Shown here in pieces: positions 1 to 64,000 of a DNA stretch of 64,000 nt. This DNA comes from a virus (taxonomy: Duplodnaviria > Caudoviricetes). How positions within the stretch are numbered: the stretch's first letter is position 1; each line of letters begins with the position of its first letter. A program made the position numbers and the translations under genes. Under the pieces are notes generated by a model. It worked only from the letters and a program-made list of their open reading frames with translations. It had not been told where the DNA came from and searched no databases. The stretch lies in IMG/VR virus record IMGVR_UViG_3300025789_000018. The stretch is one strand, 5' to 3'.

Positions 1-1470
1 ATAGCCTGAAGGCGTACCGGTTGCTGTAACGTTAGCAACGTGTAGCTGATGCTGATAGGTTAGTGAAGCAACTGAAGTGTTGGTGAAACCAGCACCTGGA
101 TAAGCAAGTGCAACAGAAGCGATGTTAGCGCCTGAACCAGCAGCACCAGCGTTAGTTGTGATAATGCCGAGAGCATTAGCAGAACCACCAGATACGATGA
201 CTGTTTCGCCGTTAGCATAACCTGAAGTTGAAGTTGAGTTAACAGTGAATGTAGCAACTGGACCTGAACCGTAACGAACTTCTGTCCAACCAGCATGTTG
301 GCTGTGGCCAAATACTGTTTGTTCATATGTTGAGAAGTTTACAGTGTTGCCAGTAGAAGAACCAGTCGCATAAGCGTTTGATGATAGTGTAACTGTAGTA
401 GCGTTGACTGCAACAACCTTAGGAAGAACAGTTGACATTGTAACAGTAGCACCAGAAGCGCCGTTTGAGATTGAGTTACCGCTTAGAACGTAGTTACCGA
501 TACCGTTTGTGGCAGTTGATGAAACAACATAAGTGCCGTTTGCGATACCGAGAGTTGCGTTAGCAAGTAGTTCTTGACCAATGCAAAGAACTGGACCAGT
601 AAATGATGTAACGTTTAGAATGTTACCATTTGAACCGATTGTACCATTTGAAATGGTGCCAGTGATTGTTGCGGTGTTTGTTGAAGTTGTACCATAAAGT
701 GTTGGTAGTGTTGGTAAGTTATTACCAGAAGCAACCATACCTGGTGCAATCTTTGAGAAGAAGAATGTTGCTGATGCGTTTGTTAGTGGTGATACGCCAC
801 TTAGTAGAACAGCCGATGAGTTGATTACGTTAGCAACAGCAGCGTATGCGCCAGTATTTGACCAAACGGGTGAACCGCCAGTCGTATTAGCAGCAGTACC
901 ATAGATTGCCATACCAGGAGCGATGTTTGAGGTCGATGTTAGACCGGTCATGATCGCGTTACCCTGTGAAAGGGTGCCTGTCTGTGTATTTGCAAATGCT
1001 GGAGTTGGGTTGGTTAGAACGTTATTGCCAGCAATGGTGTTTGCAGTTACAGTAACATAGTTTGGAATATTCAACATATTGAATACGCCAAGTGCTTGAT
1101 TGTTCTGGAATGCATTTGGTGTAGTGTTGTTGTATAGGTTATAACCAGTTACGTGGTTATATTCAAAAGTAATATTTGCACTAGCAGCAGTTGTACCTGA
1201 AAATGTCTGTGACATTTGAACTGCGGTTGAGTTGATGATACCTGTAACGATAGCACCAGATGATAGGTTAGCCAGCACAGTGTTTGAAATGACTAGCTGA
1301 TTGACTGTAACACCTACAGTTGATGCCATTGAAGTGATGACATTACTACCTTGAGTAAATGTTCCAGTTGTAGTGACGTTAGCTTGCTGTGCATAAGCTT
1401 TATCTTTTGCAGTAATGCCATAAAACTTTGGTGCAGAGTTAGCTTGATCTGTTGATTTCCATAAAGACAT
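1..1470 (-). CDS. Virion structural / fibre-like protein, 3'-truncated by the window edge (not in the ORF track)
   Basis: ATG at 1470 after AAGGAG; open for 490 codons (MSLWKSTDQANSAPKFYGITAKDKAYAQQANVTTTGTF...), N/T/S/G/A-rich like T4-like fibre proteins. Confidence 0.8.
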   Translation of the reverse strand, partial: MSLWKSTDQANSAPKFYGITAKDKAYAQQANVTTTGTFTQGSNVITSMASTVGVTVNQLVISNTVLANLSSGAIVTGIINSTAVQMSQTFSGTTAASANITFEYNHVTGYNLYNNTTPNAFQNNQALGVFNMLNIPNYVTVTANTIAGNNVLTNPTPAFANTQTGTLSQGNAIMTGLTSTSNIAPGMAIYGTAANTTGGSPVWSNTGAYAAVANVINSSAVLLSGVSPLTNASATFFFSKIAPGMVASGNNLPTLPTLYGTTSTNTATITGTISNGTIGSNGNILNVTSFTGPVLCIGQELLANATLGIANGTYVVSSTATNGIGNYVLSGNSISNGASGATVTMSTVLPKVVAVNATTVTLSSNAYATGSSTGNTVNFSTYEQTVFGHSQHAGWTEVRYGSGPVATFTVNSTSTSGYANGETVIVSGGSANALGIITTNAGAAGSGANIASVALAYPGAGFTNTSVASLTYQHQLHVANVTATGTPSGY

Positions 1471-1508
1471 TCGTATTCTCCTTGCGAGTTCTTTTTCTGA
1501 TTATTTAT

Positions 1509-1709
1509 CTATTTATGCAAATGAAACATGCTTGAAACGTAGTCAGATGGCTTCTCAACAAAGTCTGGGATTTGCACCACAGCAACATTAGCCGTTACTT
1601 TCACAACAGGAGGAGCCGATACCTTCAGATGCACCTCTTCTTGGTGTTTGATCTGAGGTACGGCTTCCTGCTTATTCGTGATAATAATATTATGTGCTAT
1701 AATAGGCAC
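1509..1709 (-). CDS. Hypothetical protein (66 aa)
   Basis: ORF abutting the 541-aa gene, co-oriented. Confidence 0.6.
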   Translation of the reverse strand: MPIIAHNIIITNKQEAVPQIKHQEEVHLKVSAPPVVKVTANVAVVQIPDFVEKPSDYVSSMFHLHK

Positions 1710-3335
1710 TTATTTATCCTTGAATAGACCTGGATTGTTTCTACGAAATGTTTCTTCTTCAGCGATCTTCTTTAGATTCTGATTTTGTGACATGATATCA
1801 CGAACAGCAGATTCGACAGCATGATAGCGCGAAGCAGCAGTATAAGGTGTTACTACTGATTCGCGGATGGCTTCTTCTTTACTGAAAGACTTATTCATTG
1901 CAACTTCGGCATCTTTGGCAAACTTCTTTGCACCGATTGGAGTTGCTGTTTTATCTTTAGCACGATCTTGTCCTGCACGATCAAACTTGGTTTCTGGAGA
2001 TTTGTCCATTTCTTCTAGTTCATTTTCAACTAGACGATCAATATCTGACTCGTCAAAGATACCTTCTTCAAGTGCATCTGCGAAATGATCCATCAACTCT
2101 TCTTTACGAAGCATCTTGAAGTCTTCAGCGTCTAGCTTATCATTGTGATTCTTGTCAAGCTTCTTCTGCTTGCCGATTAGCTTCTTTTCTTCTAGTTCGG
2201 CTTCTTCTTTGGCGGTAACTTTCTTTTTGAGTTTATTGCCAATCTCACCAATCTTGTTGATGCCTTTAGCAAGTGCAGTACCAGCAGTACCACCTGCAAC
2301 AGCGCCACCAGCAGCACCTAGAGTTGCTCCGCCTTTGATGGCCATTGGATCATGATGTACATGCGGCGCCGCAGCCATACCACCAGCAACTGCACCTAGT
2401 GCGCCGCCTGCTAGTGCGCCTTTAATGCCCCATTTTGTAGGATCCAACTTTTCATCAAGTGTACGGAACTTGTTTGATGAACTTACACCCCAAAGTGGCG
2501 CTTTTGTTTCTTCGGACATTACTTGTTCTCCTAGTGCTGATTTGTGTTCTTCATGTGATTTACGAATCTTGGCTTGAAATGCTTCTTTATCCGCAGGCTT
2601 TGGTAGACTATTATAGTGATCTAATGTCTTTGATGCCATAGAGCCTGAAACGTGATGTGTCTTACCATTCTCATACTTGATGTCTTGACCACCAGTCTGA
2701 TTGGTAGAAGCTTGTCTTAGTCTGTTGATGATGTGTTCTGATGGCGCATGTTGCTCTGGCGGTAGGACACCATTCTTGCGAAGTCTGCGAATGCGATCCA
2801 TATGCTCTGGATTGTCATGATACAACTTTTCTTTGTTGTTAGGATTGACAGTGTAGCCAAGATCCTTCTTTGGTCGACCACGTGCTTCGTCTAGTTCGGT
2901 TTCTTCTTTCTTGATGTTATTTTTAGAAGATTTCACTTTTGTGATATTTTCAATATCAGAGATTGTAAACTTTCCTGGACCATCAGTTCTGGCTGGAAAT
3001 AAAGACATGAAATCTTTCTTTGGCTTTTCTTCATCGACCTGCTCAATATCTTCTGAAATGCCAGCATGACGCATAGCAGAATCTTTAAACTCTGCACCAA
3101 ACGTCTTTACCTTACCGTGCTTGTTCATTGCATCCCAAGCATTTGGATTTGTCTTGCTCTTTCTCACATATGGTGTGTTGTTTGATTCTTCAACTTTTTC
3201 ACCATGAACCTTATAAGATGCAGCAACAGCCTGTTTCACTCGCTCGGCCTTACTCTTGCCCGCGAACTTTGGATTCTTTGATTTCACAAAGTCATGAATG
3301 ATTTCAGATGTTGGTGTATCTTTATTGATTGGCAT
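1710..3335 (-). CDS. Putative capsid-internal protein (541 aa) with glycine-zipper segment
   Basis: Late promoter TATAAATA at 3363-3370; highly charged; repeated (L/I/V)xE sites (ELDE, ELEE, AIRE); GALAGGALGAVAGG segment. Confidence 0.55.
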   Translation of the reverse strand: MPINKDTPTSEIIHDFVKSKNPKFAGKSKAERVKQAVAASYKVHGEKVEESNNTPYVRKSKTNPNAWDAMNKHGKVKTFGAEFKDSAMRHAGISEDIEQVDEEKPKKDFMSLFPARTDGPGKFTISDIENITKVKSSKNNIKKEETELDEARGRPKKDLGYTVNPNNKEKLYHDNPEHMDRIRRLRKNGVLPPEQHAPSEHIINRLRQASTNQTGGQDIKYENGKTHHVSGSMASKTLDHYNSLPKPADKEAFQAKIRKSHEEHKSALGEQVMSEETKAPLWGVSSSNKFRTLDEKLDPTKWGIKGALAGGALGAVAGGMAAAPHVHHDPMAIKGGATLGAAGGAVAGGTAGTALAKGINKIGEIGNKLKKKVTAKEEAELEEKKLIGKQKKLDKNHNDKLDAEDFKMLRKEELMDHFADALEEGIFDESDIDRLVENELEEMDKSPETKFDRAGQDRAKDKTATPIGAKKFAKDAEVAMNKSFSKEEAIRESVVTPYTAASRYHAVESAVRDIMSQNQNLKKIAEEETFRRNNPGLFKDK

Positions 3336-3362
3336 CGGGCGCTCCTACAGGATTCTTTTCTG

Positions 3363-3398
3363 TATTTATAAAAACTGATTACATCACTTATATAAGTA
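3363..3398. promoter_or_regulatory. Back-to-back T4-type late promoters
   Basis: TATAAATA on - (3363-3370) and TATAAGTA on + (3391-3398); gp55 is encoded in the window. Confidence 0.75.
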
Positions 3399-3403
3399 TT
3401 GAT

Positions 3404-3459
3404 GTCTGTCACGATACTGGAAATATCCACAGACTCTAACGCTTATAAGGAGCATCAGC
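3404..3459 (+). promoter_or_regulatory. Conserved hairpin leader, copy 1 of 5
   Basis: GTCTGT-CAC-GATA-ctggaaa-TATC-C-ACAGAC-TCTA then GCT..AGC stem over GGAG. Confidence 0.8.
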
Positions 3460-4122
3460 ATGAATATTTATCGCAGAATCTGGACTCGTCATTTCGGTCC
3501 CATTCCTAAAGATGAGAATGGTAGATCATACGAGATTCATCATATAGACGGCAATCGTAAGAACAACGATATTTCCAACTTAGTTTGCATAACGATACAA
3601 GAACACTATAACATACATTATTCTCAAAACGATTGGGCAGCCTGTTTACGTATCTCACAGAGAATGTCCATTAGTGCAGAAGAAAAGTCTAACTTGGCCA
3701 AGCTTGTTCAAACAAAAAGGCTTGAAGATGGTACACATCCTTTTTTGGATAAAGAAAATCATAAAAGATGGAATAAAGAAAAGATTCAAAATGGAACACA
3801 CAACTTTTTAGGTGGTGAAGTTCAAAGAAAACGTATAGAAGAAGGAACTCACCACTTTCTAGGAAGCGATATAAACAACAAAAGAGTAGAAGAAGGCACA
3901 CATCCATTTCTAGGTGGTGAAATACAGAGACAATCTAATAAAAAAAGAGTAGAAAATGGAACACACCATTTATTGGGTGGTGAAATGAACCGTAAAAGAT
4001 TCAAAGATGGAACTCATCCGTTTCTGAAGAAAAAAGAATGTCCTCATTGTTTAAACTATCTCGATCCTGGTAACTTTGCAAAACATCATGGCGATAAGTG
4101 TAAAATGAAGATCAGATCGTAG
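3460..4122 (+). CDS. Free-standing HNH endonuclease with tandem GTHxFL repeats
   Basis: YEIHHIDGNRKNNDISNL HNH motif; six GTH(P/N/H)(F/L)L repeats; C-terminal CPHC; antisense to flanking genes. Confidence 0.85.
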   Translation: MNIYRRIWTRHFGPIPKDENGRSYEIHHIDGNRKNNDISNLVCITIQEHYNIHYSQNDWAACLRISQRMSISAEEKSNLAKLVQTKRLEDGTHPFLDKENHKRWNKEKIQNGTHNFLGGEVQRKRIEEGTHHFLGSDINNKRVEEGTHPFLGGEIQRQSNKKRVENGTHHLLGGEMNRKRFKDGTHPFLKKKECPHCLNYLDPGNFAKHHGDKCKMKIRS

Positions 4123-4552
4123 ATATGGTTGCCTTTAACATCCAAGATAGTTTATTGTGTTTGTCAACCAAATCTTGAAGGAAGTTGCTGATTCCTATTT
4201 CACCAGCAAGTTCAGCCGCATGATATGCAGTTTCTAGAGATTGTGTAAGTATTAGATTATCTTCGTGCAGTGTTTCAAACATTCTTTGGCTAGAAGGAAC
4301 AGTAAGTGCATCATCAATATTAGTTAACTCTATAAACCGAGTAAAGGATGCTGGTGTGTATTCGTTTAGTGTTCTGATCTTTTCACCGATAGAATCAAAC
4401 TCTTCGAATACTTGAGTGTATATCTTTTCTAGAAATGTGTGATATTCATAGAAGTTGTTTCCTATTACATTAAAGTGATAGTTGTGTGACTTTAAATAAA
4501 ACGCAAAAGCATCTGCTAATGCTACTTTCAAAGAATCTATCAGTGTTGTCAT
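4112..4552 (-). CDS. dps: Dps / ferritin-like protein
   Basis: KSHNYHFNVIGNNFYEYHTFLEKIY..FDSIGEKIRTL ferroxidase-type motif; KLSWML C-terminus. Confidence 0.9.
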   Translation of the reverse strand: MTTLIDSLKVALADAFAFYLKSHNYHFNVIGNNFYEYHTFLEKIYTQVFEEFDSIGEKIRTLNEYTPASFTRFIELTNIDDALTVPSSQRMFETLHEDNLILTQSLETAYHAAELAGEIGISNFLQDLVDKHNKLSWMLKATISTI

Positions 4553-4935
4553 TGTTGTTCCTTTACATATCTGCCGTCGGGTGTTTTGGTTACTTTACCA
4601 TCTTTGATAGAAACCCAACCGATAATCGAGTAGCCTCTTTCTTTCCAGTCGGGTGCTTGCGAAAGTAGGGTCTTATTATATATGACGACAAACTGTTTAA
4701 CGTGTGCTTGTTGGTAGTCTCTATAAGAGAGAACATATGCACGATCATCTGGATTGGTTTGCTCTGAAGCCATCTTCGAAGCCGCATTGAATGCGCCGTT
4801 TCTGTCATTGTACATAAGAGAAGGATTCTTTAACACATCCTGTTTAGGTTGTGGTTGCCCTTGCTGGCCTTGTGGACCAGCAGGAATAGAAGCAACTTCA
4901 CTTTCCTCGATGATGTATCCTAGATATGTTTTCAT
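4549..4935 (-). CDS. Hypothetical protein, possible capsid-targeting N-terminus
   Basis: MKTYLGYIIEE resembles the T4 internal-protein CTS MKTYQEFIAE. Confidence 0.6.
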   Translation of the reverse strand: MKTYLGYIIEESEVASIPAGPQGQQGQPQPKQDVLKNPSLMYNDRNGAFNAASKMASEQTNPDDRAYVLSYRDYQQAHVKQFVVIYNKTLLSQAPDWKERGYSIIGWVSIKDGKVTKTPDGRYVKEQQ

Positions 4936-5052
4936 TACATTTCCTGTTTCTATTATTTATACTTCTAGTTAGGCATACTGAATACGTATAGCAGGAATAT
5001 ATACCGTATTTGCAAAATACTACTTTGGTCTTTGGGATTGATTATAGTTGGA

Positions 5053-7041
5053 TTAAACAATAGCAGTGACAAATGTGTTATATGTATTTCCATCTAAACA
5101 AAAGTACTTTACATACATTAAATTGTGTGTACATAAGTAAAATGACTGCCCACCAGTTGCTTGTGTTCCTGATCTTAGACTATGATTGAACTGTTGAGTA
5201 CCACCAATATTATTAAAAATGAATAATTCAATTGATCTACCAGCACCTGAACTTAGATTCTGAATGTTAGCAGTCAATGTTGCACCATTAGTATGCACAT
5301 AAATAATATTATCAGAAGCAAAGTCAATTAACACAGTATTCGATATAGCGGCATCAATTCGTACATTTGGTGCTTTGTATGCAGTACTTTGTGTGGTGTT
5401 ATCAGGGAAAGTAATGCCTGCATTTGCTTCAAGCGTAATATTGTTTGCTAACGTGTTTCCGTATATTGCCACGTTGCCTGAGAATGTAGCATTGTTAGAT
5501 GTTGTATTGCCTGTAACACTTAGATCGCCATATACATACGTATTATTTGCTGTAAATGCTCCATTTACTGTAGTTGCGTTTGATGTCATTAACATCGTTA
5601 CAGTAACTGTATTAGTTCCTAGTGGTGTTGTCCAAAATCTTAATGACGACCCTTGGTTTGCTACAGAGAAGTTTTCCGCTGTAACAAAGTCGATCCTTGC
5701 TGTTCCAGTAGAAGGAAATCCTGCGCCATCATATCCATTACCGCTAATACGTAAGATAACATCATTTGATGCTAAAGAAGTAGGTGCGCTGATTGTTCCT
5801 CTTGATGTTCTGCCAGCAATAGAGTTGTATACACCATTACCATAAGTGTCCATAACAAGACGATTGCTGACATTCGCAGAGTTGATAGCATACATCGTCA
5901 CACCAGGATCAGTAAATCCTTGTGGAGTTCCTAGCTGTGACTGAATGGTGAATGGTGCAGCGTTGGTTTGTGTGATAGGATTGATAATCTGTAGATTATT
6001 ACGGATTGTTGTTAATCCGTTGTTAGCCACTTCAAATGCAGATACAGCAGCATTTGCTACAGAGTTACCGATGTCTAGCGTTCTTTGGATTATGATTCTA
6101 CCGCCGTCACCAGGAGAACCGATAGTAAAGTCGTGTTGAGCATCAGCTAGTCTGATGGTATAGTTCTGTAGAATAACACCACCAGCATTGAAGCCAGCGT
6201 TTGCGTTAAATGTGGTGTTAGATCCTGAACCTTGTGTGATATAGAATACTTGATTCGCGAGAGACAGAACTTGGTCAGGTCCACCAAGAGTATCAGAGAA
6301 AGTGATAGAGTTAGAACCAACCCACAAAGATTCCCAACGATTGGTGTTGTTTCCTAGAGAATGGGCTAGTGAAACATCGGGATTTATACTTGAAGGTATG
6401 TGTAACCAATCAACCGCAGTTGTAACATTAGCGAACAAAAAGTTATTGGTACTTGAACTGTAACTTAGAAAATAGTTATTGACAAAAGTTGACTTGTCGA
6501 TGTCATCTAGATAGCGAAGATTGACTTCACCACCGCCTCCCATTTGTGACATGCGGGATGCAAATGAATGTAGATCAGTGATCGACTGTTTCATTTGCTG
6601 GATTTCAGCACGAACAGGATCAACCTTGACTACTTCTGGTCCTTCAGACTTCTTTGCAGTCTTAGTGATTGTGTCTGCCACTTTGTTTATGAAACTATCA
6701 GGCAATACAGGCTGTGGTTGTACTGGAGTAGCCTGAGAGTTAGGAACAGTGACTTCTCTAGAGTTAGCGTTCTTTATGTCAGCAAATGTATCTTCAACGA
6801 CAATAGGCTCCACAAACTCTTCCATGCTATCAACAAGAGAGTTGTGAAGTGTTTCGTTTTGCTTTTCCGTTGGTTTGATTTGGATGCCAAGTAGAGCATT
6901 CTCAAACTGTTCTAATAGTTTGCGCTCTTTCTCTTTCTTTGCAGCCGCTTCTTCAATCTGCTTAAATGCACTTTCTGAAACTTCTGGATTGCCCAGAAGT
7001 CTAGATAGATTATTCAGAAGTTTTTTCTCTTTCTCATTCAC
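5053..7041 (-). CDS. Virion structural / fibre-like protein (662 aa)
   Basis: Charged N-terminus, GGGGEVNLRYLDDID linker, long N/T/S/G-rich beta-type C-terminal part. Confidence 0.65.
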   Translation of the reverse strand: MNEKEKKLLNNLSRLLGNPEVSESAFKQIEEAAAKKEKERKLLEQFENALLGIQIKPTEKQNETLHNSLVDSMEEFVEPIVVEDTFADIKNANSREVTVPNSQATPVQPQPVLPDSFINKVADTITKTAKKSEGPEVVKVDPVRAEIQQMKQSITDLHSFASRMSQMGGGGEVNLRYLDDIDKSTFVNNYFLSYSSSTNNFLFANVTTAVDWLHIPSSINPDVSLAHSLGNNTNRWESLWVGSNSITFSDTLGGPDQVLSLANQVFYITQGSGSNTTFNANAGFNAGGVILQNYTIRLADAQHDFTIGSPGDGGRIIIQRTLDIGNSVANAAVSAFEVANNGLTTIRNNLQIINPITQTNAAPFTIQSQLGTPQGFTDPGVTMYAINSANVSNRLVMDTYGNGVYNSIAGRTSRGTISAPTSLASNDVILRISGNGYDGAGFPSTGTARIDFVTAENFSVANQGSSLRFWTTPLGTNTVTVTMLMTSNATTVNGAFTANNTYVYGDLSVTGNTTSNNATFSGNVAIYGNTLANNITLEANAGITFPDNTTQSTAYKAPNVRIDAAISNTVLIDFASDNIIYVHTNGATLTANIQNLSSGAGRSIELFIFNNIGGTQQFNHSLRSGTQATGGQSFYLCTHNLMYVKYFCLDGNTYNTFVTAIV

Positions 7042-7043
7042 TA

Positions 7044-8177
7044 TTAATGCCCTGAACTTCCACTTTTACCAGGTGGTAATGATTTAATAGAACCGTCTGC
7101 CATACGAATAGGAACTTTTGATGAAAACACTTTCTTGCGTTTCCCTGTGGTTCCAAGTGATACTTCGATTTCCTCTTTGACTGCCTTTTTCTTGGCTTTG
7201 CGCTTCTCATTGCTGATGGCTGAGTCAATCGTCAATGGCTGTCCGATAGTACCAGTATTTATTTCGTCTTGATTTGGGCTTGCATCAGTTGCACCAGAGA
7301 TGCCATCGAAACCCATTTCAGAAAAAAGCGATTCTTTCATCGCCTTGAATGTCTTGGCTTTCTTGTAGCCTTTAGAGTTTGCATTCTTTGCTAGTGTATA
7401 GTTCTGACCACCACTAGCAGAAGCACCTGGGTCACCAGCATTCTCTGCTCCCCAACCACCTGAAGTGCCTTCACCGCCAATGCCTTCTTCATCGACATAA
7501 GCTTTCACCAACTTCATGGCTTTGCGGCGCTTCAGTTGCTTTGTGGTGTCTTTTGATTCGAGGTCTTTGTCTAGACCAATAGGCTTATCGTCTGAGTCAG
7601 CACGATCAAAAGGAATGTTGTATCGGGCACTTTCGTATGGATTTGTAGTCACGCCTGTTGTATCTCCTTGACTCTGATTGTTACCACCAAAAGTGGCATT
7701 AAGCCCCATGATCTGCTTATCTTTGTAGTTTGGTGCTTTCTTGTACTTCTTTGGCTTTACTTCTTCAAATTGATTTCGTGAACCTGCATTCTGTGGATTT
7801 GCTGGTCGTGCAGGATTGGTTCTAGAAGCATTAGCATAACCAATAGAACGTTGATGTAGTTGTCCAGCTTGAACCTGTTGCTTGTCATGCATAGTTTCTG
7901 CTTTGGCACGTTTCGCGGCCGCTTCAGCAGCACGTTTTGCATTATCGACAACGATCTTTGCGCCAAGTTTTGCTACTTTTGCTCGATCTTTGTTGCCGCC
8001 AATGTCCTTGTGGATAGACTGATTCTGATATGTGACGGCCCTCGATAATGTATTGACCGCCGGTTTACTTTGAAATCCTGGATTGTTGCCAATAGATCCA
8101 GTCTTTAGCATTGGTTTGGCACGATTATCTAATGGCTTATTCACCCTTGTAGGTGGTTTGATCGGCATTTTGTCCAT
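7044..8177 (-). CDS. Hypothetical low-complexity protein (377 aa), possibly capsid-internal
   Basis: Long ORF in late cluster; K/G/N-rich with VKEE, MKES, VDEE sites. Confidence 0.55.
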   Translation of the reverse strand: MDKMPIKPPTRVNKPLDNRAKPMLKTGSIGNNPGFQSKPAVNTLSRAVTYQNQSIHKDIGGNKDRAKVAKLGAKIVVDNAKRAAEAAAKRAKAETMHDKQQVQAGQLHQRSIGYANASRTNPARPANPQNAGSRNQFEEVKPKKYKKAPNYKDKQIMGLNATFGGNNQSQGDTTGVTTNPYESARYNIPFDRADSDDKPIGLDKDLESKDTTKQLKRRKAMKLVKAYVDEEGIGGEGTSGGWGAENAGDPGASASGGQNYTLAKNANSKGYKKAKTFKAMKESLFSEMGFDGISGATDASPNQDEINTGTIGQPLTIDSAISNEKRKAKKKAVKEEIEVSLGTTGKRKKVFSSKVPIRMADGSIKSLPPGKSGSSGH

Positions 8178-8182
8178 GATTA

Positions 8183-8998
8183 TTACTTTCTTCTATGAAC
8201 CAAGCATCCTGTTCTGCCGCAGATATCACAGTCTTCCATGCTTTCTTTCAGACCCTTCTTGCCCTTACCAGCAGCCATGCCAGCGCGAACGTCATTATAC
8301 ATCTTTGTTCTTTGTTCTGGCTTCATTGCAGATGGCGCACCAGCTTCAAACTCTTTCTGGCGACCAGCACCAGCGTGTGCGCGCATGACCGATGCAGAGA
8401 TACCAGCAACGCCTTCAGCGTCTGGATCGCGATCACCAGACGAATGGATATTGATTGTCTTGAAGTTGTAGTATCCATGATTGCCATGAACACCATTGTA
8501 TTGGCCAAGCAATCTCTGATATTCTGGAATACGATCAGAACCAGCAACTAGATGTAGATCAGTAACACCATTCTCGTGTAGTTTTGATAAGTGGTGCATT
8601 AGTGTAGGATGCTCTTTATCTGTTACAGAAGTATTCACATCAGGGAAAGCAGCCTTAGCATGTTCTTCCTTTTGTGCTGGTGTCAATGGGTTCTTCTTTG
8701 GATCTTGTGATCGTGTAAGAACCATCGATGATGTGCCACCATTCTTCTTTGCTGTTTTTTTGACAACATCATATGCTGCTTCATGCCCAGCATGTGGTGG
8801 ATTTGCACGACCCCAGAACAGTGTATGATGCTTGCGAAACATATCAGGATCAGCAGCTTCGGTACGAAGTTGAACGTCTGGATTGATTAGAATCTGATTT
8901 GGCTGAGAACCAGTCATAGTTGCACCAGCTTGAATAGCAGACTGTGTGCCCTTGGCAGCTTCGATTCTCTTTGTAATCTTATCGTAAAAATCGCCCAT
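8183..8998 (-). CDS. Cytidyltransferase-like (HIGH-type) nucleotidyltransferase
   Basis: FWGRANPPHAGH, SQDPKKNPL, LVAGSDR, GISASVMR; start set at MGDFYD (8998). Confidence 0.8.
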   Translation of the reverse strand: MGDFYDKITKRIEAAKGTQSAIQAGATMTGSQPNQILINPDVQLRTEAADPDMFRKHHTLFWGRANPPHAGHEAAYDVVKKTAKKNGGTSSMVLTRSQDPKKNPLTPAQKEEHAKAAFPDVNTSVTDKEHPTLMHHLSKLHENGVTDLHLVAGSDRIPEYQRLLGQYNGVHGNHGYYNFKTINIHSSGDRDPDAEGVAGISASVMRAHAGAGRQKEFEAGAPSAMKPEQRTKMYNDVRAGMAAGKGKKGLKESMEDCDICGRTGCLVHRRK

Positions 8999-8999
8999 G

Positions 9000-10163
9000 T
9001 TATGATACCATCTTTGAGAGTTTGGGGGAAGCCTTGAGGATGGCACTTCTTGCACGATTCGCTTGACTGAAGCCACCTTCACCACGATCAACGATCTTTA
9101 GCCCGTTTGAAACGAAACCTTCTGGTCCAGTTTCTTTGCCTTCAATCGCGTGCCCATATCCGCCATGTGCAGACTTGGCCAATGCTCTTGCTAGAATGTT
9201 GGTAGCATTTTGAACGTGCCCATGAATCTTTAGCGACTTACCAAAAGACTTTGCATTCTCTTCAACGTGTTTCATTGCAGCATCGCGTTCGGCTGTCTTA
9301 GCTTCTTTGGTCTTTTGCATCTTAACAGCATCGATTTTCTTTTGATGAGAACGACCAAGATGCTCTTTATATCCTTCAACCGTAGGCTCTTCACCAGACG
9401 ATACTGTTGAGTTGATATAAGTGCGAAGTGGAATCTCGTGACCAGCTAAATGATCATAGGTGTGGTTCTTCATTAGCTTTTCAGCGCGGTCTAGATGTGT
9501 CAATGCTTGACGCTTTGCAACAGGATCAATGCCATGTTGTTCATCGTGTGATACTAGATGACTCACCATGTGAACGTCTGGATTCTCTTTAAACTCAGAA
9601 AGGTCCGTAACAGGATGTGCTTCCCTGTTCGGACCTGTAAGTTCGCTGTGAATAACTGTAGAGACTTTAGAGTTGCGAAGCTTCTGCCCCTCTTTCGTGT
9701 CTGTTGGTACAGAATATTCGATTGTGTTTGGTTGATGTGAGATACGACCATTTGAGATTGTTCTCATTGATGGATCGCTCATATAACCACCCTGCCACTC
9801 GCCTGGGCGATCAGGTAGGACTTTTGGTAGATGCTCTAGTAATAGCTTCAGAGGATGAGCAAGATATGGCTTGTGCCCATGCTGTGTATCGACATCTTCG
9901 CTGGTGAAGTTGTAATGCGAACCTTTGCCCTTGTATTTTACACCAACGCGACCATCAGGAGTCTTGATGACATTGTATGACATCTTATCGTCAATCTTAC
10001 GTGAGATTGGAGCAGTTCCTGTTGCTGCACCACGTAGCGTGTCTACCGCATGTTTTGCTGCTTCTGGTCCATCGAAAGTTCTGTCTGACGGATGCTCAAT
10101 ATGTTGGATACCACCGATGTGTTCTACTGCTTCTGATAAGAATGATAGGAAGTTGATCATCAT
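9000..10163 (-). CDS. Conserved T4-like protein (DUF6267-like)
   Basis: IQHIEHPSD N-terminus, KIDD, GPEGFV; adjacent to cytidyltransferase as in many T4-like phages; late promoter at 10190-10197. Confidence 0.6.
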   Translation of the reverse strand: MMINFLSFLSEAVEHIGGIQHIEHPSDRTFDGPEAAKHAVDTLRGAATGTAPISRKIDDKMSYNVIKTPDGRVGVKYKGKGSHYNFTSEDVDTQHGHKPYLAHPLKLLLEHLPKVLPDRPGEWQGGYMSDPSMRTISNGRISHQPNTIEYSVPTDTKEGQKLRNSKVSTVIHSELTGPNREAHPVTDLSEFKENPDVHMVSHLVSHDEQHGIDPVAKRQALTHLDRAEKLMKNHTYDHLAGHEIPLRTYINSTVSSGEEPTVEGYKEHLGRSHQKKIDAVKMQKTKEAKTAERDAAMKHVEENAKSFGKSLKIHGHVQNATNILARALAKSAHGGYGHAIEGKETGPEGFVSNGLKIVDRGEGGFSQANRARSAILKASPKLSKMVS

Positions 10164-10192
10164 TATGCCTTGATTGCTGGATTATGTTGTAT

Positions 10193-10936
10193 TTATATAA
10201 AGCAAGACAAGTTAAGTTTGTTCTCTTGTATCTTTACTGACTTACCATCAACAGGCGCAATGTTGTAAGTAGACTTTGATGATATAGAGAACTGCATTTC
10301 AAAAGTAAACTGATAGTTATCAGATCCCTTATATTGAACTCTTGCTCTATATGTTGCTTTTGCTGAAGAACCAAATCTTGGAACATCTTTTAGTCCTAAT
10401 GGATTTCTAGATCCCATCAGATAAAATCCGTGTGTTCCCACATTAACATAGTATGTGTTTTTCTTATTATAATACTGTTCGATTTTACTGGCAGGTATTT
10501 CGCCCCTTATATCTTTGAAGGTGTCGCGGTCTCTTTCGTATACTTGCTTCTTTGATAGTTTACCGGCAGTGGCCATCCAGAGAGCATCTTTGTCTCTTTT
10601 ATAAGGAACTTCTTTCCAATATTGTTTGATTAGATCGAAAAGTTTAATATCATTTGCTAGATTTTTTATGAAAATCTTTTCTTCATCTTGCTCAGATATA
10701 TCAGAAAAACCCCAAGGATTTGATTTATTGTTTGAGTTGTACTTTAAAACCAAAGAACCAGCCGATGCAGCAGAAATCTTCAACTCACATCCTGCTTCTT
10801 TACCTTTATAGAGAAGCATTAGATCGGGTTGATTGTGTCCGGCACCGGCTGGTCTGAAGTTACTAGGCACAAATCCATATTTTTTCAACAGATCACATGC
10901 ATTTATTTCGTATTGAAATCCCTGTTGGGCCACCAT
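10193..10936 (-). CDS. PD-(D/E)XK restriction-like endonuclease
   Basis: GFQYE...QPDL...GCELK motif; AT-rich; SD in a hairpin (CTCCT-aaa-AGGAG). Confidence 0.65.
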   Translation of the reverse strand: MVAQQGFQYEINACDLLKKYGFVPSNFRPAGAGHNQPDLMLLYKGKEAGCELKISAASAGSLVLKYNSNNKSNPWGFSDISEQDEEKIFIKNLANDIKLFDLIKQYWKEVPYKRDKDALWMATAGKLSKKQVYERDRDTFKDIRGEIPASKIEQYYNKKNTYYVNVGTHGFYLMGSRNPLGLKDVPRFGSSAKATYRARVQYKGSDNYQFTFEMQFSISSKSTYNIAPVDGKSVKIQENKLNLSCFI

Positions 10937-10958
10937 GTCATTCTCCTTTTAGGAGTAT

Positions 10959-11495
10959 TTATGACATCCAATCTGGTGCATCACGCTTAGTCCACTTGTG
11001 AAGATTTGCTTTACCAATCTTGTAGTATTCGCGATAGTTCAATACAGGATCATCTGACACTTTGTATTCGTCTGGCATACAGCAAGGCATTGGAGTCCAG
11101 TCCCATTCTTTCAACTTGTAAGGTGGAGACTGCAACTGATAACCAAGCTTTTCGATTGTCGAATGCTTCTTGCCGTAACGATAAGTGTACTCATCACCAA
11201 GAGCAAACATGTGGTCAACAAGCCAGTTGTAGTTTTCTACCGACTGTCGCACCCACACAGCAGAAGGGTGATTGATATGACTAGCAGAATACAAAACATC
11301 TTGACGACCATCATTTAATCGCCAACGCTTTGCTTTACGACCAGTTTTAGATTCACCAACATACTCATCACCGTCAAGAATGCGATGTGCAGTAGACAAC
11401 AGTTGTGCCGTCTCAACGATCATCTTGACGCAATGTTTATCAACAAGACATTGTGCAGCGATGATGGGATCTTGATCCACATAGAAGATATTCAC
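10959..11495 (-). CDS. Pyrimidine-dimer DNA glycosylase-like protein (DenV superfamily)
   Basis: MNIFYVD..PIIAAQCLVDKHCVKMIVETAQLLSTAH; HINHPSAVWVRQS. Confidence 0.75.
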   Translation of the reverse strand: MNIFYVDQDPIIAAQCLVDKHCVKMIVETAQLLSTAHRILDGDEYVGESKTGRKAKRWRLNDGRQDVLYSASHINHPSAVWVRQSVENYNWLVDHMFALGDEYTYRYGKKHSTIEKLGYQLQSPPYKLKEWDWTPMPCCMPDEYKVSDDPVLNYREYYKIGKANLHKWTKRDAPDWMS

Positions 11496-11678
11496 TTACA
11501 GAGACCTTTCGTACATCTTGTATACGCAATGTGTAACAAAAATAAACCAAACTGTCAAGAGAAAAGGCAGGGCGATATCAGGATATTTGAAGCACAATAA
11601 AAAAACAAGAACCATAGCAATGATGAACAACCAAAACTTTATGGTTGCAAGTGCTGCTTTCTTATTGATCTTCATCAT
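11496..11678 (-). CDS. Small membrane protein
   Basis: Two hydrophobic segments; start MMKINKK. Confidence 0.5.
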   Translation of the reverse strand: MMKINKKAALATIKFWLFIIAMVLVFLLCFKYPDIALPFLLTVWFIFVTHCVYKMYERSL

Positions 11679-11847
11679 ACTTCCAGTCACCGTTCTCATC
11701 TGTGTAACCATACTGTTCAAGCAGAAATGCTGCGTCTTCAGGATCACCACCGGTGATTAAGCAATAGATAGCATAAGCCAGTTCGACAGCTTCTCCAGTT
11801 TTCGCAAGAGCGATATCTAGTGTTTTATCAGAAAAGTTATCAGGCAT
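11662..11847 (-). CDS. Hypothetical acidic protein
   Basis: Co-oriented ORF in gene-dense run. Confidence 0.5.
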   Translation of the reverse strand: MPDNFSDKTLDIALAKTGEAVELAYAIYCLITGGDPEDAAFLLEQYGYTDENGDWKYDEDQ

Positions 11848-12012
11848 CTGGTGGTTCCTCGCCTACTTCTGCATTACGGGAACAATATTTGTGAACCTTC
11901 TCTTCATCGTATTCTGGGCACCAAGTTTTAAAGTATAGTCGCCAGCGATTATAAAGTGCCTTCTCTTGTGAGGTTGGCTTACGCACATGCAACATTTCTG
12001 ACCAGTCAATCA

Positions 12013-12630
12013 TTAGTTTGGTCCACTTCCATTACCCCAAGCCCTAGCAACAGGTGCATAACCAGTATCAGCCCAACGCTTCTGAATACGTGCTTCCACT
12101 TCTTCAAAAGACAGCGGTTCATAGTTGGTGTGTTCAACAGAGACACACAGGTAGCGAGGATCAGGTTCACGCGCCAGCGTATTCATGGCATTTAGTGGAC
12201 GCCACTGCACCTCATTCGCATGAAGGTGTCCATGCACATTGACACGGAATCGACCAGACACACAATCAGGATGCAGCGGAATATGGCTCAAAATGAACTG
12301 GTCCACAAACACCCGAACACCATACAGTGTATCAAAGCCAACATCACGGTAATCCTGATTCTTAAAGATATCATGATTGCCGAGAATCAAACGCTTCTTA
12401 CCGTTCAGGCGCTTGACATGATGCAACGACTTGCGATTGATAACAACATCGCCCAGATGATACACCGTGTCATTAGGACCGACCTTAGCGTTCCAACGCT
12501 CTACCATCGCTTCATCCATTTCCTCAGTGGAAGTGAACGAGCGCAGCGGATCGCCGTTTGGTAGCTTGAACTTTTCCCACGAGTTGGTGTGCCCAAAGTG
12601 AGTGTCAGAGATTACAAAACGATTGGACAT
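12013..12630 (-). CDS. Calcineurin-like metallophosphoesterase
   Basis: SDTHFGH, HLGD, LGNHD, SH.P, HGHLH motifs. Confidence 0.9.
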   Translation of the reverse strand: MSNRFVISDTHFGHTNSWEKFKLPNGDPLRSFTSTEEMDEAMVERWNAKVGPNDTVYHLGDVVINRKSLHHVKRLNGKKRLILGNHDIFKNQDYRDVGFDTLYGVRVFVDQFILSHIPLHPDCVSGRFRVNVHGHLHANEVQWRPLNAMNTLAREPDPRYLCVSVEHTNYEPLSFEEVEARIQKRWADTGYAPVARAWGNGSGPN

Positions 12631-12850
12631 ATTTTATACTCAATGAATAAGGTGATAGTTGTTTATCACAACAAGTCCGCCAGAAACAGACAGAATCAGA
12701 AACAGAATCTTGAGGCTCAAGTTAAACAAATCTCCTCGACGCCAAATGATGAACATAAAAATATTGACGATAACTGAGGCGATAATATAGAAATCAAACA
12801 TTGTCAGTCTCCTTGTTACTCATTCCTTATAACTCAGATCCGAAAAAATG

Positions 12851-13336
12851 TCAAGAAGAAATATCGATTTTAGAAAATCCCTCAGACAATGTTGGCTGTT
12901 GCATAGATTGTACCATACTGTCAAGAACAGTTTGGGGAATGTTTTTGCCAGGGCGACTGTTCAACCTACGTTCCCATTCTTCTTTCTCAGGAGTAGGAAA
13001 CACAACCGCTTCAATCTCATAACCATGATTAGGATGAAAGTTCTTAAGACGATCAAAGAACTTCTTACGAACCTTAGCGTTCAGGTTGGTACGATCAATA
13101 ACAATGGGATACTGCTTTGTTTCCACAGCACGATCAAACTCTTCCCACATGATACGTTCAGCAGCTTTGATGCTGTTAGCCCAAACATCATTATAGGTCT
13201 TGCCTGCGGCTTCTGCGATTTCTTCAACAATGTTATCGGTAGAGATAACAACACATTCGCCTTGAAACTCTTTTTCAATCCAAGTGGACTTGCCAGAAGC
13301 AGGAACACCAACGAGCATGATAATACGCTTAGTCAT
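12851..13336 (-). CDS. P-loop polynucleotide-kinase-like protein
   Basis: GVPASGKST Walker A, STD, VIDRTNL, RLNSR. Confidence 0.8.
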   Translation of the reverse strand: MTKRIIMLVGVPASGKSTWIEKEFQGECVVISTDNIVEEIAEAAGKTYNDVWANSIKAAERIMWEEFDRAVETKQYPIVIDRTNLNAKVRKKFFDRLKNFHPNHGYEIEAVVFPTPEKEEWERRLNSRPGKNIPQTVLDSMVQSMQQPTLSEGFSKIDISS

Positions 13337-13528
13337 CTCGAATCACTCCATCTATCTGCTACATTTTCAATATAGCTGATTATGAAAAAATGTCAATCGT
13401 TATTTTCCAACCGCTGCTTGATGGCAGCAATCACATCATCAAGGCATTCGTGCGAATCGGTGCCGTCTAACTCAAGCATGGCCTTTGCCCAATCAAGGTC
13501 ATCAAGCGCCATTTCCAAAAGTTCACGA

Positions 13529-14782
13529 TCAGTCATTGTACTTCACTCCCGGAAACCAAGCATCACGGATCGCTTCATACTTTGCCGTGCGACCAAGGTT
13601 ATTACGGATCGTTTTGCGAACGTCTTCGCCAATCTTCAGACCACTGATAATGTCGTTATCAAAGTTCTTGAAAATAATAGGACGAATGAAAGCATCAACA
13701 CCAACACTGTGCTTCGGATCGATTGCAAACGTTTTACGATCAATACCACGCTCACGGAGATATTCCAGCTTCATACCAATCAGCCTTACGCGACGGGCAA
13801 TATCAAAATGAATATTGCTCTCAAACTGAGTCAGCCGATCACGATCTTCGGCAGGCAGATGAGCCTTGATGTCATCCAGCTTTTCTTCCAGAATCAGTTC
13901 AACGATGTTGCGATCTTGCAGGATAGCTTCCTTCGCCTTGTGAATCTGGAGATACCAATGGCACTTCAACTTCAACATATGACCATCATCAAAACGAACC
14001 ACGAACCCTTCAAGGTCTTCCAGATCGTGGACGTATTCAAGGAAAGCCTTCATATCATTCTGTTCACCATAGTTAGTGAACTCAAATGCACGGACGACAG
14101 GGATATCCCAATCTTCAACATGCAATCGGTTGATACGACCATCACCGAACAGTTTGATATATTCGCCAGTATGCATATCGCGAAGAGCGGTGAGGATCAG
14201 TTGATCTTCCTTGTAGTCCAGAACAATGCGCTGCTTACGCGAACACCATTCAAAGATAGGAGTTACACCGTTGGCAATGCAGGAAGTAGCAAACTTCTCA
14301 TACTGAGGTTTGTTCTTGACGAACTCCTCAACAGGCTTTGCCACGTCGGTAGCACCCATCTTCGTGCCCCAGATCATTTGACCATTCACAATGAACGGAG
14401 CGATCATGGAACCATCCAGCTTCTCAAGGATAGCATGAGGGCGCGACAGATCAATGACATGATCCTGCGTCTCCTCACGCTCGTTCACATTGAAGAACTT
14501 ATGGAACGGGCGACGAATGATATAACCAGTTTCAGTATCAAAGATGATACCACGACATTCACGACGGATTGCTGCGGTGGGATCGTACTCACCAAAAGCA
14601 ATACGATTGAGAGGCTCCTGCCACTTCATATCAACTGGCACATCAGGAAACGTATCGGACATCATCACGTTGTAGTTGATGACCGTGTAGCCTTCCTTCT
14701 CAGCCACAACGAACTCGTAACGACCTTCAATAGCAGGCAGCACATCAGCGATGTTGGTGATGTGAGGAAACTCATAGTTCAT
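13529..14782 (-). CDS. RNA ligase 1 (T4 Rnl1 family)
   Basis: RECRGIIF, RRPFHKFFNVNE, EKLDGSMI, IFEWCS, EGFVV, LKLKCHWY. Confidence 0.9.
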   Translation of the reverse strand: MNYEFPHITNIADVLPAIEGRYEFVVAEKEGYTVINYNVMMSDTFPDVPVDMKWQEPLNRIAFGEYDPTAAIRRECRGIIFDTETGYIIRRPFHKFFNVNEREETQDHVIDLSRPHAILEKLDGSMIAPFIVNGQMIWGTKMGATDVAKPVEEFVKNKPQYEKFATSCIANGVTPIFEWCSRKQRIVLDYKEDQLILTALRDMHTGEYIKLFGDGRINRLHVEDWDIPVVRAFEFTNYGEQNDMKAFLEYVHDLEDLEGFVVRFDDGHMLKLKCHWYLQIHKAKEAILQDRNIVELILEEKLDDIKAHLPAEDRDRLTQFESNIHFDIARRVRLIGMKLEYLRERGIDRKTFAIDPKHSVGVDAFIRPIIFKNFDNDIISGLKIGEDVRKTIRNNLGRTAKYEAIRDAWFPGVKYND

Positions 14783-14835
14783 TGTTCAATCTTTCACTCT
14801 GCTACATTCTCACCATACACGATTCGTATTAAATG

Positions 14836-15945
14836 TCAAGAGGCATTATACCGCTGGATATACCATGGGCGTGCTACATTCGCAATAGCAGATCCCAGCT
14901 TCTTGGTATCAATCTGATTCGCAACGATGGTATCAGCTTCTTCCTTGACGACATCATTGTAGACCCAACGGATAAAATCGCCGAGAGACTTCATATCAAA
15001 GGGCAGCAGTTGTTCGCGAACCAGATTGTCTAGACCCTGTTCAAGACGCGATTCAGTGACAACTGATTCGATGAAAGCCTTCATGTTCTCTACTGCTTCA
15101 ACATCAACAGCAGCAAGAGTCTTGACCTTCGAAGAAGAATGCTTTTCGCCCTTGACTTTAAACCAAGTGCCCGAGTCGTTATAACCAGGAGTGACGCAAG
15201 TCCACACAACACCTTCGCCAATGCCGCTAACACCAAAGTGCTTACCGACAGGGCATTCGGCTTCAACAGCTTCCGTGATTTCGATCATCTTGTTCTGAGC
15301 GATTTCAGGAAAGTTGAAGTCAATGTCGATTTCGTAGGTAGGAAACTCATTGATCCAGTAAATATTAGGGACAGCCCGTTGACTCACTTCAATGAAACTT
15401 GGCATGTTTGCCCAGACAGAATCATCATCTGCATACATTTCTTTATATGCAAACACAACAAACATCTTGTCCAGACCAGTAAGAGCAACACCCTTTTGGA
15501 TATTACCACCGCACCATTCACCAAACAAAACTAGTTTTGTTGGCATTTTATTGGTCTTGCGCGGAGCAAACTGTTCCATAAGACCGTTGTGGAAACATGC
15601 TTCAAAATACTGAATAAAGATTGATTCGTGACTCTTAGCCCAAAGCATGAAGCCAGCATTGTCAGAAGTCAGCGACAGTTCACGTTCACGCGACTGATAG
15701 CTAATAGTGTCGGTGGCAACGTCATACACGATACCCGCGTTGGTACCATGCAGCTTGACAGTACCACGAAACTTCAGCGTAGGAAGCGGGCGAGAATGAT
15801 CATACACAGCATTGCCATCAGCATCCTTGCCAGCATACCGCGTATGGTTCTTGACATGATGAATCGTGGAACGGAACTGTTCAATAGAGGGAAACCTAAT
15901 CAAGTGCAATCTCCTTTTCTTTGCATGGCATATCTTCCGCACCAA
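14836..15945 (-). CDS. RNA ligase 2-family protein
   Basis: TVKLHGTNAGI motif I, LFGEWCGGNIQKG, GEGVVW, FKVKGEKH; true start may be a downstream TTG. Confidence 0.85.
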   Translation of the reverse strand: MVRKICHAKKRRLHLIRFPSIEQFRSTIHHVKNHTRYAGKDADGNAVYDHSRPLPTLKFRGTVKLHGTNAGIVYDVATDTISYQSRERELSLTSDNAGFMLWAKSHESIFIQYFEACFHNGLMEQFAPRKTNKMPTKLVLFGEWCGGNIQKGVALTGLDKMFVVFAYKEMYADDDSVWANMPSFIEVSQRAVPNIYWINEFPTYEIDIDFNFPEIAQNKMIEITEAVEAECPVGKHFGVSGIGEGVVWTCVTPGYNDSGTWFKVKGEKHSSSKVKTLAAVDVEAVENMKAFIESVVTESRLEQGLDNLVREQLLPFDMKSLGDFIRWVYNDVVKEEADTIVANQIDTKKLGSAIANVARPWYIQRYNAS

Positions 15946-16087
15946 AATCTACGATATAAGGAAAGGGAAGATAATCTTCCAGAACATCAACCACTGTTCC
16001 TACTTGATTTTCGTTAACAAGTCCAATATCTCGCGTGGCATACACCCTATCACCAATCTTAAACATAATCTTCTTCCTCATCTTCAA
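15896..16087 (-). CDS. Small hypothetical protein
   Basis: FKIGDRV..GTVVDV, SH3-like pattern. Confidence 0.5.
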   Translation of the reverse strand: MKMRKKIMFKIGDRVYATRDIGLVNENQVGTVVDVLEDYLPFPYIVDFGAEDMPCKEKEIALD

Positions 16088-16226
16088 TCAAGAAACCTTC
16101 ACCACCACAAACGACGCAAGTTTCACCATATTCTACACCACTGCCACCACAGACCATACAATCAATAGGATTGCAGCCACGACGACCATACGCATCTTCA
16201 TACACATCAGGATCAATCATAAAGAC

Positions 16227-16457
16227 TCACTTATAAAGTTCAAGAGGATGAACGACCGTCAGTTCTTCTTTGACATATAGCCAGAAGGGTTCAGGAAAAG
16301 GCGGAGCATATTCACGCCCATAGAACACTTTGATCAACTTGCCATCGACATCGGCGACAACACCAACGCGATCCTTGTTGGGCCAAATGCACGAGCGGAC
16401 CGAATCACCAACTTTAATCATAAAAAATCTTCCTTTCGCTGTCTGATAACTCATCAT
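16227..16457 (-). CDS. Small hypothetical protein
   Basis: IKVGDSV..GVVADV, SH3-like pattern. Confidence 0.5.
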   Translation of the reverse strand: MMSYQTAKGRFFMIKVGDSVRSCIWPNKDRVGVVADVDGKLIKVFYGREYAPPFPEPFWLYVKEELTVVHPLELYK

Positions 16458-16499
16458 ATCAAAAGGGAGATAAATGTCAACCAGTTTTTTCAGAAAAAA

Positions 16500-16811
16500 T
16501 CAGATATCGTCCAGATCGATAGCCTTGATGCCTGGATACTCTACATGATTGATTTGTTGGAACTTTTGTTCATCTGGCCATGCAGATAGGTAATCGTTAT
16601 CCTCGTTGAAGACCTTAAGATATTCTTCAGGAGAAACTTCGCGTCCACTAGAGATAACCTCACCGATATGATATTGTGACATTTCACGCCAGTCATCATC
16701 ATAGATTTCTGTCTTTACCGCTACTTCATTCTTAGCATCTTCAAGAGTATGTGCTTCTACCGCATAACGCATACGATGTGAAGAAACAGTTTCAATAATA
16801 AAGATTGCCAT
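16500..16811 (-). CDS. Conserved hypothetical protein
   Basis: VETVSSHRMRYAVEA..EMSQYHIGE pattern; co-oriented. Confidence 0.6.
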   Translation of the reverse strand: MAIFIIETVSSHRMRYAVEAHTLEDAKNEVAVKTEIYDDDWREMSQYHIGEVISSGREVSPEEYLKVFNEDNDYLSAWPDEQKFQQINHVEYPGIKAIDLDDI

Positions 16812-16813
16812 GA

Positions 16814-17047
16814 TTAATCCTTACTCCAATCTTTACTCACACTCGCACGAGTAACAAGAAGCGATACTAGAATGGAGATGCCCCAAGCTTGGATCCAACC
16901 AATAGGTCGCAAAATAGTCATAGCAGGAACAAGATCAGCATTCCATAGCCACATAACAGGCCATGACATCAACAGACCATAAGCACAACCGAGAACGATA
17001 GTGCCAAAAACAGTAAACAAACCAATAATAAACTTATCCATAATCAT
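16814..17047 (-). CDS. Small membrane protein
   Basis: Hydrophobic; PVMWLWN..IGWIQAWG. Confidence 0.55.
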   Translation of the reverse strand: MIMDKFIIGLFTVFGTIVLGCAYGLLMSWPVMWLWNADLVPAMTILRPIGWIQAWGISILVSLLVTRASVSKDWSKD

Positions 17048-17580
17048 TACCTTCCATAAAAAACAGTTTTAGCGTTTGTTGTATTTGTAAACAGATACCA
17101 AGCACAGTTGTCTTTCCCGCTTGTCTTGCTTCCCTCAATCCACTTTACACGACCCACAGATACAACCATTTCGCAGCGTTTCATCAGCGCGGATGATTGC
17201 TTGGTGTGCATCCAGTCTGCATCAAACAGCAGCCAAGTGGGAAGTTGATTGCTGAAGTGTTCGATCATGGGATGAAGAATCTTGCGATCCCAAGGTGGAT
17301 TGGTGATGATGTAATCTATATTCCATCCATAATATACTGGATTGAACTGAATATCAAGAGCATTTGACTGTAGAATCCACTGTTCTTGTGGTTCAATGTC
17401 CCATGCTTCAATACAAGTATGATTGTGATAATCAAGATGATCAATCAATCTGCCATCGCCAGCGCATGGTTCATAGAAGTTAGAATACTTCTTCAGATGT
17501 GGCAACAGAGGCAGAACGGCTTCCATCGGAGTAGGATAGAAGTCACGTTCTACTCTGTCAAAGTCACTTCGTTTACCCAT
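17047..17580 (-). CDS. DNA N6-adenine methyltransferase-like protein
   Basis: DFYPTP, EPCAGDG (motif I), IITNPPW (motif IV). Confidence 0.8.
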   Translation of the reverse strand: MGKRSDFDRVERDFYPTPMEAVLPLLPHLKKYSNFYEPCAGDGRLIDHLDYHNHTCIEAWDIEPQEQWILQSNALDIQFNPVYYGWNIDYIITNPPWDRKILHPMIEHFSNQLPTWLLFDADWMHTKQSSALMKRCEMVVSVGRVKWIEGSKTSGKDNCAWYLFTNTTNAKTVFYGR

Positions 17581-17990
17581 TATAACCACTCATAACCTTC
17601 GTCCTCTAATGTATAACAAACATGCTTGATATCAAACGCTGCAATAGCGCGCATACAGCCTTCACACGGCTTAGCCAATCCCTGAGTGATCATAGGTTTC
17701 TTGCTATGTGTCCACTTACACCGATAGATGTAGAGTTTGGATTTAGCCACGGTATCAGCATCATGCCTACGCAGTGCGTTAGCGATTGCATCTATTTCTG
17801 CATGGAGATATATAGCTTCTTCATGTTTTGCATATCTGCCTTGAAGTGGATGCGTTTTGTTCTTGTTAGTGCCAATCGCGATGATTTCGTTTTTGTAAAC
17901 GAGAGCAGCGGCTATCTTGGCCCTAGCAAACGGTTCCGAGGCTTCAGCAACCTTGCTGAGGACCTTCATAATCTTCATCGAAATCTTCAT
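17580..17990 (-). CDS. Zinc-dependent cytidine/dCMP deaminase-like protein
   Basis: HAEIDAI and KPCEGC. Confidence 0.8.
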   Translation of the reverse strand: MKISMKIMKVLSKVAEASEPFARAKIAAALVYKNEIIAIGTNKNKTHPLQGRYAKHEEAIYLHAEIDAIANALRRHDADTVAKSKLYIYRCKWTHSKKPMITQGLAKPCEGCMRAIAAFDIKHVCYTLEDEGYEWL

Positions 17991-18107
17991 CGAGAATCAA
18001 CACCCAACCGCGAATAGGATCATAATATGTAATATTGTCAAGTAGATCATATACTTCTGAGAAGTGTGTTAGTGCTTCAAAGGATGAGAATGATTTTTCC
18101 GTTTCCA

Positions 18108-18509
18108 TCAAGCAACACTCCAATCATAGTCATCTTGTGTCATGACAGTTTCATTACCATCATACTCATCAATACGATACAGAGTACCAGCAGGAAGTTC
18201 TTTGATCAGCAGCTTGGCGTAAATATCATTAGCAGCATCACCAAGTTCTTCTACAACCTGAACCAAAGCAGGATCGGTACGACTAATACTACGGTCGCTG
18301 AAAGTTAGTTCATCCGAACGGCGGTAGTCACGTTCTTTATGGCATTCCTCATAGATACGTTCCCATTCTTCCAAAGGAACAGTAGTATACGAATAACCCC
18401 AGCTACGATGATCGTACAGAGTGATTCCCTTGATTTCAGCATAACGCATAACAGCCTCATGCGATAGACCGAAACCACCATAGGAAGAGTTGTAAACAAT
18501 CTTAGTCAT
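18108..18509 (-). CDS. Conserved phage hypothetical protein
   Basis: YGGFGLS...RTDPALVQVVEELG...YRIDEYDGNE. Confidence 0.65.
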   Translation of the reverse strand: MTKIVYNSSYGGFGLSHEAVMRYAEIKGITLYDHRSWGYSYTTVPLEEWERIYEECHKERDYRRSDELTFSDRSISRTDPALVQVVEELGDAANDIYAKLLIKELPAGTLYRIDEYDGNETVMTQDDYDWSVA

Positions 18510-18510
18510 T

Positions 18511-18747
18511 TCACTTAGCCTTTCGGATGAGACGCGCAACGTCTTTGTCAAGAAAATCACCAGTAGTGTACCAAACACGCGATGCAACGCAGTCAGTCAC
18601 GGCCAGAGCGCATATGTCAGCGTTCGGGCATGTATCGCAGGGAATATCGCGAACGTTCTCTGGAGTGTTTAGGATCATCTTGGAAGCAGTGCAGACACCG
18701 TTCATGAAAGATGTGTCTGTTGAAACTGAAAAATAATCTGCGTTCAT
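18511..18747 (-). CDS. Small Cys-rich early protein
   Basis: PCDTCP..C..C; directly downstream of promoter at 18783-18801. Confidence 0.55.
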   Translation of the reverse strand: MNADYFSVSTDTSFMNGVCTASKMILNTPENVRDIPCDTCPNADICALAVTDCVASRVWYTTGDFLDKDVARLIRKAK

Positions 18748-18813
18748 GACAATCTCCGTTTTCTATTATGTATACCTAGCACGATTCGCGATTAATGTCA
18801 ACCGTATTTTCGA

Positions 18814-19014
18814 TCATCGAAAAGATTTTCGATCTGACTCACCATAAAAGCCAGCATCATATTCGTTAATCTGCTCTGGGGTCATATCAGACTTTTCCAC
18901 AAGAGGTGATGCATACGTAGCTTTTTCATAAAAGTGTGGCTTGTAGGGGCGACCATAATAGGCATCAGCACTACCACGATCATAAGGACCACCGTGACGA
19001 TGATTAAAAGACAT
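18814..19014 (-). CDS. Conserved hypothetical protein
   Basis: RHGGPYDRGSADAYYGRP. Confidence 0.6.
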   Translation of the reverse strand: MSFNHRHGGPYDRGSADAYYGRPYKPHFYEKATYASPLVEKSDMTPEQINEYDAGFYGESDRKSFR

Positions 19015-19379
19015 TATTCGCCCTCCACAAGCTTGAAGCCAAACGTATCAACCTCAAAAACTTCACCATCAATGATCATACGGTCACCGACCATAGACGA
19101 GCGATGACCCCACTTTTCGCCGGCGAAACAGTCAAGAGGCTTTACAACAATCACATGAGGATTGAAATCGGGATTCTCATAAAGTTCGCCCTTATAATCG
19201 ATCATTCGTTCCATCGACCAGGAACCACCGATGTTCTGAGTGTGACGATAGGCATATTCCAGAGCGTCTTGTACTCCCATATTATCAAACATGTAGCTTG
19301 ACAGATCAATCGTAGCCATATGCTCAAACCAACGATTGCCGAGACCGTCGCGATCAAAATGAAGAACTTGAACTTCCAT
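19014..19379 (-). CDS. Hypothetical early protein
   Basis: Downstream of promoter at 19421-19439; HRSSMVGD. Confidence 0.6.
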   Translation of the reverse strand: MEVQVLHFDRDGLGNRWFEHMATIDLSSYMFDNMGVQDALEYAYRHTQNIGGSWSMERMIDYKGELYENPDFNPHVIVVKPLDCFAGEKWGHRSSMVGDRMIIDGEVFEVDTFGFKLVEGE

Positions 19380-19690
19380 AACGAATCACCTTTTCTCTTT
19401 GCTACATTCTCACCATACACGATTCGTGAATAATGTCAAACGAAATCTTCGAGAGCCTTGACCTGAATCGGAGTGGCGATGCGAAGAAACTTCCGAATGG
19501 TTTCAGCGGCTAGCGTGTATTCTTGCATTTCTAGAAGTTCCATTTCTAGTAGAAGTTCATTAACGATTTCAGTAACAGTCATTTCAGTTTCCTGTATTAC
19601 ACATGGGTTTGCCGTCACGATCCAGACGAGGAAGCCCATAAAAGATTGTGAATAAAGCCAGAGGAATGCCGGCTGCATATAGAAAAGTTT

Positions 19691-20062
19691 TCATTTACTC
19701 ACCTGTGTAAAAGAAATAGAATCGTATTCGTCATCATTATACCTTTTCGCCCAATCGGACTTCACCTTTTTCCGAAACACAATCTGGTCTTTGTTTTCTT
19801 GATAAAACTTTCGGGCTGCGGCGTCAACACCATAACTGTCTACCGATCGAACTTCAAAGAAGTCCGACACCAGTTGACGGACGTATGTCACCCGAAATGT
19901 CTTCAGTTTCTTCTGCTTCTTGATATGTGCCTTCAGATTATCTTTGGCATCACGACCATTGATAATAGAACAAAAAGTCTTTTCATCAGTGTCAGCTAGT
20001 GGTCCCCATGATTCTGGGGAACGATTTCGTACTTCAACAGTCATATTAATGCAAAATCCCAT
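19691..20062 (-). CDS. Hypothetical protein
   Basis: Co-oriented ORF; start uncertain. Confidence 0.5.
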   Translation of the reverse strand: MGFCINMTVEVRNRSPESWGPLADTDEKTFCSIINGRDAKDNLKAHIKKQKKLKTFRVTYVRQLVSDFFEVRSVDSYGVDAAARKFYQENKDQIVFRKKVKSDWAKRYNDDEYDSISFTQVSK

Positions 20063-20252
20063 ACAAGAGAACTAGGTAGATAATAGCATTGACGGTAACC
20101 AAAGCATTATCTTTCAAATAAATGCCAACAAAAGTCCAGATAAAGGCACCGACCATTCCAAACATCATATCAGCATCGCGATATCCCAATGCTCGACATA
20201 AAACAGAAATTAACACGAACGCGGTACCCAACCACTTATAGAAATTTATCAT
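20046..20252 (-). CDS. Small membrane protein
   Basis: Three hydrophobic segments. Confidence 0.5.
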   Translation of the reverse strand: MINFYKWLGTAFVLISVLCRALGYRDADMMFGMVGAFIWTFVGIYLKDNALVTVNAIIYLVLLYGILH

Positions 20253-20536
20253 CAGATAACCTTTCCATCAAGAACAAAGTAGTTGTGAGCGCCATGCTCA
20301 CCGTAATGAAACGACAGAAGACCATCATCTTCAAAAATCTGAAGAGGAGCGCGACCAGCAGCAATCTTGGCAAAATATTCGTCAACGCTGTAGTGCTTCT
20401 TCAGAACCGCAACAAACTTAGCCTTGTTGACTGGACCACGATGCTTGAAGCGGGCGACAAACTTACGTTCGCCGTTGTGGTTGTAGTGAAGGTATCCACC
20501 GTGATATTCGAAGTTGGCTTTTTCAAACTTGACCAT
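20252..20536 (-). CDS. Hypothetical early protein
   Basis: Downstream of promoter at 20579-20598. Confidence 0.6.
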   Translation of the reverse strand: MVKFEKANFEYHGGYLHYNHNGERKFVARFKHRGPVNKAKFVAVLKKHYSVDEYFAKIAAGRAPLQIFEDDGLLSFHYGEHGAHNYFVLDGKVI

Positions 20537-20599
20537 GACGAATCACTTTCTCTCTCTGTCTACTTTCTGACAATAGACGATTCGCGATAAAATGTCAAG

Positions 20600-21010
20600 C
20601 TAGATTCGTGTGGAAGTTGATCCGTCAGGATAAAAAATGATAAGATATTTTTGTTTTTTGACAGCATAATCATGTGTGTACCATGTGCCGCCATTAGGTT
20701 GCCACTCCATCTGATGTGGTACCACCATGAGAATATCACACTCATCAACGATGTTACGGTTTCGAGCAAAATAAGACAGTGGATTGCGATGCTGGTGCGA
20801 ATGATGATAAGCACGAAGATCATCTTTAATAGGCGGATGATTAACAATATAGTAACCAAGACTAGAGGCCAAGATTGCTACTTCAACGTCTACACCAACA
20901 CAATCGCCGTGATGAAGTTCTTTAGCATCTAGACTTTTTAACCAAAACTTAACGGCATCATATTGAGATTCGGTCATTCCTGAGCGAGTTCCCGTTACAC
21001 CAACTTTCAT
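20600..21010 (-). CDS. SLOG-fold (DprA/YspA-like) protein
   Basis: VGVTGTR, HHGDCVGVD, RNRNIVD, GGTWYT. Confidence 0.65.
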   Translation of the reverse strand: MKVGVTGTRSGMTESQYDAVKFWLKSLDAKELHHGDCVGVDVEVAILASSLGYYIVNHPPIKDDLRAYHHSHQHRNPLSYFARNRNIVDECDILMVVPHQMEWQPNGGTWYTHDYAVKKQKYLIIFYPDGSTSTRI

Positions 21011-21177
21011 ATTAAATCTCCACGTTTTTGTAAACTATATGATTTGGTCCATGCTCACCATAGACACATCTAGCGATTCGTTTTGCGTCTTTGAATGACT
21101 TTGCGTTCAGCCCGATATAGTCGATATCGGTTTCACGACCCGATTCTTCTGTTATAAAAATCAGAAAATAGCGTTTC

Positions 21178-21891
21178 TTAAACTTTGGTGATTTGTCCAC
21201 GAGTTAATCCGTGATAATCGTAGTATGTGTTGATGACATTGACTGCTTTTCCAATCCACTGGTTTCTTCTTTGGATGAACAACTGAGGTTCGCTGTTCTC
21301 TACTGCAATGATAACAACAAGATTATTCACAGGTACACCAGTTAGTTCTTCATACATGACCGCATAGATGGCCATCTGCATGAAGTATGTATCAATCCAC
21401 TCCTCTTTCTTAGGTTTATCTGATGTCTTGAAGTCGATGATAGACCTACGGTCATCAAAGTCTGCAATAACGTCAGCAGTTCCAGCAACTCCAAGATGAT
21501 TGGAGTACATCTGCAACTCAACACCAAGAACATTGTCAATACGATCAATAAACTTTTGAATGGATGTAAACAAAAACAATGCAAACGGATCTACTTTGTC
21601 TTTGTCAATCTCTTTATTGTGTAGATAATCTTCACAGATAGCATGAACTTTGGTACCACGACTAGAAGTTCTTCTCAAAACCTTTTGAACTTCTTCTTCA
21701 CCTAGCCGCTTACGCCATTCTGCTAGTTGAGGCTTCTTATACCACCCTAGGACAGTGGTTACAGAAGGAACTTTAGAACCATCGGGGAGACGATAAAGTC
21801 TCCCCGTGTTCTCATCACCATCAATCCTGTCAATACTAGGCAGTGTTGTCGTGTTGTGTTTGAACTTTTTTTGTATCACGAAAATAACCAA
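21178..21891 (-). CDS. PD-(D/E)XK exonuclease
   Basis: PSVTTVL, RGTKVH, AGTADVI, IIDFKTS, YFMQMAIYA. Confidence 0.85.
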   Translation of the reverse strand: MVIFVIQKKFKHNTTTLPSIDRIDGDENTGRLYRLPDGSKVPSVTTVLGWYKKPQLAEWRKRLGEEEVQKVLRRTSSRGTKVHAICEDYLHNKEIDKDKVDPFALFLFTSIQKFIDRIDNVLGVELQMYSNHLGVAGTADVIADFDDRRSIIDFKTSDKPKKEEWIDTYFMQMAIYAVMYEELTGVPVNNLVVIIAVENSEPQLFIQRRNQWIGKAVNVINTYYDYHGLTRGQITKV

Positions 21892-22624
21892 TCTGTTGTA
21901 GTTCTGCTAAAATAAACTCACGGACAAATCCAGAACGAACAATATCGTCCACATCAAACTCAACTTTTCGGATAGAAGGAATCTTATCTAAAACTCTCAT
22001 CATAGATTTTAAACCAGACTCTTCATTATAACGAGAACTTGTCAAGTCATCTTGATTGATGTCACCGCATACGATAACTTTAGCATTTTCGCCAATACGT
22101 GTCAAGACTGTTTTAAGTTCGTTATAACCTAGATTCTGACATTCATCTAGAATCACAATAGCGTTGTCGATGGTTGTACCACGAAGGAATGATGTTGATT
22201 CGAACTCAACAATGCCTTTTTGTTTTAGGATGCTGTATGCGTCTCCACGCTTGAATAACTTTGCACAGATGGAGATATATGGCGCCTCAAAGACTTCCAT
22301 CTTCTGAGCCGCGGTGCCAGGCAAGAAGCCGATGGACTTAGATGATTGTGCGCTTCTAATAATGACTACTTTACGAGGTTTGTTTAAGTCTTCCATTACC
22401 TCTTCAAGAGCAAGATAAAGACTGATGAATGATTTGCCAGAACCAGGAACTCCGTGGAGCAAAAGGTTCTTGCCATCATCATAGTATTCGAACGACCTGC
22501 GTTGATTGTCTGTAGCAGGTGTGATTTGAGATAAGTGCAGTTTCAGTTTATCTTCTGTGGTTCTCTCTTTGCTTTGTCTACTCTGTCTATTACGGTCTCG
22601 CTTTTCCGCTCTTGTCGTAGCCAT
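21836..22624 (-). CDS. phoH: PhoH-like ATPase
   Basis: GVPGSGKS, FLRGTT, ILDECQN, LTRIGE, CGDINQDD, DIVRSGFV. Confidence 0.92.
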   Translation of the reverse strand: MATTRAEKRDRNRQSRQSKERTTEDKLKLHLSQITPATDNQRRSFEYYDDGKNLLLHGVPGSGKSFISLYLALEEVMEDLNKPRKVVIIRSAQSSKSIGFLPGTAAQKMEVFEAPYISICAKLFKRGDAYSILKQKGIVEFESTSFLRGTTIDNAIVILDECQNLGYNELKTVLTRIGENAKVIVCGDINQDDLTSSRYNEESGLKSMMRVLDKIPSIRKVEFDVDDIVRSGFVREFILAELQQIGYFRDTKKVQTQHDNTA

Positions 22625-22663
22625 AAGACTCCTTAATCGTTTTTACGTTAAGTCACCGGCACA

Positions 22664-22975
22664 TTATGTCAAAGCACCACCAAGCTTCTTTTTTACTTTG
22701 TTGACAGCTTCGCGGGTCTTTGTTTCTTTAACACTCTTAGAGCCATGTTTCTCTGCGAGGGGAGAAAATGGATTAGCAGCGGCGATTCGACTTAGAACAT
22801 CGTTCATTCCACTGTCTGTTTTTACACGATCACCAGTACCACCTACGAGCATAGGCATATGAAATACTTGCTGAATGTGTGGATTGTCTTGGAGAAACTG
22901 CTTGTGTGATGCATAAGACCACAACTCGTCCCACGTTTCTTGTGTTTCAGGAATGAGGTATTGGTACATTGGCAT
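22664..22975 (-). CDS. Conserved hypothetical protein upstream of phoH (FmdB-like N-terminus)
   Basis: MPMYQY..ETQETWDE..FLQDNPHIQQV. Confidence 0.6.
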   Translation of the reverse strand: MPMYQYLIPETQETWDELWSYASHKQFLQDNPHIQQVFHMPMLVGGTGDRVKTDSGMNDVLSRIAAANPFSPLAEKHGSKSVKETKTREAVNKVKKKLGGALT

Positions 22976-23004
22976 GTAGTTACTCCTTACGATTACTTAT
23001 AAAA

Positions 23005-23367
23005 TCAGTCTGCTTGCCGCGTGATAAAAGTCTTGCGGATTCTAGCTGGGCTGAAAAACTCATTGACAACATTGATAGCATCATCGATGTCATATTCACG
23101 GCAGGAGAAGATGTCAATATAACCTTCTCCTGTATGATCGTTGAAGTGTGCAATGATGTTGCTTGTCTCTATGAGTTGAATCACTGTCCATCCTTCTAGA
23201 TGGACTTCATTGTGACCGAAATGTAGAATCTGAGGCTCACCATAAGGAATCATGTCAATACGTTTGACAAGTTCCTTTACCCAATGCTCTAGTTTTTCTG
23301 GATTTGTGATTGAAGCGATATCACATCCGCCGCAATCCAAAAGTAGGTGATAACCCCAATAACTCAT
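23005..23367 (-). CDS. speD: S-adenosylmethionine decarboxylase-like proenzyme
   Basis: WGYHLLLDC, PYGEPQI, QLIETSNI.AH, YIDIFSC. Confidence 0.8.
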   Translation of the reverse strand: MSYWGYHLLLDCGGCDIASITNPEKLEHWVKELVKRIDMIPYGEPQILHFGHNEVHLEGWTVIQLIETSNIIAHFNDHTGEGYIDIFSCREYDIDDAINVVNEFFSPARIRKTFITRQAD

Positions 23368-23535
23368 TTACTCATCGTCTTCCATTTCTAATAGTTGGTC
23401 AATATCAAGTGTCCTGATCGCTCTATTTAGACGTTTTTGTTTCTTGTGTTCCCGATACTCTCGCAACTGAGAAGTATTGTTCACTTCGTCTTCTTCGTAC
23501 CAGTCCTTGAACTTCATGACCTTCTTCTTATGCAT
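23368..23535 (-). CDS. Small charged protein (55 aa, not in ORF track)
   Basis: MHKKKVMKFKDWYEEDE...; fills the gap between neighbours with coupled starts/stops. Confidence 0.55.
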   Translation of the reverse strand: MHKKKVMKFKDWYEEDEVNNTSQLREYREHKKQKRLNRAIRTLDIDQLLEMEDDE

Positions 23536-24028
23536 TTACCGTTTCTTTCTTAGGGCGCCCGCGACCTCGTTTGACTGGGGCTGGTTCTGCTACTGTTGTA
23601 TCTGCTTCCTGCTTAGGTGGAAGCAAAAGTGTGAATACACTACGAACGAGTTGTTCATCGATGTTTACATATGGAAGATTGCGATCCTTGACTGCCAAGA
23701 TAAGTTTAGCATCAGCAGGATCAAGTGCTTCCAAAAAGTTTACGAACAATGCTTCACGCTTTGCCTTCGAGATGTTTGGATTTTCTGGCCCAACCCAAAG
23801 ATACATCTTGCGGAAAGTGTTATAGAGCATTGCTTGCTGATCTAGAAACTGACATGGCTTGTATGGAGGTGCACCTTCTGGTAGAAGCCAGCGAACACCA
23901 GGATGATATGTCATCTTTAGGATTTCCATAAACGTAGGATTGTTTACGTTTGCGGCTAGCATACTACGACGCTTTTCGTAATCTGGTTCAGCGTCAATCT
24001 TATTCAAAATCTCTGAGATACCTAACAT
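23528..24028 (-). CDS. Conserved T4-like hypothetical protein
   Basis: ISEIL..WLLPEGAPPYKP..FVNFLEALDPADAKLI; KRGRGRPKK tail. Confidence 0.7.
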   Translation of the reverse strand: MLGISEILNKIDAEPDYEKRRSMLAANVNNPTFMEILKMTYHPGVRWLLPEGAPPYKPCQFLDQQAMLYNTFRKMYLWVGPENPNISKAKREALFVNFLEALDPADAKLILAVKDRNLPYVNIDEQLVRSVFTLLLPPKQEADTTVAEPAPVKRGRGRPKKETVNA

Positions 24029-24183
24029 TGTTTATTCCCTATCATTTCTTTCTTCGAGGAGTCTTTCCACTCCAACCTGTATAGACCATTTACCGCTCAA
24101 ACTTTTTGTGTATGTGCGAGTTGAGCCGCTTTTTGTTGTTTTAACTTTACTGATCTTTGGTGGCCCAACTCTTTTTCTTACCA

Positions 24184-25029
24184 TTAAAAATCACCTACAC
24201 ATTCCAAAAGGTTCTTCAAACGATTTTCTACAAAATAGTTGAACAGTTTGCTACGATCTTTCTTCTGAGTATTGTACTGTTCCAGAACTTGCTCTGAGAT
24301 TTCAGTAGGAATACAATCAAGATCGATCAACTGTTGATTGCGCTTATAGTTACGCAGCATGGTTTCATTGCAGAACTGTTCAGGTTCTTGAAGAATCCAA
24401 GAAGACAGCTTCTTAGCAGACACAGGAGACTGCCGAATGCCCATAACGAACACATTATCAGCCGATAGAAAGTTGGGAATGCCATCAGATGCATCGCCCT
24501 TCATGATATGTTCTTTGAGGAACAAGTCAGGATTGGTACAAGTAATGTACTTCTTGAGGACAGGGCTATATTGCTTGACGTTAGGATACTTCTGCAACTG
24601 ACCAAAGTCTTTATCGCCAGACAGCACCAAAATGTTTTCACGCAAATGATACTCTTTGACAAGAGTAGCGATAACATCATCAGCTTCAGCGTGTTCTACC
24701 TGAATGACTTTGTAAGGAAAGAAGTCCTTGATTTCTTGACGAATCTTGTTGAGTGTTTCAAACACTGCATTCCAGTCAAGTTCAGAAGCATCGCGTTCCT
24801 TCTTGCGATTAGCTTTGTAATAAGGATAAACTTGCTTGCGCCAGTAGTTCTTGTCATCACAAGCAATGACCATCTCACCAAACTCGGCAGTAAACTTTAC
24901 CTTGTGTGCGCGTAGAGCGTTCAACACCATATGCCGAATGATATCTTCTTCGATCTTGACATTTTTATGGTTACCGATCTGGACCATAAGAGTCGAAATC
25001 ATGACTTGTGACAAATCTAGGATAATCAT
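24184..25029 (-). CDS. rnh: T4-type RNase H / 5'-3' exonuclease
   Basis: IILDLSQV, ACDDKNYWRK..YKANRK, EADDVIA, SGDKDFGQL, GDASDGIPN. Confidence 0.92.
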   Translation of the reverse strand: MIILDLSQVMISTLMVQIGNHKNVKIEEDIIRHMVLNALRAHKVKFTAEFGEMVIACDDKNYWRKQVYPYYKANRKKERDASELDWNAVFETLNKIRQEIKDFFPYKVIQVEHAEADDVIATLVKEYHLRENILVLSGDKDFGQLQKYPNVKQYSPVLKKYITCTNPDLFLKEHIMKGDASDGIPNFLSADNVFVMGIRQSPVSAKKLSSWILQEPEQFCNETMLRNYKRNQQLIDLDCIPTEISEQVLEQYNTQKKDRSKLFNYFVENRLKNLLECVGDF

Positions 25030-25091
25030 GTTAGGTTGTTCTCACGTTGTTATGATCTATATATACAACATTTTTAGATCATTGTAAAGAG

Positions 25092-25460
25092 TTATTCGTC
25101 AAAATATTCTTCATCGATGTCTGGAAAGTCAATCAACTGTTCTGCTGCTTGTTGCAGCCCATGATTGACTCCCATACTCTTGAGGATCAATGACCGTAGG
25201 GATTCGATGACTAGTGCAACATCTTTGCTGAAGTCATCGTCATCAAAGTTGAACCCTAGCATACCAATCTTATAGAACAACTCTTCGGTCATCTCATCCG
25301 TCACGAAATGAACAAACTCTATTTTGTTTAGAAGAGCCTGCTCTCTCATCTCTTCAAGATGATCTTGGGTAAAGTTTGTTCTATTTTTCAACGGGAACTG
25401 AATGATGTTTGAACGTATCTCAACAGAAACATTAGTAGAAATAGCTGTGTTGGTATTCAC
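25092..25460 (-). CDS. Hypothetical protein
   Basis: Co-oriented ORF with NIIQFP motif. Confidence 0.6.
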   Translation of the reverse strand: MNTNTAISTNVSVEIRSNIIQFPLKNRTNFTQDHLEEMREQALLNKIEFVHFVTDEMTEELFYKIGMLGFNFDDDDFSKDVALVIESLRSLILKSMGVNHGLQQAAEQLIDFPDIDEEYFDE

Positions 25461-25479
25461 ACAAGTCTCCTCTCTACCA

Positions 25480-26439
25480 TTACTTATTTTTTAGAGATTC
25501 TAGAAGACCCGACCATTCCATTGCTTTAGTGTTCCAGTTGTATGTACGATCTGCTTGGATTTTCTGTAGATAAAGATCCTGTGCAATCAAGTCTCTTTGA
25601 TTACGCATAACGTTGATACCCTGTGAAAGAACCTGATAGAATGAGTTTGCATGATGATTCTTATCTTCGCTCCACTGATACATCCATGTCAAGCCCATAG
25701 AAGTTTCTGGTAGTGCTGCTAGATTAGGATGAATGCAGAGTAGACCAGCAGACATAGCTTCGATCAAACAGAGACAGGAGGTTTCTTTCCAGATTGAAGG
25801 ATATGCAAAGATGTCTGCGTTCAACAATGCGCTGCGCAAATCTTCGTTGCTTACAGAGCCGTGATAGTTAATCTGTGGATGCTGGCGACAGACTTCAAAC
25901 AGGTCTTCATACTGTTGATCGCGTTGTTCCCAACCATACAACTTGAATGATGAATAGACATCCAATGTGATGTTAGGATCGTTCTCGGCTAGCTTGATGA
26001 AGACTGGTACCAGAATATCTAGACCACGATGTGGAGTAGGTGTGTAGATCAATCGGATCTTTTTATCATCTACAGTCTTTGCTGTAGTGTCGATAGGTTC
26101 AATAGAGTTTTTAATGACAACAGAATCGCTATATGGTACACCACGAACGTTGTTGTATTGTTCCATCTGCCAGTTTGAAACGAAAACAAACTTATCAAAC
26201 TTCTTACGGTACATGGGATCAGAAAGTCGCGACGACTCTGGATCTTCTGGTAGATCGTGACAGTAGTAAATCTTCGTCTTGGTTTCGTCTAGTTCACGAG
26301 CGCGTGAGAAAACAATCTGTGTGTCTTCTAGAAGTTCACGAGGAACACCACCCGCATATAGACGTTCTTGTAGTAGTTCTGTACCACCCTTTGAGTTCTT
26401 GTTTAACTCATTACGTTCCATTAGGTCATGATTGCTCAT
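25480..26439 (-). CDS. GT-B (family 4-like) glycosyltransferase
   Basis: GGTE, HDLPED, IYTPTPHRGL, YPSIWKETSCLCLIEAMSAG. Confidence 0.85.
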   Translation of the reverse strand: MSNHDLMERNELNKNSKGGTELLQERLYAGGVPRELLEDTQIVFSRARELDETKTKIYYCHDLPEDPESSRLSDPMYRKKFDKFVFVSNWQMEQYNNVRGVPYSDSVVIKNSIEPIDTTAKTVDDKKIRLIYTPTPHRGLDILVPVFIKLAENDPNITLDVYSSFKLYGWEQRDQQYEDLFEVCRQHPQINYHGSVSNEDLRSALLNADIFAYPSIWKETSCLCLIEAMSAGLLCIHPNLAALPETSMGLTWMYQWSEDKNHHANSFYQVLSQGINVMRNQRDLIAQDLYLQKIQADRTYNWNTKAMEWSGLLESLKNK

Positions 26440-26604
26440 TTGGTTCCACCGCTTCCATTTCTTCTGTTAGTTTTTGATGATAAAGTTCATAGGTTTCTAT
26501 CATCAGTGACGCCACTGCGAGGCTGCTAATACGTGCTGCAATGTTGATCACGATCCACTTAGCAATAAATGCTCGGATATATTCCCAGCGTGTTAGTTCG
26601 TTCA

Positions 26605-26940
26605 TTATACAAAAAACCCTACACTGAAATCAACAACAGAATCTTTGCGGAATGATCGCCAGCCACTGTTCTCTAGATCCCATACTGAAATGACATCTGG
26701 ATTTGATTTACGAGTTTGAGATTGTTCATCAAGATTCTGTTCTGGTAGAATCTCTGGAGAAAGAGTGCAAAGCATTTTACGTACTGTTCCGTCCTTCTTT
26801 GTGAAGTTGACTTGACAGATGTTATGCTTTAGATCATCCAAGAAGGACGTTGGTAGATTCGTTTTTGATTCGTTCATTGAGTTCATTATACCCTCCAATG
26901 TATGTTTCATTATAAAAAATCTGTGGTACTGTGCGCGCAT
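26605..26940 (-). CDS. WYL_2-like SH3 beta-barrel protein
   Basis: VNFTKKDGTVRKMLCTL..VWDLENSGWRSFR; start uncertain. Confidence 0.7.
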   Translation of the reverse strand: MRAQYHRFFIMKHTLEGIMNSMNESKTNLPTSFLDDLKHNICQVNFTKKDGTVRKMLCTLSPEILPEQNLDEQSQTRKSNPDVISVWDLENSGWRSFRKDSVVDFSVGFFV

Positions 26941-27079
26941 GTGGCACTTCAGTTAGTAGACGATTCTTTGTTTCTTCGTCTGTGATATCCATTTCAACGA
27001 ATGGAATGGACTTTGATGTGAGAAGATTTTTGGCTGCTGTACAGTTTGAGCATCCTGGCTTTGAGTATACTTTATACAT
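26834..27079 (-). CDS. Glutaredoxin
   Basis: YSKPGCSNC, TVPQIF, IGGY. Confidence 0.9.
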   Translation of the reverse strand: MYKVYSKPGCSNCTAAKNLLTSKSIPFVEMDITDEETKNRLLTEVPHARTVPQIFYNETYIGGYNELNERIKNESTNVLLG

Positions 27080-27110
27080 AGTCGATCCTGTATGTTTTGT
27101 CAAGAGATAA

Positions 27111-27132
27111 AGGGGCAGCCGAAGCCACCCCT
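27111..27132 (-). terminator. UUCG-capped hairpin after the hydrolase gene
   Basis: AGGGGTGGC-TTCG-GCTGCCCCT on -; short U tail. Confidence 0.55.
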
Positions 27133-27140
27133 AAATCTAT

Positions 27141-27590
27141 TTATGCGATTTTATAGAATATGTGATGACCTATCGTCACAACTCTCTTGTACTTCCAATG
27201 TGGATTTACATAGTTTGCATGATAGAAGATTGCGCCATTAATGTTGTCTCCTACATGTCCGTAGTAAACAGAACGAGCAACTTGCTTATTCTTTTCATAT
27301 AGGTCTTGATATACAATCTTAGGATGGTGATGAATCCAGCTAAACTGGTGTTTCATAGCAATAACTTCACATGGAGTTTTAGCATAGCCTTGTTTTACAC
27401 GATTCATTATTACATTTGCAACTGCAACCTGACCATTTAGTGGCTCACCACGGGCTTCAAAATAGATTGTCTGTGCTACGCATTCTAGTTGCGCTTGATC
27501 GTGTTTTGGTGTTTGTGCCATTGCTTGTGGTATTACAACCAACAGTGCGAGAGTGGCAATCGCCTTGAAGATTTTATTTAGGTAAGACAT
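27141..27590 (-). CDS. SleB-like cell wall hydrolase (Hydrolase_2)
   Basis: Signal peptide; CVAQTIYFEARGE, AVANVIMNRV, QFSW, FYHA..V.P.W, IGHHIFY. Confidence 0.9.
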   Translation of the reverse strand: MSYLNKIFKAIATLALLVVIPQAMAQTPKHDQAQLECVAQTIYFEARGEPLNGQVAVANVIMNRVKQGYAKTPCEVIAMKHQFSWIHHHPKIVYQDLYEKNKQVARSVYYGHVGDNINGAIFYHANYVNPHWKYKRVVTIGHHIFYKIA

Positions 27591-27594
27591 TTCT

Positions 27595-28065
27595 TCCCTC
27601 TTAGGTTCGAAGACCTAGGCGACAACTGAAAGTCTTATAGGGTATCTCAACCCGTACAGACAGCTATGCTATGAGAAGATACAAAGTAAATGTATATGGT
27701 ATCTTCTACATCCATTTCCCTCTTACTGGAAATGCAAGATCGTCGTTGTTTCGTTTGAATCATATCGATAGTATAACGTGATACTGTAGATATAATGCTT
27801 ACTAGCCATCGCAGACTTGAAGCGTTGTAAGAGTACAATGGAAGTAGAACTTCCAATGGTATTTATATGAGACATATTCTAGACCGTGCCTAGGTTGATC
27901 GCGAATACGTCTGCGCTTCCATCTCGGCGCAGATTGACACTTACTCCTCATCCCTGGAGCAGTTATCGGATAGTCCTCTTTGGTGCGCTTATGGTGGATT
28001 CCATCCAGAGGCGTAAGAGGCTCAGAAAACCCATACATATGTAACAGAGGTATGGGTCATATTGT
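27595..28065 (-). ncRNA. Candidate structured RNA / long leader
   Basis: About 470 nt with no credible ORF; at least seven hairpins; internal TATAAATA at 27860-27867. Confidence 0.45.
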
Positions 28066-28071
28066 CTTTAC

Positions 28072-28377
28072 TTATACACTAGTTTTACGTGGTTGTCTAG
28101 TCTTTTTTGGAGCAGCAGGTGCAGATGGCTCTGGTGCTACCTTTGGTGCCCTAGGCTTACGCGGTGGCTTGGGCTTATCTGGCTGCTTGCTGCGATGTAG
28201 AATGATGATACCCTTAGATCGCAGTTCACGAATAATCTTACCATGATCCATTAGAAGCTTGTTAAGTGCTTCCTTATCAACAGGAGCATTAGGAGCCTTG
28301 CGCTTCAGATACTTGTCCACAGATTCGTGAATACCATGAAACTCTTCATCTGTGCAATCTAGATATATTGCGGCCAT
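28072..28377 (-). CDS. Hypothetical protein with P/K-rich tail
   Basis: ORF with SD, co-oriented. Confidence 0.6.
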   Translation of the reverse strand: MAAIYLDCTDEEFHGIHESVDKYLKRKAPNAPVDKEALNKLLMDHGKIIRELRSKGIIILHRSKQPDKPKPPRKPRAPKVAPEPSAPAAPKKTRQPRKTSV

Positions 28378-28877
28378 GATTACAGCCTTCCACTGATATC
28401 AATGATGTCATAGCGATCATAATGGTGTGCCTCTTGCAGACACACATCAATATACTTTTGTGCCTCTTCCAAAGTCTCAAACGACTTAAGGAAGTTATCT
28501 TCTGCAGGATAATAACGATCCCAGCCTAGTACCCAAAATACTTTCATATTCATTCTCACCAAAACTTGGCAACAAAGTGCCAGATAACACCGATAATGAT
28601 GCCCCAGAATGCAACATTCGCGAGAAACGTAAACAGCACCATTTTATAAAACGTATTCATAATCAAAACTCCAAAACATTAGAGGTACGACGAGTGATTT
28701 CAGAGAGGACAGTAATCTTTCCTTTATGCCCTGCTATTTTGTAATGAGTGCGCTGTTCAAGTTCAAACAGAAGATCAGCATATTCTTCTTCATCATGCAC
28801 AACTCCATCAAACAGAAAATACGTGTCTCCATCATGATCAGGCACCGTACTAATAGTCACAACAGCAGTAAACATAA

Positions 28878-29129
28878 TCAAAACTCCTTAAATACCTTTT
28901 CAATAGACTTAACACGCCAGGACCAAGCTTTTATGCAAGGACCAACATCAAGCGCTGCTTGATCTGCTTTTTTCCAAGAAGTTGCGGTCACTTTAACTTG
29001 GACATCTTTCTTGCCTTCAAAATAATCCAGATCATGATCGACAAGATAGGGATGACGACCGTTTACTTCCAGTGTCACAATATACTGATGCACACGATTT
29101 TTGCAGAAAAACATAATCAAAACTCCCAA
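28878..29129 (-). CDS. Hypothetical protein
   Basis: One of four small coupled ORFs at 28380-29311 downstream of the promoter at 29356-29374. Confidence 0.5.
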   Translation of the reverse strand: MGVLIMFFCKNRVHQYIVTLEVNGRHPYLVDHDLDYFEGKKDVQVKVTATSWKKADQAALDVGPCIKAWSWRVKSIEKVFKEF

Positions 29130-29610
29130 ATCTTGACGCCACGACGAATCAGTTCCTTTGCGATCAACTTTTCCATTCGATCAACCTGTTTGACAAGGCG
29201 ATCACTCAGCTTGTCACGGTTGCATTCGGAGAGGAAAAAGAGAGCCGCTTCAAGATCATCCGATGACTGAAAACGAATCACGATGGGGGCAAAGAGTTGC
29301 TTAAGATTCATATTGATTGCTCCACAAACTCACTGACTACATTCTTACCATAACAGATTCGAGTTATATGTCAAGCAGCCTTTTGTGCTTTGCGATATTT
29401 TTGAATCTGGCGATCAAGATTCTTTTGGTCGATGTAACCATCTTTACGAACTTGACCTAGATCATCCAAAACATTGAGAATATCGCTCACACCGTCGATA
29501 TTGATACCGTAGCTACGAATCACAGAGATAGAAGCAGATAAACTAAACATAACGAATCACCTTATATCTCACTGACTACATTACTGATAATACACGACTC
29601 GGGAATAATG

Positions 29611-30285
29611 TCAAGAGGGAAATGTGTATCCCACCAAAGATTCTAACTCTGATAAAGATTTTTCTATCAGAGCAGATCCTTCAACGTTGTCAGCCATATA
29701 AACTTTGATAGAGCGATCTTTGAGATAGACAACTTTGTAATACGCCGATGGAACGGGAATCCTACGTTCTCCAATACAAGTAGATGGATCAGTATAGATT
29801 GCACCAGTCACCACGTATTGCGTCTCCATCCCTCTCACCATCGCTTCCAGTTCTTTCCAGATAATCCTGTTTACATCTGGTAGTTGTGGTGTCATGTTGG
29901 TCATTAGAAATGTGTCGCGCATCTGGACTTCGTTTCCAGCGTCAGCAGCGGGTGTTAGATGCCCGCGATCATATCCACTGTCTGTATAGTCATCTGGTGT
30001 TGGTGACCGTTTCAGGCGAGGATCAGAGCAGAATGCGTCGTCTCTTTCCACGTGGTCATGTGGTGGCTGTGTCACTTCAGCAGATAGAATCGTTCTCATA
30101 TTCTTTTCATCATAAAGAACGAGATAGAACGAGTTACAAAGCACTGTGGTACCAGGCACGACAATAGCCTGACCGTAAGGCCAGACTTGATTTGCAGGTA
30201 ACGATGGAGGCAGCTTCCGCTTTGCTAGAAAAGAAAATGCAGCGGAAGCTAACATCCTAGGGATAGATAGCAACCGCTGCATCAT
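29611..30285 (-). CDS. DNA/RNA non-specific endonuclease (NUC family)
   Basis: YDRGHLTPAAD, TFLMTNMTPQ, NRIIWKELE, VPSAYYKVV. Confidence 0.9.
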   Translation of the reverse strand: MMQRLLSIPRMLASAAFSFLAKRKLPPSLPANQVWPYGQAIVVPGTTVLCNSFYLVLYDEKNMRTILSAEVTQPPHDHVERDDAFCSDPRLKRSPTPDDYTDSGYDRGHLTPAADAGNEVQMRDTFLMTNMTPQLPDVNRIIWKELEAMVRGMETQYVVTGAIYTDPSTCIGERRIPVPSAYYKVVYLKDRSIKVYMADNVEGSALIEKSLSELESLVGYTFPS

Positions 30286-30322
30286 TATTTCCTTGAGTGT
30301 TAGATTACACTCTATTTATTAT

Positions 30323-30592
30323 TTAGTCTTCTTGAGCCTGTGTTACGTTCGAACTACGCTTGTAGTTGCCCCAATATTCATTGGCACGAACACGGATATT
30401 CAGCATGTTTGTCTGGTTCTTATTAGGATTGACAATGGTAATCCAAGGATTACGACCAGCACGCCATGCTTTAACAAGATCAAGTTCATGTGTTAGTGTG
30501 CAACGATCACGCTTCACAAGCTTTGAAGTTGCTTTTGAAACGTTTGAGTGAATACCTTTTGAGACCTTAGTCTTACGTGTACTAACTGCCAT
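30323..30592 (-). CDS. Conserved basic hypothetical protein
   Basis: SKG..SNV..AWRAGRNPWITIVNPNK..TN. Confidence 0.65.
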   Translation of the reverse strand: MAVSTRKTKVSKGIHSNVSKATSKLVKRDRCTLTHELDLVKAWRAGRNPWITIVNPNKNQTNMLNIRVRANEYWGNYKRSSNVTQAQED

Positions 30593-30611
30593 TATTTACC
30601 TTTCATGATGT

Positions 30612-30685
30612 TGGAGCCTCATAACGGTACCTCCCCGTTTTCCTCTGGGTGGAAGCCAGATGCATTGATTCTATGCTAATGAGGC
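30612..30685 (-). tRNA. tRNA-Gly(UCC) with non-canonical D- and T-loops
   Basis: GCCTCAT-TA-GCAT-AGAATCA-ATGC-A-TCTGG-CTTCCAC-CCAGA-GGAA-AACGG-GGAGGTA-CCGTT-ATGAGGC-T-CCA; all four stems fully Watson-Crick. Confidence 0.85.
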
Positions 30686-30698
30686 AAAGGGTGTTTTA

Positions 30699-30768
30699 TA
30701 TAAGTAATATTGTCTGTCACGATACTACTAATATCCACAGACTCTAACGCTAAACAGGAGCATCAGCT
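30699..30768 (+). promoter_or_regulatory. Late promoter plus conserved hairpin leader, copy 2
   Basis: TATAAGTA; GTCTGT-CAC-GATA-ctactaa-TATC-C-ACAGAC-TCTA. Confidence 0.8.
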
Positions 30769-31362
30769 ATGGTTATTTATCTATACGTGAAGCAATGTGG
30801 TCATTGTGATATGAAATATTTTGGTTACACTAAAACAAAAAATCCTTTCAGATATAAAGGATCTGGTCAGTATTGGATCAGACACATAAAATCGCATAAC
30901 ATAACACCTATAACTTTAGAAGTACACACCTTCTATAACCAAGAAGACGCTACGGCATATGCTATTTCGTTCTCACAAGAAAATGATATTGTCGAATCTA
31001 AATCTTGGGCAAATCTTGTACAGGAAGACGCTAAACCTGGAAATGTGGGATGTAAATATCACACAGGACCAAGATCGGGGTTAACTGAAGAATCGAGAAT
31101 CAAAATGGGACTTGCGAACAAGGGGAAGAAACGATCATCTGATACTATAAAAAAACTTTCAGATTCACACAAAAACAGAAACAAAACTCAACTAGAAATA
31201 GATCGTTTAACTAGTCTACACAAGAAAAATGTAGGTAAAAAAAGATCAACTGAAACAAAAGAAAAAATGAGACTTGCTCAACTTGGTAAAGTTCCAAGTG
31301 AAGAGACTAAGAAAAAAATAAGCGAAACATTAAAAAATAAACATCAAGGCAAAAGATCGTAG
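30769..31362 (+). CDS. GIY-YIG-like (Seg-type) homing endonuclease with NUMOD3-like repeats
   Basis: IYLYVKQC..C.MKYFG, YKGSGQYW; RSSDTIKKLS, RSTETKEKMR, PSEETKKKIS. Confidence 0.8.
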   Translation: MVIYLYVKQCGHCDMKYFGYTKTKNPFRYKGSGQYWIRHIKSHNITPITLEVHTFYNQEDATAYAISFSQENDIVESKSWANLVQEDAKPGNVGCKYHTGPRSGLTEESRIKMGLANKGKKRSSDTIKKLSDSHKNRNKTQLEIDRLTSLHKKNVGKKRSTETKEKMRLAQLGKVPSEETKKKISETLKNKHQGKRS

Positions 31363-31574
31363 AACCTGCCCGTTTTCTGTCCAACAGCACGAACTCGGTT
31401 CTTAGGATATCTCTTTTTGGTATACTCTAATGCACGAGCAATAGACTGCGCACGATTAGGAACACCGCCTTCAACTCTACGCCAGCTATCATCAACACCT
31501 AGAACTTCAATCTGAATGTTCTCTGGTGTCTCTGTTGTCGATTCTTTGAAAGCTTTGAATATTTTCATTTTCAT
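31344..31574 (-). CDS. Small late protein
   Basis: TATAAATA at 31580-31587; MKIFKAFKE N-terminus. Confidence 0.6.
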   Translation of the reverse strand: MKMKIFKAFKESTTETPENIQIEVLGVDDSWRRVEGGVPNRAQSIARALEYTKKRYPKNRVRAVGQKTGRFYDLLP

Positions 31575-31592
31575 GCTCTTATTTATATGGAA

Positions 31593-31669
31593 TGGTCTAC
31601 CATGAGAGATTTGAACTCCCGATCTCCTGGCCCCAAACCAGGCGGATTACCAGACTTTCCTAATGGTAG
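31593..31669 (-). tRNA. tRNA-Pro(UGG)
   Basis: Cloverleaf; CCTGG-TTTGGGG-CCAGG; TTCAAAT T-loop; encoded CCA. Confidence 0.92.
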
Positions 31670-31779
31670 ACAATAATCTATTTAGATGAACAATGAACGT
31701 TCAAGTTCTGGTCCTGATTTTCATACCATCTAGCGCCTTACGTCTAGTTCGTAATAGATCATTGTTCATCAAAATAGTC

Positions 31780-31853
31780 TGGTGCCGATAAGAAGAATCG
31801 AACTCCTGTCAGAGGGTTACAAATCCACTGTATTACCACTATACTATATCGGC
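31780..31853 (-). tRNA. tRNA-Thr(UGU)
   Basis: GCCGATA/TATCGGC acceptor, TTTGTAA loop, TTCGATT, CCA; two mismatches in the anticodon stem. Confidence 0.85.
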
Positions 31854-31854
31854 A

Positions 31855-32481
31855 TTAAACTTTCGTTGTGCGTACCGTAGTCTCACCAGTGTCATCGTTA
31901 TGACTTACGTGATGAGCATTGAAGTTAACACCAGGATGATGTTGCTTCAATGAAAGAAACTGTGCTAGATTGTCTTTAGAATCATCATAGAGATGGACGT
32001 TTTTATATCCATTCTGATTAATGAGATTGTGTACAATATCACGTTTTCTTACGGCAGGATCACCAGGCTTATTACCAGCCCTGCGAACATGCACTTTATT
32101 TATATCTACTCCATACTTCTTCATAAACTCGGCAAACTTTGGCTGATCGTCAAAGTCTGCCCGAGCAGTTAGTATCTCAACCTTACCGCCATTATTATGA
32201 ATGGCTTTCATCTTAGCAAGCATCTTACGAATAGGTTTACCCGTTTGATGCAACTTGCTAGATGATCTAAAGTCAGAGAAGTCATATGAATGACCTGGAT
32301 CTAACTTATGCGTATTGAACTGTTGATTACTTAAAGACTTCACTCGCTTGCCATGTTCATCGTTTACATGAATAGCGAGTGAACCTGGATCGTGAGTAAA
32401 CAAAGTTTCATCCATGTCAAAGGCATGGAGTGTGTTTTGTGACTCGACAATGAAGTTTTTAAAGTTCGTTACGTTGTTCAT
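31855..32481 (-). CDS. HAD-superfamily phosphatase-like protein
   Basis: FDMDETL (motif I), ILTAR (II), LYDDS (IV); TATAAGTA at 32486-32493. Confidence 0.75.
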   Translation of the reverse strand: MNNVTNFKNFIVESQNTLHAFDMDETLFTHDPGSLAIHVNDEHGKRVKSLSNQQFNTHKLDPGHSYDFSDFRSSSKLHQTGKPIRKMLAKMKAIHNNGGKVEILTARADFDDQPKFAEFMKKYGVDINKVHVRRAGNKPGDPAVRKRDIVHNLINQNGYKNVHLYDDSKDNLAQFLSLKQHHPGVNFNAHHVSHNDDTGETTVRTTKV

Positions 32482-32508
32482 GTTCTACTTATAAAACATG
32501 TTCATGTA

Positions 32509-32865
32509 TCAAGTATTGCTTGCAAGAAACTTTTCAATACGCAAGGCGATTGCTTCATCTGGATCTTGAGAATAATGAATAATAGCAGCCTGTGCAAGCT
32601 TTAGAAGTTTGATAATGTCATCTTGCACTGTCTCTTTTACCAACTCGATTTCATCTTTGTAGATATAAACCGAAAGGTCATGATGACCAAAATAACCAGA
32701 ATCAAACTTTACCCGATAATATATCCCATCAGTTTGTCCATATGGATCGATTTTTTCAGTGACAGTACCCAGACTACCGACATCAAGTCCATTATCAGGT
32801 TCGTCAATATAGCCCGTTGCCGAACTGGTAAGCTTAACTCGATCACCAACATTAAACATAATCAA
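32509..32865 (-). CDS. Hypothetical early protein
   Basis: FNVGDRV..GTVTE SH3-like; downstream of promoter at 32919-32937. Confidence 0.55.
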   Translation of the reverse strand: MIMFNVGDRVKLTSSATGYIDEPDNGLDVGSLGTVTEKIDPYGQTDGIYYRVKFDSGYFGHHDLSVYIYKDEIELVKETVQDDIIKLLKLAQAAIIHYSQDPDEAIALRIEKFLASNT

Positions 32866-32933
32866 TCTCCATTTTGTATCAGAGAGAAGCTTTGTCTCTC
32901 TATATTCCCATCATAGCTGATTCGTGGAATAAG

Positions 32934-33494
32934 TCAAGCAGTTTTGAGCCATTTCATAATGTTTTCAGGTGCAGTCTCGCCGTATGGATCATCATCGACA
33001 TTGTGACCAAAGCCAGGTTCAATGAACCACTTTTCGATCTTGCCGTTGTTTACCACTACAGCATAACGCCAGGAACGTGTGCCAAAGCCAAGATTTTCCT
33101 TATTCACTAGCATCGACATACCACTGGTAAATGTACCAGAACCGTCTGGAATGACCTTGACCTTCTGAAGCTGTTGTGACTTGGCCCAAGCATTCATTAC
33201 AAAGGCATCATTGACTGAGATGCAATATACATCATCAATGCCTAGTGCCTTGAAGTCTTTATAGTTTTCTTCGAAACCAGGAAGCTGATATGTCGAACAA
33301 GTAGGTGTAAAGGCACCAGGAAGAGAAAATAGAACTACGCGCTTGTTTGCAAAATAGTCAAACGAAGTCCTTTTTTCCCAACGATAAGGATTTGGTCCTT
33401 CAATCGAATCGTCACGCACACGAGTCTTGAATACTACGTTTGGAACGACTTCTGGTAGATACTCTTCGGGATCATACTGATGTGTCTGGTACAT
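32934..33494 (-). CDS. Peroxiredoxin (Prx5/redoxin family)
   Basis: LFSLPGAFTPTCS, CISVNDAFVMNAW, PDGSGTFT, RSWRYA. Confidence 0.92.
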   Translation of the reverse strand: MYQTHQYDPEEYLPEVVPNVVFKTRVRDDSIEGPNPYRWEKRTSFDYFANKRVVLFSLPGAFTPTCSTYQLPGFEENYKDFKALGIDDVYCISVNDAFVMNAWAKSQQLQKVKVIPDGSGTFTSGMSMLVNKENLGFGTRSWRYAVVVNNGKIEKWFIEPGFGHNVDDDPYGETAPENIMKWLKTA

Positions 33495-33497
33495 ATT

Positions 33498-33896
33498 TTA
33501 TCCTTTCATAATACGTTCACGTAGCCCAGAAGAACTATAGTTATGTTCGCGTCTGTTATAATAAATCTCAATGCCTGGCATATATTTGCCAGTAAAAGTT
33601 TTAGACTCATACTCTTCTCCTACAAACCGAATATCAATCTTCTGGGTGAGTAGAAGATTATATAGGTCACCTTCAGTGGAGTATGGAATGATTTTGTCTA
33701 CATATTTACAGGCATTTAACTGTGACCAACGTTCATATACATCTTGAACTGGCTTATTCTTTTCTGGACGATCAATCGTAGGATCAGTCTGAAGTGCTGC
33801 GATAAGAAAATCACAGTGTTCTTTAGCTTCTTCAAGCATAAGAACATGACCCGAATGAAACAGATCAAAGCAGGAACATGTAATACCAATCTTCAT
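33498..33896 (-). CDS. Glycerol-3-phosphate cytidylyltransferase-like protein
   Basis: FDLFHSGH, ALQTDPT, YVDKIIPY, RFVGEEY, YSSSGLR. Confidence 0.85.
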   Translation of the reverse strand: MKIGITCSCFDLFHSGHVLMLEEAKEHCDFLIAALQTDPTIDRPEKNKPVQDVYERWSQLNACKYVDKIIPYSTEGDLYNLLLTQKIDIRFVGEEYESKTFTGKYMPGIEIYYNRREHNYSSSGLRERIMKG

Positions 33897-34094
33897 AACA
33901 ATCCTTTATTTCACTTAGACCTTTTCAGTGTCATCAATCACCACTTCAAGACAGACATTATCTCTGCCATAGATTAGGTCCAGACTTTCAGCAAGCTTTA
34001 AAGCAGCTTTATAATCTTCGACCAGACATTCAACAACCATTTCGTAATCTGCGTTCAATGCGTATACGTGAAACATGGTAGTTTCCTTTTTAAA

Positions 34095-34171
34095 TGGCTC
34101 CCTAGATAGGATTCGAACCTATAACGACAAGATTAACAGTCTTGTGCCCCTACCGATAGGGCCCCTAGGGA
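34095..34171 (-). tRNA. tRNA-Asn(GUU)
   Basis: TCCCTAG/CTAGGGA, CAAGA-CTGTTAA-TCTTG, TTCGAAT, CCA; G8 and U14 are atypical. Confidence 0.9.
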
Positions 34172-34179
34172 ATATAACT

Positions 34180-34650
34180 CTACTTATAACGCTCGTTGAT
34201 GAATGCAAACCACTTGTGATAGAGCCCGACTTCTTTGCCGTAAGCTTCTACCTCCCAAGGCGAATCAAAATAGTTATCTTCATGCCGCTTGGGCTTCCAG
34301 ATTTCGCCTTGCCACTTGCTGCTGATCTTTAGACCACCCCTCGTAGGGATCACGATACCGCGTTGAAGTTCATTCTTAGCGTGTTGCTTAACATGGACCA
34401 TTTCGTGCGCTAGAGTTTTAATCATACCGTCGATCTTCTGGCGCTTGAGACGAATCGTGAACCACCGAGGATTCCTAGTGCCCTGCTCATCAACACATTC
34501 GCCTTCGGCGTCTAGATTTGTTTCAATCTCCAGATCAATGGATAGATTGCGAACCATACGAGGATCCATCAACTGGCGCGCAAAAAACTCTGCTGCCTCG
34601 GTGAGTTCCTCAGCTTTGGTCGCATTGATACCTGATACGTGAACTTCCAT
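34180..34650 (-). CDS. HExxH metallopeptidase-like conserved phage protein
   Basis: TLAHEMVHVKQ, SPWEVEAY. Confidence 0.7.
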   Translation of the reverse strand: MEVHVSGINATKAEELTEAAEFFARQLMDPRMVRNLSIDLEIETNLDAEGECVDEQGTRNPRWFTIRLKRQKIDGMIKTLAHEMVHVKQHAKNELQRGIVIPTRGGLKISSKWQGEIWKPKRHEDNYFDSPWEVEAYGKEVGLYHKWFAFINERYK

Positions 34651-34707
34651 TTCATCTCCATCGTCTATGATCTGAACCTATCATGATTCGCGATGAATGT
34701 CAAGTGG

Positions 34708-34944
34708 TTAATTTGGCAACCGAAGGCCTTCAGGATTGATAGGCTCAAGGGTCTTGAACCCCCATTCGACACGACCATCTTCGAGGCGAGGAAGTTCTTG
34801 ATCTTTCTTCCACTTGAGCCAACCGTTTCCGTAACCGTTGAACCCCCAGTGGCGAGAGAACCACTGACCATCCTCGCGGACAGCAGCATGAATGTGACGG
34901 CCGTAGGAGTCATGCCCCATGAACGCTTCGATTGCCTTTGCCAT
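34708..34944 (-). CDS. Hypothetical early protein
   Basis: Downstream of repeat copy 1 promoter. Confidence 0.55.
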   Translation of the reverse strand: MAKAIEAFMGHDSYGRHIHAAVREDGQWFSRHWGFNGYGNGWLKWKKDQELPRLEDGRVEWGFKTLEPINPEGLRLPN

Positions 34945-35004
34945 AACGAATCACCTTTCTCACTAACTACATTCTCAATGTAGCTGATTCTGAAAAAATG
35001 TCAA
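34942..35004 (-). repeat. 63-bp promoter/RBS cassette, copy 1
   Basis: Identical to 35200-35262; contains TTGACA, two GANTC and CTACATT-CTC-AATGTAG stem-loop. Confidence 0.9.
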
Positions 35005-35010
35005 GAGATA

Positions 35011-35202
35011 TCAGAAGCGTTCAGGACCGCCACAGATGCCTACCGCAAAGGGATACCAAGCGGTAATCGCAGCAATGGCAACGAACGGAATAGCGATGAA
35101 AAACTTAATCAACGCAATGGGATGCATAAAACTAACGAGTTCCTTGAACCCAAAGAGTTCTAGGGCAACCAGAGCGAATGCAATAGCAAAAATCTTAATC
35201 AT
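35011..35202 (-). CDS. Small membrane protein between the 63-bp repeats
   Basis: Two hydrophobic segments. Confidence 0.55.
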   Translation of the reverse strand: MIKIFAIAFALVALELFGFKELVSFMHPIALIKFFIAIPFVAIAAITAWYPFAVGICGGPERF

Positions 35203-35262
35203 AACGAATCACCTTTCTCACTAACTACATTCTCAATGTAGCTGATTCTGAAAAAATGTCAA
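35200..35262 (-). repeat. 63-bp promoter/RBS cassette, copy 2
   Basis: Identical to 34942-35004. Confidence 0.9.
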
Positions 35263-35440
35263 TCGGTAATGTCAACTTTGTGGCAAAAAAATGCAGGGGT
35301 GGCTCCATTGAAACCACCTCCTGAGTTTAAGAAACGACAGATAGATTTCACCTTGTCTTCCTCGGCTGAGGAATAGATGGTAAACCCAGTGGTTGTCTCA
35401 AAAATGTGGTACTTACCATCGAACGTTCTGATTCTGTATA

Positions 35441-36886
35441 TCAAGTCATTCTCAATCCGCTAAAATCTTTACGGCCGGCAGCCTTAGTCATCCACTTCAT
35501 ATTGTCTTCTTCGTTGGCACGAATACCGACCTGAGTGTTGTCCATTACCGGCTTGTCCTGATACTTATCTTTCTTAGGACCTTCTAGAATATTCTCTTGC
35601 TCAGAATCATCCACATCATGAAAACGCATCTTAGACTTGTTTACACCGATAACGAACCTCTTGTTTTCATTGATATCGCTATAGCGGTTCTTCAACTGCT
35701 TGACAAGGATCTGGTTCATTTCAGCCAGTTCATCTGTTACCATCAGAGCAAACATGAAGTCTACTGTTGCAGGCAAGCCAAATGATTCAGAGGTGTTGTC
35801 TAGCCCAAGATCAGAAGAGTTATAACCATCACGATTTGACTGTGTAGCCGTGATGATTGGTAGATCAAACTCAACCGCAAGACCACGTAGTTCTTCGGCA
35901 ATCGACTTGATGTACATATAACTATTTACAGAACCACCCATCTTCATACGTGTAGAAGCACAAATGTTTAGATAGTCAACGTAGATTACATCTGGTTTGA
36001 AGTTCTTCTTAATACGAAGTTCTTGCAATAGATGCCGGAAGTGTGCAGCACCAGCAGATGATGTTGGATACTCCTTGATAATCAACTTGCCTTGTGTTGA
36101 TGACTTGATTCGATTGATCTTCTTGTTGAAAGAATCTTTCGGTAGATCACGAAGTTCGTCCATCGTGATATTCATCAAGTTGGCGTCAATACGTTCTGCA
36201 ATCCGCTCTTCGGACATTTCCATGGTGATATAGAGAACGTTCTTGCCCATGTCCAGATGATTCGCTGCACAGTGCGTCATAAACATCGTCTTACCAACGC
36301 CTGTGGACGCTAGAATACAAGACAACGTTTTCTTAGATACACCACCCTTAGTAATCTTATTGAAATACTTCAGGTCAAACTCTAGCTTCTCTTCCTTCAG
36401 ATGGTAGAAGTCATACCTCTGTTCAGCATCACCAAGAAAGTCATGCCCGATGTTTGTATCAAAAGAGACTGCCAGAGCCTCAGTTAGAATCTCTGGCAAT
36501 GCTCCTTTACCGCGTTTGTCATCTTTGCCATCAATGATCTTGATGGAGTCCATGATTGCATTATAGACGGCTCGTTCTTGACAGAACTTCTCCGTTTCGT
36601 TAAACAACCAATCAATGGACGTAGCCAAGTCTGCATTGAATGTCTGTACAGTATCTTTGCAGATTGAATACTCATCTTCACTAATATTTGTGAGAGACAA
36701 GATTTCAGACTGCAAAGCTTCCTTTGTAGGCACCCTGTAATAAGTCTTGACATACTTGTCAATAAGTCCAAACACGATCTTGTTAGGCCGTGTTTGGAAG
36801 TATTCGGTCTTCAGGAATGGGATCACCTTTCTGCAATATTCTTCATTATAAAGTAGATGTGAAAAGATTACCTGTTCTTCAATCAC
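35441..36886 (-). CDS. 41: Replicative DNA helicase gp41
   Basis: ASTGVGKT, YITMEMSEE.IAERIDAN, IYVDYLNI, TATQSNR, SESFGLPATVD, QLKNRY. Confidence 0.95.
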   Translation of the reverse strand: MIEEQVIFSHLLYNEEYCRKVIPFLKTEYFQTRPNKIVFGLIDKYVKTYYRVPTKEALQSEILSLTNISEDEYSICKDTVQTFNADLATSIDWLFNETEKFCQERAVYNAIMDSIKIIDGKDDKRGKGALPEILTEALAVSFDTNIGHDFLGDAEQRYDFYHLKEEKLEFDLKYFNKITKGGVSKKTLSCILASTGVGKTMFMTHCAANHLDMGKNVLYITMEMSEERIAERIDANLMNITMDELRDLPKDSFNKKINRIKSSTQGKLIIKEYPTSSAGAAHFRHLLQELRIKKNFKPDVIYVDYLNICASTRMKMGGSVNSYMYIKSIAEELRGLAVEFDLPIITATQSNRDGYNSSDLGLDNTSESFGLPATVDFMFALMVTDELAEMNQILVKQLKNRYSDINENKRFVIGVNKSKMRFHDVDDSEQENILEGPKKDKYQDKPVMDNTQVGIRANEEDNMKWMTKAAGRKDFSGLRMT

Positions 36887-37035
36887 TTAACATCCTCCTT
36901 ATAGTCAATAAGTCTCACGAACTCTTGACGCTTTTTATAGTGCCAACCCATCTTGCTAATCCAACCAGTGCCTGGATTAGATCCTTGTTCATTCAAATAT
37001 TCTTTGAACTTAACTTCAAACTCTTCTTTAGTCAA
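36883..37035 (-). CDS. Small protein between uvsX and 41 (50 aa, TTG start)
   Basis: MTKEEFEVKFKEY...; overlaps the uvsX stop and the 41 start. Confidence 0.5.
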   Translation of the reverse strand: MTKEEFEVKFKEYLNEQGSNPGTGWISKMGWHYKKRQEFVRLIDYKEDVK

Positions 37036-38093
37036 TCCGCTTCTCCGTAGATGTCCGAGATATCTTCATTAGATACCATATCTTCCTGTGCAAGTCTATA
37101 GTTATCCTCAATATACTTGCGGAAAGATTTTGATTTCAAAACAGGAAGCCAGAAATCTTTGATGTCTGTATCTGCACGGCGATAGTTCTTTGGTAGAACT
37201 TCGCCAGTTTCCATGTCAACTTGCTGATACCAACCGTTCTTTGGCTTAATCACATGACCAGAATCTAGAGCAACATCTAGTAGACCAGACCATGTTGAGA
37301 TACCACCTTCAAAACGAACTTCAATAGGAATCTTGGACTTTTCACGAACATGGCGTGACTTTTCAACATTGATGATGAAGTTGTAACCAGTGACTTCGGT
37401 GCCATCTTTCTCTTGTTGACGACCAATGATGAAGATTGTATCAGCAGAATAATAGATACCAGTACCACCAGATACGACGGCCTTTGAGTACATTTCTTGT
37501 GTCTGATATGTGTGATTCACAACGACCATTGGAATGTCTTTGATGTTTAGATGTGGCGTAATCATACGAAACACAGACTTGATCTGCTTCGCCCGTGACA
37601 TATCTGCAACAGACTTGCCATCCTTGGCATCATCAACTTCTTTCTTAGAAGCCAAGTTACCAACAGAGTCAACAAAGATGATTACCTTGTCGCCACGAGA
37701 AATCACTTCAAGTTGCTGCATAACATCAAACTTGAACTGTTCAACGTCGGTGATTGGACTATGAATAACACGAGTAGTATCAATGCCAATGGTTTCAAAA
37801 TACTTCTTACCAGCACCAAACTCCGAGTCGTAAAAGAGGCAGATAGCTTCAGGATATTTGTCAAGGTACGCTTTGACTTCTAGAAGACAGAAGAATGACT
37901 TGAAGTGCTTTGATGGACCACACCAGAGAGTTAGACCTGGTGTAATACCACCGTCTAGACTACCTGATAGTGCAACATTGAGCATGGGAATGGAAGTCTG
38001 AATCATGTCCTTCTTATTAAAGAACTTGGAATCCGATAGCACATCTGCTTCCTTGATTGTGCTTGCTTTACGTAGTTTGTCTAGAATGCTCAT
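37032..38093 (-). CDS. uvsX: RecA-like recombinase UvsX
   Basis: MLNVALSGSLDGG, GPSKHFKS, FYDSEFG, DSVGNLASKKE, VVNHTY, SGGTGIYYSAD. Confidence 0.95.
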   Translation of the reverse strand: MSILDKLRKASTIKEADVLSDSKFFNKKDMIQTSIPMLNVALSGSLDGGITPGLTLWCGPSKHFKSFFCLLEVKAYLDKYPEAICLFYDSEFGAGKKYFETIGIDTTRVIHSPITDVEQFKFDVMQQLEVISRGDKVIIFVDSVGNLASKKEVDDAKDGKSVADMSRAKQIKSVFRMITPHLNIKDIPMVVVNHTYQTQEMYSKAVVSGGTGIYYSADTIFIIGRQQEKDGTEVTGYNFIINVEKSRHVREKSKIPIEVRFEGGISTWSGLLDVALDSGHVIKPKNGWYQQVDMETGEVLPKNYRRADTDIKDFWLPVLKSKSFRKYIEDNYRLAQEDMVSNEDISDIYGEAD

Positions 38094-38135
38094 ATAATCT
38101 CCTTGGTTTAAACCAGTATTCACTGTATCACAAAA

Positions 38136-38387
38136 TCACTTCTTAGGCAATGTTTTTCCAGCGATCTTGTATAGTTTCTTGCGAAACTCTTCAATCTTTG
38201 CAGCACGATTTGGCCAATGGATGACATCTTTGTCTGCATCCTTGGCTAGATTGTCTAGTAGTGGTGTGATAGCTTTGAGTAGCTTGTCAATCGTTTGATC
38301 GTTCTTTGTTGTCTTAGAGACAATAATCGGTGCTGCAATATCTTCCGATGTGGTCGATGTGAAGCCAAAATCAAAATCTTCGTCCAT
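38136..38387 (-). CDS. Conserved hypothetical protein
   Basis: MDEDFDFGF..PLLDNLAKD..IHWPNR; TAATG coupling to 43. Confidence 0.65.
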   Translation of the reverse strand: MDEDFDFGFTSTTSEDIAAPIIVSKTTKNDQTIDKLLKAITPLLDNLAKDADKDVIHWPNRAAKIEEFRKKLYKIAGKTLPKK

Positions 38388-40894
38388 TAGCTGAAAAAGT
38401 CCTCTAGTGTTGCGATCTTCTCTGACTTCCAACCAATCACATCCAGAATGCCCTGTAGTGGTGCAATGAACGCTTTATCAAACTGCATTGGATAGTCGAT
38501 GTACTTCTCCAAATCAAACTCTGATGGCAACTCAGATGGACAGGAGATGACATTTGTTCTAGCGGGATTAGGTGTTTTCATGTAACAGAACTTCACCTTA
38601 TCACCGTTTGTTATCTGCTCGTATTTATTACCTAGTCCATGACGCTCTAGCATACGATTGTACAGAATACTGCCACGAACATGAATAGGAGTACCAGAAG
38701 CATACGTTTCAATGTCTTTGGTTTCATACTTGTCTAGATCACTGACACCACGAGGGAATGCCACTTCCTCAAAAGGCAACTGTGTAAACATTTTACGAAA
38801 ATCTGCGATGAACGTTTGCAGTGTCGTTTCACTTTCGTTCATGACAAGATTTAATGCCTTCTTAATGTTATCACGACAAGATTGTGGTGTTGATGATTTG
38901 ACCGCTTCAATGCCAGACATCTTTAGCTTTGCCGAATCGTATGCAACCCCTTCTTGATTCCAGACGTTTAGGATGTATCGCTTCTTTGCTGTCCAGATGG
39001 CTTTATCGGCAATAGCTTCACGCTTCATGAACATCTTTTGTGCATATGCATTCATCCGAACAGATAGTTCCAGATATGCTTTATCGATGAATGGTTCAAT
39101 CTTACTAAGGCAAAACTTATCTAGAACTTCAACGATCTTCTTTGTGTCCGTTTCATCTGGCATGATCTTGTCGACCAGAGGTGCTAGTGTCACATAGATA
39201 GAATCTGTATCTGATGCAATGATATAATCATAGTCTGTCGTACCACATAGCTTGTTCAAGTATTCATTCATACGATCAGCAATCCAGCGGATGGAAAGCT
39301 GGCCAGACATAGTAATAGCTTCAGCGTGGTTGATGTCATACCAACGGAAGTATTTGTTGCCAAGTGCGCCATAAGCGGAGTTTAGCTGAATCTTCTTCGC
39401 CATCTGTAGGTTGTTGAGCCGTGCAATCTCTTTAGCAAGCTTAGGATCTTTGGTCTTTTCATACATCTTCTTGGCTTCGATCATCTGCTTCTTATAGACA
39501 ACACGATCATCATACATCTTGGCCATGATAGCACCAAGAAAGCCCTGCTTGTCTTTGCGATATACACAACCATTGGCTGCATAAGAGTATTCAGAGCCTT
39601 GCAACCCAGTGTCTCTAACTCTCAACAGTTGATCGATGCTTAAGAAGTCCCACATCTTTTCAACAAACGTCTCGGGTGAGATGTTGTATTGTTGAATCAA
39701 ATGTGGGTACAGAGAGTTAAGGTCGAATGAAACCATCCAACGATGCATACCTGTTTTTGGATCTTTAACATAACCACCAACAAGACTATCATCACTACGA
39801 CCAGATTTCTTCTGATTGCCTACAACGATATTTCGTTGCATCAGATAGTTGTGGATGATTACGTCCCACTGGCGCACAGATGCTAGTGTATCCTGATAGT
39901 TTACCTTTGCGTCATAAGCAATAGCAAACACCAGTTCAATCAGTTTCATCTTATCTTCTAGCCGATCAACGATATGAACGTCATGAATGTTGTATTCAAC
40001 GTAAAGCTGAAAGTTTCTTTCATACAAATCTTGTAGACTTGTGTAACCTTGTGCTTTATAGTCTAGCTTCTGATCACCAAGTTCGACCTTGGCAATATGA
40101 TCCAAACGATAGGATTCCTGTGATGTGTATGTAAACTTCTTGTAAAGTGCCATCCAGTCAAGTACAGTGATGCCCATCATGTAGTATGATGTCATCTTAC
40201 GTCCCTTGATTTCAACATCATACTCGCGAAGCATTTGCCATGGGCTAAGACGCTTCGCAGCATCTTCTCCTAGAACCATCCGAATGCGACCAACAAGATA
40301 GGGAACGTCAAAAAACTCTACGTTCCAACCAGTCAGCACATCTGGGCTATAATCATAGGAGTTCCAGATATCTAGAAACTTCTGAAACAGTTGGTATTCA
40401 TTTTTGCATTTGTAGTAGGTGATGTTGTCTTCGTGTGGTGTATAATCTCCACAACCAAACACCGCTTTCTTACCATTGCGCGAAATGGTAATAGCAGTCA
40501 CTTCATTTGGAGTTGTTTGAATGGCAGTAGCAATATCTACATCGCCAACCACAGTTTCGATATCAAGACTGACAACAGAGATTGCAGAAGGATCGTACTT
40601 GATTTCACCTGGAAATGTGTCATACATGAATGGATAGATGAAATGAGTCATGCCATAGATTGGCATTCCATCGATGTTTTCATATTTTTTCTGAAACTCT
40701 TTTGCATCATCAACCGAATCGAAGTCGATCTTACCCACAGGAGAACCATGGATGTTTTTATACTTCGTATGTTCTGTTGTAGGAATAAACAGATATGGCT
40801 TATAGTTGACAACTTGCTTTACTTGTTTGCCGTTTTGAATGCCGCGTACATACATCTTGCCGCGCTGCATGAATGTGTTTGTATAATAATCCAT
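38387..40894 (-). CDS. 43: Family B DNA polymerase gp43
   Basis: DIET, GWN..FFD.PYL, SFDLNSLYP, KIQLNSAYG, ASDTDS, KKRYILNV; uninterrupted. Confidence 0.97.
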   Translation of the reverse strand: MDYYTNTFMQRGKMYVRGIQNGKQVKQVVNYKPYLFIPTTEHTKYKNIHGSPVGKIDFDSVDDAKEFQKKYENIDGMPIYGMTHFIYPFMYDTFPGEIKYDPSAISVVSLDIETVVGDVDIATAIQTTPNEVTAITISRNGKKAVFGCGDYTPHEDNITYYKCKNEYQLFQKFLDIWNSYDYSPDVLTGWNVEFFDVPYLVGRIRMVLGEDAAKRLSPWQMLREYDVEIKGRKMTSYYMMGITVLDWMALYKKFTYTSQESYRLDHIAKVELGDQKLDYKAQGYTSLQDLYERNFQLYVEYNIHDVHIVDRLEDKMKLIELVFAIAYDAKVNYQDTLASVRQWDVIIHNYLMQRNIVVGNQKKSGRSDDSLVGGYVKDPKTGMHRWMVSFDLNSLYPHLIQQYNISPETFVEKMWDFLSIDQLLRVRDTGLQGSEYSYAANGCVYRKDKQGFLGAIMAKMYDDRVVYKKQMIEAKKMYEKTKDPKLAKEIARLNNLQMAKKIQLNSAYGALGNKYFRWYDINHAEAITMSGQLSIRWIADRMNEYLNKLCGTTDYDYIIASDTDSIYVTLAPLVDKIMPDETDTKKIVEVLDKFCLSKIEPFIDKAYLELSVRMNAYAQKMFMKREAIADKAIWTAKKRYILNVWNQEGVAYDSAKLKMSGIEAVKSSTPQSCRDNIKKALNLVMNESETTLQTFIADFRKMFTQLPFEEVAFPRGVSDLDKYETKDIETYASGTPIHVRGSILYNRMLERHGLGNKYEQITNGDKVKFCYMKTPNPARTNVISCPSELPSEFDLEKYIDYPMQFDKAFIAPLQGILDVIGWKSEKIATLEDFFS

Positions 40895-40949
40895 ATCACC
40901 TCAACTGTTTAGAATCTCTCAATGGCTCATCTTACACCAAAGCGAGAGA

Positions 40950-41702
40950 TTAGTAAACAGATAAATGTCGATCTTGCATTTTTATCAGATATTCGTTTAG
41001 CTTATCAATGTAGCCCATATTACGTAACTCCTTAAAGAGGAGGTTCTCAACAGAAAGTTCACCAGATTTGTGAATACCAGAAGAACGCATATTGCGGATC
41101 TTGATCTTGAGGCGCTTAATGTCCTCGCTATGGTCACCAGTCTTTGTGAGAACATCTTCGATCTGTTTGATTAGATGTTCAAGTCTATTCTTAAAGCCTG
41201 TGTCATTGTGAAAGTCACCTGGCTTCTCTTTTCTTGGCTTGAACAGCCACTTGTCTTGCATTAGAGAGTAGACACCACGATTTGCTTTAGGTGACACCAA
41301 CTTCTCTCTATAACTCTGCGCATATAGTTCAACAGGATATCCCATGACAGTCAGCGATGGATGTTTGTATCCCCATAAAAGTTTCTTATCATAAAGATAA
41401 TCATCAAGATACACGCGGTTGATACCTGGAATCTTTGAAATGTTGATCAGTAGATGAACGTCTAGATCGGAATGTGGTGTATAGTTATAGTTTGCATTGC
41501 CACCAGTGAACACGATGTCTTTGATAGCATCTTCTGGAATATTGGCAAACACAGCAAACATTCTACCAATCAATAGAAGACGTTCTTTGATGTTCTGCTT
41601 TAGTTCATCACCATCCCAGATAAGAGGATTCAACTCATCATGATACTGAAACGTAAGAGAGATATCTTCTCTTAGAAAGTGACCAAACTTGTGCATTGAC
41701 AT
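40950..41702 (-). CDS. Pol-beta-superfamily nucleotidyltransferase-like protein
   Basis: TGGNANYNYTPHSDLDVHL (GxxA..SDLD), VELYAQ, GVYSL, ENLLFKELRN. Confidence 0.7.
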   Translation of the reverse strand: MSMHKFGHFLREDISLTFQYHDELNPLIWDGDELKQNIKERLLLIGRMFAVFANIPEDAIKDIVFTGGNANYNYTPHSDLDVHLLINISKIPGINRVYLDDYLYDKKLLWGYKHPSLTVMGYPVELYAQSYREKLVSPKANRGVYSLMQDKWLFKPRKEKPGDFHNDTGFKNRLEHLIKQIEDVLTKTGDHSEDIKRLKIKIRNMRSSGIHKSGELSVENLLFKELRNMGYIDKLNEYLIKMQDRHLSVY

Positions 41703-41705
41703 TCC

Positions 41706-42188
41706 TTATAGATTTTGATAAGGATCATAGTTGGCATCTGGGTACCATGAACCATTGAAGAGTTTGTTTTGATCTTTTACAGAAACAAACTGGACATGAT
41801 CCATGTCCTTGAATGTATGTACTGCTTTAGGAGTGCCCCAATCTGCACCAGAGATAAGACCGTGCTTTGTTGCTAGTCTGCAAAGGAACGTATAGTCGCC
41901 TTCAAATGAAGGTTGACCATTGACCAGCTTTACGATATCACAAGCAAGCCCATAGTGATGTACACCAACATTCTTCAGCTTCGTGGCATGTTGATTGAAG
42001 AGTTGTACCTGGCGTTCATCTGAGCGATAAGTTTCTAGGATCTTTAGTGGTTGACCAGCAGCAGCAGATTCTGCCATAAGTGCCTCGACTTTGGCTTTGA
42101 ACGCTGGGAATAACAAGTCTAAAGAGTTTACCATGTTTGTTGTATGAAACAATGGGCTCTTTTGGATTACATCTGTGTAGAAACTCAT
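41706..42188 (-). CDS. M15-family peptidase (endolysin-like)
   Basis: ETYRSDERQ, HHYGLACDI, GADW, DMDHVQ. Confidence 0.8.
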   Translation of the reverse strand: MSFYTDVIQKSPLFHTTNMVNSLDLLFPAFKAKVEALMAESAAAGQPLKILETYRSDERQVQLFNQHATKLKNVGVHHYGLACDIVKLVNGQPSFEGDYTFLCRLATKHGLISGADWGTPKAVHTFKDMDHVQFVSVKDQNKLFNGSWYPDANYDPYQNL

Positions 42189-42206
42189 CGCTATAGTCCT
42201 TGAAAC

Positions 42207-42235
42207 AAAAAGAGAGGGACAATATGCCCCTCTCT
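42207..42235 (-). terminator. Intrinsic terminator
   Basis: AGAGAGGG/CCCTCTCT stem followed by a U-run on -. Confidence 0.65.
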
Positions 42236-42393
42236 ATTTATAGATTATCCTAGATAATCCCATTCGTCCTCAGTATATGGCCACATAGACAATCTCCTTA
42301 TAGTGCAAGAAGATTATACATAGTGATCAAACATAGACCTGCAATGGTAAACCCTGCAACTCTTGATACAGGGACGATGTATTTTTCTAGCAT

Positions 42394-42939
42394 TTATTTT
42401 CCTTCTCTTTCAGCCAGATATTCTGCGGTAGAAGAAGATTTTTTTGTTGTATGGATATCATGTTTGTCTTGAATGTCAATCTTCTTCGGTTTCTTATGTT
42501 CTGGAATGACATACTCCAGACCAACGCGAAGAATCCCATTTAGAAGTTCTGCGCCAGTGATTTCAACATGATCAGCAAGTGTGAACTGGCGCGTAAATGG
42601 ACGCATTGCCAATCCTTGATGTAGAAATAGTGGCCAAGTCCATTCGCCTTCTGAATCTTTCTCAGAAGATTCACCTGACTTGACATTGCCCTTAATAGTT
42701 AGTTTACCATCAGAGAGTTCAACGTCAATATCTTCGCGCGCGAAACCCGCAACTGCCACTTCAATGACATACTTGTTTTCATCAATCTTTTTGATGTTGT
42801 ATGGTGGGTAGTTCGTAGAAAGCTTTGCTGTCTGCTCTGCCGCTGATGCTAGTTTCTGTACTAGAGGATCAAAGCCAACAAAAAACTTATCTATTTCTGG
42901 GGTAAAAGCAAAGCTTGAGCCGTAAAAAGTGTTAGCCAT
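42394..42939 (-). CDS. Small heat shock protein Hsp20
   Basis: YPPYNIKK, IEVAVAGF, LHQGLAMRPFTRQF, AELLNGILRV. Confidence 0.92.
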   Translation of the reverse strand: MANTFYGSSFAFTPEIDKFFVGFDPLVQKLASAAEQTAKLSTNYPPYNIKKIDENKYVIEVAVAGFAREDIDVELSDGKLTIKGNVKSGESSEKDSEGEWTWPLFLHQGLAMRPFTRQFTLADHVEITGAELLNGILRVGLEYVIPEHKKPKKIDIQDKHDIHTTKKSSSTAEYLAEREGK

Positions 42940-43210
42940 ATTAGTTCTCCTATTTAAGCGAGAGTTGATGTAATGTCTACCCATTTGGCATAGACGAGTT
43001 ATTTATAAACGTTTCCACTTACTGCCGAGAAGAATCCTGGTCTTCATTCTGAACCACCAGGATTTCTCTTCTCTAAACTTTAACACGATTGCATTAGGAT
43101 CACCAAATACAACCCACTCCCATATGAAGGGTGGTAGCTTCGGTGTAGGCGTCCATACTGGTTCCCATGGTTGCATAATGTATCATCCTGAAAGTTTGTC
43201 TTTGTATAAT

Positions 43211-43606
43211 CTAACGTTTTCCTATATTATATTTTGTTACAAGATTCCAATCATGCTTTTCTTTGTATGATAAAATCTTGATTTGATTTAGTGGAGTGAT
43301 TGGTTCTTCTGTTTTCTTTGGTTCAACAATAGTGAGTAAACCCCACTCTGCCAAAAGATTGATGATTGTGTTTCTACGACCTTCATCTGTATCCGAGAAA
43401 TCAGTTGGTTTGCCATCAAGAGCAAACAACTCTTTGAAGTGAACGATATAGTATTTCTTCTGCTTATGCAGAATATGACAGGACTGATACAGGATCTTGT
43501 CCTTACGTGAAGCGATCCCAATGCGAGTCAACGTTTCTTTAATCTTCAAGAAATCGTCTGGCTCTTTTAGGGTTACCTCTACTAGAGCCTCTACTGTCAG
43601 TTTCAT
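43211..43606 (-). CDS. regA: Translational repressor RegA
   Basis: DFLKIKETLTRIGIAS, LYQSCHILHK..YYIVHFKELFALDG, RRNTI..LLAEWGL. Confidence 0.96.
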   Translation of the reverse strand: MKLTVEALVEVTLKEPDDFLKIKETLTRIGIASRKDKILYQSCHILHKQKKYYIVHFKELFALDGKPTDFSDTDEGRRNTIINLLAEWGLLTIVEPKKTEEPITPLNQIKILSYKEKHDWNLVTKYNIGKR

Positions 43607-44082
43607 TTTGTTCCACCCTTACTTAATCTTTTCTTTATATTTTTTACCTGTTCGGATGACAATACAGACAACGCAACTTCAGCTTTTCGGTCCGAGTAAC
43701 CGAATGCTTCTTTGATGATGTCTAGATCGGCATCTTTTTCTTTCTTAGGCCATTTCGACTTCCGAAACTTTGGTCTAACAGTATTTAGTAAAAAATCGTA
43801 TTGAAGTTTCTTGTCTAGGTGATAGTATTGGTTAACAAGGTTTGCTAATGTTGCGGTATCATGAAACAAAGATAGCCCGCGGTTGACAATCCAAGGATTG
43901 TATTCTTTCTCCACTTGCGCTGGATCGTGTGGTCCGTTGAATAGGTTCTTATGTGTATTGATACTGTCGATGAAATCGAAGGGGCTGTAGATCGCTTTAG
44001 GCCTAAAGTCCTCTTCTTCAACCTCTACAATATCACTGGCAAGATTCATTACATCGAATACACTGTTCACTTGAAATCGCAA
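43603..44082 (-). CDS. 62: Clamp loader small subunit gp62
   Basis: SPFDFIDSIN, YNPWIVNRGLS, QYDFLLN, YSDRKA; start probably a little downstream. Confidence 0.9.
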   Translation of the reverse strand: MRFQVNSVFDVMNLASDIVEVEEEDFRPKAIYSPFDFIDSINTHKNLFNGPHDPAQVEKEYNPWIVNRGLSLFHDTATLANLVNQYYHLDKKLQYDFLLNTVRPKFRKSKWPKKEKDADLDIIKEAFGYSDRKAEVALSVLSSEQVKNIKKRLSKGGTK

Positions 44083-45005
44083 TCTGCCATGATCGATAGA
44101 ACGAACGCAGCGGTATTGATTTCCTGATTGGCGACAAATGCAGACTTGTATTGAAACTCAGCTAGGTGAAGGATCAGTTGACCAATAGAGTTGTCTTTAA
44201 CAATATCTGCAATGTTATCGTACATATCACGAAACAGTGTGGTGCTATCAATGTCAGTGTTCTCTCCTACCCACTTACGAGCAGCAAAGAAGTTCTTTGC
44301 TTTCAGTGCAACAAGAAGTGTCTTATAACTATCAGACCCACTATTACCAAGAATACTCTTGTCGATATTGCCTGTCGCGGAATGCCTCTGAAGTTCATTT
44401 AGAACCCTCCTCCAATCTGGAAAGTGACGATTGATCAACTCAGCGATTACAGGCTTATCATACGTAACGCCTTCAGCATCTAGGATACCAGAGATACGCT
44501 TCATAAACTGAACCGCAAGAACGGGCTTATCTTTCTTGGCAATGTTAAACTCAACAACAGAACACCGAGAATGTAGAGGTGCGATAAGCCGATTCTTAAA
44601 GTTGCATGTCAGAATGAAACCACAGTTACGGCTAAACTCTTCCATGAAGTTACGAAACGCTGGCTGCACTTTGTCAGCAGACAGATAATCTGCCTCGTCA
44701 ATGATGACGTATTTACGACCACCCTTGAACGAGACAGACGATGCAAAACCAGTGATTTCATTTCGAAGAACATCGATACCAGCATTCAACGAACCGTTGA
44801 TGATGATATAATCACAGTCCAGTTGCTCTAGCATTGCACGAGCAACGGTGGTCTTGCCTACACCAGGACCACCCGTGAGTAGTAGATTTGGGATGTTCTT
44901 TTGATCAACAAACTGTTGAAACGTTTCTTTTAGATCAGCAGGAAGAATACAATCTTCAATCGACTTTGGCCGATATCGCTCCACCCACAAAAAGTCTTCA
45001 AGCAT
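44067..45005 (-). CDS. 44: Clamp loader large subunit gp44
   Basis: LWVERYRP, GPGVGKTT, IIDEAD, FILTCN, SRC, HFPDWRRVLNELQ. Confidence 0.96.
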   Translation of the reverse strand: MLEDFLWVERYRPKSIEDCILPADLKETFQQFVDQKNIPNLLLTGGPGVGKTTVARAMLEQLDCDYIIINGSLNAGIDVLRNEITGFASSVSFKGGRKYVIIDEADYLSADKVQPAFRNFMEEFSRNCGFILTCNFKNRLIAPLHSRCSVVEFNIAKKDKPVLAVQFMKRISGILDAEGVTYDKPVIAELINRHFPDWRRVLNELQRHSATGNIDKSILGNSGSDSYKTLLVALKAKNFFAARKWVGENTDIDSTTLFRDMYDNIADIVKDNSIGQLILHLAEFQYKSAFVANQEINTAAFVLSIMADCDFK

Positions 45006-45032
45006 AATATATTCCTTTCAAACAAGATTCAT

Positions 45033-45099
45033 TATAAGTAGATGTAGGTCACGATGTAACAGCATCTACCTACTCTAACGCTTTTACGGAGCATCAGCT
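45033..45099 (+). promoter_or_regulatory. Late promoter plus conserved hairpin leader, copy 3
   Basis: TATAAGTA; GTAGGT-CAC-GATG-taacag-CATC-T-ACCTAC-TCTA. Confidence 0.8.
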
Positions 45100-45648
45100 A
45101 TGTTTATATATAAGATCACGAACAAAGTCAATGGTAAAACATACATTGGCAAAACATCAAAGTCTATCGAAGAGAGATTTCGTAGACACTTCTATCATCA
45201 CAAAACAGGAAATACACATCTATATAGAGCCATGAGAAAATATGGATTCGATAGTTTTTCTGTAGCAATGATCGAAGAAACTTCTCAACTAAATGAGAGG
45301 GAGATATTCTGGATCAAAGAACTTCAGCCCGAATATAATATGACTAAAGGTGGAGATGGTGGCGATTCATCTAAATCTCTCACTTTCATAAAATCAATAG
45401 AAGTGTATCATAAAAACAAATCTAAAGAATCTTATGCTACATATGGAATGCTAGGTAAAAAACAATCACAGAAGTTCTTCGAATCGATCAAGAAATCTAA
45501 CAGTTGTCCAGTAATGTGTGAAGGTGTCCAATATTCTTCTGTAGGTGAAGCAGAAAAAGCTTATCCTGGTATCAATCTAAGAAAAAGATTGGACAACCCA
45601 AAATATCCACATTTCTATCGTTTGCGAGAAAGAACCAGAAGAGGTTAA
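45100..45648 (+). CDS. GIY-YIG homing endonuclease
   Basis: FIYKITN..NGKTYIGKT, RF..H, EREIFWI, YNMTKGGDGG. Confidence 0.88.
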   Translation: MFIYKITNKVNGKTYIGKTSKSIEERFRRHFYHHKTGNTHLYRAMRKYGFDSFSVAMIEETSQLNEREIFWIKELQPEYNMTKGGDGGDSSKSLTFIKSIEVYHKNKSKESYATYGMLGKKQSQKFFESIKKSNSCPVMCEGVQYSSVGEAEKAYPGINLRKRLDNPKYPHFYRLRERTRRG

Positions 45649-46301
45649 CTGAAGGAAGAATCTTTCTCTGTCGCAATGAAGTATGTAACACCAGTCGCAG
45701 TAAACTTTGAGATGCCCGCCTTTGAGATTGATACATCATAGTCATTAGGAAGAAGCTTAAGATTTTCATTCTTAAAGATAGCATTGAATACAAGATTGGT
45801 AGAACCTACCACGATGCTGTACTTGTCCTTCGAAGGATTCTTGCTATCATCAGCCGATAGATAGATGTTTTCACCATCACCAGAGATGATTGTTTCTGGA
45901 AGACCAAGAACACCAGCAGCCTTTTGAACCTTAGTGAGGTCTTCTTGGGTGATAGATAGATTGATTTCAGCAGCAGGGAAGTTTAGATCCTTTGCGGGTG
46001 AAGTAACGAACGTTGATGGATCAGCGTAGGTGTATACTAGCTTACGCTTGTCTGAGGCAATAGTAGCCTGTGTTTCACCGAAGTGGATTTCTGGCTGATC
46101 AAACAGCAATAGCGCACCAAGAAACTTTGATAGATCATAGATTGCAAAGTCACGGTCAAAGGTTTCTTGAACTTCTGCACTCGCCATCACAGTCTTTTGT
46201 GGTGAGATAGTGCGAATCATATTACCAGAGCGAAACAGAATGCCGTGATTGATTGACGAAAAGTTCTTGAGGACAGTAAGGGTATTTTCACTTAGCTTCA
46301 T
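45645..46301 (-). CDS. 45: Sliding clamp gp45
   Basis: MKLSENTLTVLKNFSSIN, FAIYDLSKFL, FKNENLKLLP.DYDV. Confidence 0.95.
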   Translation of the reverse strand: MKLSENTLTVLKNFSSINHGILFRSGNMIRTISPQKTVMASAEVQETFDRDFAIYDLSKFLGALLLFDQPEIHFGETQATIASDKRKLVYTYADPSTFVTSPAKDLNFPAAEINLSITQEDLTKVQKAAGVLGLPETIISGDGENIYLSADDSKNPSKDKYSIVVGSTNLVFNAIFKNENLKLLPNDYDVSISKAGISKFTATGVTYFIATEKDSSFS

Positions 46302-46385
46302 AGTATCATCCTTTTCAATGTGGTGTTTCCAAAGATCACCTTGGAAACACCGTTATAACAAACCTATAGGCAGAAGTCTAGACTT

Positions 46386-47348
46386 TTATCCCTTTTTGCC
46401 CAACTTTGATGGATCAGCAGTAGCAGCAGCGCCAACGGCTGCTAGATCAGCGAGTGAACCACCAAACACGTATGAACCAACATGCTGTAGCTGAATCCAT
46501 GGAGCAAGCCATACCTTTAGACCAATCTTACGTGCCCACTGGCAGAACATATAGTCTTCTGATAGATAGCGATTCGAGTATTCAAAACCAAAAGCAGAAT
46601 GCTTTGCATCGTCAAGGAACGCGACAACTTGTTCCTGAGTAGCCTTAGGATTCTTCTTGTAGAACTCACGAATCTCATTGCTGATATGCGCGTGCTTGTT
46701 GTCGATAAGTGCATCAAACAAGCAAGGGATTTCACGCGAACCATCAAATGCGGCTGTGCGAACGTGGTCAGGGCGATACATCAGATGTGGGTATTCGGTG
46801 GTCATCTTTTCGAGAGCCGAACGCTTGATCATCATAAAGCCAGTACCAGATTCTAGAACTTCGGCGGGTTCAGCGATCTTGATTTCGTTCTTGCCATTAG
46901 CAGGATTGAAAACATAGTCACCAACAAACTTTTCAAGAACACTGGCATCCTGATCGGCAAAGCCCTTATCAACAGCCATCTTGATCTTTTCCCATGAGAT
47001 GCACTTCTTAGGATATGGACCACAAAGGATGTCGTATTCTGATTCTTCACTCATCAGAGCAAGCATCGTCATTACGTCATTGGAGTTAAAGCCAATGTCT
47101 GAGTCGATGAACATCAAGTGTGTGCAGTCTGACCGAAGGAACTCATCTACGCAGTAGTTACGAGCGCGGGTGATAAGTGATTCGTTGAACAGATAGTAAT
47201 ACTTGACTTCAACACCATAATGAACGGCTAGTGCTGATAGATCGTTTGTGCTACGACAGAACATGCCTGCACATGCACCACCATACATTGGAGTTGCAAC
47301 AAATAGTTTACGCTTGCGTAGTTCTTCAATAGGTACCTTAACTTCCAT
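46386..47348 (-). CDS. GT-A fold glycosyltransferase-like protein
   Basis: FVATPMYGG, ESLITRARN, FIDSD (DxD), GTGFMMI, YLSEDYMFC. Confidence 0.75.
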   Translation of the reverse strand: MEVKVPIEELRKRKLFVATPMYGGACAGMFCRSTNDLSALAVHYGVEVKYYYLFNESLITRARNYCVDEFLRSDCTHLMFIDSDIGFNSNDVMTMLALMSEESEYDILCGPYPKKCISWEKIKMAVDKGFADQDASVLEKFVGDYVFNPANGKNEIKIAEPAEVLESGTGFMMIKRSALEKMTTEYPHLMYRPDHVRTAAFDGSREIPCLFDALIDNKHAHISNEIREFYKKNPKATQEQVVAFLDDAKHSAFGFEYSNRYLSEDYMFCQWARKIGLKVWLAPWIQLQHVGSYVFGGSLADLAAVGAAATADPSKLGKKG

Positions 47349-47355
47349 ATTATAT

Positions 47356-48060
47356 TCACCTTTCTTTTACAAAGCGACCATTTTGGTCTTGTTTTGATAA
47401 TCTTTTTTTAGCTTCATTACTTTTTATGCCAACATATAGTCCTTTATTGTTGAGGAATATTTCCCTATCGATCTTCAATATGTTTCCATCCAAATCTACA
47501 CAGACAACTTTACTCTTATTGTTGTAACCAAGTTTGGTTCCAATATCTTTCGCTGCAAGTCTTCTTATTTGTGACTGTTCATGTCCAAATATTTCTTCCC
47601 AAGTCTTATCTTTTTTCGCTAAAGATTGTTTTTGTTTGGTGTGTTCAGATCGTTTACACCCAAAAGATGGGTTGTGTACACCAAACATACGAACTTTTTT
47701 TCTTGATCCGGACGCATATGCAGAAACTAAACTATCAGATATGAGGGATTTTGTATGATCGGAAGTAATAAATCCACATCCTCTACCACCATATCTACCG
47801 TTTTCTGATTTTAGATTTGCCCACTCTTTGGATTGAACTATGTCATTTTTTTCTGAGAAGATCAAAGCAAACGTTGAACATAATTCCTGATCATCAAACC
47901 CAAAAATTTCTAAAGTTGTCTGTGTGGATTTATGTTTCTTTAGATGACGTATCCAATATTTTCCTGATCCTCTATATCTGAAAGGATCAGTATTCTCGGT
48001 TTTGCCGAAATATTTGAGTCCGCAATGTGTGCATTGTTTGACATAGAGATAAATAGTCAT
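47356..48060 (-). CDS. GIY-YIG-like (Seg-type) homing endonuclease
   Basis: IYLYVKQCTHCGLKYFGKT, YRGSGKYW; paralogue of 30769 and 59653. Confidence 0.8.
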   Translation of the reverse strand: MTIYLYVKQCTHCGLKYFGKTENTDPFRYRGSGKYWIRHLKKHKSTQTTLEIFGFDDQELCSTFALIFSEKNDIVQSKEWANLKSENGRYGGRGCGFITSDHTKSLISDSLVSAYASGSRKKVRMFGVHNPSFGCKRSEHTKQKQSLAKKDKTWEEIFGHEQSQIRRLAAKDIGTKLGYNNKSKVVCVDLDGNILKIDREIFLNNKGLYVGIKSNEAKKRLSKQDQNGRFVKER

Positions 48061-48127
48061 GCTGGTAACTCCTATATAGTTCTAGAGTAGTCGGAGGCGG
48101 CAACCTCGTGGACTACAATTATTTATA
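48061..48127 (-). promoter_or_regulatory. Late promoter plus conserved hairpin leader, copy 4
   Basis: TATAAATA; GTAGTC-CAC-GAGG-ttgccg-CCTC-C-GACTAC-TCTA; AACT..AGTT stem over the SD. Confidence 0.8.
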
Positions 48128-48144
48128 TAGGAGTACATTTATAG

Positions 48145-48630
48145 CTATCTCTTATGCTCTAGATCGTGTACGTACAAAGCTATAATAGCATAATGTATTA
48201 CTTTCATCAAGTCTTTTCTCCAATCGTCTGTAGATCCTTTTTGACCGTAACGACCAGAATACTTATCAACATTGCCTAGACAAAATCCTAGTCCACGACC
48301 ACGATCAATCGCAATTTCAGTTGATTGTATGTTGCCTTGCGCATAGTGTTCGCCATACGTCTTATCGATATAATCGGCGATTTCTTGAAGTGCTTTGTCT
48401 TCGTTGTATTTATAATCGATTTTTGATGGTTGTATTCTACGAAAAAACTCTTCATTAGTTTCTCCATTATATTGATTATGTTGTTTTTTCATTTCTTTAC
48501 GATTAAGTTCATCTGCCAAATATGTGTCGATTGGGCGTTTATACGGGCTGTCTGCTACCTGCCGTCTTACAAAGTCCTCCCAAGTTTCTATTCCAAGACC
48601 AACTGGATTTAATCCATCACTTTCACTCAT
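48145..48630 (-). CDS. DUF3310-like conserved phage protein
   Basis: YKYNED..YIDKTY..HY, FCLGNVDKY..RYG.KG, DLMKVIHY. Confidence 0.7.
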   Translation of the reverse strand: MSESDGLNPVGLGIETWEDFVRRQVADSPYKRPIDTYLADELNRKEMKKQHNQYNGETNEEFFRRIQPSKIDYKYNEDKALQEIADYIDKTYGEHYAQGNIQSTEIAIDRGRGLGFCLGNVDKYSGRYGQKGSTDDWRKDLMKVIHYAIIALYVHDLEHKR

Positions 48631-49079
48631 TCTTCACCTTCCATTTCATATTGCAGATAAATCACACCCGCTTCTTCAAGAATGTCTTTAGCGAGTTTTG
48701 TGGATTCTTTCCAGTGTTCAGGCAGATTCTTAGGAACTTCTGCAATAACAGTTCTGATGCCAACTTGAATGATACCTTTGCAACATTCAGAGCATACAGG
48801 TAAACCATACACGTATAGTTTGGCTCCGTCAAGAGATATTCCATTTAAACATGCATTATAGATGCAGTTCATTTCTCCGTGAACGACATACTTATACTTC
48901 GTTTCACGATCATTCAAGCGATCATCATCTTTGATACCTCTTGGAAAGCCATTGTATCCAGTTGCCAGGACATTTTGATTTTTTCCAATAGCAACAACAC
49001 CAATCTGTTTAGATGGATCTTTTGACCAAGTTGAGATATTCTTAGCCGTATCCAAATGACGGCGTGTCCACTTATGCAT
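48627..49079 (-). CDS. cd: dCMP deaminase
   Basis: SKDPS..IG, GYNGFPRG, VVHGEMNCI, PVCSEC. Confidence 0.9.
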   Translation of the reverse strand: MHKWTRRHLDTAKNISTWSKDPSKQIGVVAIGKNQNVLATGYNGFPRGIKDDDRLNDRETKYKYVVHGEMNCIYNACLNGISLDGAKLYVYGLPVCSECCKGIIQVGIRTVIAEVPKNLPEHWKESTKLAKDILEEAGVIYLQYEMEGEE

Positions 49080-49993
49080 TATACAGTTTCTTTCTTCAAA
49101 CGAACTAGTTTCATTCCGTAGTTGTCTACTTTAGGTAGTGACTTCAGATCAATGTCTTTCTTCATAATCAACTGGTTCTTCTTGAATGGACCATAGTCAA
49201 CGTAATGATGCCATCTACCGTAGCGAAATACCATGCGGGCCACGTCTGGATGCATGTCTACGAGCATTTGTGACTTGTTGATTGTTCCCTCTGGATTAAG
49301 CTGGCCATCTCTCCATTGAGCCTTGTCTTGTGTGCCTTCAGCATGATAAAACTCAGCAGTGTTACCACCTTTGACAGTCTGTGTTGCAGCTTTGCCTTGA
49401 AGAAAAGCATTAAACTGAATAGTACAATCACCATCTTTCAATACACGAAGGCAGATATCAGTATCTTCGTTGTAACGACCACGCCAGCGATGCTTACAAT
49501 CATTTCGGATAAGCAATGTGGAATAGATACGAGTGTTTGTTACAAAGGCAGGATACTTCTGATTTGGTGCAATAAAGAAACGATATTGAAAACCAGAGAT
49601 AGGAACATTCTCATATCGGTCAACAAAGTCTTCAGCAACTTTGAAGATCACACCAGATTCAACGCGAATACGACTGTTTTCATGGAGACGATAAAAGTCT
49701 GTGATGTTGTCGTCCATTACCCAGTGACTAGTTGCACCAATAGAGATAGAATGATCCCAGCACCAGTTTCTAGCGCGACCTGGTCCGTCGCCGTGATTAC
49801 TGAAAGGTGCAACTAGAAGAGTGACATACTCACGGATGCCAAAGTTGTCTAGTGCTTGTTCATACAAAGCTTCATCCTGTGGTTCAATCGCAATGTAATG
49901 TGGCACTTTCATTCGTGCCAATGAACGAGAGGTCAGCATTGATTCATGCCGACCTTTACTAATGATATAGACAGGATATTTTGGATTAGTCAT
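49079..49993 (-). CDS. TET/JBP-associated-type (GREB1-like) glycosyltransferase
   Basis: YPVYIISKGR, GPGRARNW, WVMDDN, IYSTLLI, RGRYNED.D, GGNT. Confidence 0.7.
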   Translation of the reverse strand: MTNPKYPVYIISKGRHESMLTSRSLARMKVPHYIAIEPQDEALYEQALDNFGIREYVTLLVAPFSNHGDGPGRARNWCWDHSISIGATSHWVMDDNITDFYRLHENSRIRVESGVIFKVAEDFVDRYENVPISGFQYRFFIAPNQKYPAFVTNTRIYSTLLIRNDCKHRWRGRYNEDTDICLRVLKDGDCTIQFNAFLQGKAATQTVKGGNTAEFYHAEGTQDKAQWRDGQLNPEGTINKSQMLVDMHPDVARMVFRYGRWHHYVDYGPFKKNQLIMKKDIDLKSLPKVDNYGMKLVRLKKETV

Positions 49994-50336
49994 CAGTTTC
50001 AATCCACCTACGAAGTGCATTTGCATCACGATCTAGCTTTGGATGCCAGATGCTTTTTGTTTTGATAGTAAGATGCTGATCGATCAACTTGGCAAACTCT
50101 TCATAGTCTTCTTTGTTACGGAAGCTTACGTAAATCTGTTTATATGGTGGATTAGTATCTTGCTTGAACTCGGGCATTCCTACCCAATGTTTCTTCCACT
50201 TTACATCATCTTGCTCCAAAGTTTCGTCTTCAGGCAAGAATGCATCAAGAGTAGATACACCATAAGAGATGTTCTTTGAGTCAATCAGACTTTCGTATTC
50301 TGTAGATTCATCAACTACAGGCTTATTGTCTTCCAT
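49986..50336 (-). CDS. Conserved partner of the glycosyltransferase
   Basis: WVGMPEF..IYVSF..EDYEEFAKLIDQ..T.KTKSIWHP; overlaps the GT start. Confidence 0.6.
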   Translation of the reverse strand: MEDNKPVVDESTEYESLIDSKNISYGVSTLDAFLPEDETLEQDDVKWKKHWVGMPEFKQDTNPPYKQIYVSFRNKEDYEEFAKLIDQHLTIKTKSIWHPKLDRDANALRRWIETDD

Positions 50337-50349
50337 AATATACTCCGTC

Positions 50350-50865
50350 TTATGCGATAGCTAGTTTCTTATTGATTTTGTTGAACGCTTTCTGTTGTTT
50401 GAAAGCCTGTTCTTTGTGGATCAAACTAGCGCGATTGATATGAACAATGCCGTTTAGATGATCTAGTTCATGTTGAAACACACGAGCAGTTAGACCTTCA
50501 AACTTTTCTGTTCTCGTTTCGCCGTTAGGCATAGTAAAGCGAACTTTGATCACAGCTGGACGCTTGATCTTTACCGATAGCCCAGGATGACTTAAGCAGC
50601 CTTCTAACATATACACTTGCTCGGCGGAAGAGTCAACGATTTTTGGGTTGAAACATGCAAGAATCTGTTCGCCATTGATGACAAATGCACGATAGGGCAG
50701 ACCGACCTGATTCGCAGCAAGCCCCAAGCCTTTGTTCTCAATCATAGTCTCAGCTAGATCACGAGCCAACTGAATAGGATCAGTAGGTGGATTGCTGAAA
50801 TCAAAATATTCAAGTTCTGTTTTGAGAATAAGATCGTTCTTATCTACAAGAGGTAGAATAGCCAT
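50350..50865 (-). CDS. def: Peptide deformylase
   Basis: GLGLAANQVG, EGCLS, QHELDH. Confidence 0.95.
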   Translation of the reverse strand: MAILPLVDKNDLILKTELEYFDFSNPPTDPIQLARDLAETMIENKGLGLAANQVGLPYRAFVINGEQILACFNPKIVDSSAEQVYMLEGCLSHPGLSVKIKRPAVIKVRFTMPNGETRTEKFEGLTARVFQHELDHLNGIVHINRASLIHKEQAFKQQKAFNKINKKLAIA

Positions 50866-51242
50866 CAGTTTACTCCTAGGATTGGCTTAAGATTTGGTCG
50901 AACATAGTTTGGTCCTTTGATGATCTTGCCATCTTCGCGATGAACAGGCTTACCATCTTCACCAAGCTTGGTCATGTTACTATTGTGTACTTCTGCTAGA
51001 CAAGCATCTAGATCAATGCCAAAAGCAACACCAGCACCGTAGGTGACATATAGAATGTCAGTCAGCGCGTCTGCTACTTCTACCAAGTTCTTGTCCTTGA
51101 TCGCATCCTTAAGTTCCTGAAACTCTTCGCGAATCAGTTCTACGCGAAGTTTAATAACGTCTTTTGCAGGAAACCCTGGAGTATCTGGAGCATCTTGACC
51201 AAATACTGTAGTGAACTCTTTTACTTTTTCAAAGTTAGTCAT
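50865..51242 (-). CDS. MazG-like / PRA-PH NTP pyrophosphohydrolase
   Basis: [29 protein letters not shown]. Confidence 0.85.
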
Positions 51243-51265
51243 GCTATTCCTCACATTAAAATTTA

Positions 51266-51335
51266 TATAAATATATTGTGGTTCACGATATTACCAGTAT
51301 CCAACCACTCTAGTCCTCGTACAAGGAGTCCAGCC
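51266..51335 (+). promoter_or_regulatory. Late promoter plus conserved hairpin leader, copy 5
   Basis: TATAAATA; GTGGTT-CAC-GATA-ttaccag-TATC-C-AACCAC-TCTA; TCCT..AGGA stem. Confidence 0.8.
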
Positions 51336-51914
51336 ATGAATACTTATTACGTCTATGCATATATCAGAAAATCTGATAACACACCATACTACATAGGTAA
51401 AGGGAAATCAAGAAGAATGTACGAAAAACATTCTGTTTCTATTCCCAAAGATAAATCCAAAATAGTTTTTCTAGAAACAAATCTTTCAGAGATTGGGGCA
51501 TTCGCATTAGAACGTCGATATATTAGATGGTATGGCAGAAAAGATTTAGGAACAGGCATTCTTCGCAATAGAACGGACGGAGGAGAAGGATGTTCCGGAA
51601 GAATTATGAGCGAAGAACACAAAATCAAAGTCTCTATAACTGGCAAGAAAAATAAAGGCAAAAAACATTCTGCCGAAACTATAGAAAAAAGAGCAGCGAA
51701 ACTAAGAGGCATTCCGCAAAGTTTAGAATTAGTAAGAAAACGAACAGGGCCCAGGATAGGCACAAAGGTGTCCGACGAAAGCAAACTAAAAAACTCGATA
51801 TCAAACAAAAATAGACCTAAAGAGTTATGTCCACATTGTTTAATAATTGCGTCTAAGGGTAATATTCTTAGATGGCACTTGGATAAATGTAAACAAGCTA
51901 CTCGACAACCATAA
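51336..51914 (+). CDS. GIY-YIG-like homing endonuclease with NUMOD3-like region
   Basis: [17 protein letters not shown]...I..YGR.D...GIL.N.TDGGEG; start after AAGGAG. Confidence 0.85.
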
Positions 51915-53619
51915 CACTGAAATTTCTCTTCTTCTCAAAACGAATGATGTTAGTGAATTTGTCCATCAGTGATGCTCCCTTATGTGAAATGATGAACACA
52001 TTGGTGTCAGCCGTTACGCTGCTTAGAATCTTGAAGAACTCATCTGTACCACTAGTATCCAAAGAACTATCAAAAACCTCGTCCATAATCAAAAGATTTG
52101 TGCTGACGCTGTTACGAAGTTTTGCCACTGCTCTCCATGTAAACAAAATAGCTAAATCCAGGCGCATCTTTTCGCCTTCAGAGAATGACGCATAAGAGAA
52201 CTCATCACGAAACCGCGACTTAATCTTTTCATCAAAACTTTCATCAAGTTCAAACTGGACAAAGAAGTCCATTGCCGCAAGATACTTGTTGATTAGCTTG
52301 TTCATGACAGGAACATATTGCTTGATGATCTTGGTCTTGATACCACCATCTTTCAGCAGAACAGCAGCAGTACCCAACAAAGAACGATTTTCGGTTAGTT
52401 CTTCAATAAGTGTGTGAACGTCTTTCAGTTCTTTCTTGGCTTTGTTTAGATCAACAGCATCCGTCTCTACCTTAGTCTGCTTATTACGAAGTGCTTCAAT
52501 CTCTTTCTGCAACTCGCTGTTATACTTCTGGTACATACGAATCTTGTTGTTGCGGTCTGTTATCTCTGCATTATATTCTGAGATTTGATTGCTAATATCA
52601 ACAATCTCTTTCATTCGTGTATTGATCTTCGCCTGTTCTTCTGATAGTTTAGTTAAGGCTGTGTCTAACTCTTCTGCACTGGCAATCTTTGTGTTTAGAT
52701 TTTCTTCCTTGAAAACAGGATCAATGTCTTGTGTACAAGTCGGGCAGTGATCGTGAGTATGCAGAAACTTGATATGCTTGTTATGATCGGTCAGTTTGAA
52801 CTTCAACTCAGAGTGAAGCGTGGTGACCTTGTTCAATCTATCCGTAATAGATTGCTCATCGCCAATATTGAGTTTCAAATCGTCAATCTGTTCGGAGATT
52901 TTGTCAATCTCGGCATTTGCAGTCTCGATCAGAGTTTTATGTTCGTAAATCTTGCCGTGCTTGATGTCGATCAAGTCTTCATTGTTTTGCCGAAGTGATT
53001 CGATATGCTTCTTATTCAAATCAATCTTTTGTTCACAAAGAGCCAGTTGTGTGTTGGCATCCTTTAGTGCATCTTTGTTGTCTTGAATACGTGTCTTCAG
53101 TAGATTGTTCATCGTTGAGAAAATCTGGATATCCAGAAGGTCTTCAATGAAGTCACGTCTAGCTTGTGCTGGCAACTGCATGAAAGGAACAAAGGTAGAA
53201 GCACCGAGCGTGATGATCTGTGAGAATGACTTATGAGACAGCTTCAGGATATTCTTCTCCAGAACGTCCTGATAGTCACCAGACTTGGCTTCTTGATTCA
53301 GTAGAGAACCATCAACAAAGATTTCAAAGACGTTTGGCTTGATGCCACGTCGAACCAGATACTCTTTCTTACCAATAGCGAACTCGATTTCAACAAGCAA
53401 GTTCTTGCCGTTGATCGCATTCAAGAGTTGTGGCTTATTGATCTTGCGAAAGGGTTTACCATAAAGAGCAAACGAAATCGCTTCGATAAAGGTGGACTTA
53501 CCAGCGCCATTTTCACCGACAATCAGAGTTGATGCGGCTTCATTTAGTTTGACTTCTGTAAAGGTATTGCCCGTTGAAAGCAGGTTCCTCCAACGTACTA
53601 CTTTGAATAGAATCATCAT
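51898..53619 (-). CDS. 46: Recombination endonuclease subunit gp46 (Rad50-like)
   Basis: [13 protein letters not shown] hook, [23 protein letters not shown]. Confidence 0.96.
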
Positions 53620-53625
53620 TATACC

Positions 53626-53880
53626 TTAGTTTAGATTTATCTTAGGCGGTTCAACAAAGATATATCCCACATCTTTCAAATACTCGATTTGATCATTTGT
53701 TGCTTTGATTGCTGGATAAACTGCCGATCTTTCATAGCTATGATTGAAAGCCCATAGTTGATATATCTCTGCACCACATTTCAATGCATGGAAGCAAAAC
53801 TCACCCAAACTTTTTTTTGAAAGATTGATGCGTTTGCCGTCATGCTCATGGATGTGATATGAGTTTTTATCTTTATGCAT
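53626..53880 (-). CDS. Hypothetical protein between 47 and 46
   Basis: AT-rich ORF filling the gap. Confidence 0.5.
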   Translation of the reverse strand: MHKDKNSYHIHEHDGKRINLSKKSLGEFCFHALKCGAEIYQLWAFNHSYERSAVYPAIKATNDQIEYLKDVGYIFVEPPKINLN

Positions 53881-53886
53881 ATTACC

Positions 53887-54948
53887 TCAATCGATGCTCA
53901 TGGCTTCATCATACAAGGAACGTATCAGATTGTCAAGAGATTTCTTGTCCACATCCAGTTCAAGATTGTCTGTGTATTTCCGCAAAATAGTCAATGTGTC
54001 TTCTGCTTCATCCACAATATCTTCATCGGTTTCAAGGTTGAGATTCAAGTTATCATCAACAACCTGGATGTTTGCTGGGCTAGATTTCTCCATCGTATCA
54101 ATGAACATATCAAACCAATAGGGATTGTTCTTGTTCTTGACGATCACTTTTACGTATGTGTTTCTGTATGGGCTATAGTCAATGTCTGTAAAGTCTGTCA
54201 GTTTTGCATTCGAATCATCATAGACAAACTTGTAGAACATGCGGAATGGATTCTCCACAAAGGTCGCTGTGCGCGTTTCTGTATCAAAGATATGGAAACC
54301 CTTAGGATCGTTATAATCGCTCCAAGTCATCTCATATGGGCAACCAAAGTATGTTATATTGCCTTTAGTTGAGCGGTGATGAAAGTGACCAGAGCCAACA
54401 AAGTCAAACTTCTGAAAGACGCTGGAATCCATACCTTCATGACCAGTATCACCTTTGTACATGGAGAAACCACCAAGTTCTAGGTGACCAAATGCAACCT
54501 GTGCATCAGTCGATTTAATCAGATCCATTGTTTGCTTCTGATTGTCTTCGCAGATCCAAGGAAGCAGCAGCGTCTTCATGCTGCCTAGTTCAATCTCCGC
54601 GGGTTTGGAGATGACTTTGATGTTGTCATAGTCTGATAGCAGAAGGTCTAGAGCATTCATCTCCAGAGTGTTCTTGTAGGGGATTACATGGTTTCCAACT
54701 AGCGTAATCAGAGACATATTATTATCACGGATCTTATCAAACCAGTATGAACGAGCGCGTGACAATGTATAGAAACTAATGTACTTCCGACGGTCTAATG
54801 TATCACCAGTGTCTAGAATAAGATTGATGTCGTGTTCCTTGAGGTATGGAAAGAAGAACTCAGAATAGAAGTTCTCCATCATGTCATGGAACACAACACT
54901 GTCACCGCGTACACCAAAATGCTGATCGGTAATAATAGCAAACTTCAT
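53887..54948 (-). CDS. 47: Recombination endonuclease subunit gp47 (Mre11-like)
   Basis: ITDQHFG, GDTLDRRK, VGNH, GHLEL.GF, SGHFH. Confidence 0.95.
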   Translation of the reverse strand: MKFAIITDQHFGVRGDSVVFHDMMENFYSEFFFPYLKEHDINLILDTGDTLDRRKYISFYTLSRARSYWFDKIRDNNMSLITLVGNHVIPYKNTLEMNALDLLLSDYDNIKVISKPAEIELGSMKTLLLPWICEDNQKQTMDLIKSTDAQVAFGHLELGGFSMYKGDTGHEGMDSSVFQKFDFVGSGHFHHRSTKGNITYFGCPYEMTWSDYNDPKGFHIFDTETRTATFVENPFRMFYKFVYDDSNAKLTDFTDIDYSPYRNTYVKVIVKNKNNPYWFDMFIDTMEKSSPANIQVVDDNLNLNLETDEDIVDEAEDTLTILRKYTDNLELDVDKKSLDNLIRSLYDEAMSID

Positions 54949-55208
54949 GTATTACTTTCCATCATCTAGATATGTCGATAGCGCATGTTCATGACCAACA
55001 AACCAAGCTGCTTTCAACCAAGCCCTAAGTTTGTTGTAGTCTTTTTGATCTAGCATCGAAAAATCATCATCCAATCTATCTTCACGAATAGAGAAGCATT
55101 CAGCTTCATTTAACCAATGTTCAAATGTCATACACTCACTTCCACATATTTATGATTGTACCTATAGCAAACATTACACTACCCGCAAGATAAAACCAGT
55201 TTGCCATC

Positions 55209-55424
55209 TTATACAATCTTTCGTTTCTTTGGCTTTGCCAACTCTTCTTGTGCTTGTTTCTTGTCATAGAACTTTACCGCATCATCGCAGTAGTCTCTGA
55301 TATTCATCAAGGTGCGCTTGTAGTTGTCACGAATATAAACATTGTTCGTTGGATCAAACAGGTTCTTCACAACGGCTTCTACGCCTGCGGGAATGTTATT
55401 TTTGTCTGTCTTCATCTTAGTCAC
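55209..55424 (-). CDS. Conserved hypothetical protein downstream of 55
   Basis: RDNYKRTLMNIRDYC. Confidence 0.6.
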   Translation of the reverse strand: MTKMKTDKNNIPAGVEAVVKNLFDPTNNVYIRDNYKRTLMNIRDYCDDAVKFYDKKQAQEELAKPKKRKIV

Positions 55425-55986
55425 TTTCTATGAACTTGTCAATACCTTTTTTCACCTTTGGCTTTTTCTCTGCGGTCTCAGCTTTACGTTCTGCTATTTT
55501 CTTTTCATAATCAGACACAAAGCTGGTCATGTTATCAGTGTTGTTCATTTCTGTAGAGTTAGGATTATCCGAATCTCCATACTCTGTAGCAGCACCGACT
55601 AACACCGCATTCTCAAAGGCTTTATACTTAATGTACGTTTGCTTCTTCTCTTTCTGAATACGAAGGACGTAGGCATTATATATGATACGAGTAAAGTATG
55701 CGAAGGGATTGTTCGACTTGTCTGGATTGAAGTTGTGCATGTAGCTGATGCAGTTTTCAATGCCATCTGAAATCATTTCTTCTTTATAAGAATAGTTGAC
55801 AAAGTTACCCTTGGTGGCTAGCTTAGTTGCGATCTTGAAGATACATACACCAATATACTCAGGGATTCTTGGTGCTGGTAACCCTGCTTCTAGCGCATCT
55901 TGCTTTTTCTTACGATAATCAATCAGTGCATTGTAGAATGATTTGTTGTCAACATAATGCCTGCTGGTATCTTTAGGTCGTGCCAT
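55417..55986 (-). CDS. 55: Late-transcription sigma factor gp55
   Basis: HYVDNK.FY, PEYIG.C..KIA, FVNYSYKEEMISDGIENC, NPFAYFTRI. Confidence 0.95.
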   Translation of the reverse strand: MARPKDTSRHYVDNKSFYNALIDYRKKKQDALEAGLPAPRIPEYIGVCIFKIATKLATKGNFVNYSYKEEMISDGIENCISYMHNFNPDKSNNPFAYFTRIIYNAYVLRIQKEKKQTYIKYKAFENAVLVGAATEYGDSDNPNSTEMNNTDNMTSFVSDYEKKIAERKAETAEKKPKVKKGIDKFIESD

Positions 55987-56044
55987 AATATATTCCTTTT
56001 TCTCTTGACTTTTTCCACAGCTTGTATATAATAAGCAATGTGCT

Positions 56045-56398
56045 TTAATGAATACTAGAACTTAGTGGTATTAGAGATTGATCATCATCTTCAGATTGAT
56101 ATCTCATTGATACATTCTTCTCATAGAATGTAACTACTTCTTGCTCTAGATTAGATACGAATATAACATGTTTCTTATCTAAAGTAAAGAGAATATTGAC
56201 ATCATCGAAAGGATTCAATGAGGTAAGATAAGCTTGAAACTTACCAGTGTCTTCTTCGTAATAGCGATTCGCGACCATTGGATACTCAACAACATATCCA
56301 GTTTCAGTCTCAGTATCGAACCTAGACATTACCAACTCTCCTGTTACCAACTTTAATAGAATGTGTGTTGGAACAGGTTCTTTAGATGTCGATGTCAT
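56045..56398 (-). CDS. Conserved hypothetical protein between uvsW and 55
   Basis: LLKLVTGE; likely start MTSTSK overlapping the uvsW C-fragment end. Confidence 0.65.
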   Translation of the reverse strand: MTSTSKEPVPTHILLKLVTGELVMSRFDTETETGYVVEYPMVANRYYEEDTGKFQAYLTSLNPFDDVNILFTLDKKHVIFVSNLEQEVVTFYEKNVSMRYQSEDDDQSLIPLSSSIH

Positions 56399-56706
56399 AA
56401 ATCTTGAAAGCAAACTCTTCTTCTTCATAAATCTTCTTTCTCTCTTTGAGATGTTGCATAGTATAGTTCTGTTTGGACTTCCATGAAAGGTCATCTGCTA
56501 TATCAAAAAGAGTAACAGAATCTTTTATGTTTGACTTTCTTAACCCTCGACCAATAGACTGAAGTGTTTTGATCTTGGACTTGCCTGGTGATGCAAAGAT
56601 GATATTGTGAATGTTCTTGATGTTAACACCCGTGGAGAAACGTACCAGAACTGGCTACGATAATCGCGCCATGTTCAACCTCCTGTCCCACTTTATTTGG
56701 TTTCAT
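56382..56706 (-). CDS. uvsW: UvsW C-terminal fragment (needs +1 shift at TTT-C, 56637-56640)
   Basis: MKPNKVGQEVEHG-AIIVASSGT in one frame, then FSTGVNIKNIHNIIFASPGKSKIKTLQSIGRGLRK...KIYDIDI* in the +1 frame (motifs V, VI). Confidence 0.75.
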
Positions 56707-57364
56707 TTTTCTTATTCTTTCTTCTCTCTAGCATCATTGCTTTGAATGCAGGATCTTTCCAACGCTCTTTTAGTTTGCTACCGTCAGAACCTCTTTTTGG
56801 TCTATTTTTCATTTTTTCTAGATATTCAGGATCTTTCCATTTTTCTTTCAACTTATAGCTAGCGTCTTGTCTCTTATCTATATCACCATTCACTTCCGAC
56901 ATGGTTGTGACAAATCTACTATAAAAAACTTCGTCTGAGTATCGGTTTTTCATATATTCTGTGTGTTGCTTATGTCTCTCTTCCGACCAACTCATATTCT
57001 GCACTCTAACGTTATATTCTTCTGGTGTTAGATTCTTCCATTGTTCTCTAAAAAATACACTAAGATTTTTGCTGTGCAATCTTTTGATCCATCCATACTC
57101 TTTATTACACAAACGTCTATCACTATTATGATACATTAGCATTGTTGTCGCATATATCAGCTTAGGATTATTTGGGTGCATTTTTATCAAAAGCTGATGG
57201 GCAACATAGTGTTCTTCTGGTGTTAGCTTCACAAGATTGCTGGAATCATCAGTGCCACCTAAACATTTAGGAACAATGTGGTGTTTTTCATAATAATCAT
57301 CTACATTGATGCATCTAGTCTTTCCACGTTGTACTAACTCTCCGTAGATTCTCGTGTAGTCCAT
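56693..57364 (-). CDS. MobE-like HNH homing endonuclease inserted in uvsW
   Basis: MDYTRIY..EKHHIVPKCLGGTDDSSNLVKLTPEEHYVAHQLL matches the T4 MobE pattern; TATAAGTA upstream. Confidence 0.88.
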   Translation of the reverse strand: MDYTRIYGELVQRGKTRCINVDDYYEKHHIVPKCLGGTDDSSNLVKLTPEEHYVAHQLLIKMHPNNPKLIYATTMLMYHNSDRRLCNKEYGWIKRLHSKNLSVFFREQWKNLTPEEYNVRVQNMSWSEERHKQHTEYMKNRYSDEVFYSRFVTTMSEVNGDIDKRQDASYKLKEKWKDPEYLEKMKNRPKRGSDGSKLKERWKDPAFKAMMLERRKNKKNETK

Positions 57365-58692
57365 ATAACTTTGCCTATCAATGTTGACGCCTGTATATTA
57401 CTTATACATTTACTGGTGTCAACATCATCATTTTCTGTAATGTTGTCAATTTTTTTCGTTGTACCATCCATTAGAGGTACGTTTTGGCCATCTTTTATTT
57501 TGAGAATGAAGTCATCAAAGTGTAATGATATCACGGTGTTTGTCTGTGTCTCTACCAGTTTACGTATTTCTTCGCGAACGTCACCGTCAACACCGCCATA
57601 GATGAAATGTATAGGTCTATCGCCAGCAGCATCATTGATTGCTTTATACAAGTCTTTGCCGTGCTTCTCCACGTATTGAAAAAGAAGTAGAGTATTACCT
57701 TTTAGAGATAGAGCAAGGTTCTTAACAAACTTGTTACGTGCTTGATTGCCAACAATGAAATCCATTTCCTGTTTGTAGTCATTGTCTTTGTTGACTTTAC
57801 GAACTTCTTCTGCGTACTTTAAGACAAGTATCTTAATCTTCAGTTCGGCCAAATGCTTCTGTTCTATTAGATCAGCCGTTGATGCAACACGCTTTGCTGT
57901 ACCAAATAGCCCTTCTAGTACCAGCTTATTCGTTTCAATGCCGTCTAGTGTACCAGTGAAACCAAACCGATGTTTGCAGTTGACAAGATTGTCCATGATT
58001 GCAGTAAGAGATTTAGCTTTGAAAAGATGACATTCATCACCCATTACCACATCATACTGTGAGAACCAAGACTTTGGTTGCTTATAGATTGACTGCCATG
58101 TTGAAATAGTAAACATAGCATTAGTCTTCTTATCAGCACCAGCAGTGATCTTGTGTACTAGTTCATCATAGCCATAAGACTTAAAATCATCTGCTAACTG
58201 ATGAACCAAAGAAATAGTTGGTACAATGATTAGAGTTTTTTTAGCGTAATACTGTGCGATCATATAAATGATCAATGACTTACCAGAAGCGGTAGGAGAC
58301 AGTAGGAGCGATCTTGTCTTACGTACTGCATGTGCCAGTGCAGCTAACTGGTAATCGCGTGGTGCGAACGGGAGGTTTAAGGATTGAGCAAAATCTTCAG
58401 CTTCCCTTAGTGAAAATGGTGTTTCGTTAAACTCATCACTAAACTGGACATCATATCCACGATTACGAGCGAATGCTAGAACGTTTTGAAACAATCCTGC
58501 ATAGACGGTCTTTGTCATCACATTGAACAAACGAATCTTGCCGTCCCATAGTCTTTGTCTGACTAGAGGATGAAACTTGGCATTTGGTACCATGAACGTA
58601 AAGTATTCTGACAACTCCATAGCTAGACCGCTTTCACAGTCTACTCTGATGTGTACCTCGTTTACCTTTGTGATGTATAATGTGTCTGTCAT
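57334..58692 (-). CDS. uvsW: UvsW helicase N-terminal fragment with a non-helicase tail
   Basis: RDYQ, SPTASGKS, IVPTISLV, GDECH, GFTGT, LLLFQYVEKHG; homology ends at ETQTN (about 57538). Confidence 0.92.
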   Translation of the reverse strand: MTDTLYITKVNEVHIRVDCESGLAMELSEYFTFMVPNAKFHPLVRQRLWDGKIRLFNVMTKTVYAGLFQNVLAFARNRGYDVQFSDEFNETPFSLREAEDFAQSLNLPFAPRDYQLAALAHAVRKTRSLLLSPTASGKSLIIYMIAQYYAKKTLIIVPTISLVHQLADDFKSYGYDELVHKITAGADKKTNAMFTISTWQSIYKQPKSWFSQYDVVMGDECHLFKAKSLTAIMDNLVNCKHRFGFTGTLDGIETNKLVLEGLFGTAKRVASTADLIEQKHLAELKIKILVLKYAEEVRKVNKDNDYKQEMDFIVGNQARNKFVKNLALSLKGNTLLLFQYVEKHGKDLYKAINDAAGDRPIHFIYGGVDGDVREEIRKLVETQTNTVISLHFDDFILKIKDGQNVPLMDGTTKKIDNITENDDVDTSKCISNIQASTLIGKVIWTTRESTES

Positions 58693-59141
58693 TAGTTTCC
58701 GTTTTTAAATCTCTGCCACTCAATATAGTTGCGAACTATGAACCCACGCTCTGTGACGTTCTTGATGATCGACTCAAGCAATGCGGTCTTTTCTTTTTGA
58801 TATGAAATCTTAAGTGTTAAGTTGATAATGTCTTGATCTGAATCGATATGCATCGGAATATCAGACTTAAGAATGGCGCGAGGATTTGGTTTCCATCCAC
58901 TTTCTTCCAGTGTTTCTCGGTCTAGTGTACCCATGAAGTATTCAAACTTCAGGTGATACAACTGCTTATAATCTGCTTCTAACTTCCGAAGCTGTAGTCG
59001 TTCGTTTGAGAATACCTTGTAGTATTTATGATGTAGTTTTGGGATATTTACTGCAACCTGATCAATCGCAGTGGTATCAATCTCTGAGTCTTCTGCCCAG
59101 AGGTCATAGATTTCTTCAAGCTTCATGAATATAAACCTCAA
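58692..59141 (-). CDS. uvsY: Recombination mediator UvsY
   Basis: IPKLHHKYY, RGFIVRNYIEWQRF; position between gene 3 and uvsW. Confidence 0.85.
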   Translation of the reverse strand: MRFIFMKLEEIYDLWAEDSEIDTTAIDQVAVNIPKLHHKYYKVFSNERLQLRKLEADYKQLYHLKFEYFMGTLDRETLEESGWKPNPRAILKSDIPMHIDSDQDIINLTLKISYQKEKTALLESIIKNVTERGFIVRNYIEWQRFKNGN

Positions 59142-59656
59142 GTTAAGCGGGTGTATGTGTACTCGCGATATGAAAACTCTGCTGTAGCCGTAACGTAGTT
59201 TACATCAGTTTCAGTGGAATCAAATCTGAAACCCGACAGTGAAATGGGGTTGACATCACTAAATGTGATCTTAAGATTTGGATTCATTGTACCATTCAAT
59301 ACAATCAAGTCCGCGTCTACCAGAACACCGAAACCGTTTGGTTGTGCATTCAATGCTGCATACTGATTGAAACTCTCTGGAGTACCAATACCAGTCATCC
59401 AGTCATAGATTTCAAAGTAGTTGTACATGTCTTCATCGATCTTGAATGTCAACGAGAATGTATCAAACGTCAATGGAGTACCTGGCAACTGCATCTTACC
59501 GAAAGGTGTCTGTTGATTTCTGCTAGTGCTTAGACTGATGCGAGGAAAATCAAAGCTTTGGGCAAAGTAGTCAACATTTGGATTCTTGGTGAGATTAAAC
59601 TTATAACCAAGCGGGCTGAGAAAGTCGATTGATACAGGTTGAGTTGGATTTGTCAT
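59138..59656 (-). CDS. 3: Tail completion / sheath stabiliser gp3
   Basis: FLSPLGYKF, F.IDEDM.NY.EIYDWM, FDSTETDV.Y.TA.A.F.Y; synteny. Confidence 0.8.
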   Translation of the reverse strand: MTNPTQPVSIDFLSPLGYKFNLTKNPNVDYFAQSFDFPRISLSTSRNQQTPFGKMQLPGTPLTFDTFSLTFKIDEDMYNYFEIYDWMTGIGTPESFNQYAALNAQPNGFGVLVDADLIVLNGTMNPNLKITFSDVNPISLSGFRFDSTETDVNYVTATAEFSYREYTYTRLT

Positions 59657-60276
59657 AAAACATCTTTCTTTTTGTATGGACCTCGTTTGATTCCAGTTCG
59701 CGCTAATCCGCTTTTTCTTCCTGCTTCATTCATCAATTCTTTTGGTCTAGATTTTTGTGCGATAGACTGTTTTTCTTTCCAAACATCACCTCTATTTCTT
59801 GCATTTTCCCTAAACGCGCATAGAGTAGCTTCCGAATACACTCCAGTTTTTCCTTTATTCCAGGGCTCTTTACCAAGTAGGATTTTAGATTTATTATCTT
59901 TCCATTCCTGAGTACGCTCGTATTTGCCCATTTTTGCGCTATTAGATTTAGGCTTCCTCATCTTCTGCCTGGTCTCTTCGGTGTGTTGCCATCCTGATAT
60001 TCTGCCGGCGCTTATATTCTCTACGATCAGATTGGCCCATTCTTTAGATTCTACTATATTATTATCTTCGGAAAACTTGATTGCAAAATCTCTAGCTTCT
60101 TCCTCGTCATAAAACGAGAACAACTCTAACGTTTCTTGTTTAGAATTGTGTTTTTTTAGATGATCTTTCCAGTAGATTCCAGAACCCGTATATGATATGG
60201 GATCGGATCCCATTGTTTTACCGAAATATCTCAGTTCGCAGTGTGTGCATTTTTTCACATAAAGATGTATTGCCAT
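59653..60276 (-). CDS. GIY-YIG-like (Seg-type) homing endonuclease
   Basis: IHLYVKKCTHC.LRYFGKT, YTGSGIYW, HTEETRQKM, PWNKGKTG; TATAAATA at 60304-60311. Confidence 0.8.
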   Translation of the reverse strand: MAIHLYVKKCTHCELRYFGKTMGSDPISYTGSGIYWKDHLKKHNSKQETLELFSFYDEEEARDFAIKFSEDNNIVESKEWANLIVENISAGRISGWQHTEETRQKMRKPKSNSAKMGKYERTQEWKDNKSKILLGKEPWNKGKTGVYSEATLCAFRENARNRGDVWKEKQSIAQKSRPKELMNEAGRKSGLARTGIKRGPYKKKDVL

Positions 60277-60345
60277 GCTGTTACCTATCTGTTTTTACTT
60301 CACTATTTATATCAGATTCACCGTCAAATGTCTAGAGTTTTATGC

Positions 60346-60373
60346 TTGACATTTTATGCGAATCGTGTAATAT
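60346..60373 (+). promoter_or_regulatory. Early sigma70-type promoter with GANTC in the spacer (representative of 12 or more)
   Basis: TTGACA-ttttatgc-GAATC-gtg-TAATAT. Confidence 0.8.
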
Positions 60374-60402
60374 GATGATATAGACAGTGAAAGGACAAGA
60401 CA

Positions 60403-60753
60403 ATGAAGCCACTCATTCACGCTAAAGTTTCGGTAAAACGTCATGGTGGTTGTGTAGAAGATTATCTGCCCATTCACAACTTTATCGACTCATCAAAGAT
60501 TTCTATGCCAGATGTACGCCACCGTGCTATTCTGCATAGTTCATTTGGATGCTATCTCGCTGAACAGATGTTCGGTACATACATCACCAATGCTCAAGGC
60601 AAAGATGTGTCTGTACGCGACATTGCAGAAGAACACATTCAAGAAGACTTGGGCTTCATTCCCACTATTGAAAACTGGTTAGAAGAGATTCCACTAAAGC
60701 CTTGGATGTCTGGTGGAGCAAAGAAGCGTCGTGAAGAAAGGCTAGTTGACTGA
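60403..60753 (+). CDS. Conserved phage protein (DUF6915-like)
   Basis: HAK.SV..HGG..EDYLPIH.F.DSSK..PD.RHRAILHSSFG, VRDIAEEHI.EDLG. Confidence 0.65.
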   Translation: MKPLIHAKVSVKRHGGCVEDYLPIHNFIDSSKISMPDVRHRAILHSSFGCYLAEQMFGTYITNAQGKDVSVRDIAEEHIQEDLGFIPTIENWLEEIPLKPWMSGGAKKRREERLVD

Positions 60754-60832
60754 TGACTTATAGTAATCAAGAAATCTATGAAGTTACTCCCAAAGAAGTT
60801 GTGATTACCAAAACTGTTTATGAAAGGATTAA

Positions 60833-61411
60833 GTGATGAGTGCTTTTGATAATATTACCAAGAAGATCGCTGAAAAGAACTCTGAAATCGATGCGCTTAA
60901 GAAGGCGTACATGAAGGAACTTCAGTCGTCATTCAATGAAATCATCAAGTTGTTCTTTGAGGAATGCCCCAAGGTTCAGGCTGTTGTTTGGTCGCAGTAC
61001 ACTCCATACTTCAACGATGGTGAAGAATGTGTATTCAGCATCAACGAACCGCATTTTATTGTTGAAGGCTTCGATCCTGATGATCTGAAGGATCCTTATG
61101 AATACGAAGATGATGATGAATACAAGACTTTGCAGTATAGCAGTTATCAGACTCTTGAAGAAATCCTGATTCGTTATAAAAATGAACTTGCTAAGCCACA
61201 TGTAAGCGATTGGGTTAAAGGATACTATCCAACGTATATTGCTCAAGTCGAAAAGCAGTTTGAAGAATTTCCTGAATACCACAATAAGATTTTGACGTTT
61301 GTTAAGTTGCTGAACGATAATGAAGATGTACTGCAGGAAGTCTACGGCGATCACGTTGCTGTCTACCTGACTCCAGAAAAGGTTATCGTTGAGGAATATA
61401 GTCACGATTAA
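60833..61411 (+). CDS. Conserved hypothetical protein
   Basis: WSQYTPYFNDGEECVF. Confidence 0.7.
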   Translation: MMSAFDNITKKIAEKNSEIDALKKAYMKELQSSFNEIIKLFFEECPKVQAVVWSQYTPYFNDGEECVFSINEPHFIVEGFDPDDLKDPYEYEDDDEYKTLQYSSYQTLEEILIRYKNELAKPHVSDWVKGYYPTYIAQVEKQFEEFPEYHNKILTFVKLLNDNEDVLQEVYGDHVAVYLTPEKVIVEEYSHD

Positions 61412-61446
61412 GGGTTGACATTTTTAGCGAATCGTATATAGTGGGA

Positions 61447-61518
61447 ATATAGAGAGCGAACGAGTGGTCTTTCGCAGATTGGCAGTCGCCTAAGTGGACC
61501 TCGCTCTCATATTTTTTT
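61447..61518 (+). ncRNA. Candidate small RNA / attenuator hairpin
   Basis: Starts just after promoter 61415-61442; GAGAGCGA/TCGCTCTC plus GGTC/GACC stems, then a T-run. Confidence 0.45.
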
Positions 61519-61529
61519 GGAGATTCGCT

Positions 61530-61745
61530 ATGAAAGTTTTTGGTGCTGCTCTGTTCATTTTCGGCGGTCTTCTGATTGCTGGTTCTGCCAGTGCTGATGA
61601 TTACTGGGAAGCATGTCGCCACGCTGTAGATTGTGTTGCAGGTGATCCTCCCAGTGGTCTAGTACAAATCGCTGAGTTGACTTTTGGATTGATCTTTGCT
61701 ATCGTTGGATGTCGTTTTCTGATGCTTGGCTTTGATCAAGACTAA
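61530..61745 (+). CDS. Small membrane/secreted protein
   Basis: Signal-peptide-like N-terminus and C-terminal TM; GGAG SD. Confidence 0.55.
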   Translation: MKVFGAALFIFGGLLIAGSASADDYWEACRHAVDCVAGDPPSGLVQIAELTFGLIFAIVGCRFLMLGFDQD

Positions 61746-61769
61746 TAAATATATCTATTAGAGGAGGTC

Positions 61770-61937
61770 ATGATGTTGGTTAAGCAGTATTCTCTACCTA
61801 CTTTTAAACAAGGATATCGTGCTATCTCCAATACACGAAGCGAACTTATGAAACGATATCGTGCTGGTCAGAAGTTGGATGTCGAAGAGAAAGACTGGCT
61901 GGACTGGTCTGATATCGCGCTGGATCAAACTAACTAA
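61770..61937 (+). CDS. Small hypothetical protein (55 aa)
   Basis: GAGGAGG SD; MMLVKQYSLP... Confidence 0.55.
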   Translation: MMLVKQYSLPTFKQGYRAISNTRSELMKRYRAGQKLDVEEKDWLDWSDIALDQTN

Positions 61938-61944
61938 GCTTTAT

Positions 61945-62023
61945 GCGCTGGTATGCCGCCTGACTTCTAATCAGGAGAAAGCTAACTGGACACATGGGGG
62001 TTCGAATCCCTCCCAGCGCGCCA
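61945..62023 (+). tRNA. tRNA-Arg(UCU)-like RNA lacking a D-arm, with D-loop-like sequence in the variable region
   Basis: GCGCTGG-TATGCCG-CCTGA-CTTCTAA-TCAGG-AGAAAGCTAACTGGACACAT-GGGGG-TTCGAAT-CCCTC-CCAGCGC-G-CCA. Confidence 0.7.
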
Positions 62024-62051
62024 GATTCTATATTCAATATTTCTTAGGGCT

Positions 62052-62261
62052 TTGATTATGATTGAAGGGTTGAACTTATGTATTCGAAGCACCGAAACTA
62101 TCAATAAAGGCATGGGCGGAAGAGATATGCCTTTGTATTATCTTAAAAAGTGTAAGACTGCACTTGAAGTTGCGACAGTCGCATTAGAAGAAGCATATGC
62201 TTCTGATGATGCAACAGAAATGCGACATATCATTTCTAATGCTCTGGAAGCTTTAAAGTGA
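62052..62261 (+). CDS. Hypothetical protein whose last 21 nt overlap a tRNA
   Basis: 69-aa ORF between tRNAs. Confidence 0.45.
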   Translation: MIMIEGLNLCIRSTETINKGMGGRDMPLYYLKKCKTALEVATVALEEAYASDDATEMRHIISNALEALK

Positions 62262-62314
62262 AGCCAGCCGCTCATAACGGCTAGAAGGCGGGGCAGTACC
62301 GTCACGGAGTACCA
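62241..62314 (+). tRNA. tRNA(CAU) (Ile2 or Met) with non-canonical elbow
   Basis: GCTCTGG-AA-GCTT-TAAAGTG-AAGC-C-AGCCG-CTCATAA-CGGCT-AGAA-GGCGG-GGCAGTA-CCGTC-ACGGAGT-A-CCA. Confidence 0.75.
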
Positions 62315-62331
62315 AAAAAGAAAGTTTGTAA

Positions 62332-62408
62332 GGACCCTTAGCTTAGTAGGCTAAAGCATTCGACTTTTAATCGAAAGATCCTGGGTTCGAGTCCCAGAGG
62401 GTCCACCA
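62332..62408 (+). tRNA. tRNA-Lys(UUU)
   Basis: Canonical cloverleaf; TTCGA-CTTTTAA-TCGAA; CCA. Confidence 0.95.
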
Positions 62409-62571
62409 AACTAAGTGAAGGTAATTTATGATCAAGATCATACTTGTTGTGATGTTAATTTCGGTTGCAATAGCTATCATCAACGGTATATGTGATAAGG
62501 ATGATAATACTGCTGGTTGGAGTTAGCAACAAGGATACTGGTGAAAATCCAGGCGGGTCCACCAATTTAAT

Positions 62572-62646
62572 GCGCGATTAACTCAGCGGTAGAGTGCTGT
62601 CCTGACTCGACAGATGCCGGAAGTTCGATCCTTCCATCGCGCACCA
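62572..62646 (+). tRNA. tRNA-Val(GAC)
   Basis: Cloverleaf; CTGTC-CTGACTC-GACAG (U37 atypical); CCA. Confidence 0.9.
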
Positions 62647-62649
62647 ATA

Positions 62650-63231
62650 TTATTGTGAAACTCTAAAAGCAGAACTTACACCCAAGGTAAACTTGTGTTC
62701 GCTATAGCCAATGTCAAACTGTAGATTCTGTTTCTTAGGTGGAACCCATGAAACATAGATGCCAGTTTTGACCTTTGTGTCATAGTAGACAGAAGGCATG
62801 ATTGTAAGTGTATCTGTTGGTGTAAAGTTGTATTCAGTCACATATGTCTGTGAATGTTTAGCAATCTGAACATCTGTACCAAAGTAAAAGTATTTGTTAA
62901 AAACATACTTTGATGGCACTTCAATGAAAACACCATTGTTATTATCGTATCCTAGCTTGGCTGATAAGTCAAACTTGTGATTATAAATGATAGCATACTT
63001 TGCACCAAAGCTGGTGTTATCTTTGGATACTTCTAAGTCCTTTGCAATAGCCATTCTAAACTCATAACCATCAGTACCTATTTCAGCCTGAAAAGTTTTA
63101 AGTGGAATGACGTCAGCATCGATACCTACGCCTGGTCTATCAGCATTGATCTGTTGATCTTCCGCGAGTGCTGGAGCAGAGAACAGAAGTGTTAGTGCTA
63201 CTATTACTGCTTTTGTTCTACGTAGCCACAT
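62650..63231 (-). CDS. Putative outer-membrane beta-barrel protein
   Basis: Signal peptide ending PALA; I.ADRP..P..FQ.E.G like MetA-pathway/phenol-degradation barrels; alternating beta pattern. Confidence 0.55.
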   Translation of the reverse strand: MWLRRTKAVIVALTLLFSAPALAEDQQINADRPGVGIDADVIPLKTFQAEIGTDGYEFRMAIAKDLEVSKDNTSFGAKYAIIYNHKFDLSAKLGYDNNNGVFIEVPSKYVFNKYFYFGTDVQIAKHSQTYVTEYNFTPTDTLTIMPSVYYDTKVKTGIYVSWVPPKKQNLQFDIGYSEHKFTLGVSSAFRVSQ

Positions 63232-63566
63232 CCTGCTTTGTCCTCATGGAGTGATGTTAGTTCGACATGCATTGCTTTGATTTCAGCAAACTCGGCCAAG
63301 ATCGTTTCGTGATCTTGCTGGCTTCTAGCTTCTGTCTTTCTGGCTTGAACTTCTTGACCTACCATGATTACACTAAGTAGAACTAGTTGAAGAAATGTCT
63401 GTGCGATCCATGAGATTGTAGCTGCAAGCCCAGCGTGAATAGCGTCTGGTAGACTGATTAGAGCCAACAAAGCAAACGCATAAGCACACCACATGGTGCC
63501 TACTGTATCTGTAAGGGTCACTGCAACCATGTCGTTGAACTTAGTGATGTTATCTTTGATAGACAT
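63204..63566 (-). CDS. DUF1003-like membrane protein
   Basis: GTMWCAYAFALLALISLP..WIAQTFLQLVLLSVIMVGQ. Confidence 0.65.
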   Translation of the reverse strand: MSIKDNITKFNDMVAVTLTDTVGTMWCAYAFALLALISLPDAIHAGLAATISWIAQTFLQLVLLSVIMVGQEVQARKTEARSQQDHETILAEFAEIKAMHVELTSLHEDKAGCGYVEQKQ

Positions 63567-63611
63567 GATTATACTCCCTTTTTATTATTATTTATGATTT
63601 AGAGAGTTTGT

Positions 63612-63696
63612 GCGGGCGTGGGGGAATTGGTAGACCCGCGAGACTTAAAATCTTGTTGCTTCGGCAGTGCTGGTTCGATTCCAGTCGCCCGTACCA
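63612..63696 (+). tRNA. tRNA-Leu(UAA)
   Basis: Class II cloverleaf; CTTAAAA loop; TGC-TTCG-GCA variable arm; CCA. Confidence 0.95.
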
Positions 63697-63712
63697 AATA
63701 AGTAACGAATAC

Positions 63713-63786
63713 TGCCCTTTCGTCTAATGGTAGGACCACGCCCTTTGAAGGCGTTAATCTTGGTTCGAATCCAAGCGGAGCATCCA
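63713..63786 (+). tRNA. tRNA-Gln(UUG)
   Basis: ACGCC-CTTTGAA-GGCGT; TTCGAAT; CCA; two acceptor-stem mismatches. Confidence 0.88.
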
Positions 63787-63795
63787 AAGTTTAAA

Positions 63796-63826
63796 GGGGA
63801 GTAGTTTTGCTACTCCCCCTTTTTTT
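63796..63826 (+). terminator. Intrinsic terminator, possibly bidirectional
   Basis: GGGGAGTAG/CTACTCCCC stem followed by a T-run. Confidence 0.8.
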
Positions 63827-64000
63827 ATTTACGGATTGTCCAAGCGTCTGTAGCTAACTTGGGATCTTCTAGATATCTTGCTGGAATCCAGAAGTGGCCA
63901 TCGTCGCCCCAGTCTGTTCCCCAAGAGTTGCGTACTTCATAGTATGGTTCTACTTTACCATCTGCACCATGCGCACTAGGATCAAAGTTATTATCATAAC
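63825..64000 (-). CDS. Papain-like (C1) cysteine peptidase, C-terminal end only
   Basis: YD...YYEVRNSWGTDWGDDGHFWIP. Confidence 0.8.
   Translation of the reverse strand, partial: YDNNFDPSAHGADGKVEPYYEVRNSWGTDWGDDGHFWIPARYLEDPKLATDAWTIRK

Follow-up and report, generated by a model that had tools for sequence, protein, structure and literature searches.

Free-standing homing endonucleases are among the commonest selfish genes of large phages, and control of the harm that they cause is, to our knowledge, known only for a few genes of T4 and Aeh1, in which hairpins mask the ribosome-binding site (RBS). In a 64-kb stretch of DNA from a freshwater T4-like phage (the whole of which we term here the window), five homing endonuclease genes are preceded by the same structured element, raising the question of what this element is, on which strand it folds, and what it might do for the genes that carry it. 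We find that the shared covarying structure is a portable control unit common to these five selfish nuclease genes, and that the folded RNA is probably read on the antisense strand, where it would serve as a small antisense brake on the nuclease.

Five endonuclease genes share one structured element

The window contains exactly five copies of the element, each just 3' of a T4-type late-promoter box and directly 5' of a homing endonuclease gene. All five sites given in the original prediction were recovered with the layout described there, namely a 6-bp stem (P1), a 3-nt "bulge", a 4-bp stem (P2), a loop of 6-7 nt, P2', 1 nt, P1' and TCTA, and with the 3-5 nt spacing after a late box, TATAAGTA or TATAAATA (5/5 copies); the stem sequences and compensatory changes also matched. 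A loose-pattern scan of the window returned five sites against 0.18 expected, and a covariance model, run on the window with filters off, recovered the same five copies at 57-70 bits, the next match scoring 9 bits. The components of each copy are listed below, elements being assigned to the strand favored to fold; for copy 4 this is the plus strand, because its gene lies on the minus strand.

3391..3398, plus: copy 1, sense late-promoter box TATAAGTA, 5 nt before P1; would give the antisense RNA an A/U-rich 3' tail
3404..3459, minus: copy 1, structured element; predicted antisense RNA start at 3459 (GCUG), then hairpin A, one A and hairpin B
3465..3472, minus: copy 1, antisense late-promoter box GATAAATA, within codons 2-5 of the HNH gene, 5 nt from GCUG
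3460..4122, plus: copy 1, HNH_3 homing endonuclease gene
30699..30706, plus: copy 2, sense late-promoter box TATAAGTA
30712..30767, minus: copy 2, structured element
30774..30781, minus: copy 2, antisense late-promoter box GATAAATA
30769..31362, plus: copy 2, Seg-like endonuclease gene (PHROG 314, NUMOD3)
45033..45040, plus: copy 3, sense late-promoter box TATAAGTA, between the gp44 and gp45 genes
45044..45098, minus: copy 3, structured element (-24.0 kcal/mol, z -4.6)
45105..45112, minus: copy 3, antisense box, weaker, TATATATA
45100..45648, plus: copy 3, GIY-YIG endonuclease gene
48120..48127, minus: copy 4, sense late-promoter box TATAAATA
48061..48116, plus: copy 4, structured element
48048..48055, plus: copy 4, antisense late-promoter box GATAAATA
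47356..48060, minus: copy 4, Seg-like endonuclease gene (NUMOD3, PHROG 314)
51266..51273, plus: copy 5, sense late-promoter box TATAAATA
51278..51334, minus: copy 5, structured element
51341..51348, minus: copy 5, antisense box AATAAGTA, the G variant as in this phage's sense promoters
51336..51914, plus: copy 5, GIY-YIG-like endonuclease gene (PHROG 314 and 15526)

The nucleases, previously read as an HNH and GIY-YIG types, can be refined to one HNH_3 and four GIY-YIG/Seg-like proteins, one of the latter reaching Pfam GIY-YIG and the other three PHROG 314. Two further endonuclease-like ORFs in the window are without the element.

A covarying RNA family absent from Rfam

Beyond the window, the element occurs at more than 230 IMG/VR phage loci, the bulk of the copies having been found with patterns in which some bases were fixed. 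The covariation seen among the five copies persisted in a larger alignment of 129, with both-sided compensatory changes at 16 of 17 pairs and a covariation score of 0.60-0.70, where shuffles gave 0.19-0.25 and slid controls no more than 0.13, covariance-model alignments of the element being fitted to the structure. The family is also uncatalogued: Rfam 15 with gathering thresholds returned only tRNAs from the window, and permissive E-value scans of two copies gave only chance matches of at most 12 bits.

The fold itself differs from that first described. The "CAC bulge", held to be invariant, is about equally often CGC (89 unique cores versus 80 with CAC), and its middle base pairs and covaries with the single base opposite (the R-Y pair). 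Nor are the GT and AC of P1 invariant, covariation being seen also in copies found without a search pattern, and likewise for GA/TC. TCTA, which had been read as invariant, forms as UCUA with CAGC the base of a second hairpin, with C-G, U-A and G·U pairs on the antisense strand (G·U 124, A-U 3); a divergent copy in Pseudoalteromonas phage XG4 carries the compensatory TGTA/CACC. The second small stem (P3) of the original prediction is real and covarying, with the Shine-Dalgarno sequence (SD) in its loop or 3' arm, and its register is now fixed, the 5' arm following TCTA and the 3' arm ending at CAGC. The loops of P2 are hypervariable, with 47 different loops among 76 cores.

Pair statistics favor folding on the antisense strand

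The element begins 3-5 nt after the sense late box and would therefore form the very 5' end of the nuclease mRNA, and it had been taken for a recognition element of the sense late transcript, with the CAC bulge and TCTA as its constant features. Pair statistics favor the antisense strand instead, on which those same bases are paired. Standard pairs make up 96.5-97.0% on the antisense strand versus 89.3% on the sense strand. Read as sense, the non-Watson-Crick pairs of P1 and P2 are A·C in 24 cases and G·U in one, and those of P3 are A·C in 57 and G·U in five; the R-Y pair, which on the antisense strand is GC 56 times, AU 37 times and GU 34 times, becomes GC 56, AU 37 and "other" 35. The closing Y·R position of P2 is uninformative because it gives U·G or C·A whichever strand is read. 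The antisense fold is also the stabler in 192 of 201 unique copies (mean -16.6 versus -12.2 kcal/mol, p ~2e-33), including all five in the window (for copy 1, -18.6 kcal/mol antisense versus -11.3 sense). These results favor the antisense strand as the one selected to fold.

The sense strand also forms a mirror structure, with the SD placed in the P3 loop, and its hairpins might therefore be the functional ones, either as a site for a phage protein (RegA or other) or as a translational switch; in further variants, CUCU after P1 would act as an anti-SD pairing with GGAG in the P3 loop, or a 5'-terminal hairpin would stabilize the mRNA. Such a leader would fit the position of the element, the folding of P1 and P2 on sense RNA, the inclusion of the SD or AUG within P3 in every case, the presence of regA in the window, and the control of T4 endonuclease genes by leader hairpins (PMC2988022). 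As a helix of sense RNA, P3 has 4-6 bp, with the SD mostly in the loop and often an A·C mismatch. However, A·C stands on the sense strand where the other strand has G·U; the weaker sense fold, the hypervariable loops, and the fact that the "invariant" bulge and TCTA can be accounted for by base pairing on the opposite strand all argue in the same direction, and a frame-independent TATTTAT box (see below) is left unexplained. We thus consider a sense-strand leader unlikely. As for RegA, which had been named as a candidate binder, there is a homologue at 43211-43606, but nothing ties it to the element, and a loop-reading protein of this kind is disfavored because the loops are so variable.

A second late-promoter box within the first codons

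Codons 2-4 of the nuclease gene contain, on the antisense strand, a late-promoter box that is directed back over the leader, and it is kept at synonymous sites and in all three frames. In 173 of 201 copies the motif TA[T/C][T/A]TA follows CAGC at a distance of 4-7 nt (5 nt in 119), irrespective of the start codon, which may lie 9 nt before the end of CAGC or 0-2 nt beyond it. Among 89 cases, codon 2 has T as its third base in 84 (background 33%), and the Ile codon is ATT in 62 of 71 (background 42%); ACT, seen 12 times, gives the ATAAGTA variant of the box, and in copy 5, with AATAAGTA, codon 3 is Thr in place of Ile. The position matrix of the antisense box agrees with that of the sense box, A-TAAATA-N5-G, and in 187 of 207 copies (5/5 in the window) 3-5 nt separate the end of the sense box from the first paired base downstream. 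Homologous GIY-YIG genes without the element lack the antisense box, and neither the hairpins nor the second box survives in a decayed leader at 60277-60330. At the sequence level, then, each cassette has what cis-antisense control of the RNA-OUT/SymR type calls for: a candidate promoter that lies on the opposite strand within the gene's 5' end and reads back over the leader.

The structure might instead act on long bottom-strand transcripts, whether read-through mRNAs of neighboring genes or products of an outward promoter of the cassette, and involve no small RNA: as a processing site, a stabilizer or a weak terminator/insulator, it would lessen the polar damage of an insertion. About two thirds of cassettes with a clear upstream neighbor do point away from it (95 divergent versus 47 co-oriented), as do four of five in the window (e.g., that between gp45 and gp44), and T4 endonuclease genes are known to embed promoters for neighboring genes (PMC2988022). 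However, the second box is about equally frequent when the neighbor is co-oriented (39/47), and leaves it no gene to drive, as when it is divergent (71/92); the orientation of the element is fixed relative to the nuclease gene and not to the neighbors (copy 4), and the next bottom-strand gene lies at varying distance (24 to 120 nt in the window), making this explanation quite unlikely.

Promoter, leader and gene move as one cassette

The element had been proposed to be independent of nuclease family, and this extends well beyond the window: it precedes GIY-YIG, HNH_3 (with or without AP2), NUMOD3-only, DUF7487/TnsA-like and zinc-finger ORFs, and leader similarity does not track protein similarity. 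The accompanying suggestion of a mobile expression module finds support in a relative (L040) in which both flanks are 99.8% identical to the window, but which has an extra 713-bp insertion after regA, beginning at a TATAAATA box and bounded on both sides by a 6-bp GTCTTT repeat. Close relatives thus differ in the presence of the cassette, and the inserted segment includes the control region, which shows that promoter, leader and gene travel as a single unit.

A comparable arrangement is found in the PeSL cassettes of T4-like phages, which combine an early promoter with a terminator in hyperplastic regions (PMC4122927). Both are small repeated promoter-plus-stem-loop modules between unrelated genes, able to mediate module exchange, but the present element carries a late box on each strand, folds into two specific hairpins and is linked to nuclease genes. 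The likeness bears on a further alternative, that the element works as DNA, with a hairpin of the template (bottom) strand or a cruciform acting in replication, recombination or promoter opening, be it as a PeSL-like hotspot of recombination or gene conversion that shuffles leaders and cassettes, or as a modulator of the two late promoters. A bottom-strand DNA hairpin would be consistent with the strand asymmetry, G·T being the best-tolerated mismatch in DNA as well, and the exchange of leaders between unrelated nuclease genes, the cassette boundary at the promoter box, and the shuffling mediated by PeSL motifs (PMC4122927) are in keeping with it. However, two short, interrupted and bulged hairpins make poor cruciforms, the presence of a promoter box on either side, at a constant ~5 nt from where pairing begins, speaks for transcripts, and homology is what recombination requires, rather than pairing that is conserved with G·U on one of the strands. 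We regard a DNA-level role as very unlikely.

A candidate cis-antisense RNA

Our preferred explanation, in which our confidence stands at about even, is that the cassette bears a structured cis-antisense RNA of ~70 nt that limits translation of the nuclease, much like RNA-OUT of IS10. Each cassette would have two late promoters placed face to face across ~60 bp, of which the upstream box (TATAAATA or TATAAGTA) would drive the nuclease mRNA, and the box in codons 2-4, on the other strand, the small RNA. We infer the firing of this second box, the end point of the antisense RNA and the repression from the arrangement of the sequence. The RNA would start with GCUG, complementary to the conserved CAGC that precedes the AUG, and form hairpin A (7-9 bp, base CUG/UAG), whose loop would present CUCC, complementary to the RBS; this SD complement lies inside hairpin A in all copies, its overlap with the target RBS following from geometry. 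Hairpin B would comprise P1, the R-Y pair, P2 and two bulged G's, beyond which the 3' side would run into the A/U-rich complement of the sense promoter; a simple terminator scan did not call this tail, which has no canonical U-tract. Because the two RNAs are fully complementary, the antisense RNA would pair with the mRNA leader, first contact being probably loop to loop, and pairing would block the RBS or trigger cleavage, leaving a low dose of the selfish nuclease. Variable P2 loops are what would be expected of a cis-encoded antisense pair.

Relation to known systems

In IS10/Tn10, a short folded cis-antisense RNA (RNA-OUT, acting on RNA-IN) limits the transposase. Both there and, by prediction, here, a selfish element limits its own enzyme by means of a stably folded antisense RNA, made from a promoter that lies within the gene's 5' end and faces the gene's own promoter, with the RBS covered and with bulges or mismatches in the stem. 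Unlike IS10, the phage cassettes have T4-type late boxes in place of sigma-70 promoters and a predicted RNA of two hairpins, spread over at least five nuclease families and hundreds of cassettes.

Translational masks have been described for the endonuclease genes I-TevI, I-TevII, I-TevIII, segB and Aeh1 mobE (PMC2988022), which likewise combine an adjoining late promoter with RNA structure around the RBS to restrict a selfish nuclease. In those genes the late promoter is inside the hairpin, so that late transcripts lose the inhibitory arm (PMC2988022); the nested late promoter of the I-TevI class is not seen here, the promoter lying upstream of all helices in 5/5 window copies. The pairing of our element is moreover selected on the opposite strand, and its covariance model had no match in T4 or Aeh1. 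An antisense RNA of a T4-like phage that overlaps a homing endonuclease gene is described for cyanophage S-PM2, where the ~225-nt CfrI connects psbA with the endonuclease gene (Millard et al., 2010, as given in PMC2984593); CfrI is, in that account, a single locus, whereas the present element is a portable cassette. A search of S-PM2 (NC_006820) with model R2, allowing E values up to 1, gave no sign of homology to the CfrI (psbA / F-CphI antisense) region.

For GIY-YIG and Vsr-like endonuclease genes at "fractured gene" loci on T4-like phage contigs from ocean and lake metagenomes, conserved hairpins with TATAAATA have been reported in the 5' UTR in 15 of 16 cases, with two conserved motifs complementary on the stem (Dassa et al., 2009; PMC2677866). 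Compared by description, these may be an earlier sighting of our element or of a related one. They were presented as sense-strand RBS masks that include the promoter, with no covariation analysis, family definition or antisense reading (PMC2677866).

Implications

Two things are added here: a large, strongly covarying RNA family, and a modular control unit that moves between nuclease families. The sequence evidence points to a logic different from masking, that of a cassette-borne antisense RNA that would be made from a promoter embedded in codons 2-4. For the discovery of RNA motifs, the case carries a caution, in that the adjoining gene does not reveal which strand folds, but the balance of G·U against A·C does. 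If the antisense box is a promoter, it offers a clear example of promoter function on one strand constraining the protein-coding sequence of the other. Tentatively, and with slightly less than even confidence, we suggest that this portable sense/antisense late-promoter module constitutes an undescribed, RNA-OUT-like RNA family, partly written in the first codons of its genes and, within freshwater T4-like phages, shared and exchanged between no fewer than five unrelated families of homing endonuclease; its variable loops would set the matching of antisense RNA to mRNA.

Five structured leaders in a T4-like replication module

The window carries genes for gp43, gp44, gp62, regA, gp45, gp46/47, gp41 and a UvsW-like protein and is a T4-like myovirus replication module; its DNA polymerase is ~50% identical to cyanomyovirus homologues, its DNA is present in many freshwater lake metagenomes, with no RNA run among the listed datasets, and megablast returned no match to it among cultured phages. 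Structured leaders were found at all five sites of the original prediction, each consisting of a 6-bp stem, CAC, a 4-bp stem, a 6-7 nt loop, and return strands that carry one extra base and are followed by TCTA:

3404: copy 1, ahead of an HNH_3 endonuclease gene
30712: copy 2, ahead of a GIY-YIG/Seg-like endonuclease gene
45044: copy 3, ahead of a GIY-YIG/Seg-like endonuclease gene
48116, minus strand: copy 4, ahead of a GIY-YIG/Seg-like endonuclease gene
51278: copy 5, ahead of a GIY-YIG/Seg-like endonuclease gene

The leader is thus independent of nuclease type, as predicted, and four of the five cassettes are oriented against their neighbours. The sense late-promoter box reads TATAAGTA in three copies and TATAAATA in two, with the first stem 3-5 nt downstream; both sequences serve as late-promoter boxes in this phage lineage (3391, 30699, 45033, 57400 region). 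A loose pattern matched the window exactly five times (0.18 matches expected by chance), and an unfiltered covariance-model search returned the same five sites at 57-70 bits, the next-best match scoring 9 bits. The window also holds three tRNA groups with eight genes (31596-31853, 34098-34171 and 61945-63783), the first of which adjoins copy 2; segB of T4 likewise lies next to tRNA genes.

The predicted second stem (P3) exists and covaries. Its 5' arm directly follows TCTA, a conserved CAGC marks the exact end of its 3' arm, and the Shine-Dalgarno sequence lies within the loop or the 3' arm. The 3' arm of some subfamilies also contains the AUG, which places CAGC within the coding sequence. The CAC bulge, by comparison, is not invariant as had been claimed: it is C-R-C, with CGC about as common as CAC among the matches listed, where its middle base covaries with the single base opposite, the combinations being (G,C) 89, (A,T) 40, (A,C) 39 and (G,T) 0. 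A kink-turn was dismissed because it needs G·A pairs, whereas the GA/UC here is Watson-Crick and covarying. Hammerhead, pistol and similar small ribozymes were dismissed on the lack of an Rfam match and of conservation in a CUGAUG-like stretch, and a small peptide encoded on the bottom strand was rejected because the AUG of GCUGAUG is not conserved.

A widespread and uncatalogued element

Scanning IMG/VR with two patterns yielded at least 118 loci of the CAC form and at least 119 of the CGC form. All six free stem positions were complementary in 96 of the 118 CAC-form matches listed and, among the 169 unique cores in the matches listed from both scans, a TAA[A/G]TA box lay just upstream in 157 and CAG[C/T] downstream in 166. 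The covariance model recovered further copies outside both patterns, including some in which even GT/AC, previously thought invariant, and GA/TC undergo compensatory replacement. Compensatory change in the stems holds in the larger set: across 129 aligned copies, 16 of 17 pairs changed on both sides, and the sense-strand model gave a covariation score of 0.60, compared with 0.19 for shuffles and at most 0.08 when partners were slid.

The element has no match in Rfam 15 at gathering or permissive thresholds, and the model has none in S-SRM01, S-N03, B23, ACG-2014f (four cyanophages that encode homologous endonucleases), S-PM2, T4, Aeh1 or HTVC008M. Because S-PM2, T4 and Aeh1 are without a match, the element is neither CfrI nor a T4 or Aeh1 leader. 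The only record in the cultured-phage collection in which a copy was found is Pseudoalteromonas phage vB_Psh_XG4 (PP712099, UNVERIFIED_ORG; L239:1430-1500), and this copy is divergent, with TGTA/CACC replacing TCTA/CAGC and the antisense box after the ATG absent. The element is real, widespread, uncatalogued and structured.

The conserved fold lies on the antisense strand

Non-Watson-Crick pairs read on the gene-sense strand are distributed as follows:

Non-Watson-Crick pairs on the gene-sense strand
P1/P2 (stems of hairpin B; matches listed): A·C 24, G·U 1
P3: A·C 57, G·U 5
R-Y (the pair formed by the middle base of the bulge; matches listed): A·C 39, G·U 0

An A·C on the sense strand is a G·U on the complementary strand, and G·U is a mismatch that RNA tolerates; a hairpin formed at the DNA level is a rival explanation. 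In mirror-image models of the same 129 copies, standard pairs made up 96.5% of cells on the antisense strand versus 89.3% on the sense strand, and the covariation score was 0.701 versus 0.602. On the antisense strand, moreover, P3 becomes hairpin A and is extended by GCUG (the complement of CAGC) with UAGA (the complement of UCUA), pairing as C-G, U-A and G·U; the G·U position of this extension is G·U in 124 copies and A-U in 3, counting the extension raises antisense standard pairs to 97.0%, and TGTA/CACC in the XG4 copy is a compensatory change of the same helix. Of 201 unique copies, 192 were predicted to fold more stably on the antisense strand (mean -16.6 versus -12.2 kcal/mol for the sense strand), including all five in the window.

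Taken together, the pair statistics, the helix extension and the predicted stability argue that selection acts on a fold of the strand antisense to the nuclease leader. This fold runs G, hairpin A (7-9 bp; CUCC is in or beside the loop), a single A, and hairpin B, which comprises P1, the R-Y pair between two bulged G's, and P2. The bulge and TCTA, originally read as invariant single-stranded signals, are paired in this fold. A function in the sense leader is a second rival, but the pair statistics indicate that a recognition element there was probably sought on the wrong strand.

A second promoter box within the nuclease gene

In 173 of 201 copies a TA[T/C][T/A]TA box lies on the sense strand 4-7 nt past CAGC, at exactly 5 nt in 119. 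Its consensus is TATTTAT, and the other strand reads ATAAATA, 5 nt, then GCUG. This spacing holds for an ATG 9 nt upstream of the end of CAGC as well as for one 0-2 nt downstream of it, and copies of the box are found in each of the three frames (x-I-Y, M-Y-L and others). Codon choice within it is skewed: 84 of 89 second codons end in T (background 33%), the Ile codon is ATT in 62 of 71 (background 42%) and the Tyr codon is TAT in 74 of 82 (background 71%), while ACT (Thr) in 12 copies makes the antisense box ATAAGTA, a variant also present on the sense side in this phage. The sense and antisense boxes have concordant position matrices, also at -12 (A) and -1 (T), and the second box is missing, like the element itself, from homologous GIY-YIG genes of cultured cyanophages. 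Several of these results point to constraint at the nucleotide rather than the protein level. The G variant of the late box was seen in the antisense boxes of copy 5 and of a cassette in the relative L040.

The second box occurs as often with a co-oriented upstream neighbour (39/47) as with a divergent one (71/92), and it therefore does not serve as an outward promoter driving the neighbouring gene. A long-range helix in a read-through RNA, in which the sense box pairs with the TATTTAT downstream of the AUG and which would resemble a T4-like mask, was rejected as the main reading because box variants are unmatched within a copy (copy 5 has TATAAATA and TACTTATT, and box types combine freely) and because all other helices favour the other strand. 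At three loci in two contigs (L024:2160-2187; L059:2830-2856 and 4340-4367), TG(T/A)CAACAA occupies the position of the sense TATAAATA with the antisense TATTTAT kept, perhaps as a promoter of another type for the sense transcript.

Promoter, structured region and gene move together

The suggestion of a mobile module gains support from L040, which matches the window at 99.8% identity on either side of a 713-bp insertion just after regA (L040:4894-5606; empty site at window 43197-43209). The insertion starts at the TATAAATA box, holds the element and a Seg-like gene whose stop codon sits in the flank, and is flanked by a 6-bp GTCTTT repeat; it is a sixth cassette, missing from the window, and its layout indicates that promoter, structured region and gene move as a single unit. 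Within the window, leader similarity is decoupled from protein similarity: the leaders of copies 1 (HNH) and 2 (Seg-like) are 86% identical, share both hairpin B stems and differ mainly in two loops and the promoter spacer, and their proteins are unrelated, whereas copies 2 and 4 encode related proteins behind leaders only 65% identical. Independence of nuclease type extends across the family, with the module ahead of GIY-YIG, HNH_3 with or without AP2, NUMOD3-only, DUF7487/TnsA-like and zinc-finger ORFs.

Two further endonuclease-like ORFs lie in the window:

59653-60276 (locus to 60330), minus strand: Seg-like endonuclease ORF (NUMOD3); late box and CAGC-ATG kept
56693-57420, minus strand: HNH-like ORF overlapping the end of the UvsW-like helicase gene; own TATAAGTA box, no structured element

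The leader of the first has lost both hairpins and the antisense box, and window 59653-60330 looks like a decayed module copy; an orphan ACTCTAGA lies farther upstream. The second sits in an 893-bp segment (56649-57540) absent from the near-identical relative L006, which itself has a 1.1-kb insertion at window 60402-60407. At the copy 4 locus (window 47368-48626), the relative L009 (249-1216) has a 213-aa vWA-like gene instead of the endonuclease, and its neighbouring ORF is shorter, a replacement and no simple insertion. The close relative L018 lacks a 662-aa ORF (5053-7041, minus strand) that matches no PHROG (window 5021-7015), and other kilobase-scale indels are many in the phage population, such as 14819-16184 relative to L123.

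A proposed model of antisense control

For the structure, strand preference, conserved second box and modular mobility observed here, the best-supported reading is one of two facing late promoters. One would produce the nuclease mRNA, and the other, at the second box, an antisense RNA of ~70 nt with two hairpins, fully complementary to the mRNA leader including the ribosome-binding site; it would limit translation of the nuclease or target the duplex for cleavage. Promoter activity of the second box, the position of the RNA 3' end and repression are the parts of this scheme that we infer. The hypervariable loops fit a cis-encoded pair better than a protein-binding site. The tail past hairpin B is A/U-rich and not a textbook terminator, and a terminator scan did not call hairpin B; a rival explanation has the element acting on long bottom-strand transcripts.

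In T4-family endonuclease genes, the hairpins that mask the ribosome-binding site enclose the late promoter (PMC2988022); the late promoter of the module is outside all helices, so it is not a nested-promoter mask of that kind. Dassa et al. 2009 (PMC2677866) described conserved TATAAATA hairpins ahead of genes for GIY-YIG and Vsr-like endonucleases in T4-like contigs from metagenomes and interpreted them as sense-strand masks; these hairpins may be an earlier sighting of the element. Among published antisense RNAs we found only one that lies over a phage endonuclease gene, CfrI of S-PM2 (PMC2984593), and the module, whose model does not match S-PM2, is not homologous to it. The best-supported placement of the element is with cis-antisense control of selfish genes: the proposed module would follow the same antisense logic as IS10 RNA-OUT/RNA-IN and SymR/symE, here within T4-type late transcription.

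Follow-up and report, generated by a model that had tools for sequence, protein, structure and literature searches.

GANTC boxes in sigma70 promoters

The closest known system to the promoters described here is the GcrA/CcrM class of sigma70 promoters in Caulobacter crescentus (Haakonsen 2015, PMC4647560; Wu 2018, PMC5887438; Wu 2023, PMC9976885). GcrA boxes were reported to be "narrowly centred around -20" or to lie between +2 and +30, with the consensus TGATTCG/YGAKTCK (PMC4647560), and the box position was also given as -20 +/- 1 (PMC9976885). A spacer box at -30 +/- 2 likewise falls among the positions expected of GcrA-dependent promoters. The promoter of the GcrA cryo-EM structure reads TTGACA-N7-GAATC-N5-TATAAT, and its GAATC is found in the non-template strand. 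Phage use of the alphaproteobacterial GcrA system has a precedent in the phiCbK-like Caulobacter phages, which encode GcrA homologues (PMC3556154); in those phages it is the regulator gene that is carried, and the promoter architecture was not described (PMC3556154), whereas here the phage carries the cis-element.

T4 middle promoters dependent on MotA/AsiA likewise use an extra fixed element by which a sigma70 cofactor picks phage promoters. The T4 MotA box (TGCTT core) lies at about -30 and takes the place of the -35 element. The cassettes described below, in contrast, keep TTGACA/T at -35, and their extra element is GANTC, predicted to lie near -18/-19. With TTGACA/T at -35, none of the cassettes has the layout of a MotA-dependent middle promoter, and the precomputed Pfam annotations of the genes in the analysed DNA include neither MotA nor AsiA. 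Our literature search brought up no report of phage early promoters with this architecture.

Early promoters of an uncultured T4-like phage

The stretch of DNA analysed (64,000 nucleotides, called the window) belongs to an uncultured, virulent freshwater T4-like phage with 41% G+C, whose replication and recombination genes form a T4-like set (gp43, uvsX, gp41, gp44/62/45, regA, uvsW, uvsY and gp46/47). In this T4-like replication/early region, elements with a GANTC box lie 20-80 nt upstream of ORFs of 53-417 aa, and they are sigma70-type early promoters ahead of small early ORFs. The individual elements, named below by their higher coordinate, are as follows.

14812-14839, minus strand: early promoter TTGACA-N8-CGAATCG-..TATGGT, 5' of the RNA ligase 1-like gene (13529-14782)
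18773-18801, minus strand: early promoter, CGAATCG at N8 from -35 and 4 nt before TAGGTA, 5' of a 78-aa ORF (18511-18747)
19412-19439, minus strand: early promoter, CGAATCG, 5' of a 121-aa ORF
19383-19387, minus strand: leader TGATTCG of the 19439 promoter, 3 nt before the ATG
20570-20598, minus strand: early promoter with 17-nt spacer, box N9 from -35 and N3 from TATTGT; leader box at 20540-20544
29347-29374, minus strand: early promoter, CGAATCT, the only window site outside YGAKTCK, 5' of a 64-aa ORF
29587-29614, minus strand: early promoter, CGAGTCG, the only site with centre G; leader TGATTCG at 29554-29558
32910-32937, minus strand: early promoter with TTGACT and CGAATCA, 5' of a 116-aa ORF; strain variant CGAATCC
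34675-34703, minus strand: early promoter, CGAATCA at N8 and 4 nt before TAGGTT, 5' of a 156-aa ORF
34977-35004, minus strand: early promoter, AGAATCA, 5' of a 78-aa ORF; leader TGATTCG at 34948-34952
35235-35262, minus strand: early promoter, AGAATCA, near-identical to the 35004 cassette, 5' of a 63-aa ORF directly after the gp41 helicase gene; leader TGATTCG at 35206-35210
60346-60373, plus strand: early promoter, CGAATCG, 5' of a 116-aa DUF6915 ORF (60403-60753)
61415-61442, plus strand: early promoter, CGAATCG; the first ORF starts at 61530, about 73 nt 3' of the predicted start site, and is preceded by GATTCGCTATG
13369-13396, minus strand: same family with degenerate box TAATC, 5' of a kinase-like 161-aa ORF; leader TGATTCG at 13340-13344
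12827-12854, minus strand: related promoter with the broken site GATCT
16453-16480, minus strand: same family, TTGACA-N16-TATGAT with a similar start region and no GANTC; an internal negative case

The original prediction had listed twelve GANTC sites at a fixed position in early promoter spacers. All of them were found on the strands given, at 14821, 18783, 19421, 20579, 29356, 29596, 32919, 34685, 34986 and 35244 in minus-strand promoters and at 60360 and 61429 in plus-strand promoters. In the window, the pattern TTGACW-N8-GANTC has 11 matches, compared with 0.55 +/- 0.69 expected from 100 dinucleotide shuffles (shuffle maximum 3), and the twelfth GANTC promoter, at 20598, has the N9 spacing that had been described for it. 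The two related promoters described as broken were also confirmed, one with its -35 at 13396 and TAATC, and the other with its -35 at 12854 and GATCT.

To avoid circularity, a 45-column promoter matrix was used in which the seven columns around GANTC had been zeroed. This masked matrix returned 14 cassettes in the window, 12 of which had GANTC in register, 3-4 nt 5' of the -10 hexamer (13 hits when the N9 case is included with a one-position shift); of the remaining two, one had TAATC and the other (16480) had nothing. GANTC density was 18.1/kb inside cassettes and 3.8/kb outside. All cassettes conform to the sigma70-type arrangement TTGAC(A/T)-N16/17-TAnnnT. When the spacer is 17 nt, the box mostly tracks the -10 hexamer (N9 from -35, N3 from -10), as in 20598 of the window, in 23399, 22336 and 20040 of the relative G003, and in 6169 of L097; the exceptions are 18801 and 34703, where the box stays at N8, 4 nt 5' of the -10 hexamer. 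The register that had been predicted is real, with the refinement that in 17-nt spacers it is usually -10, and not -35, to which the box is fixed.

Read on the promoter strand, 11 of the 12 window sites have A as the centre base of the box and the remaining site has G; among the 43 distinct variants of the clade, 40 have A, 2 have T and 1 has G. The 5' flank is nearly always C, and the recognised word looks like an asymmetric CGAATCR. Whereas the seven spacer letters 5' of the box and the -10 letters are highly variable, GA.TC varies no more than the -35 hexamer does.

A second box in the leaders

A second GANTC box occurs in the leader of 25 of the 43 clade variants, nearly always as TGATTCG on the non-template strand (exactly so in 17); the other 18 variants have a spacer box without any leader box. 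One leader carries the inverted word (GAATC), and another carries both orientations side by side. In the window, 7 leader sites were found against 2.0 expected. About half of the window leaders (6-7 cassettes) have the box at approximately +19 to +27 from the predicted start, and spacer and leader boxes then stand in inverted orientation, some 40 bp from each other, on either side of the -10 hexamer and the predicted start site. The leader box is fixed 3 nt 5' of the start codon, and at 61522 the leader word lies at about +73 from the predicted start; the leader box may therefore be a translation signal. The word GATTCNNNATG occurs 15 times versus 4.4 expected, and at 61522 it tracks the start codon and not the start site.

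Conservation in relatives and in cultured phages

The box is kept at 6 of the 7 clear promoters of the relative G003 and at 3 of 6 in the relative G004; these relatives have only about 66-73% DNA identity to the window and unrelated spacer letters. In orthologous promoters of sister strains, flanks, -35 and -10 letters differ while GA.TC is kept; the sister-strain orthologues of the 29614 promoter have lost the spacer box (CAACTCT). GANTC is depleted across these genomes, ranking first or second among the 16 XYNY'X' palindromes (0.82 in the window, 0.73 in G003 and 0.75 in G004). Because the box is kept in relatives of about 70% identity with other spacers, and because GANTC is depleted elsewhere, the sequence comparison indicates that the box is a selected element and not a product of chance. 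In the closer relatives L091-L093, the box architecture is mostly missing.

The box was found in none of the six cultured T4-like phages checked, including Cr30 (Caulobacter), phiM12 (Sinorhizobium) and HTVC008M (SAR11), and in S-PM2, Syn9, HTVC008M, Melnitz and phiM12, TTGAC-N9/10-GANTC occurred only at chance level. Cr30 and phiM12 are T4-like phages of GcrA-bearing hosts, yet they do not have the box architecture. Early promoters of the T4 type likewise include many strong sigma70-like promoters among small ORFs, with a T-rich stretch after -35. The early promoters of Cr30, the Caulobacter-infecting example, differ in having no fixed GANTC; they read TTTACTT...TATAGT and resemble the T4 GTTTAC type.

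Resemblance to GcrA-dependent promoters

The phage promoters share with the Caulobacter GcrA promoters the sigma70 -35 and -10 elements, a GANTC in the spacer, which in the phage is predicted to lie near -20, and GAATC on the non-template strand. YGAKTCK flanks are found at 11 of 12 window boxes, compared with 31.5% of GANTC sites elsewhere in the window, and in 35 of the 43 clade variants. A transcription start usually lies 7 nt past the -10 hexamer; with that distance, the box is centred at about -18/-19, and at -20 if the start is the conserved A two nt later. An optional downstream box, which in the phage leaders is predicted to lie between +2 and +30, has YGAKTCG on the non-template strand, as in Caulobacter PmipZ. 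The likeness that had been proposed to GcrA boxes holds for strand, flanks and predicted position against the published descriptions (PMC4647560, PMC9976885).

There are also differences. The phage spacing TTGACA-N8-GAATC-N3-TAnnnT, against TTGACA-N7-GAATC-N5-TATAAT of the cryo-EM scaffold, places the box 2 bp nearer the -10 hexamer than in the sole structurally solved GcrA promoter. Unlike the Caulobacter GcrA promoters, those of the phage have E. coli-like -35 and -10 hexamers and sit in a virulent phage genome, and the box is present in nearly every phage early promoter, whereas the Caulobacter system covers only a subset of promoters. The centre A is almost constant, though plain CcrM recognition does not need A.

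Interpretation of the spacer box

We consider the spacer box to be a candidate GcrA/CcrM-type site in phage early promoters, with a probability of roughly 0.5. The sequences show the motif, the fixed register, the persistence of the box in diverged relatives and its agreement with the GcrA-box rules; methylation, a protein that reads it, an activating and not a repressing role, and the host are inferred. According to this interpretation, host sigma70 would read the early promoters through the -35 TTGACA, the -10 TAnnnT and a third, selected element, C-GA(A)TC-G/A on the non-template strand, 3 (sometimes 4) nt 5' of the -10 hexamer. The box would dock a sigma70-bound GcrA-type cofactor that reads N6-methyladenine in GANTC, the mark being written by a CcrM-type methylase of the alphaproteobacterial host, and the cofactor would stabilise the open complex at box promoters. 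In that case early transcription would be contingent both on how the injected DNA is methylated and on the presence of GcrA in the infected cell. The GcrA interpretation of the original prediction gains from the sigma70 early promoters, the selected box and the GcrA-box match, and loses from the 2-bp shift of the box towards -10, from the negative search for CcrM-type methylase and GcrA genes in the phage fragments covered, and from Cr30, phiM12 and HTVC008M, which do not have the architecture.

More tentatively, and with odds somewhat short of even, the host epigenetic reader may have become, in this phage clade, a cofactor that early promoters almost always need, forming a cell-cycle and methylation gate on infection. 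If so, incoming DNA would be transcribed well only when it carried GANTC m6A from the previous host and entered a GcrA-containing (S-phase) cell.

An alternative that we regard as unlikely, yet the most serious of those considered, is that the box is the site of another factor, with methylation irrelevant and the likeness to the GcrA box coincidental. Such a factor could be a DNA-binding protein, either encoded by the phage or brought in with the virion, which stimulates early promoters or later silences them, or the box could be a lineage-specific spacer contact made by host RNA polymerase or sigma. The lineage specificity of the box, mostly missing in L091-L093 and missing in the six cultured phages, would fit this explanation, as would its asymmetry, since a centre A in 40 of 43 variants and a 5' C describe CGAATCR rather than a generic GANTC. 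The clade also has no known early-to-middle switch (MotA/AsiA), and an operator in the spacer would offer an easy way to shut early promoters off; inverted pairs about 40 bp apart are often seen at operators of dimeric repressors. However, the explanation requires that core, flanks, position and strand all resemble the site of a well-characterised reader by chance. GANTC accounts for 4 of the 1024 pentamers, and about a third of the GANTC sites in the window have YGAKTCK flanks. Genome-wide GANTC depletion is explained more easily if GANTC matters to the host. The analysis turned up no candidate binding protein, and 5-7 bp is short for a dedicated repressor site.

It is improbable that the box is functionless and GAATC mere inherited baggage in promoters that all derive from a single cassette by duplication or recombination. 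Copying is suggested by the near-identical pairs 35004/35262 and, in L179, 7339/7888, by two sequence sub-families (GAATCGTG-TAT and GAATCAGC-TA), and by conservation of the start region and leader as well. Against this, GA.TC is held as constant as -35 while spacer and -10 letters vary, the box persists in relatives of about 70% identity with unrelated spacers, and its distance to -10 is held when spacer length changes.

Less probable still is an RNA signal, in which the spacer CGAAUCR pairs with the leader UGAUUCG in read-through transcripts and hides the ribosome-binding site (words complementary over 6-7 nt; pairing in the minimum-energy fold of 3 of 6 cassettes), or, in a variant that explains the leader box only, in which the leader word is a RegA-type translational operator, as the excess of GATTCNNNATG, the start-codon tracking of the 61522 copy and the RegA (PF01818) encoded by the phage might suggest. 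Fold energies are no better than those of shuffles (z -1.7 to +0.6), the leader box is missing in the 18 variants noted above, the inverted and double-orientation leaders keep the DNA palindrome and not the RNA word, and the fixed distance from the spacer box to the -10 hexamer is left unexplained.

Proposed source of the methyl mark and possible host

Returning to the GcrA/CcrM interpretation, neither an N6_N4 (CcrM-type, PF01555) methylase nor a GcrA family gene was found in any fragment of G001-G007, including a relative estimated to be 71% complete; with no methylase gene found there, the phage would need host CcrM to mark its replicating DNA. The window does contain a TAGT-family glycosyltransferase gene, judging from which the phage DNA is probably hypermodified; such hypermodification, if true, could alter recognition of the GANTC box.

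GcrA is carried by Alphaproteobacteria other than Rickettsiales. We lean towards an alphaproteobacterial host, as had been predicted, with moderate indirect support from matches to a peroxiredoxin, tRNA-Gln and tRNA-Lys; these three are weak host markers and could have been acquired from an earlier host. Alphaproteobacterial homologues share 62-74% identity with the phage peroxiredoxin, and Alphaproteobacteria account for 78 of its best 80 named matches. In an even genome sample, GcrA was present in 19 of 19 genomes of the top peroxiredoxin tier, compared with 105 of 401 overall, and the tRNA-Gln (8 of 8) and tRNA-Lys (7 of 8) matches were likewise located in GcrA-bearing genomes.

The Box in the Early Promoters

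Early promoters in the window, named here by the coordinate of their -35 hexamer, carry a GANTC site (the box) between the -35 and -10 hexamers. The pattern TTGACW-N8-GANTC has 11 matches, as compared with 0.55 ± 0.69 in shuffled sequences. The original prediction had placed GANTC at a fixed spacer position, and all of its coordinates were correct, as were its single N9 case (-35 at 20598) and its two degenerate promoters (13396 with TAATC, 12854 with GATCT). So that selection would be independent of the motif, we used a 45-column promoter matrix in which the seven columns around the box were zeroed. This masked matrix recovered 14 cassettes (promoter units) in the window: 12 have GANTC in register, the N9 promoter being offset by one position; of the other two, one carries TAATC and the other (16480) is without a site. 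The proposed count against the genome background gave 18.1 GANTC/kb within these 14 cassettes versus 3.8/kb elsewhere.

On the non-template strand, the box reads C-GA(A)TC-G/A, and the words found in the window are CGAATCG (six), CGAATCA (two), AGAATCA (two), CGAATCT (one), and CGAGTCG (one). In 16-nt spacers, the box lies N8 from the -35 hexamer and N3 from the -10. Most 17-nt spacers also have N3 on the -10 side (20598; 23399, 22336, and 20040 in the more distant relative G003; 6169 in the sister strain L097), and in 18801 and 34703 N8 is kept, the box standing 4 nt before TAGGTA/TAGGTT. Transcription usually starts at the seventh base after the -10 hexamer, in these promoters a conserved purine that follows a T; given that start, the box centre is predicted at -18 or -19. 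The cassettes also share a T-rich stretch after TTGACA, a purine-rich leader, and a conserved start region (AAT-G/A-TAG, about 4-10 nt past the -10 hexamer), often with the same ribosome-site context. The "GTG" before the -10 hexamer was considered as an extended -10 element (TGn) and rejected, because its TG runs directly into the hexamer, leaving out the extra base that such an element needs, and because a second sub-family has AGC there. The cassettes at 35004 and 35262 are near-identical copies ahead of different small ORFs; in both, the start region (AATGTAG) makes a perfect 8-9 bp inverted repeat with the -10 hexamer (CTACATT) (34975-34995 and 35233-35253, minus strand), which dominates the predicted RNA/DNA fold.

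Selection and Distribution among Relatives

Sequence conservation shows that the box is selected for and has not simply been passed on with the cassettes. In the window, variation is free in the -10 letters and in the seven spacer letters ahead of the box, whereas the G, A, T, and C of the box vary no more than the -35 hexamer does. Orthologous promoters in sister strains differ in flanks and hexamer letters and keep GA.TC, as in the variants CGAATCA and CGAATCC at 32937, and AGAATCA/TACATT and CGAATCA/TATATT at 35004. A pattern scan of IMG/VR gave, among the matches listed, mostly single chance ones, and was useful only for finding the virus fragments G003-G007. Where alignable, G003 (117 kb), G004, and G005 are about 66-73% identical to the window in DNA; the same box precedes the -10 hexamer in 6 of 7 clear early promoters of G003 and 3 of 6 of G004, within unrelated spacer sequence. 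GANTC is avoided generally but kept at promoters, ranking first or second in depletion among the sixteen XYNY'X' palindromes (observed/expected 0.82 in the window, 0.73 in G003, and 0.75 in G004). The relative L091 belonged to the same palindrome test, in which GANTC in the clade stood at 0.73-0.82 of expectation. A low value was likewise obtained for Caulobacter phage Cr30 (0.85; positions 1-50000), and GANTC is not depleted in the relatives L092 and L093.

L091-L093, with polymerases 65-69% identical, have TTGACAttttt...TAGACT-type promoters mostly without the box, so that the element belongs to a sub-clade. The promoters of L091 (69% polymerase identity) at 3528, 5592, 15507, and 15808 read TTGACAttttt-N-TAGACT/TAGTCT, their -10 region being itself a small palindrome (TAGNCTA), and GA(A/G)TA occupies the site of the window's GANTC at 5592 of L091 and 16302 of L092. 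In the sister-strain orthologues of promoter 29614 (L011 13078 and L097 944), the spacer box has been lost (CGAGTCG to CAACTCT), and loss is thus tolerated at some promoters; in one of these two strains, the leader box (a second GANTC downstream of the predicted start) is weakened too, from TGATTCG to AGATTCG.

Resemblance to GcrA Sites

A textbook case of epigenetic transcription control in bacteria is provided by GcrA, an alphaproteobacterial sigma70 cofactor that reads m6A in GANTC, together with the GANTC methylase CcrM. To our knowledge, this control has so far been known only for chromosomal cell-cycle genes, and our literature search returned no paper describing GANTC/GcrA boxes in phage promoters. 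Homologues of GcrA encoded by phages have been described for the phiCbK-like group (PMC3556154), and in the Melnitz and pelagimyophage papers early promoters were predicted only with BPROM.

GcrA has the consensus TGATTCG, or more broadly YGAKTCK (Haakonsen et al., PMC4647560), and its boxes lie in the spacer at -20 ± 1 and -30 ± 2, or at +5 to +30 (Wu et al., PMC9976885). YGAKTCK fits, on one strand, 11 of the 12 window boxes versus 31.5% of the 238 GANTC sites outside cassettes; across the clade it fits 35 of 43 distinct promoter variants. The GcrA cryo-EM scaffold reads TTGACA-N7-GAATC-N5-TATAAT on the non-template strand, on which the downstream boxes of PmipZ are AGAGTCG and TGAGTCG (PMC9976885). 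The phage cassettes (TTGACA-N8-GAATC-N3-TAnnnT) carry GAATC on the same strand as this scaffold, with one base pair more on the -35 side and two fewer on the -10 side. Taking the predicted start, the phage boxes follow the GcrA rules to within 1-2 bp in core and flanks and in the position and orientation of both the spacer and the leader box. This agreement, an argument from resemblance, is the main support for the original prediction that early transcription is wired to GcrA and CcrM, and we consider the chance that the box is read in this way to be about even (roughly 0.5). Among the points weighed against this reading, the centre base is A in 40 of the 43 variants, which fits an oriented reader but is not required by CcrM.

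Neither a CcrM-type methylase (PF01555) nor GcrA (PF07750) was found in the seven virus fragments searched, including G003 (estimated to be 71% complete), a result that holds for these fragments and not for the whole phage. Under the GcrA/CcrM reading, methylation of the replicating phage DNA would have to come from host CcrM. In Cr30, a T4-like phage that infects Caulobacter, the early promoters read TTTACTT...TATAGT and contain no fixed GANTC, and phiM12 (Sinorhizobium), HTVC008M (SAR11), S-PM2, Syn9, and Melnitz show the pattern at chance level only; the architecture therefore has no cultured precedent. Its absence from cyanophages and the OM43 phage is consistent with the GcrA/CcrM reading. 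The early intergenic regions of Cr30 (L099, positions 1-50000) contain a repeated (G/C)TTTACTT...TA(T/G)AGT promoter, which is like the T4 early type.

If the GcrA/CcrM reading is correct, the whole early programme of a virulent phage would be under a host epigenetic sigma70 cofactor, as a variant of a known mechanism, and a GcrA box in nearly all early promoters would tie phage takeover both to the cell cycle of the host and to how the phage DNA had been methylated before. Alphaproteobacterial hosts of uncultured phages might then be predicted from the motif, by sequence alone, and the cassettes would be compact natural promoters with methylation-dependent output.

The Leader Box

A second GANTC is found in the leader of 25 of the 43 clade promoter variants, and 17 of these sites read exactly TGATTCG on the non-template strand, lying around +19 to +27. 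The window has 7 leader sites versus 2.0 expected (P = 0.004). The first genes after many box promoters begin with GATTCG-NN-ATG (pattern GATTCNNNATG; 15 matches versus 4.4 expected), in which the leader word is fixed 3 nt before the start codon and overlaps the Shine-Dalgarno spacer. These gene starts are as follows:

13334-13344, GATTCG-NN-ATG gene start
19377-19387, GATTCG-NN-ATG gene start
20534-20544, GATTCG-NN-ATG gene start
29548-29558, GATTCG-NN-ATG gene start
34942-34952, GATTCG-NN-ATG gene start
35200-35210, GATTCG-NN-ATG gene start
61522-61532, GATTCG-NN-ATG gene start

At 61522, the word lies at about +73 and tracks the ATG, not the start site; because it is fixed to the start codon even there, it may be a translation signal. 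The GAUUCGNNAUG leaders could hold a second GcrA-type box or a candidate operator for the phage RegA translational repressor. Against a translation signal, the leader word is inverted in one relative (GAATC), and in another it stands next to its own inverted copy; what is kept in this way is a palindrome in DNA and not a word in RNA.

Alternative Readings of the Box

A less likely alternative is that CGAATCR is bound by some other factor, encoded by the phage or specific to the host, and may serve as a shut-off operator. On either side of the -10 hexamer and start site, the spacer and leader boxes face each other as an inverted pair, some 40 bp from one another, and the lineage specificity and fixed centre base fit such a factor as well, but its multi-part agreement with the GcrA rules would have to be coincidence. 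Should the reader be something other than GcrA, the cassettes would still define a third, strongly selected sigma70 promoter element in a large aquatic phage group, with its factor still to be found. A box without function, kept purely by cassette ancestry, is improbable, since it is conserved while the spacers diverge. RNA-level explanations are very improbable. Pairing of the spacer and leader boxes in an RNA hairpin found no support, as its fold energies were no better than those of shuffles (z -1.7 to +0.6).

The Phage and Its Host

The window (64 kb, 41% G+C) encodes a T4-like replication and recombination set, namely family B polymerase gp43, UvsX, gp41 helicase, gp44/62 clamp loader, gp45 clamp, and RegA, together with UvsW, UvsY, gp46/47, RNase H, two RNA ligases, PhoH, numerous small ORFs, and at least seven tRNAs. 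Its polymerase shares only about 50% identity with those of cultured cyanomyoviruses, and comparison with 50,697 phage records gave a single match at the DNA level, to 743 bp of the Methylophilales phage Melnitz helicase gene (70.6%). Contigs identical or nearly identical to the window come only from freshwater, lake, and sediment metagenomes; the runs listed as containing phage sequence are likewise only such metagenomes, with no RNA run, and give no host clue. With metagenome-only contigs and distant cultured relatives, the phage is uncultured.

The best host hint in the window is a peroxiredoxin gene, by its sequence a fairly recent host-derived auxiliary gene:

32934-33494, minus strand, peroxiredoxin (AhpC-TSA/Redoxin), 62-74% identical to cellular ones

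In the GTDB species genomes, Alphaproteobacteria supply 78 of the best 80 named matches, mostly from Hyphomicrobiales such as Roseibium, Mesorhizobium, Nitratireductor, Aminobacter, Rhizobium, and Ensifer. When the comparison was redone on an even sample of 401 Pseudomonadota genomes, a GcrA gene was present in 19/19 genomes with a match of at least 62% versus 105/401 overall; lower tiers (50-58%) were mixed. In the same sample, the matches of tRNA-Gln (81-90% identical) and tRNA-Lys fell in GcrA-bearing genomes in 8/8 and 7/8 cases, respectively, those of tRNA-Leu were mixed, and those of tRNA-Val did so in 0/2. The peroxiredoxin also occurs in L093, which is without the box. These likenesses reflect gene ancestry and are not proof of the present host. 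They lend moderate support to an alphaproteobacterial host range for the wider clade, and to that extent to the predicted alphaproteobacterial host. A relative of the phage polymerase in prokaryote genome contigs, whether mis-binned or from single cells, was not found, and ESM Atlas neighbours of the peroxiredoxin and deformylase were phylum-level or viral only. A ferritin-like gene was discarded as a host marker because its best matches (30-38% identical) are uninformative.

Two loci may bear on the state of the phage DNA:

about 48145-50029, minus strand, adjoining genes for a TET-associated glycosyltransferase family protein (PF20691), dCMP deaminase, and DUF3310
25480-26439, second glycosyltransferase

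The glycosyltransferases and the dCMP deaminase/DUF3310 cluster suggest that the phage DNA may be hypermodified, and modified bases, if present, could change recognition of the box. The window also carries an S-adenosylmethionine decarboxylase gene (PF02675, SpeH-like; 23005-23367, minus strand), an auxiliary gene noted as peculiar to freshwater SAR11 myophages (PMC7029224).

Follow-up and report, generated by a model that had tools for sequence, protein, structure and literature searches.

A probable glycine tRNA gene with a fully swapped elbow in a T4-like freshwater phage, and its place in a class of elbow-swapped tRNAs from phages and mobile bacterial arrays

The stretch of viral DNA analyzed here (IMGVR_UViG_3300025789_000018, 64,000 nucleotides, referred to as the window) comes from a T4-like freshwater phage and very probably carries, at 30612-30685 on the minus strand, a functional glycine tRNA gene whose elbow has had each of its three base contacts exchanged for a matching alternative. 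Judging from sequence comparisons, we put at roughly 0.8 the probability that this is a functional tRNA-Gly(UCC) used in phage translation, with a swapped elbow, which is a derived member of a larger class and arrived with a homing endonuclease gene. The canonical contacts, G18-pseudouridine-55, G19-C56, and T54-A58, are textbook near-invariants; TrmA, TruB, RNase P, the ribosome, and T-boxes recognize them, and tRNA gene finders depend on their presence.

Results

The tRNA-Gly(UCC) gene

A sequence-only reading of the window had described an exact cloverleaf here, ending in U73 and CCA and bearing odd D- and T-loops, and this description holds in full. The gene and its immediate downstream neighbor are laid out as follows.

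30612..30685, minus strand: tRNA-Gly(UCC) gene with encoded U73-CCA, 5' end at 30685 and CCA at 30614-30612 (from the sequence, MFE fold, Rfam, 21/21 pairs, and the L003 copy)
30666..30672, minus strand: D-loop AGAAUCA, without G18G19; A18 is 30669 and U19 is 30668
30651..30653, minus strand: anticodon UCC within the 7-nt loop CUUCCAC (U33, A37), kept in 8/8 aligned tRNA-Gly homologues
30628..30634, minus strand: T-loop GGAGGUA; G54 is 30634, G55 30633, A56 30632, G57 30631, G58 30630, U59 30629, and A60 30628
30323..30592, minus strand: downstream open reading frame (ORF) of 89 aa, PHROG 23239, function unknown, with its start codon 19 nt past the tRNA-Gly CCA

The 74-nt sequence (the reverse complement of 30612-30685) comprises the acceptor stem GCCUCAU/AUGAGGC followed by U8-A9, the D arm GCAU-AGAAUCA-AUGC followed by A26, the anticodon arm UCUGG-CUUCCAC-CCAGA, the variable region GGAA, and the T arm AACGG-GGAGGUA-CCGUU, then U73 and CCA. 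All 21 of the 21 stem pairs are Watson-Crick, and the MFE fold is the exact cloverleaf, with an energy z-score that by itself is only -2.0. In a cloverleaf scan of both strands of the window, the combination of 21/21 pairs and a CCA end occurred only here and at three tRNAs called by ARAGORN (Asn, Lys, and Val), which argues that the gene is not a chance set of hairpins. The near-universal G18, G19, U54, U55, C56, and A58 are all missing, while G53:C61 and the purine at position 57 are kept.

It had also been anticipated that standard scanners might miss such a gene, and both that we used did. ARAGORN reported 7 tRNAs in the window without calling this one, and the Rfam tRNA model missed it in a whole-window scan at the gathering score, owing to the fast filters. 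With relaxed filters, RF00005 gave a full-length match (1-71) scoring 42.2 bits, where 29 is the gathering score.

The identity set of Escherichia coli glycyl-tRNA synthetase (GlyRS) comprises U73, G1:C72, C2:G71, G3:C70, C35, and C36. The phage tRNA carries U73, G1:C72, C2:G71, C35, and C36, and its 3:70 pair is C:G rather than G:C; this pair varies among tRNA-Gly homologues (G:C, C:G, A:U, and U:G). The 83-nt spacer between tRNA-Gly and the divergent endonuclease gene contained no convincing promoter, and a promoter and terminator scan near the gene returned nothing above background.

Homologues of the gene

Identical copies of the gene are present in three near-identical contigs (L004, L005, and L013). 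A more informative copy, in L003/L223, is identical in its acceptor stem, in its D and T arms, and in the two odd loops and differs at three anticodon-stem pairs, each changed on both sides, at loop position 38, and at one variable-loop base. No flanking proteins of the window were shared with L003/L223 at an E value of ≤1e-5. This A56/U19 form of tRNA-Gly is rare, being found in two lineages only, and a metagenome scan for further copies of the type returned one L003-like copy only.

We aligned eight tRNA-Gly(UCC) homologues, taking in, beyond the gene itself, three elbow-swapped tRNAs from genome bins, one tRNA from a viral contig, the sister allele described below, and one canonical tRNA. 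In this alignment, 98.3% of the cells pair and 16 of the 22 pairs are changed on both sides; none of 500 shuffles reached the observed value on four of five measures, and 1/500 did so on the fifth. The 19:56 pair is G:C in five homologues, U:A in two, and A:U in one, and is thus always complementary. Exact searches with the D arm alone or the T arm alone gave mostly chance matches outside tRNAs.

A class of elbow-swapped tRNAs

The sequence-only reading had pointed to a CAU tRNA at 62241 as sharing the odd elbow, and this second member is present in the same phage as described.

62241..62314, plus strand: tRNA(CAU), D-loop UAAAGUG and T-loop GGCAGUA, with A8/U14 and A18 G19; an ORF at 62052-62261 runs into its first 21 nt

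Its acceptor stem contains a G7xA66 mismatch and two G-U pairs, and it scored 20 in our own cloverleaf scan. It was missed by ARAGORN, and by Rfam even at an E value of ≤1; a model built from the two Gly sequences gives it 40.9 bits, above ordinary tRNAs. The gene is identical in the nearest related record (G001), which does not cover the Gly locus.

When IMG/VR was scanned for CCA-ending sequences with the shared T-arm pattern, at least 118 viral contigs were identified. Among the matches listed, at least about 70 different tRNAs could be parsed as cloverleaves, and between them they serve 14 or more amino acids (Ala, Cys, Asp, Glu, Gly, His, Ile, Lys, Met, Pro, Gln, Thr, Val, and Trp). Members among these matches have a T-loop of the form GGC(A/G)GUA (class pattern GGCRGNA) and D-loops such as AAAAGUA and UAAAGUG, with AG in place of GG, and nearly all have an encoded CCA. 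Again among the matches listed, the 53:61 pair is G:C in 62/62, position 60 is A in 59/62, and A18 accompanies G55 in 60/61; the 19:56 pair is mostly G:C in the class and is A:U in a tRNA-Pro (L177) and in the L015 Gly allele. The window tRNA-Gly shares with these members G54, G55, G58, A60, G53:C61, A18, a Watson-Crick 19:56 pair (U19:A56), and a location in a tRNA array.

The genomic setting of the class is that of tRNA clusters. Of 90 occurrences among the matches listed, 81 lie within 500 bp of another tRNA gene on the same strand; the locus holds a second tRNA gene with the same anticodon for only 5, and ARAGORN calls only 5. Cultured Streptomyces phages carry members as well: gene 175 of Jay2Jay, a tRNA-His, is annotated simply as a tRNA, and its counterpart in phage Bmoc lacks annotation. 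Erythrobacter phage XM05 carries an unannotated variant of the class. Some model phages were considered as earlier examples and rejected: the annotated tRNAs of T5, the tRNA-Met of phage K/ISP, and the Arthrobacter phage tRNAs that we examined have ordinary T-loops.

The class is not limited to phages. A scan of one genome per prokaryotic species gave 25 cloverleaf members among 65 pattern matches, mostly inside long arrays of 11-24 tRNAs per 8 kb; array hosts include Chthoniobacter flavus, Nostoc and other cyanobacteria, Haliscomenobacter, and Verrucomicrobia. A few single-gene members occur in bins of Saccharibacteria, Woesebacteria, and Clostridia. The suggestion of a phage tRNA class with an alternative elbow therefore stands as regards the class, its many anticodons, and its clean covariation, but the class is not phage-only, being found also in mobile bacterial arrays and some CPR genomes. 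Open-access full-text searches found no published description or catalogue of it; a few members are annotated as plain tRNAs.

Pairing rules of the elbow

Because a search on the T-arm pattern is circular with respect to the elbow, we rescanned all loci fetched from the matches listed for strict, CCA-ending cloverleaves with unconstrained loops, which gave 404 distinct genes. Their T-loop types (positions 54, 55, 56, and 58) include the following counts.

UUC.A: 220
GGC.G: 59
UGC.A: 30
AGC.U: 24
AUC.U: 15
UUU.A: 13
AUC.A: 12
UUA.A: 7
GGA.G (the type of the window tRNA-Gly): 2

About 47% of the T-loops in these loci are noncanonical, a frequency that is biased since the loci, fetched from the matches listed, were chosen on the T arm for holding a member. 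ARAGORN recovered 218/220 of the UUC.A genes, 4/59 of the GGC.G genes, and 0/2 of the GGA.G genes in the same loci from the matches listed.

The identity of position 55 goes together with that of the D-loop. In these loci from the matches listed, genes with U55 have GG in the D-loop (215/220, 15/15, and 12/12 across T-loop types), and genes with G55 have AG and no GG (51/59, 27/30, 21/24, and 4/4). Likewise, D-loops accompanying U56 mostly contain GA and those accompanying A56 mostly GU. For the 136 genes from the matches listed that have a 7-nt D-loop, numbering is unambiguous, the fourth and fifth loop residues acting as nucleotides 18 and 19. In this set, 18:55 is G:U in 71 genes, A:G in 60, G:G in 1, and A:U in 0 (Fisher P = 3e-37, uncorrected for phylogeny), and 19:56 is G:C in 128, A:U in 5, and U:A in 2. 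Across all 404 genes from the matches listed, 54:58 is U:A in 277, G:G in 65, A:U in 39, A:A in 12, and C:A in 7. These tallies indicate that the three contacts are swapped independently of one another; in the window tRNA-Gly, all three are swapped. The numbering first assigned to this gene from its own sequence (A18, U19:A56, G54, G55, and G58) agrees with the covariation over hundreds of related tRNAs. From that covariation, we infer that A18-G55 and G54-G58 adopt a geometry equivalent to that of the contacts they replace.

These rules bear on two readings under which the gene would not serve decoding. One is that a tRNA pseudogene is decaying here, or that the tRNA shape serves only as a signal for processing of the downstream ORF, the endonuclease having carried it along. 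Both universal loops are off consensus, the ORF starts 19 nt away, and tRNA look-alikes exist at 61945-62020 in the window and at 740-810 in L003. However, there is no stem mismatch, the stems and the 19:56 pair vary in a compensated way, the loop changes follow the class-wide pairing rules, and the anticodon loop is intact and conserved, and we regard this reading as very unlikely.

The other, likewise very unlikely in our view, is that the gene is a nonproteogenic tRNA-Gly of the staphylococcal type. The staphylococcal NP1-NP3 are tRNA-Gly(UCC) species without G18-G19 and U55 and so have the same superficial signature (PMC13443448). Against this, the same elbow is found, among the matches listed, on tRNAs for 14 or more amino acids in ordinary arrays; the anticodon loop has the usual 7 nt, with C32 and C38 and no extra pair; the allele that was replaced at the locus likewise encodes a tRNA-Gly(UCC), one whose elbow is only slightly changed; and no Fem- or Mom-like gene was found among the neighbors examined.

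A published tRNA operon with an elbow-swapped member

An experimental anchor for the class is provided by the trn operon on the delta plasmid of Anabaena/Nostoc PCC 7120. Its last gene is a tRNA-Ile(GAU) with the D-loop AAAAGUG and the T-loop GGCAGUA (NC_003273, L289:4003-4077). ARAGORN missed this gene, and its 24 calls plus 2 equal the published 26; the elbow-swapped gene is the only GAU tRNA found in the operon. The operonic tRNA-Ile(GAU) has been detected and found to be aminoacylated in vivo, its charged form giving a band of "aberrant migration"; polysomes contained every operonic tRNA tested, and a homing endonuclease gene adjoins the operon (PMC8421152). The elbow goes unmentioned in that paper (PMC8421152). 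From the gene count (24 + 2 = 26), we infer that the published charged tRNA-Ile(GAU) is the elbow-swapped gene.

In the L-array paper, operonic tRNAs are proposed to substitute for damaged tRNAs or to absorb toxin RNases when translation is under stress. One explanation for the swap would be protection at the RNA level, by which the swapped elbow would evade T-loop tRNases of competitors or defense systems, or host surveillance, with array tRNAs acting as a nuclease-proof backup. A tRNase of this sort exists in CdiA-CT of Burkholderia pseudomallei E479, whose cleavage site lies between the T-loop's conserved T and its pseudouridine (PMC9086364), and the elbow variants in arrays are very diverse, with the roughly 47% of noncanonical T-loops seen in the T-arm-biased loci from the matches listed. 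Yet no T-loop-targeting defense system is linked to these phages, and most array tRNAs are canonical. We consider such protection a possible but doubtful explanation.

The phage and the exchange of alleles at the locus

The window belongs to a T4-like phage, with a family-B DNA polymerase, a gp41-type helicase, UvsW, and a Rad50-like ATPase, and the segment 30300-31900 was found in 24 DNA sequencing runs from 21 freshwater metagenome studies; none of the runs listed was of RNA. Comparison of this region with GenBank phages gave no match by megablast, and blastn matched the ordinary tRNA-Pro only. Features around the tRNA-Gly are as follows.

30769..31362, plus strand: free-standing Seg-like homing endonuclease gene, 197 aa, divergent from tRNA-Gly and 83 bp away
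30628..31368, no strand assigned: replacing segment, comprising the endonuclease gene and most of tRNA-Gly; in sister contigs its place is taken by 84 bp with another tRNA-Gly(UCC) allele (BLAST of the window against L015)
31593-31669, minus strand: ordinary tRNA-Pro gene (ARAGORN and Rfam)
31780-31853, minus strand: ordinary tRNA-Thr gene (ARAGORN and Rfam)
34095-34171, minus strand: ordinary tRNA-Asn gene (ARAGORN and Rfam)

The Pro, Thr, and Asn genes thus lie on the strand of tRNA-Gly, all within 3.5 kb. The tRNA regions of these phages also hold tRNA look-alikes that do not decode, such as those at window 61945-62020 and L003 740-810.

The 197-aa protein contains four NUMOD3 stretches (Pfam) and is assigned to PHROG 314 ("homing endonuclease"). 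Annotated Seg-like GIY-YIG endonucleases of Straboviridae align with 95% of its length at 30% identity. Pfam matched NUMOD3 alone and did not confirm a GIY-YIG domain, and a PDB sequence search gave no match. Similarity to T4 SegB was undetectable (BLASTP E = 0.27), and the protein is a Seg-like NUMOD3 protein of another lineage.

Three sister contigs (L014-L016) have an identical helicase protein and flanks 96-99% identical to the window but no endonuclease gene. Homology with L015 ends at window position 31369 and restarts at 30627, within the 3' strand of the T stem. The sister allele (L015:12007-12080) is a tRNA-Gly(UCC) with the D-loop AGAGAUU and the T-loop UUUGAGU, that is, with G18 and A19:U56, and in L039, a more distantly related contig, the tRNA-Gly is canonical throughout (AGGGGUU/UUCGAAU). 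With the window allele, this makes three elbow versions of tRNA-Gly at one locus. Endonuclease-bearing and endonuclease-free alleles of the locus therefore exist in close relatives, and the fully swapped version is the one physically coupled to the endonuclease gene. Homing with co-conversion, as demonstrated for T4 SegB and its tRNA region (PMC2330249), would be expected to leave such a pattern. The alignments indicate that the tRNA-Gly came in with the Seg-like endonuclease gene, ousting an allele still present in sisters that are 96-99% identical.

The coupling raises the possibility that selection acts on the DNA, the altered T arm conferring immunity to Seg-like homing endonucleases of the adjacent gene or of coinfecting phages and the D-loop changes compensating for it. 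T4 SegB recognizes GGTTCRANTCC at the 3' ends of tRNA genes, plus CCAR, and drives inheritance of the tRNA region (PMC2330249), and SegB homologues are enriched beside tRNA genes (PMC13096335). The GGTTCRANTCC motif is absent from the window gene, which is five specified positions off, and the sister T arm (GGTTTGAGTCC then CCAA) is one base off. The endonuclease gene lies 83 bp from tRNA-Gly, the pair replaced the sister allele, and related phages have three tRNA-Gly elbow versions at this one locus. On the other hand, the window endonuclease is not detectably related to SegB, and the other eight tRNAs of the window keep ordinary T arms. Class members among the matches listed are not enriched beside endonuclease genes, either within 300 bp (3/90 versus 40/742) or within 1 kb (9/90 versus 90/742), and in L003 the nearest endonuclease-like genes (HNH at 1879-2277 and a SegB-like match at 4575-5129) are about 1 kb or more from the tRNA. 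Immunity of this kind at the locus is, in our view, rather unlikely; it would be compatible with tRNA-Gly being a working tRNA. As an explanation for the whole class, homing-endonuclease immunity was dropped, as there is no enrichment and the window endonuclease is not a SegB homologue; we retain it at the level of the locus only.

Discussion

Taken together, our data are best accounted for by a functional phage tRNA-Gly(UCC) with an alternative elbow. It would be transcribed from the minus strand and trimmed at its 5' end by RNase P, and the encoded CCA would make CCA addition unnecessary. Host glycyl-tRNA synthetase would charge it by way of U73, G1:C72, C2:G71, C35, and C36, and the tRNA would read GGA/GGG. 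Its L-shape is predicted to be held by A18 with G55, U19-A56, and G54 with G58 in place of the canonical contacts, with the outer 19:56 pair, the stacking platform for RNase P and the ribosome, retained. Lacking U54, U55, and A58, it should be no substrate for TrmA, TruB, or the m1A58 methyltransferase. The gene appears to be a derived member of a widespread family with the T-loop GGCRGNA and an A18-G19 D-loop, housed in phage clusters and mobile bacterial arrays, and probably arrived together with the Seg-like homing endonuclease gene, replacing the resident tRNA-Gly allele.

Why the elbow should be swapped at all is a separate matter. A tentative proposal is that the elbow of phage and mobile-array tRNAs is under diversifying selection, by modular swaps, against factors that read the T arm (T-loop tRNases, surveillance, and SegB-type endonucleases). 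Swapped tRNAs would then form a backup decoding set that is nuclease-proof and independent of modification, with tRNA-Gly as the extreme case. Alternatively, the swap may be neutral, representing another optimum that accessory tRNAs can tolerate.

Whatever its origin, these comparisons suggest that nature uses at least one complete alternative elbow, with A18:G55, G54:G58 or A54:U58, and any Watson-Crick 19:56 pair, on tRNAs for most amino acids. One consequence is that tRNA counts in phages and metagenomes are underestimated, as ARAGORN detects about 7% of the swapped type in the loci from the matches listed, and analyses of codon usage and host prediction that rely on phage tRNAs miss swapped genes. 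The pairing rules also offer natural scaffolds that cannot receive the T54, pseudouridine-55, and m1A58 modifications and that may be invisible to T-loop-reading enzymes. The locus itself is a clean natural experiment, with three tRNA-Gly elbows in near-identical phages, one of them coupled to an endonuclease. What is new here is the modular three-pair rule, the fully swapped Gly, the endonuclease-coupled replacement of an allele, the link to bacterial L-arrays, and the tying in of published charging evidence.

Comparison with known systems

Ordinary phage tRNA-Gly(UCC) genes (T4, NC_000866 72291-72364; L039:16363-16436) resemble the window gene in length (74-76 nt), anticodon UCC, U73-CCA, G1:C72, and C2:G71, and in their place in a phage tRNA cluster beside Pro and Thr genes. 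They differ in having the canonical G18G19 and UUCGAAU, in contrast to A18/G55, U19/A56, and G54/G58 in the window.

T4 SegB homing is likewise a case of a free-standing endonuclease gene amid phage tRNA genes, in which the bearing allele replaces the free allele together with flanking tRNA sequence (PMC2330249). The window endonuclease, unlike SegB, has no detectable SegB similarity to place it in that lineage, and its gene lies on the strand opposite to the tRNAs.

Several tRNAs that lack the canonical elbow nucleotides differ from the window gene in how they do so. Type II animal mitochondrial tRNAs and tRNA-Pyl are also without G18, G19, and the T-psi-C motif (PMC7609411). In them, the contact between D- and T-loops is lost or rebuilt in shortened loops, whereas the window gene has loops of standard size and covarying partners. 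A term search of a 2020 review of noncanonical tRNAs (Sec, Pyl, and mitochondrial) found no mention of viruses or the elbow. The staphylococcal nonproteogenic tRNA-Gly(UCC) species NP1-NP3 share the lack of G18-G19 and U55 (PMC13443448); the window gene, unlike them, is not shortened in the anticodon loop (CUUCCAC, with C32 and C38 unpaired), and its elbow is common to many specificities.

The closest parallels are other members of the class. The tRNA-His(gtg) of Jay2Jay (KM652554 95456-95529) has the D-loop AAAAGUA and the T-loop GGCAGUA and sits in a phage tRNA array, but it serves another amino acid and has G:C at 19:56. The Anabaena tRNA-Ile(GAU) has the same elbow type, lies in a mobile array beside a homing endonuclease gene, and is missed by ARAGORN; it differs in its amino acid (Ile), in a 19:56 pair of G:C, in having no encoded CCA, and in residing on a bacterial plasmid.

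A fourth tertiary swap and other elbow types in the arrays

In addition to the swapped elbow, a fourth tertiary swap, A8:U14 in place of U8:A14, was observed in 24 of 404 array tRNAs (distinct strict CCA-ending cloverleaves, from loci chosen by their T arm), and was frequent among Lys- and Trp-type members. The sequence of one tRNA in the window carries it:

62241-62314 (+), CAU tRNA with A8:U14

The first 21 nt of this gene double as the coding end of an ORF at 62052-62261.

Elbow types other than GG..G were also frequent in the same arrays as class members. Counts are for the tRNA arrays of viral loci L102-L216, with types coded as T-loop nucleotides 54, 55, 56. 58 (canonical UUC.A):

AGC.U (A54:U58, G55, A18), 24 genes
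UGC.A (18:55 swap alone), 30 genes
AUC.U, 15 genes
UUU.A with G18 A19, 13 genes
UUA.A with G18 U19, 7 genes

ARAGORN recall for the AGC.U type was only 15/24.

Look-alikes and neighboring genes

Two tRNA-like genes without a D arm were found, one in the window and one in L003, a contig with a copy of the window's tRNA-Gly gene that differs mainly in the anticodon stem:

Window 61945-62020 (+), tRNA-like gene, Rfam 40.9 bits, not called by ARAGORN
L003 740-810 (-), second tRNA look-alike, immediately 3' of the contig's Gly gene

The window gene has ~4 nt in place of the D arm, anticodon UCU in the loop CUUCUAA, and an extra region of 17 nt, with an ordinary CCA and T arm (UUCGAAU); the copy in the related record G001 is identical. 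The L003 look-alike has acceptor GCGGGGA/UCCCCGC followed by U and CCA, T-loop AUCGUUU, and, in the place of the anticodon arm, a long stem with a C-rich 5-7-nt loop.

Other genes of interest were as follows:

Window 59653-60276 (-), Seg-like NUMOD3 endonuclease, 2 kb from the CAU tRNA
Window ~47593-48060, Seg-like NUMOD3 endonuclease
Window 62572-62646 (+), ordinary tRNA-Val(GAC)
Window 62650-63566 (-), pair of small ORFs
L003 995-1878 (+), pair of small ORFs

Within the window's 64 kb, the two endonuclease genes are further copies or relatives of the one next to the tRNA-Gly gene. The tRNA-Val anticodon loop, CUGACUC, has U at position 37, a pyrimidine at a site that is normally a purine. 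Judged by eye, the small-ORF pair looks common to the window and L003, and in both it is flanked by tRNA genes that run on the other strand; a Pfam scan of the window pair gave one DUF1003-like match and one weak outer-membrane beta-barrel-like match.

Comparison with known RNAs

An 81-nt element in ~30 viral contigs (e.g., L192, L102, L121, and L204) carries a 5' GGGGUAG...GUUUCGACG and an ACCA. No message part was visible in it, and it looks like a stand-alone version of the tRNA-like domain of tmRNA. The alanine mark G3:U70 is present, and the T arm, CACGG-GGCAGUA-CCGUG, is of the swapped type, as in the class.

The Anabaena 7120 trn operon (L289; NC_003273 45833-53909) has an HNH endonuclease gene ~0.2 kb upstream of the array's first tRNA gene. 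Its charged operonic tRNA-Ile(GAU) was described as showing "aberrant migration" (PMC8421152), which may be just an effect of the swapped elbow.
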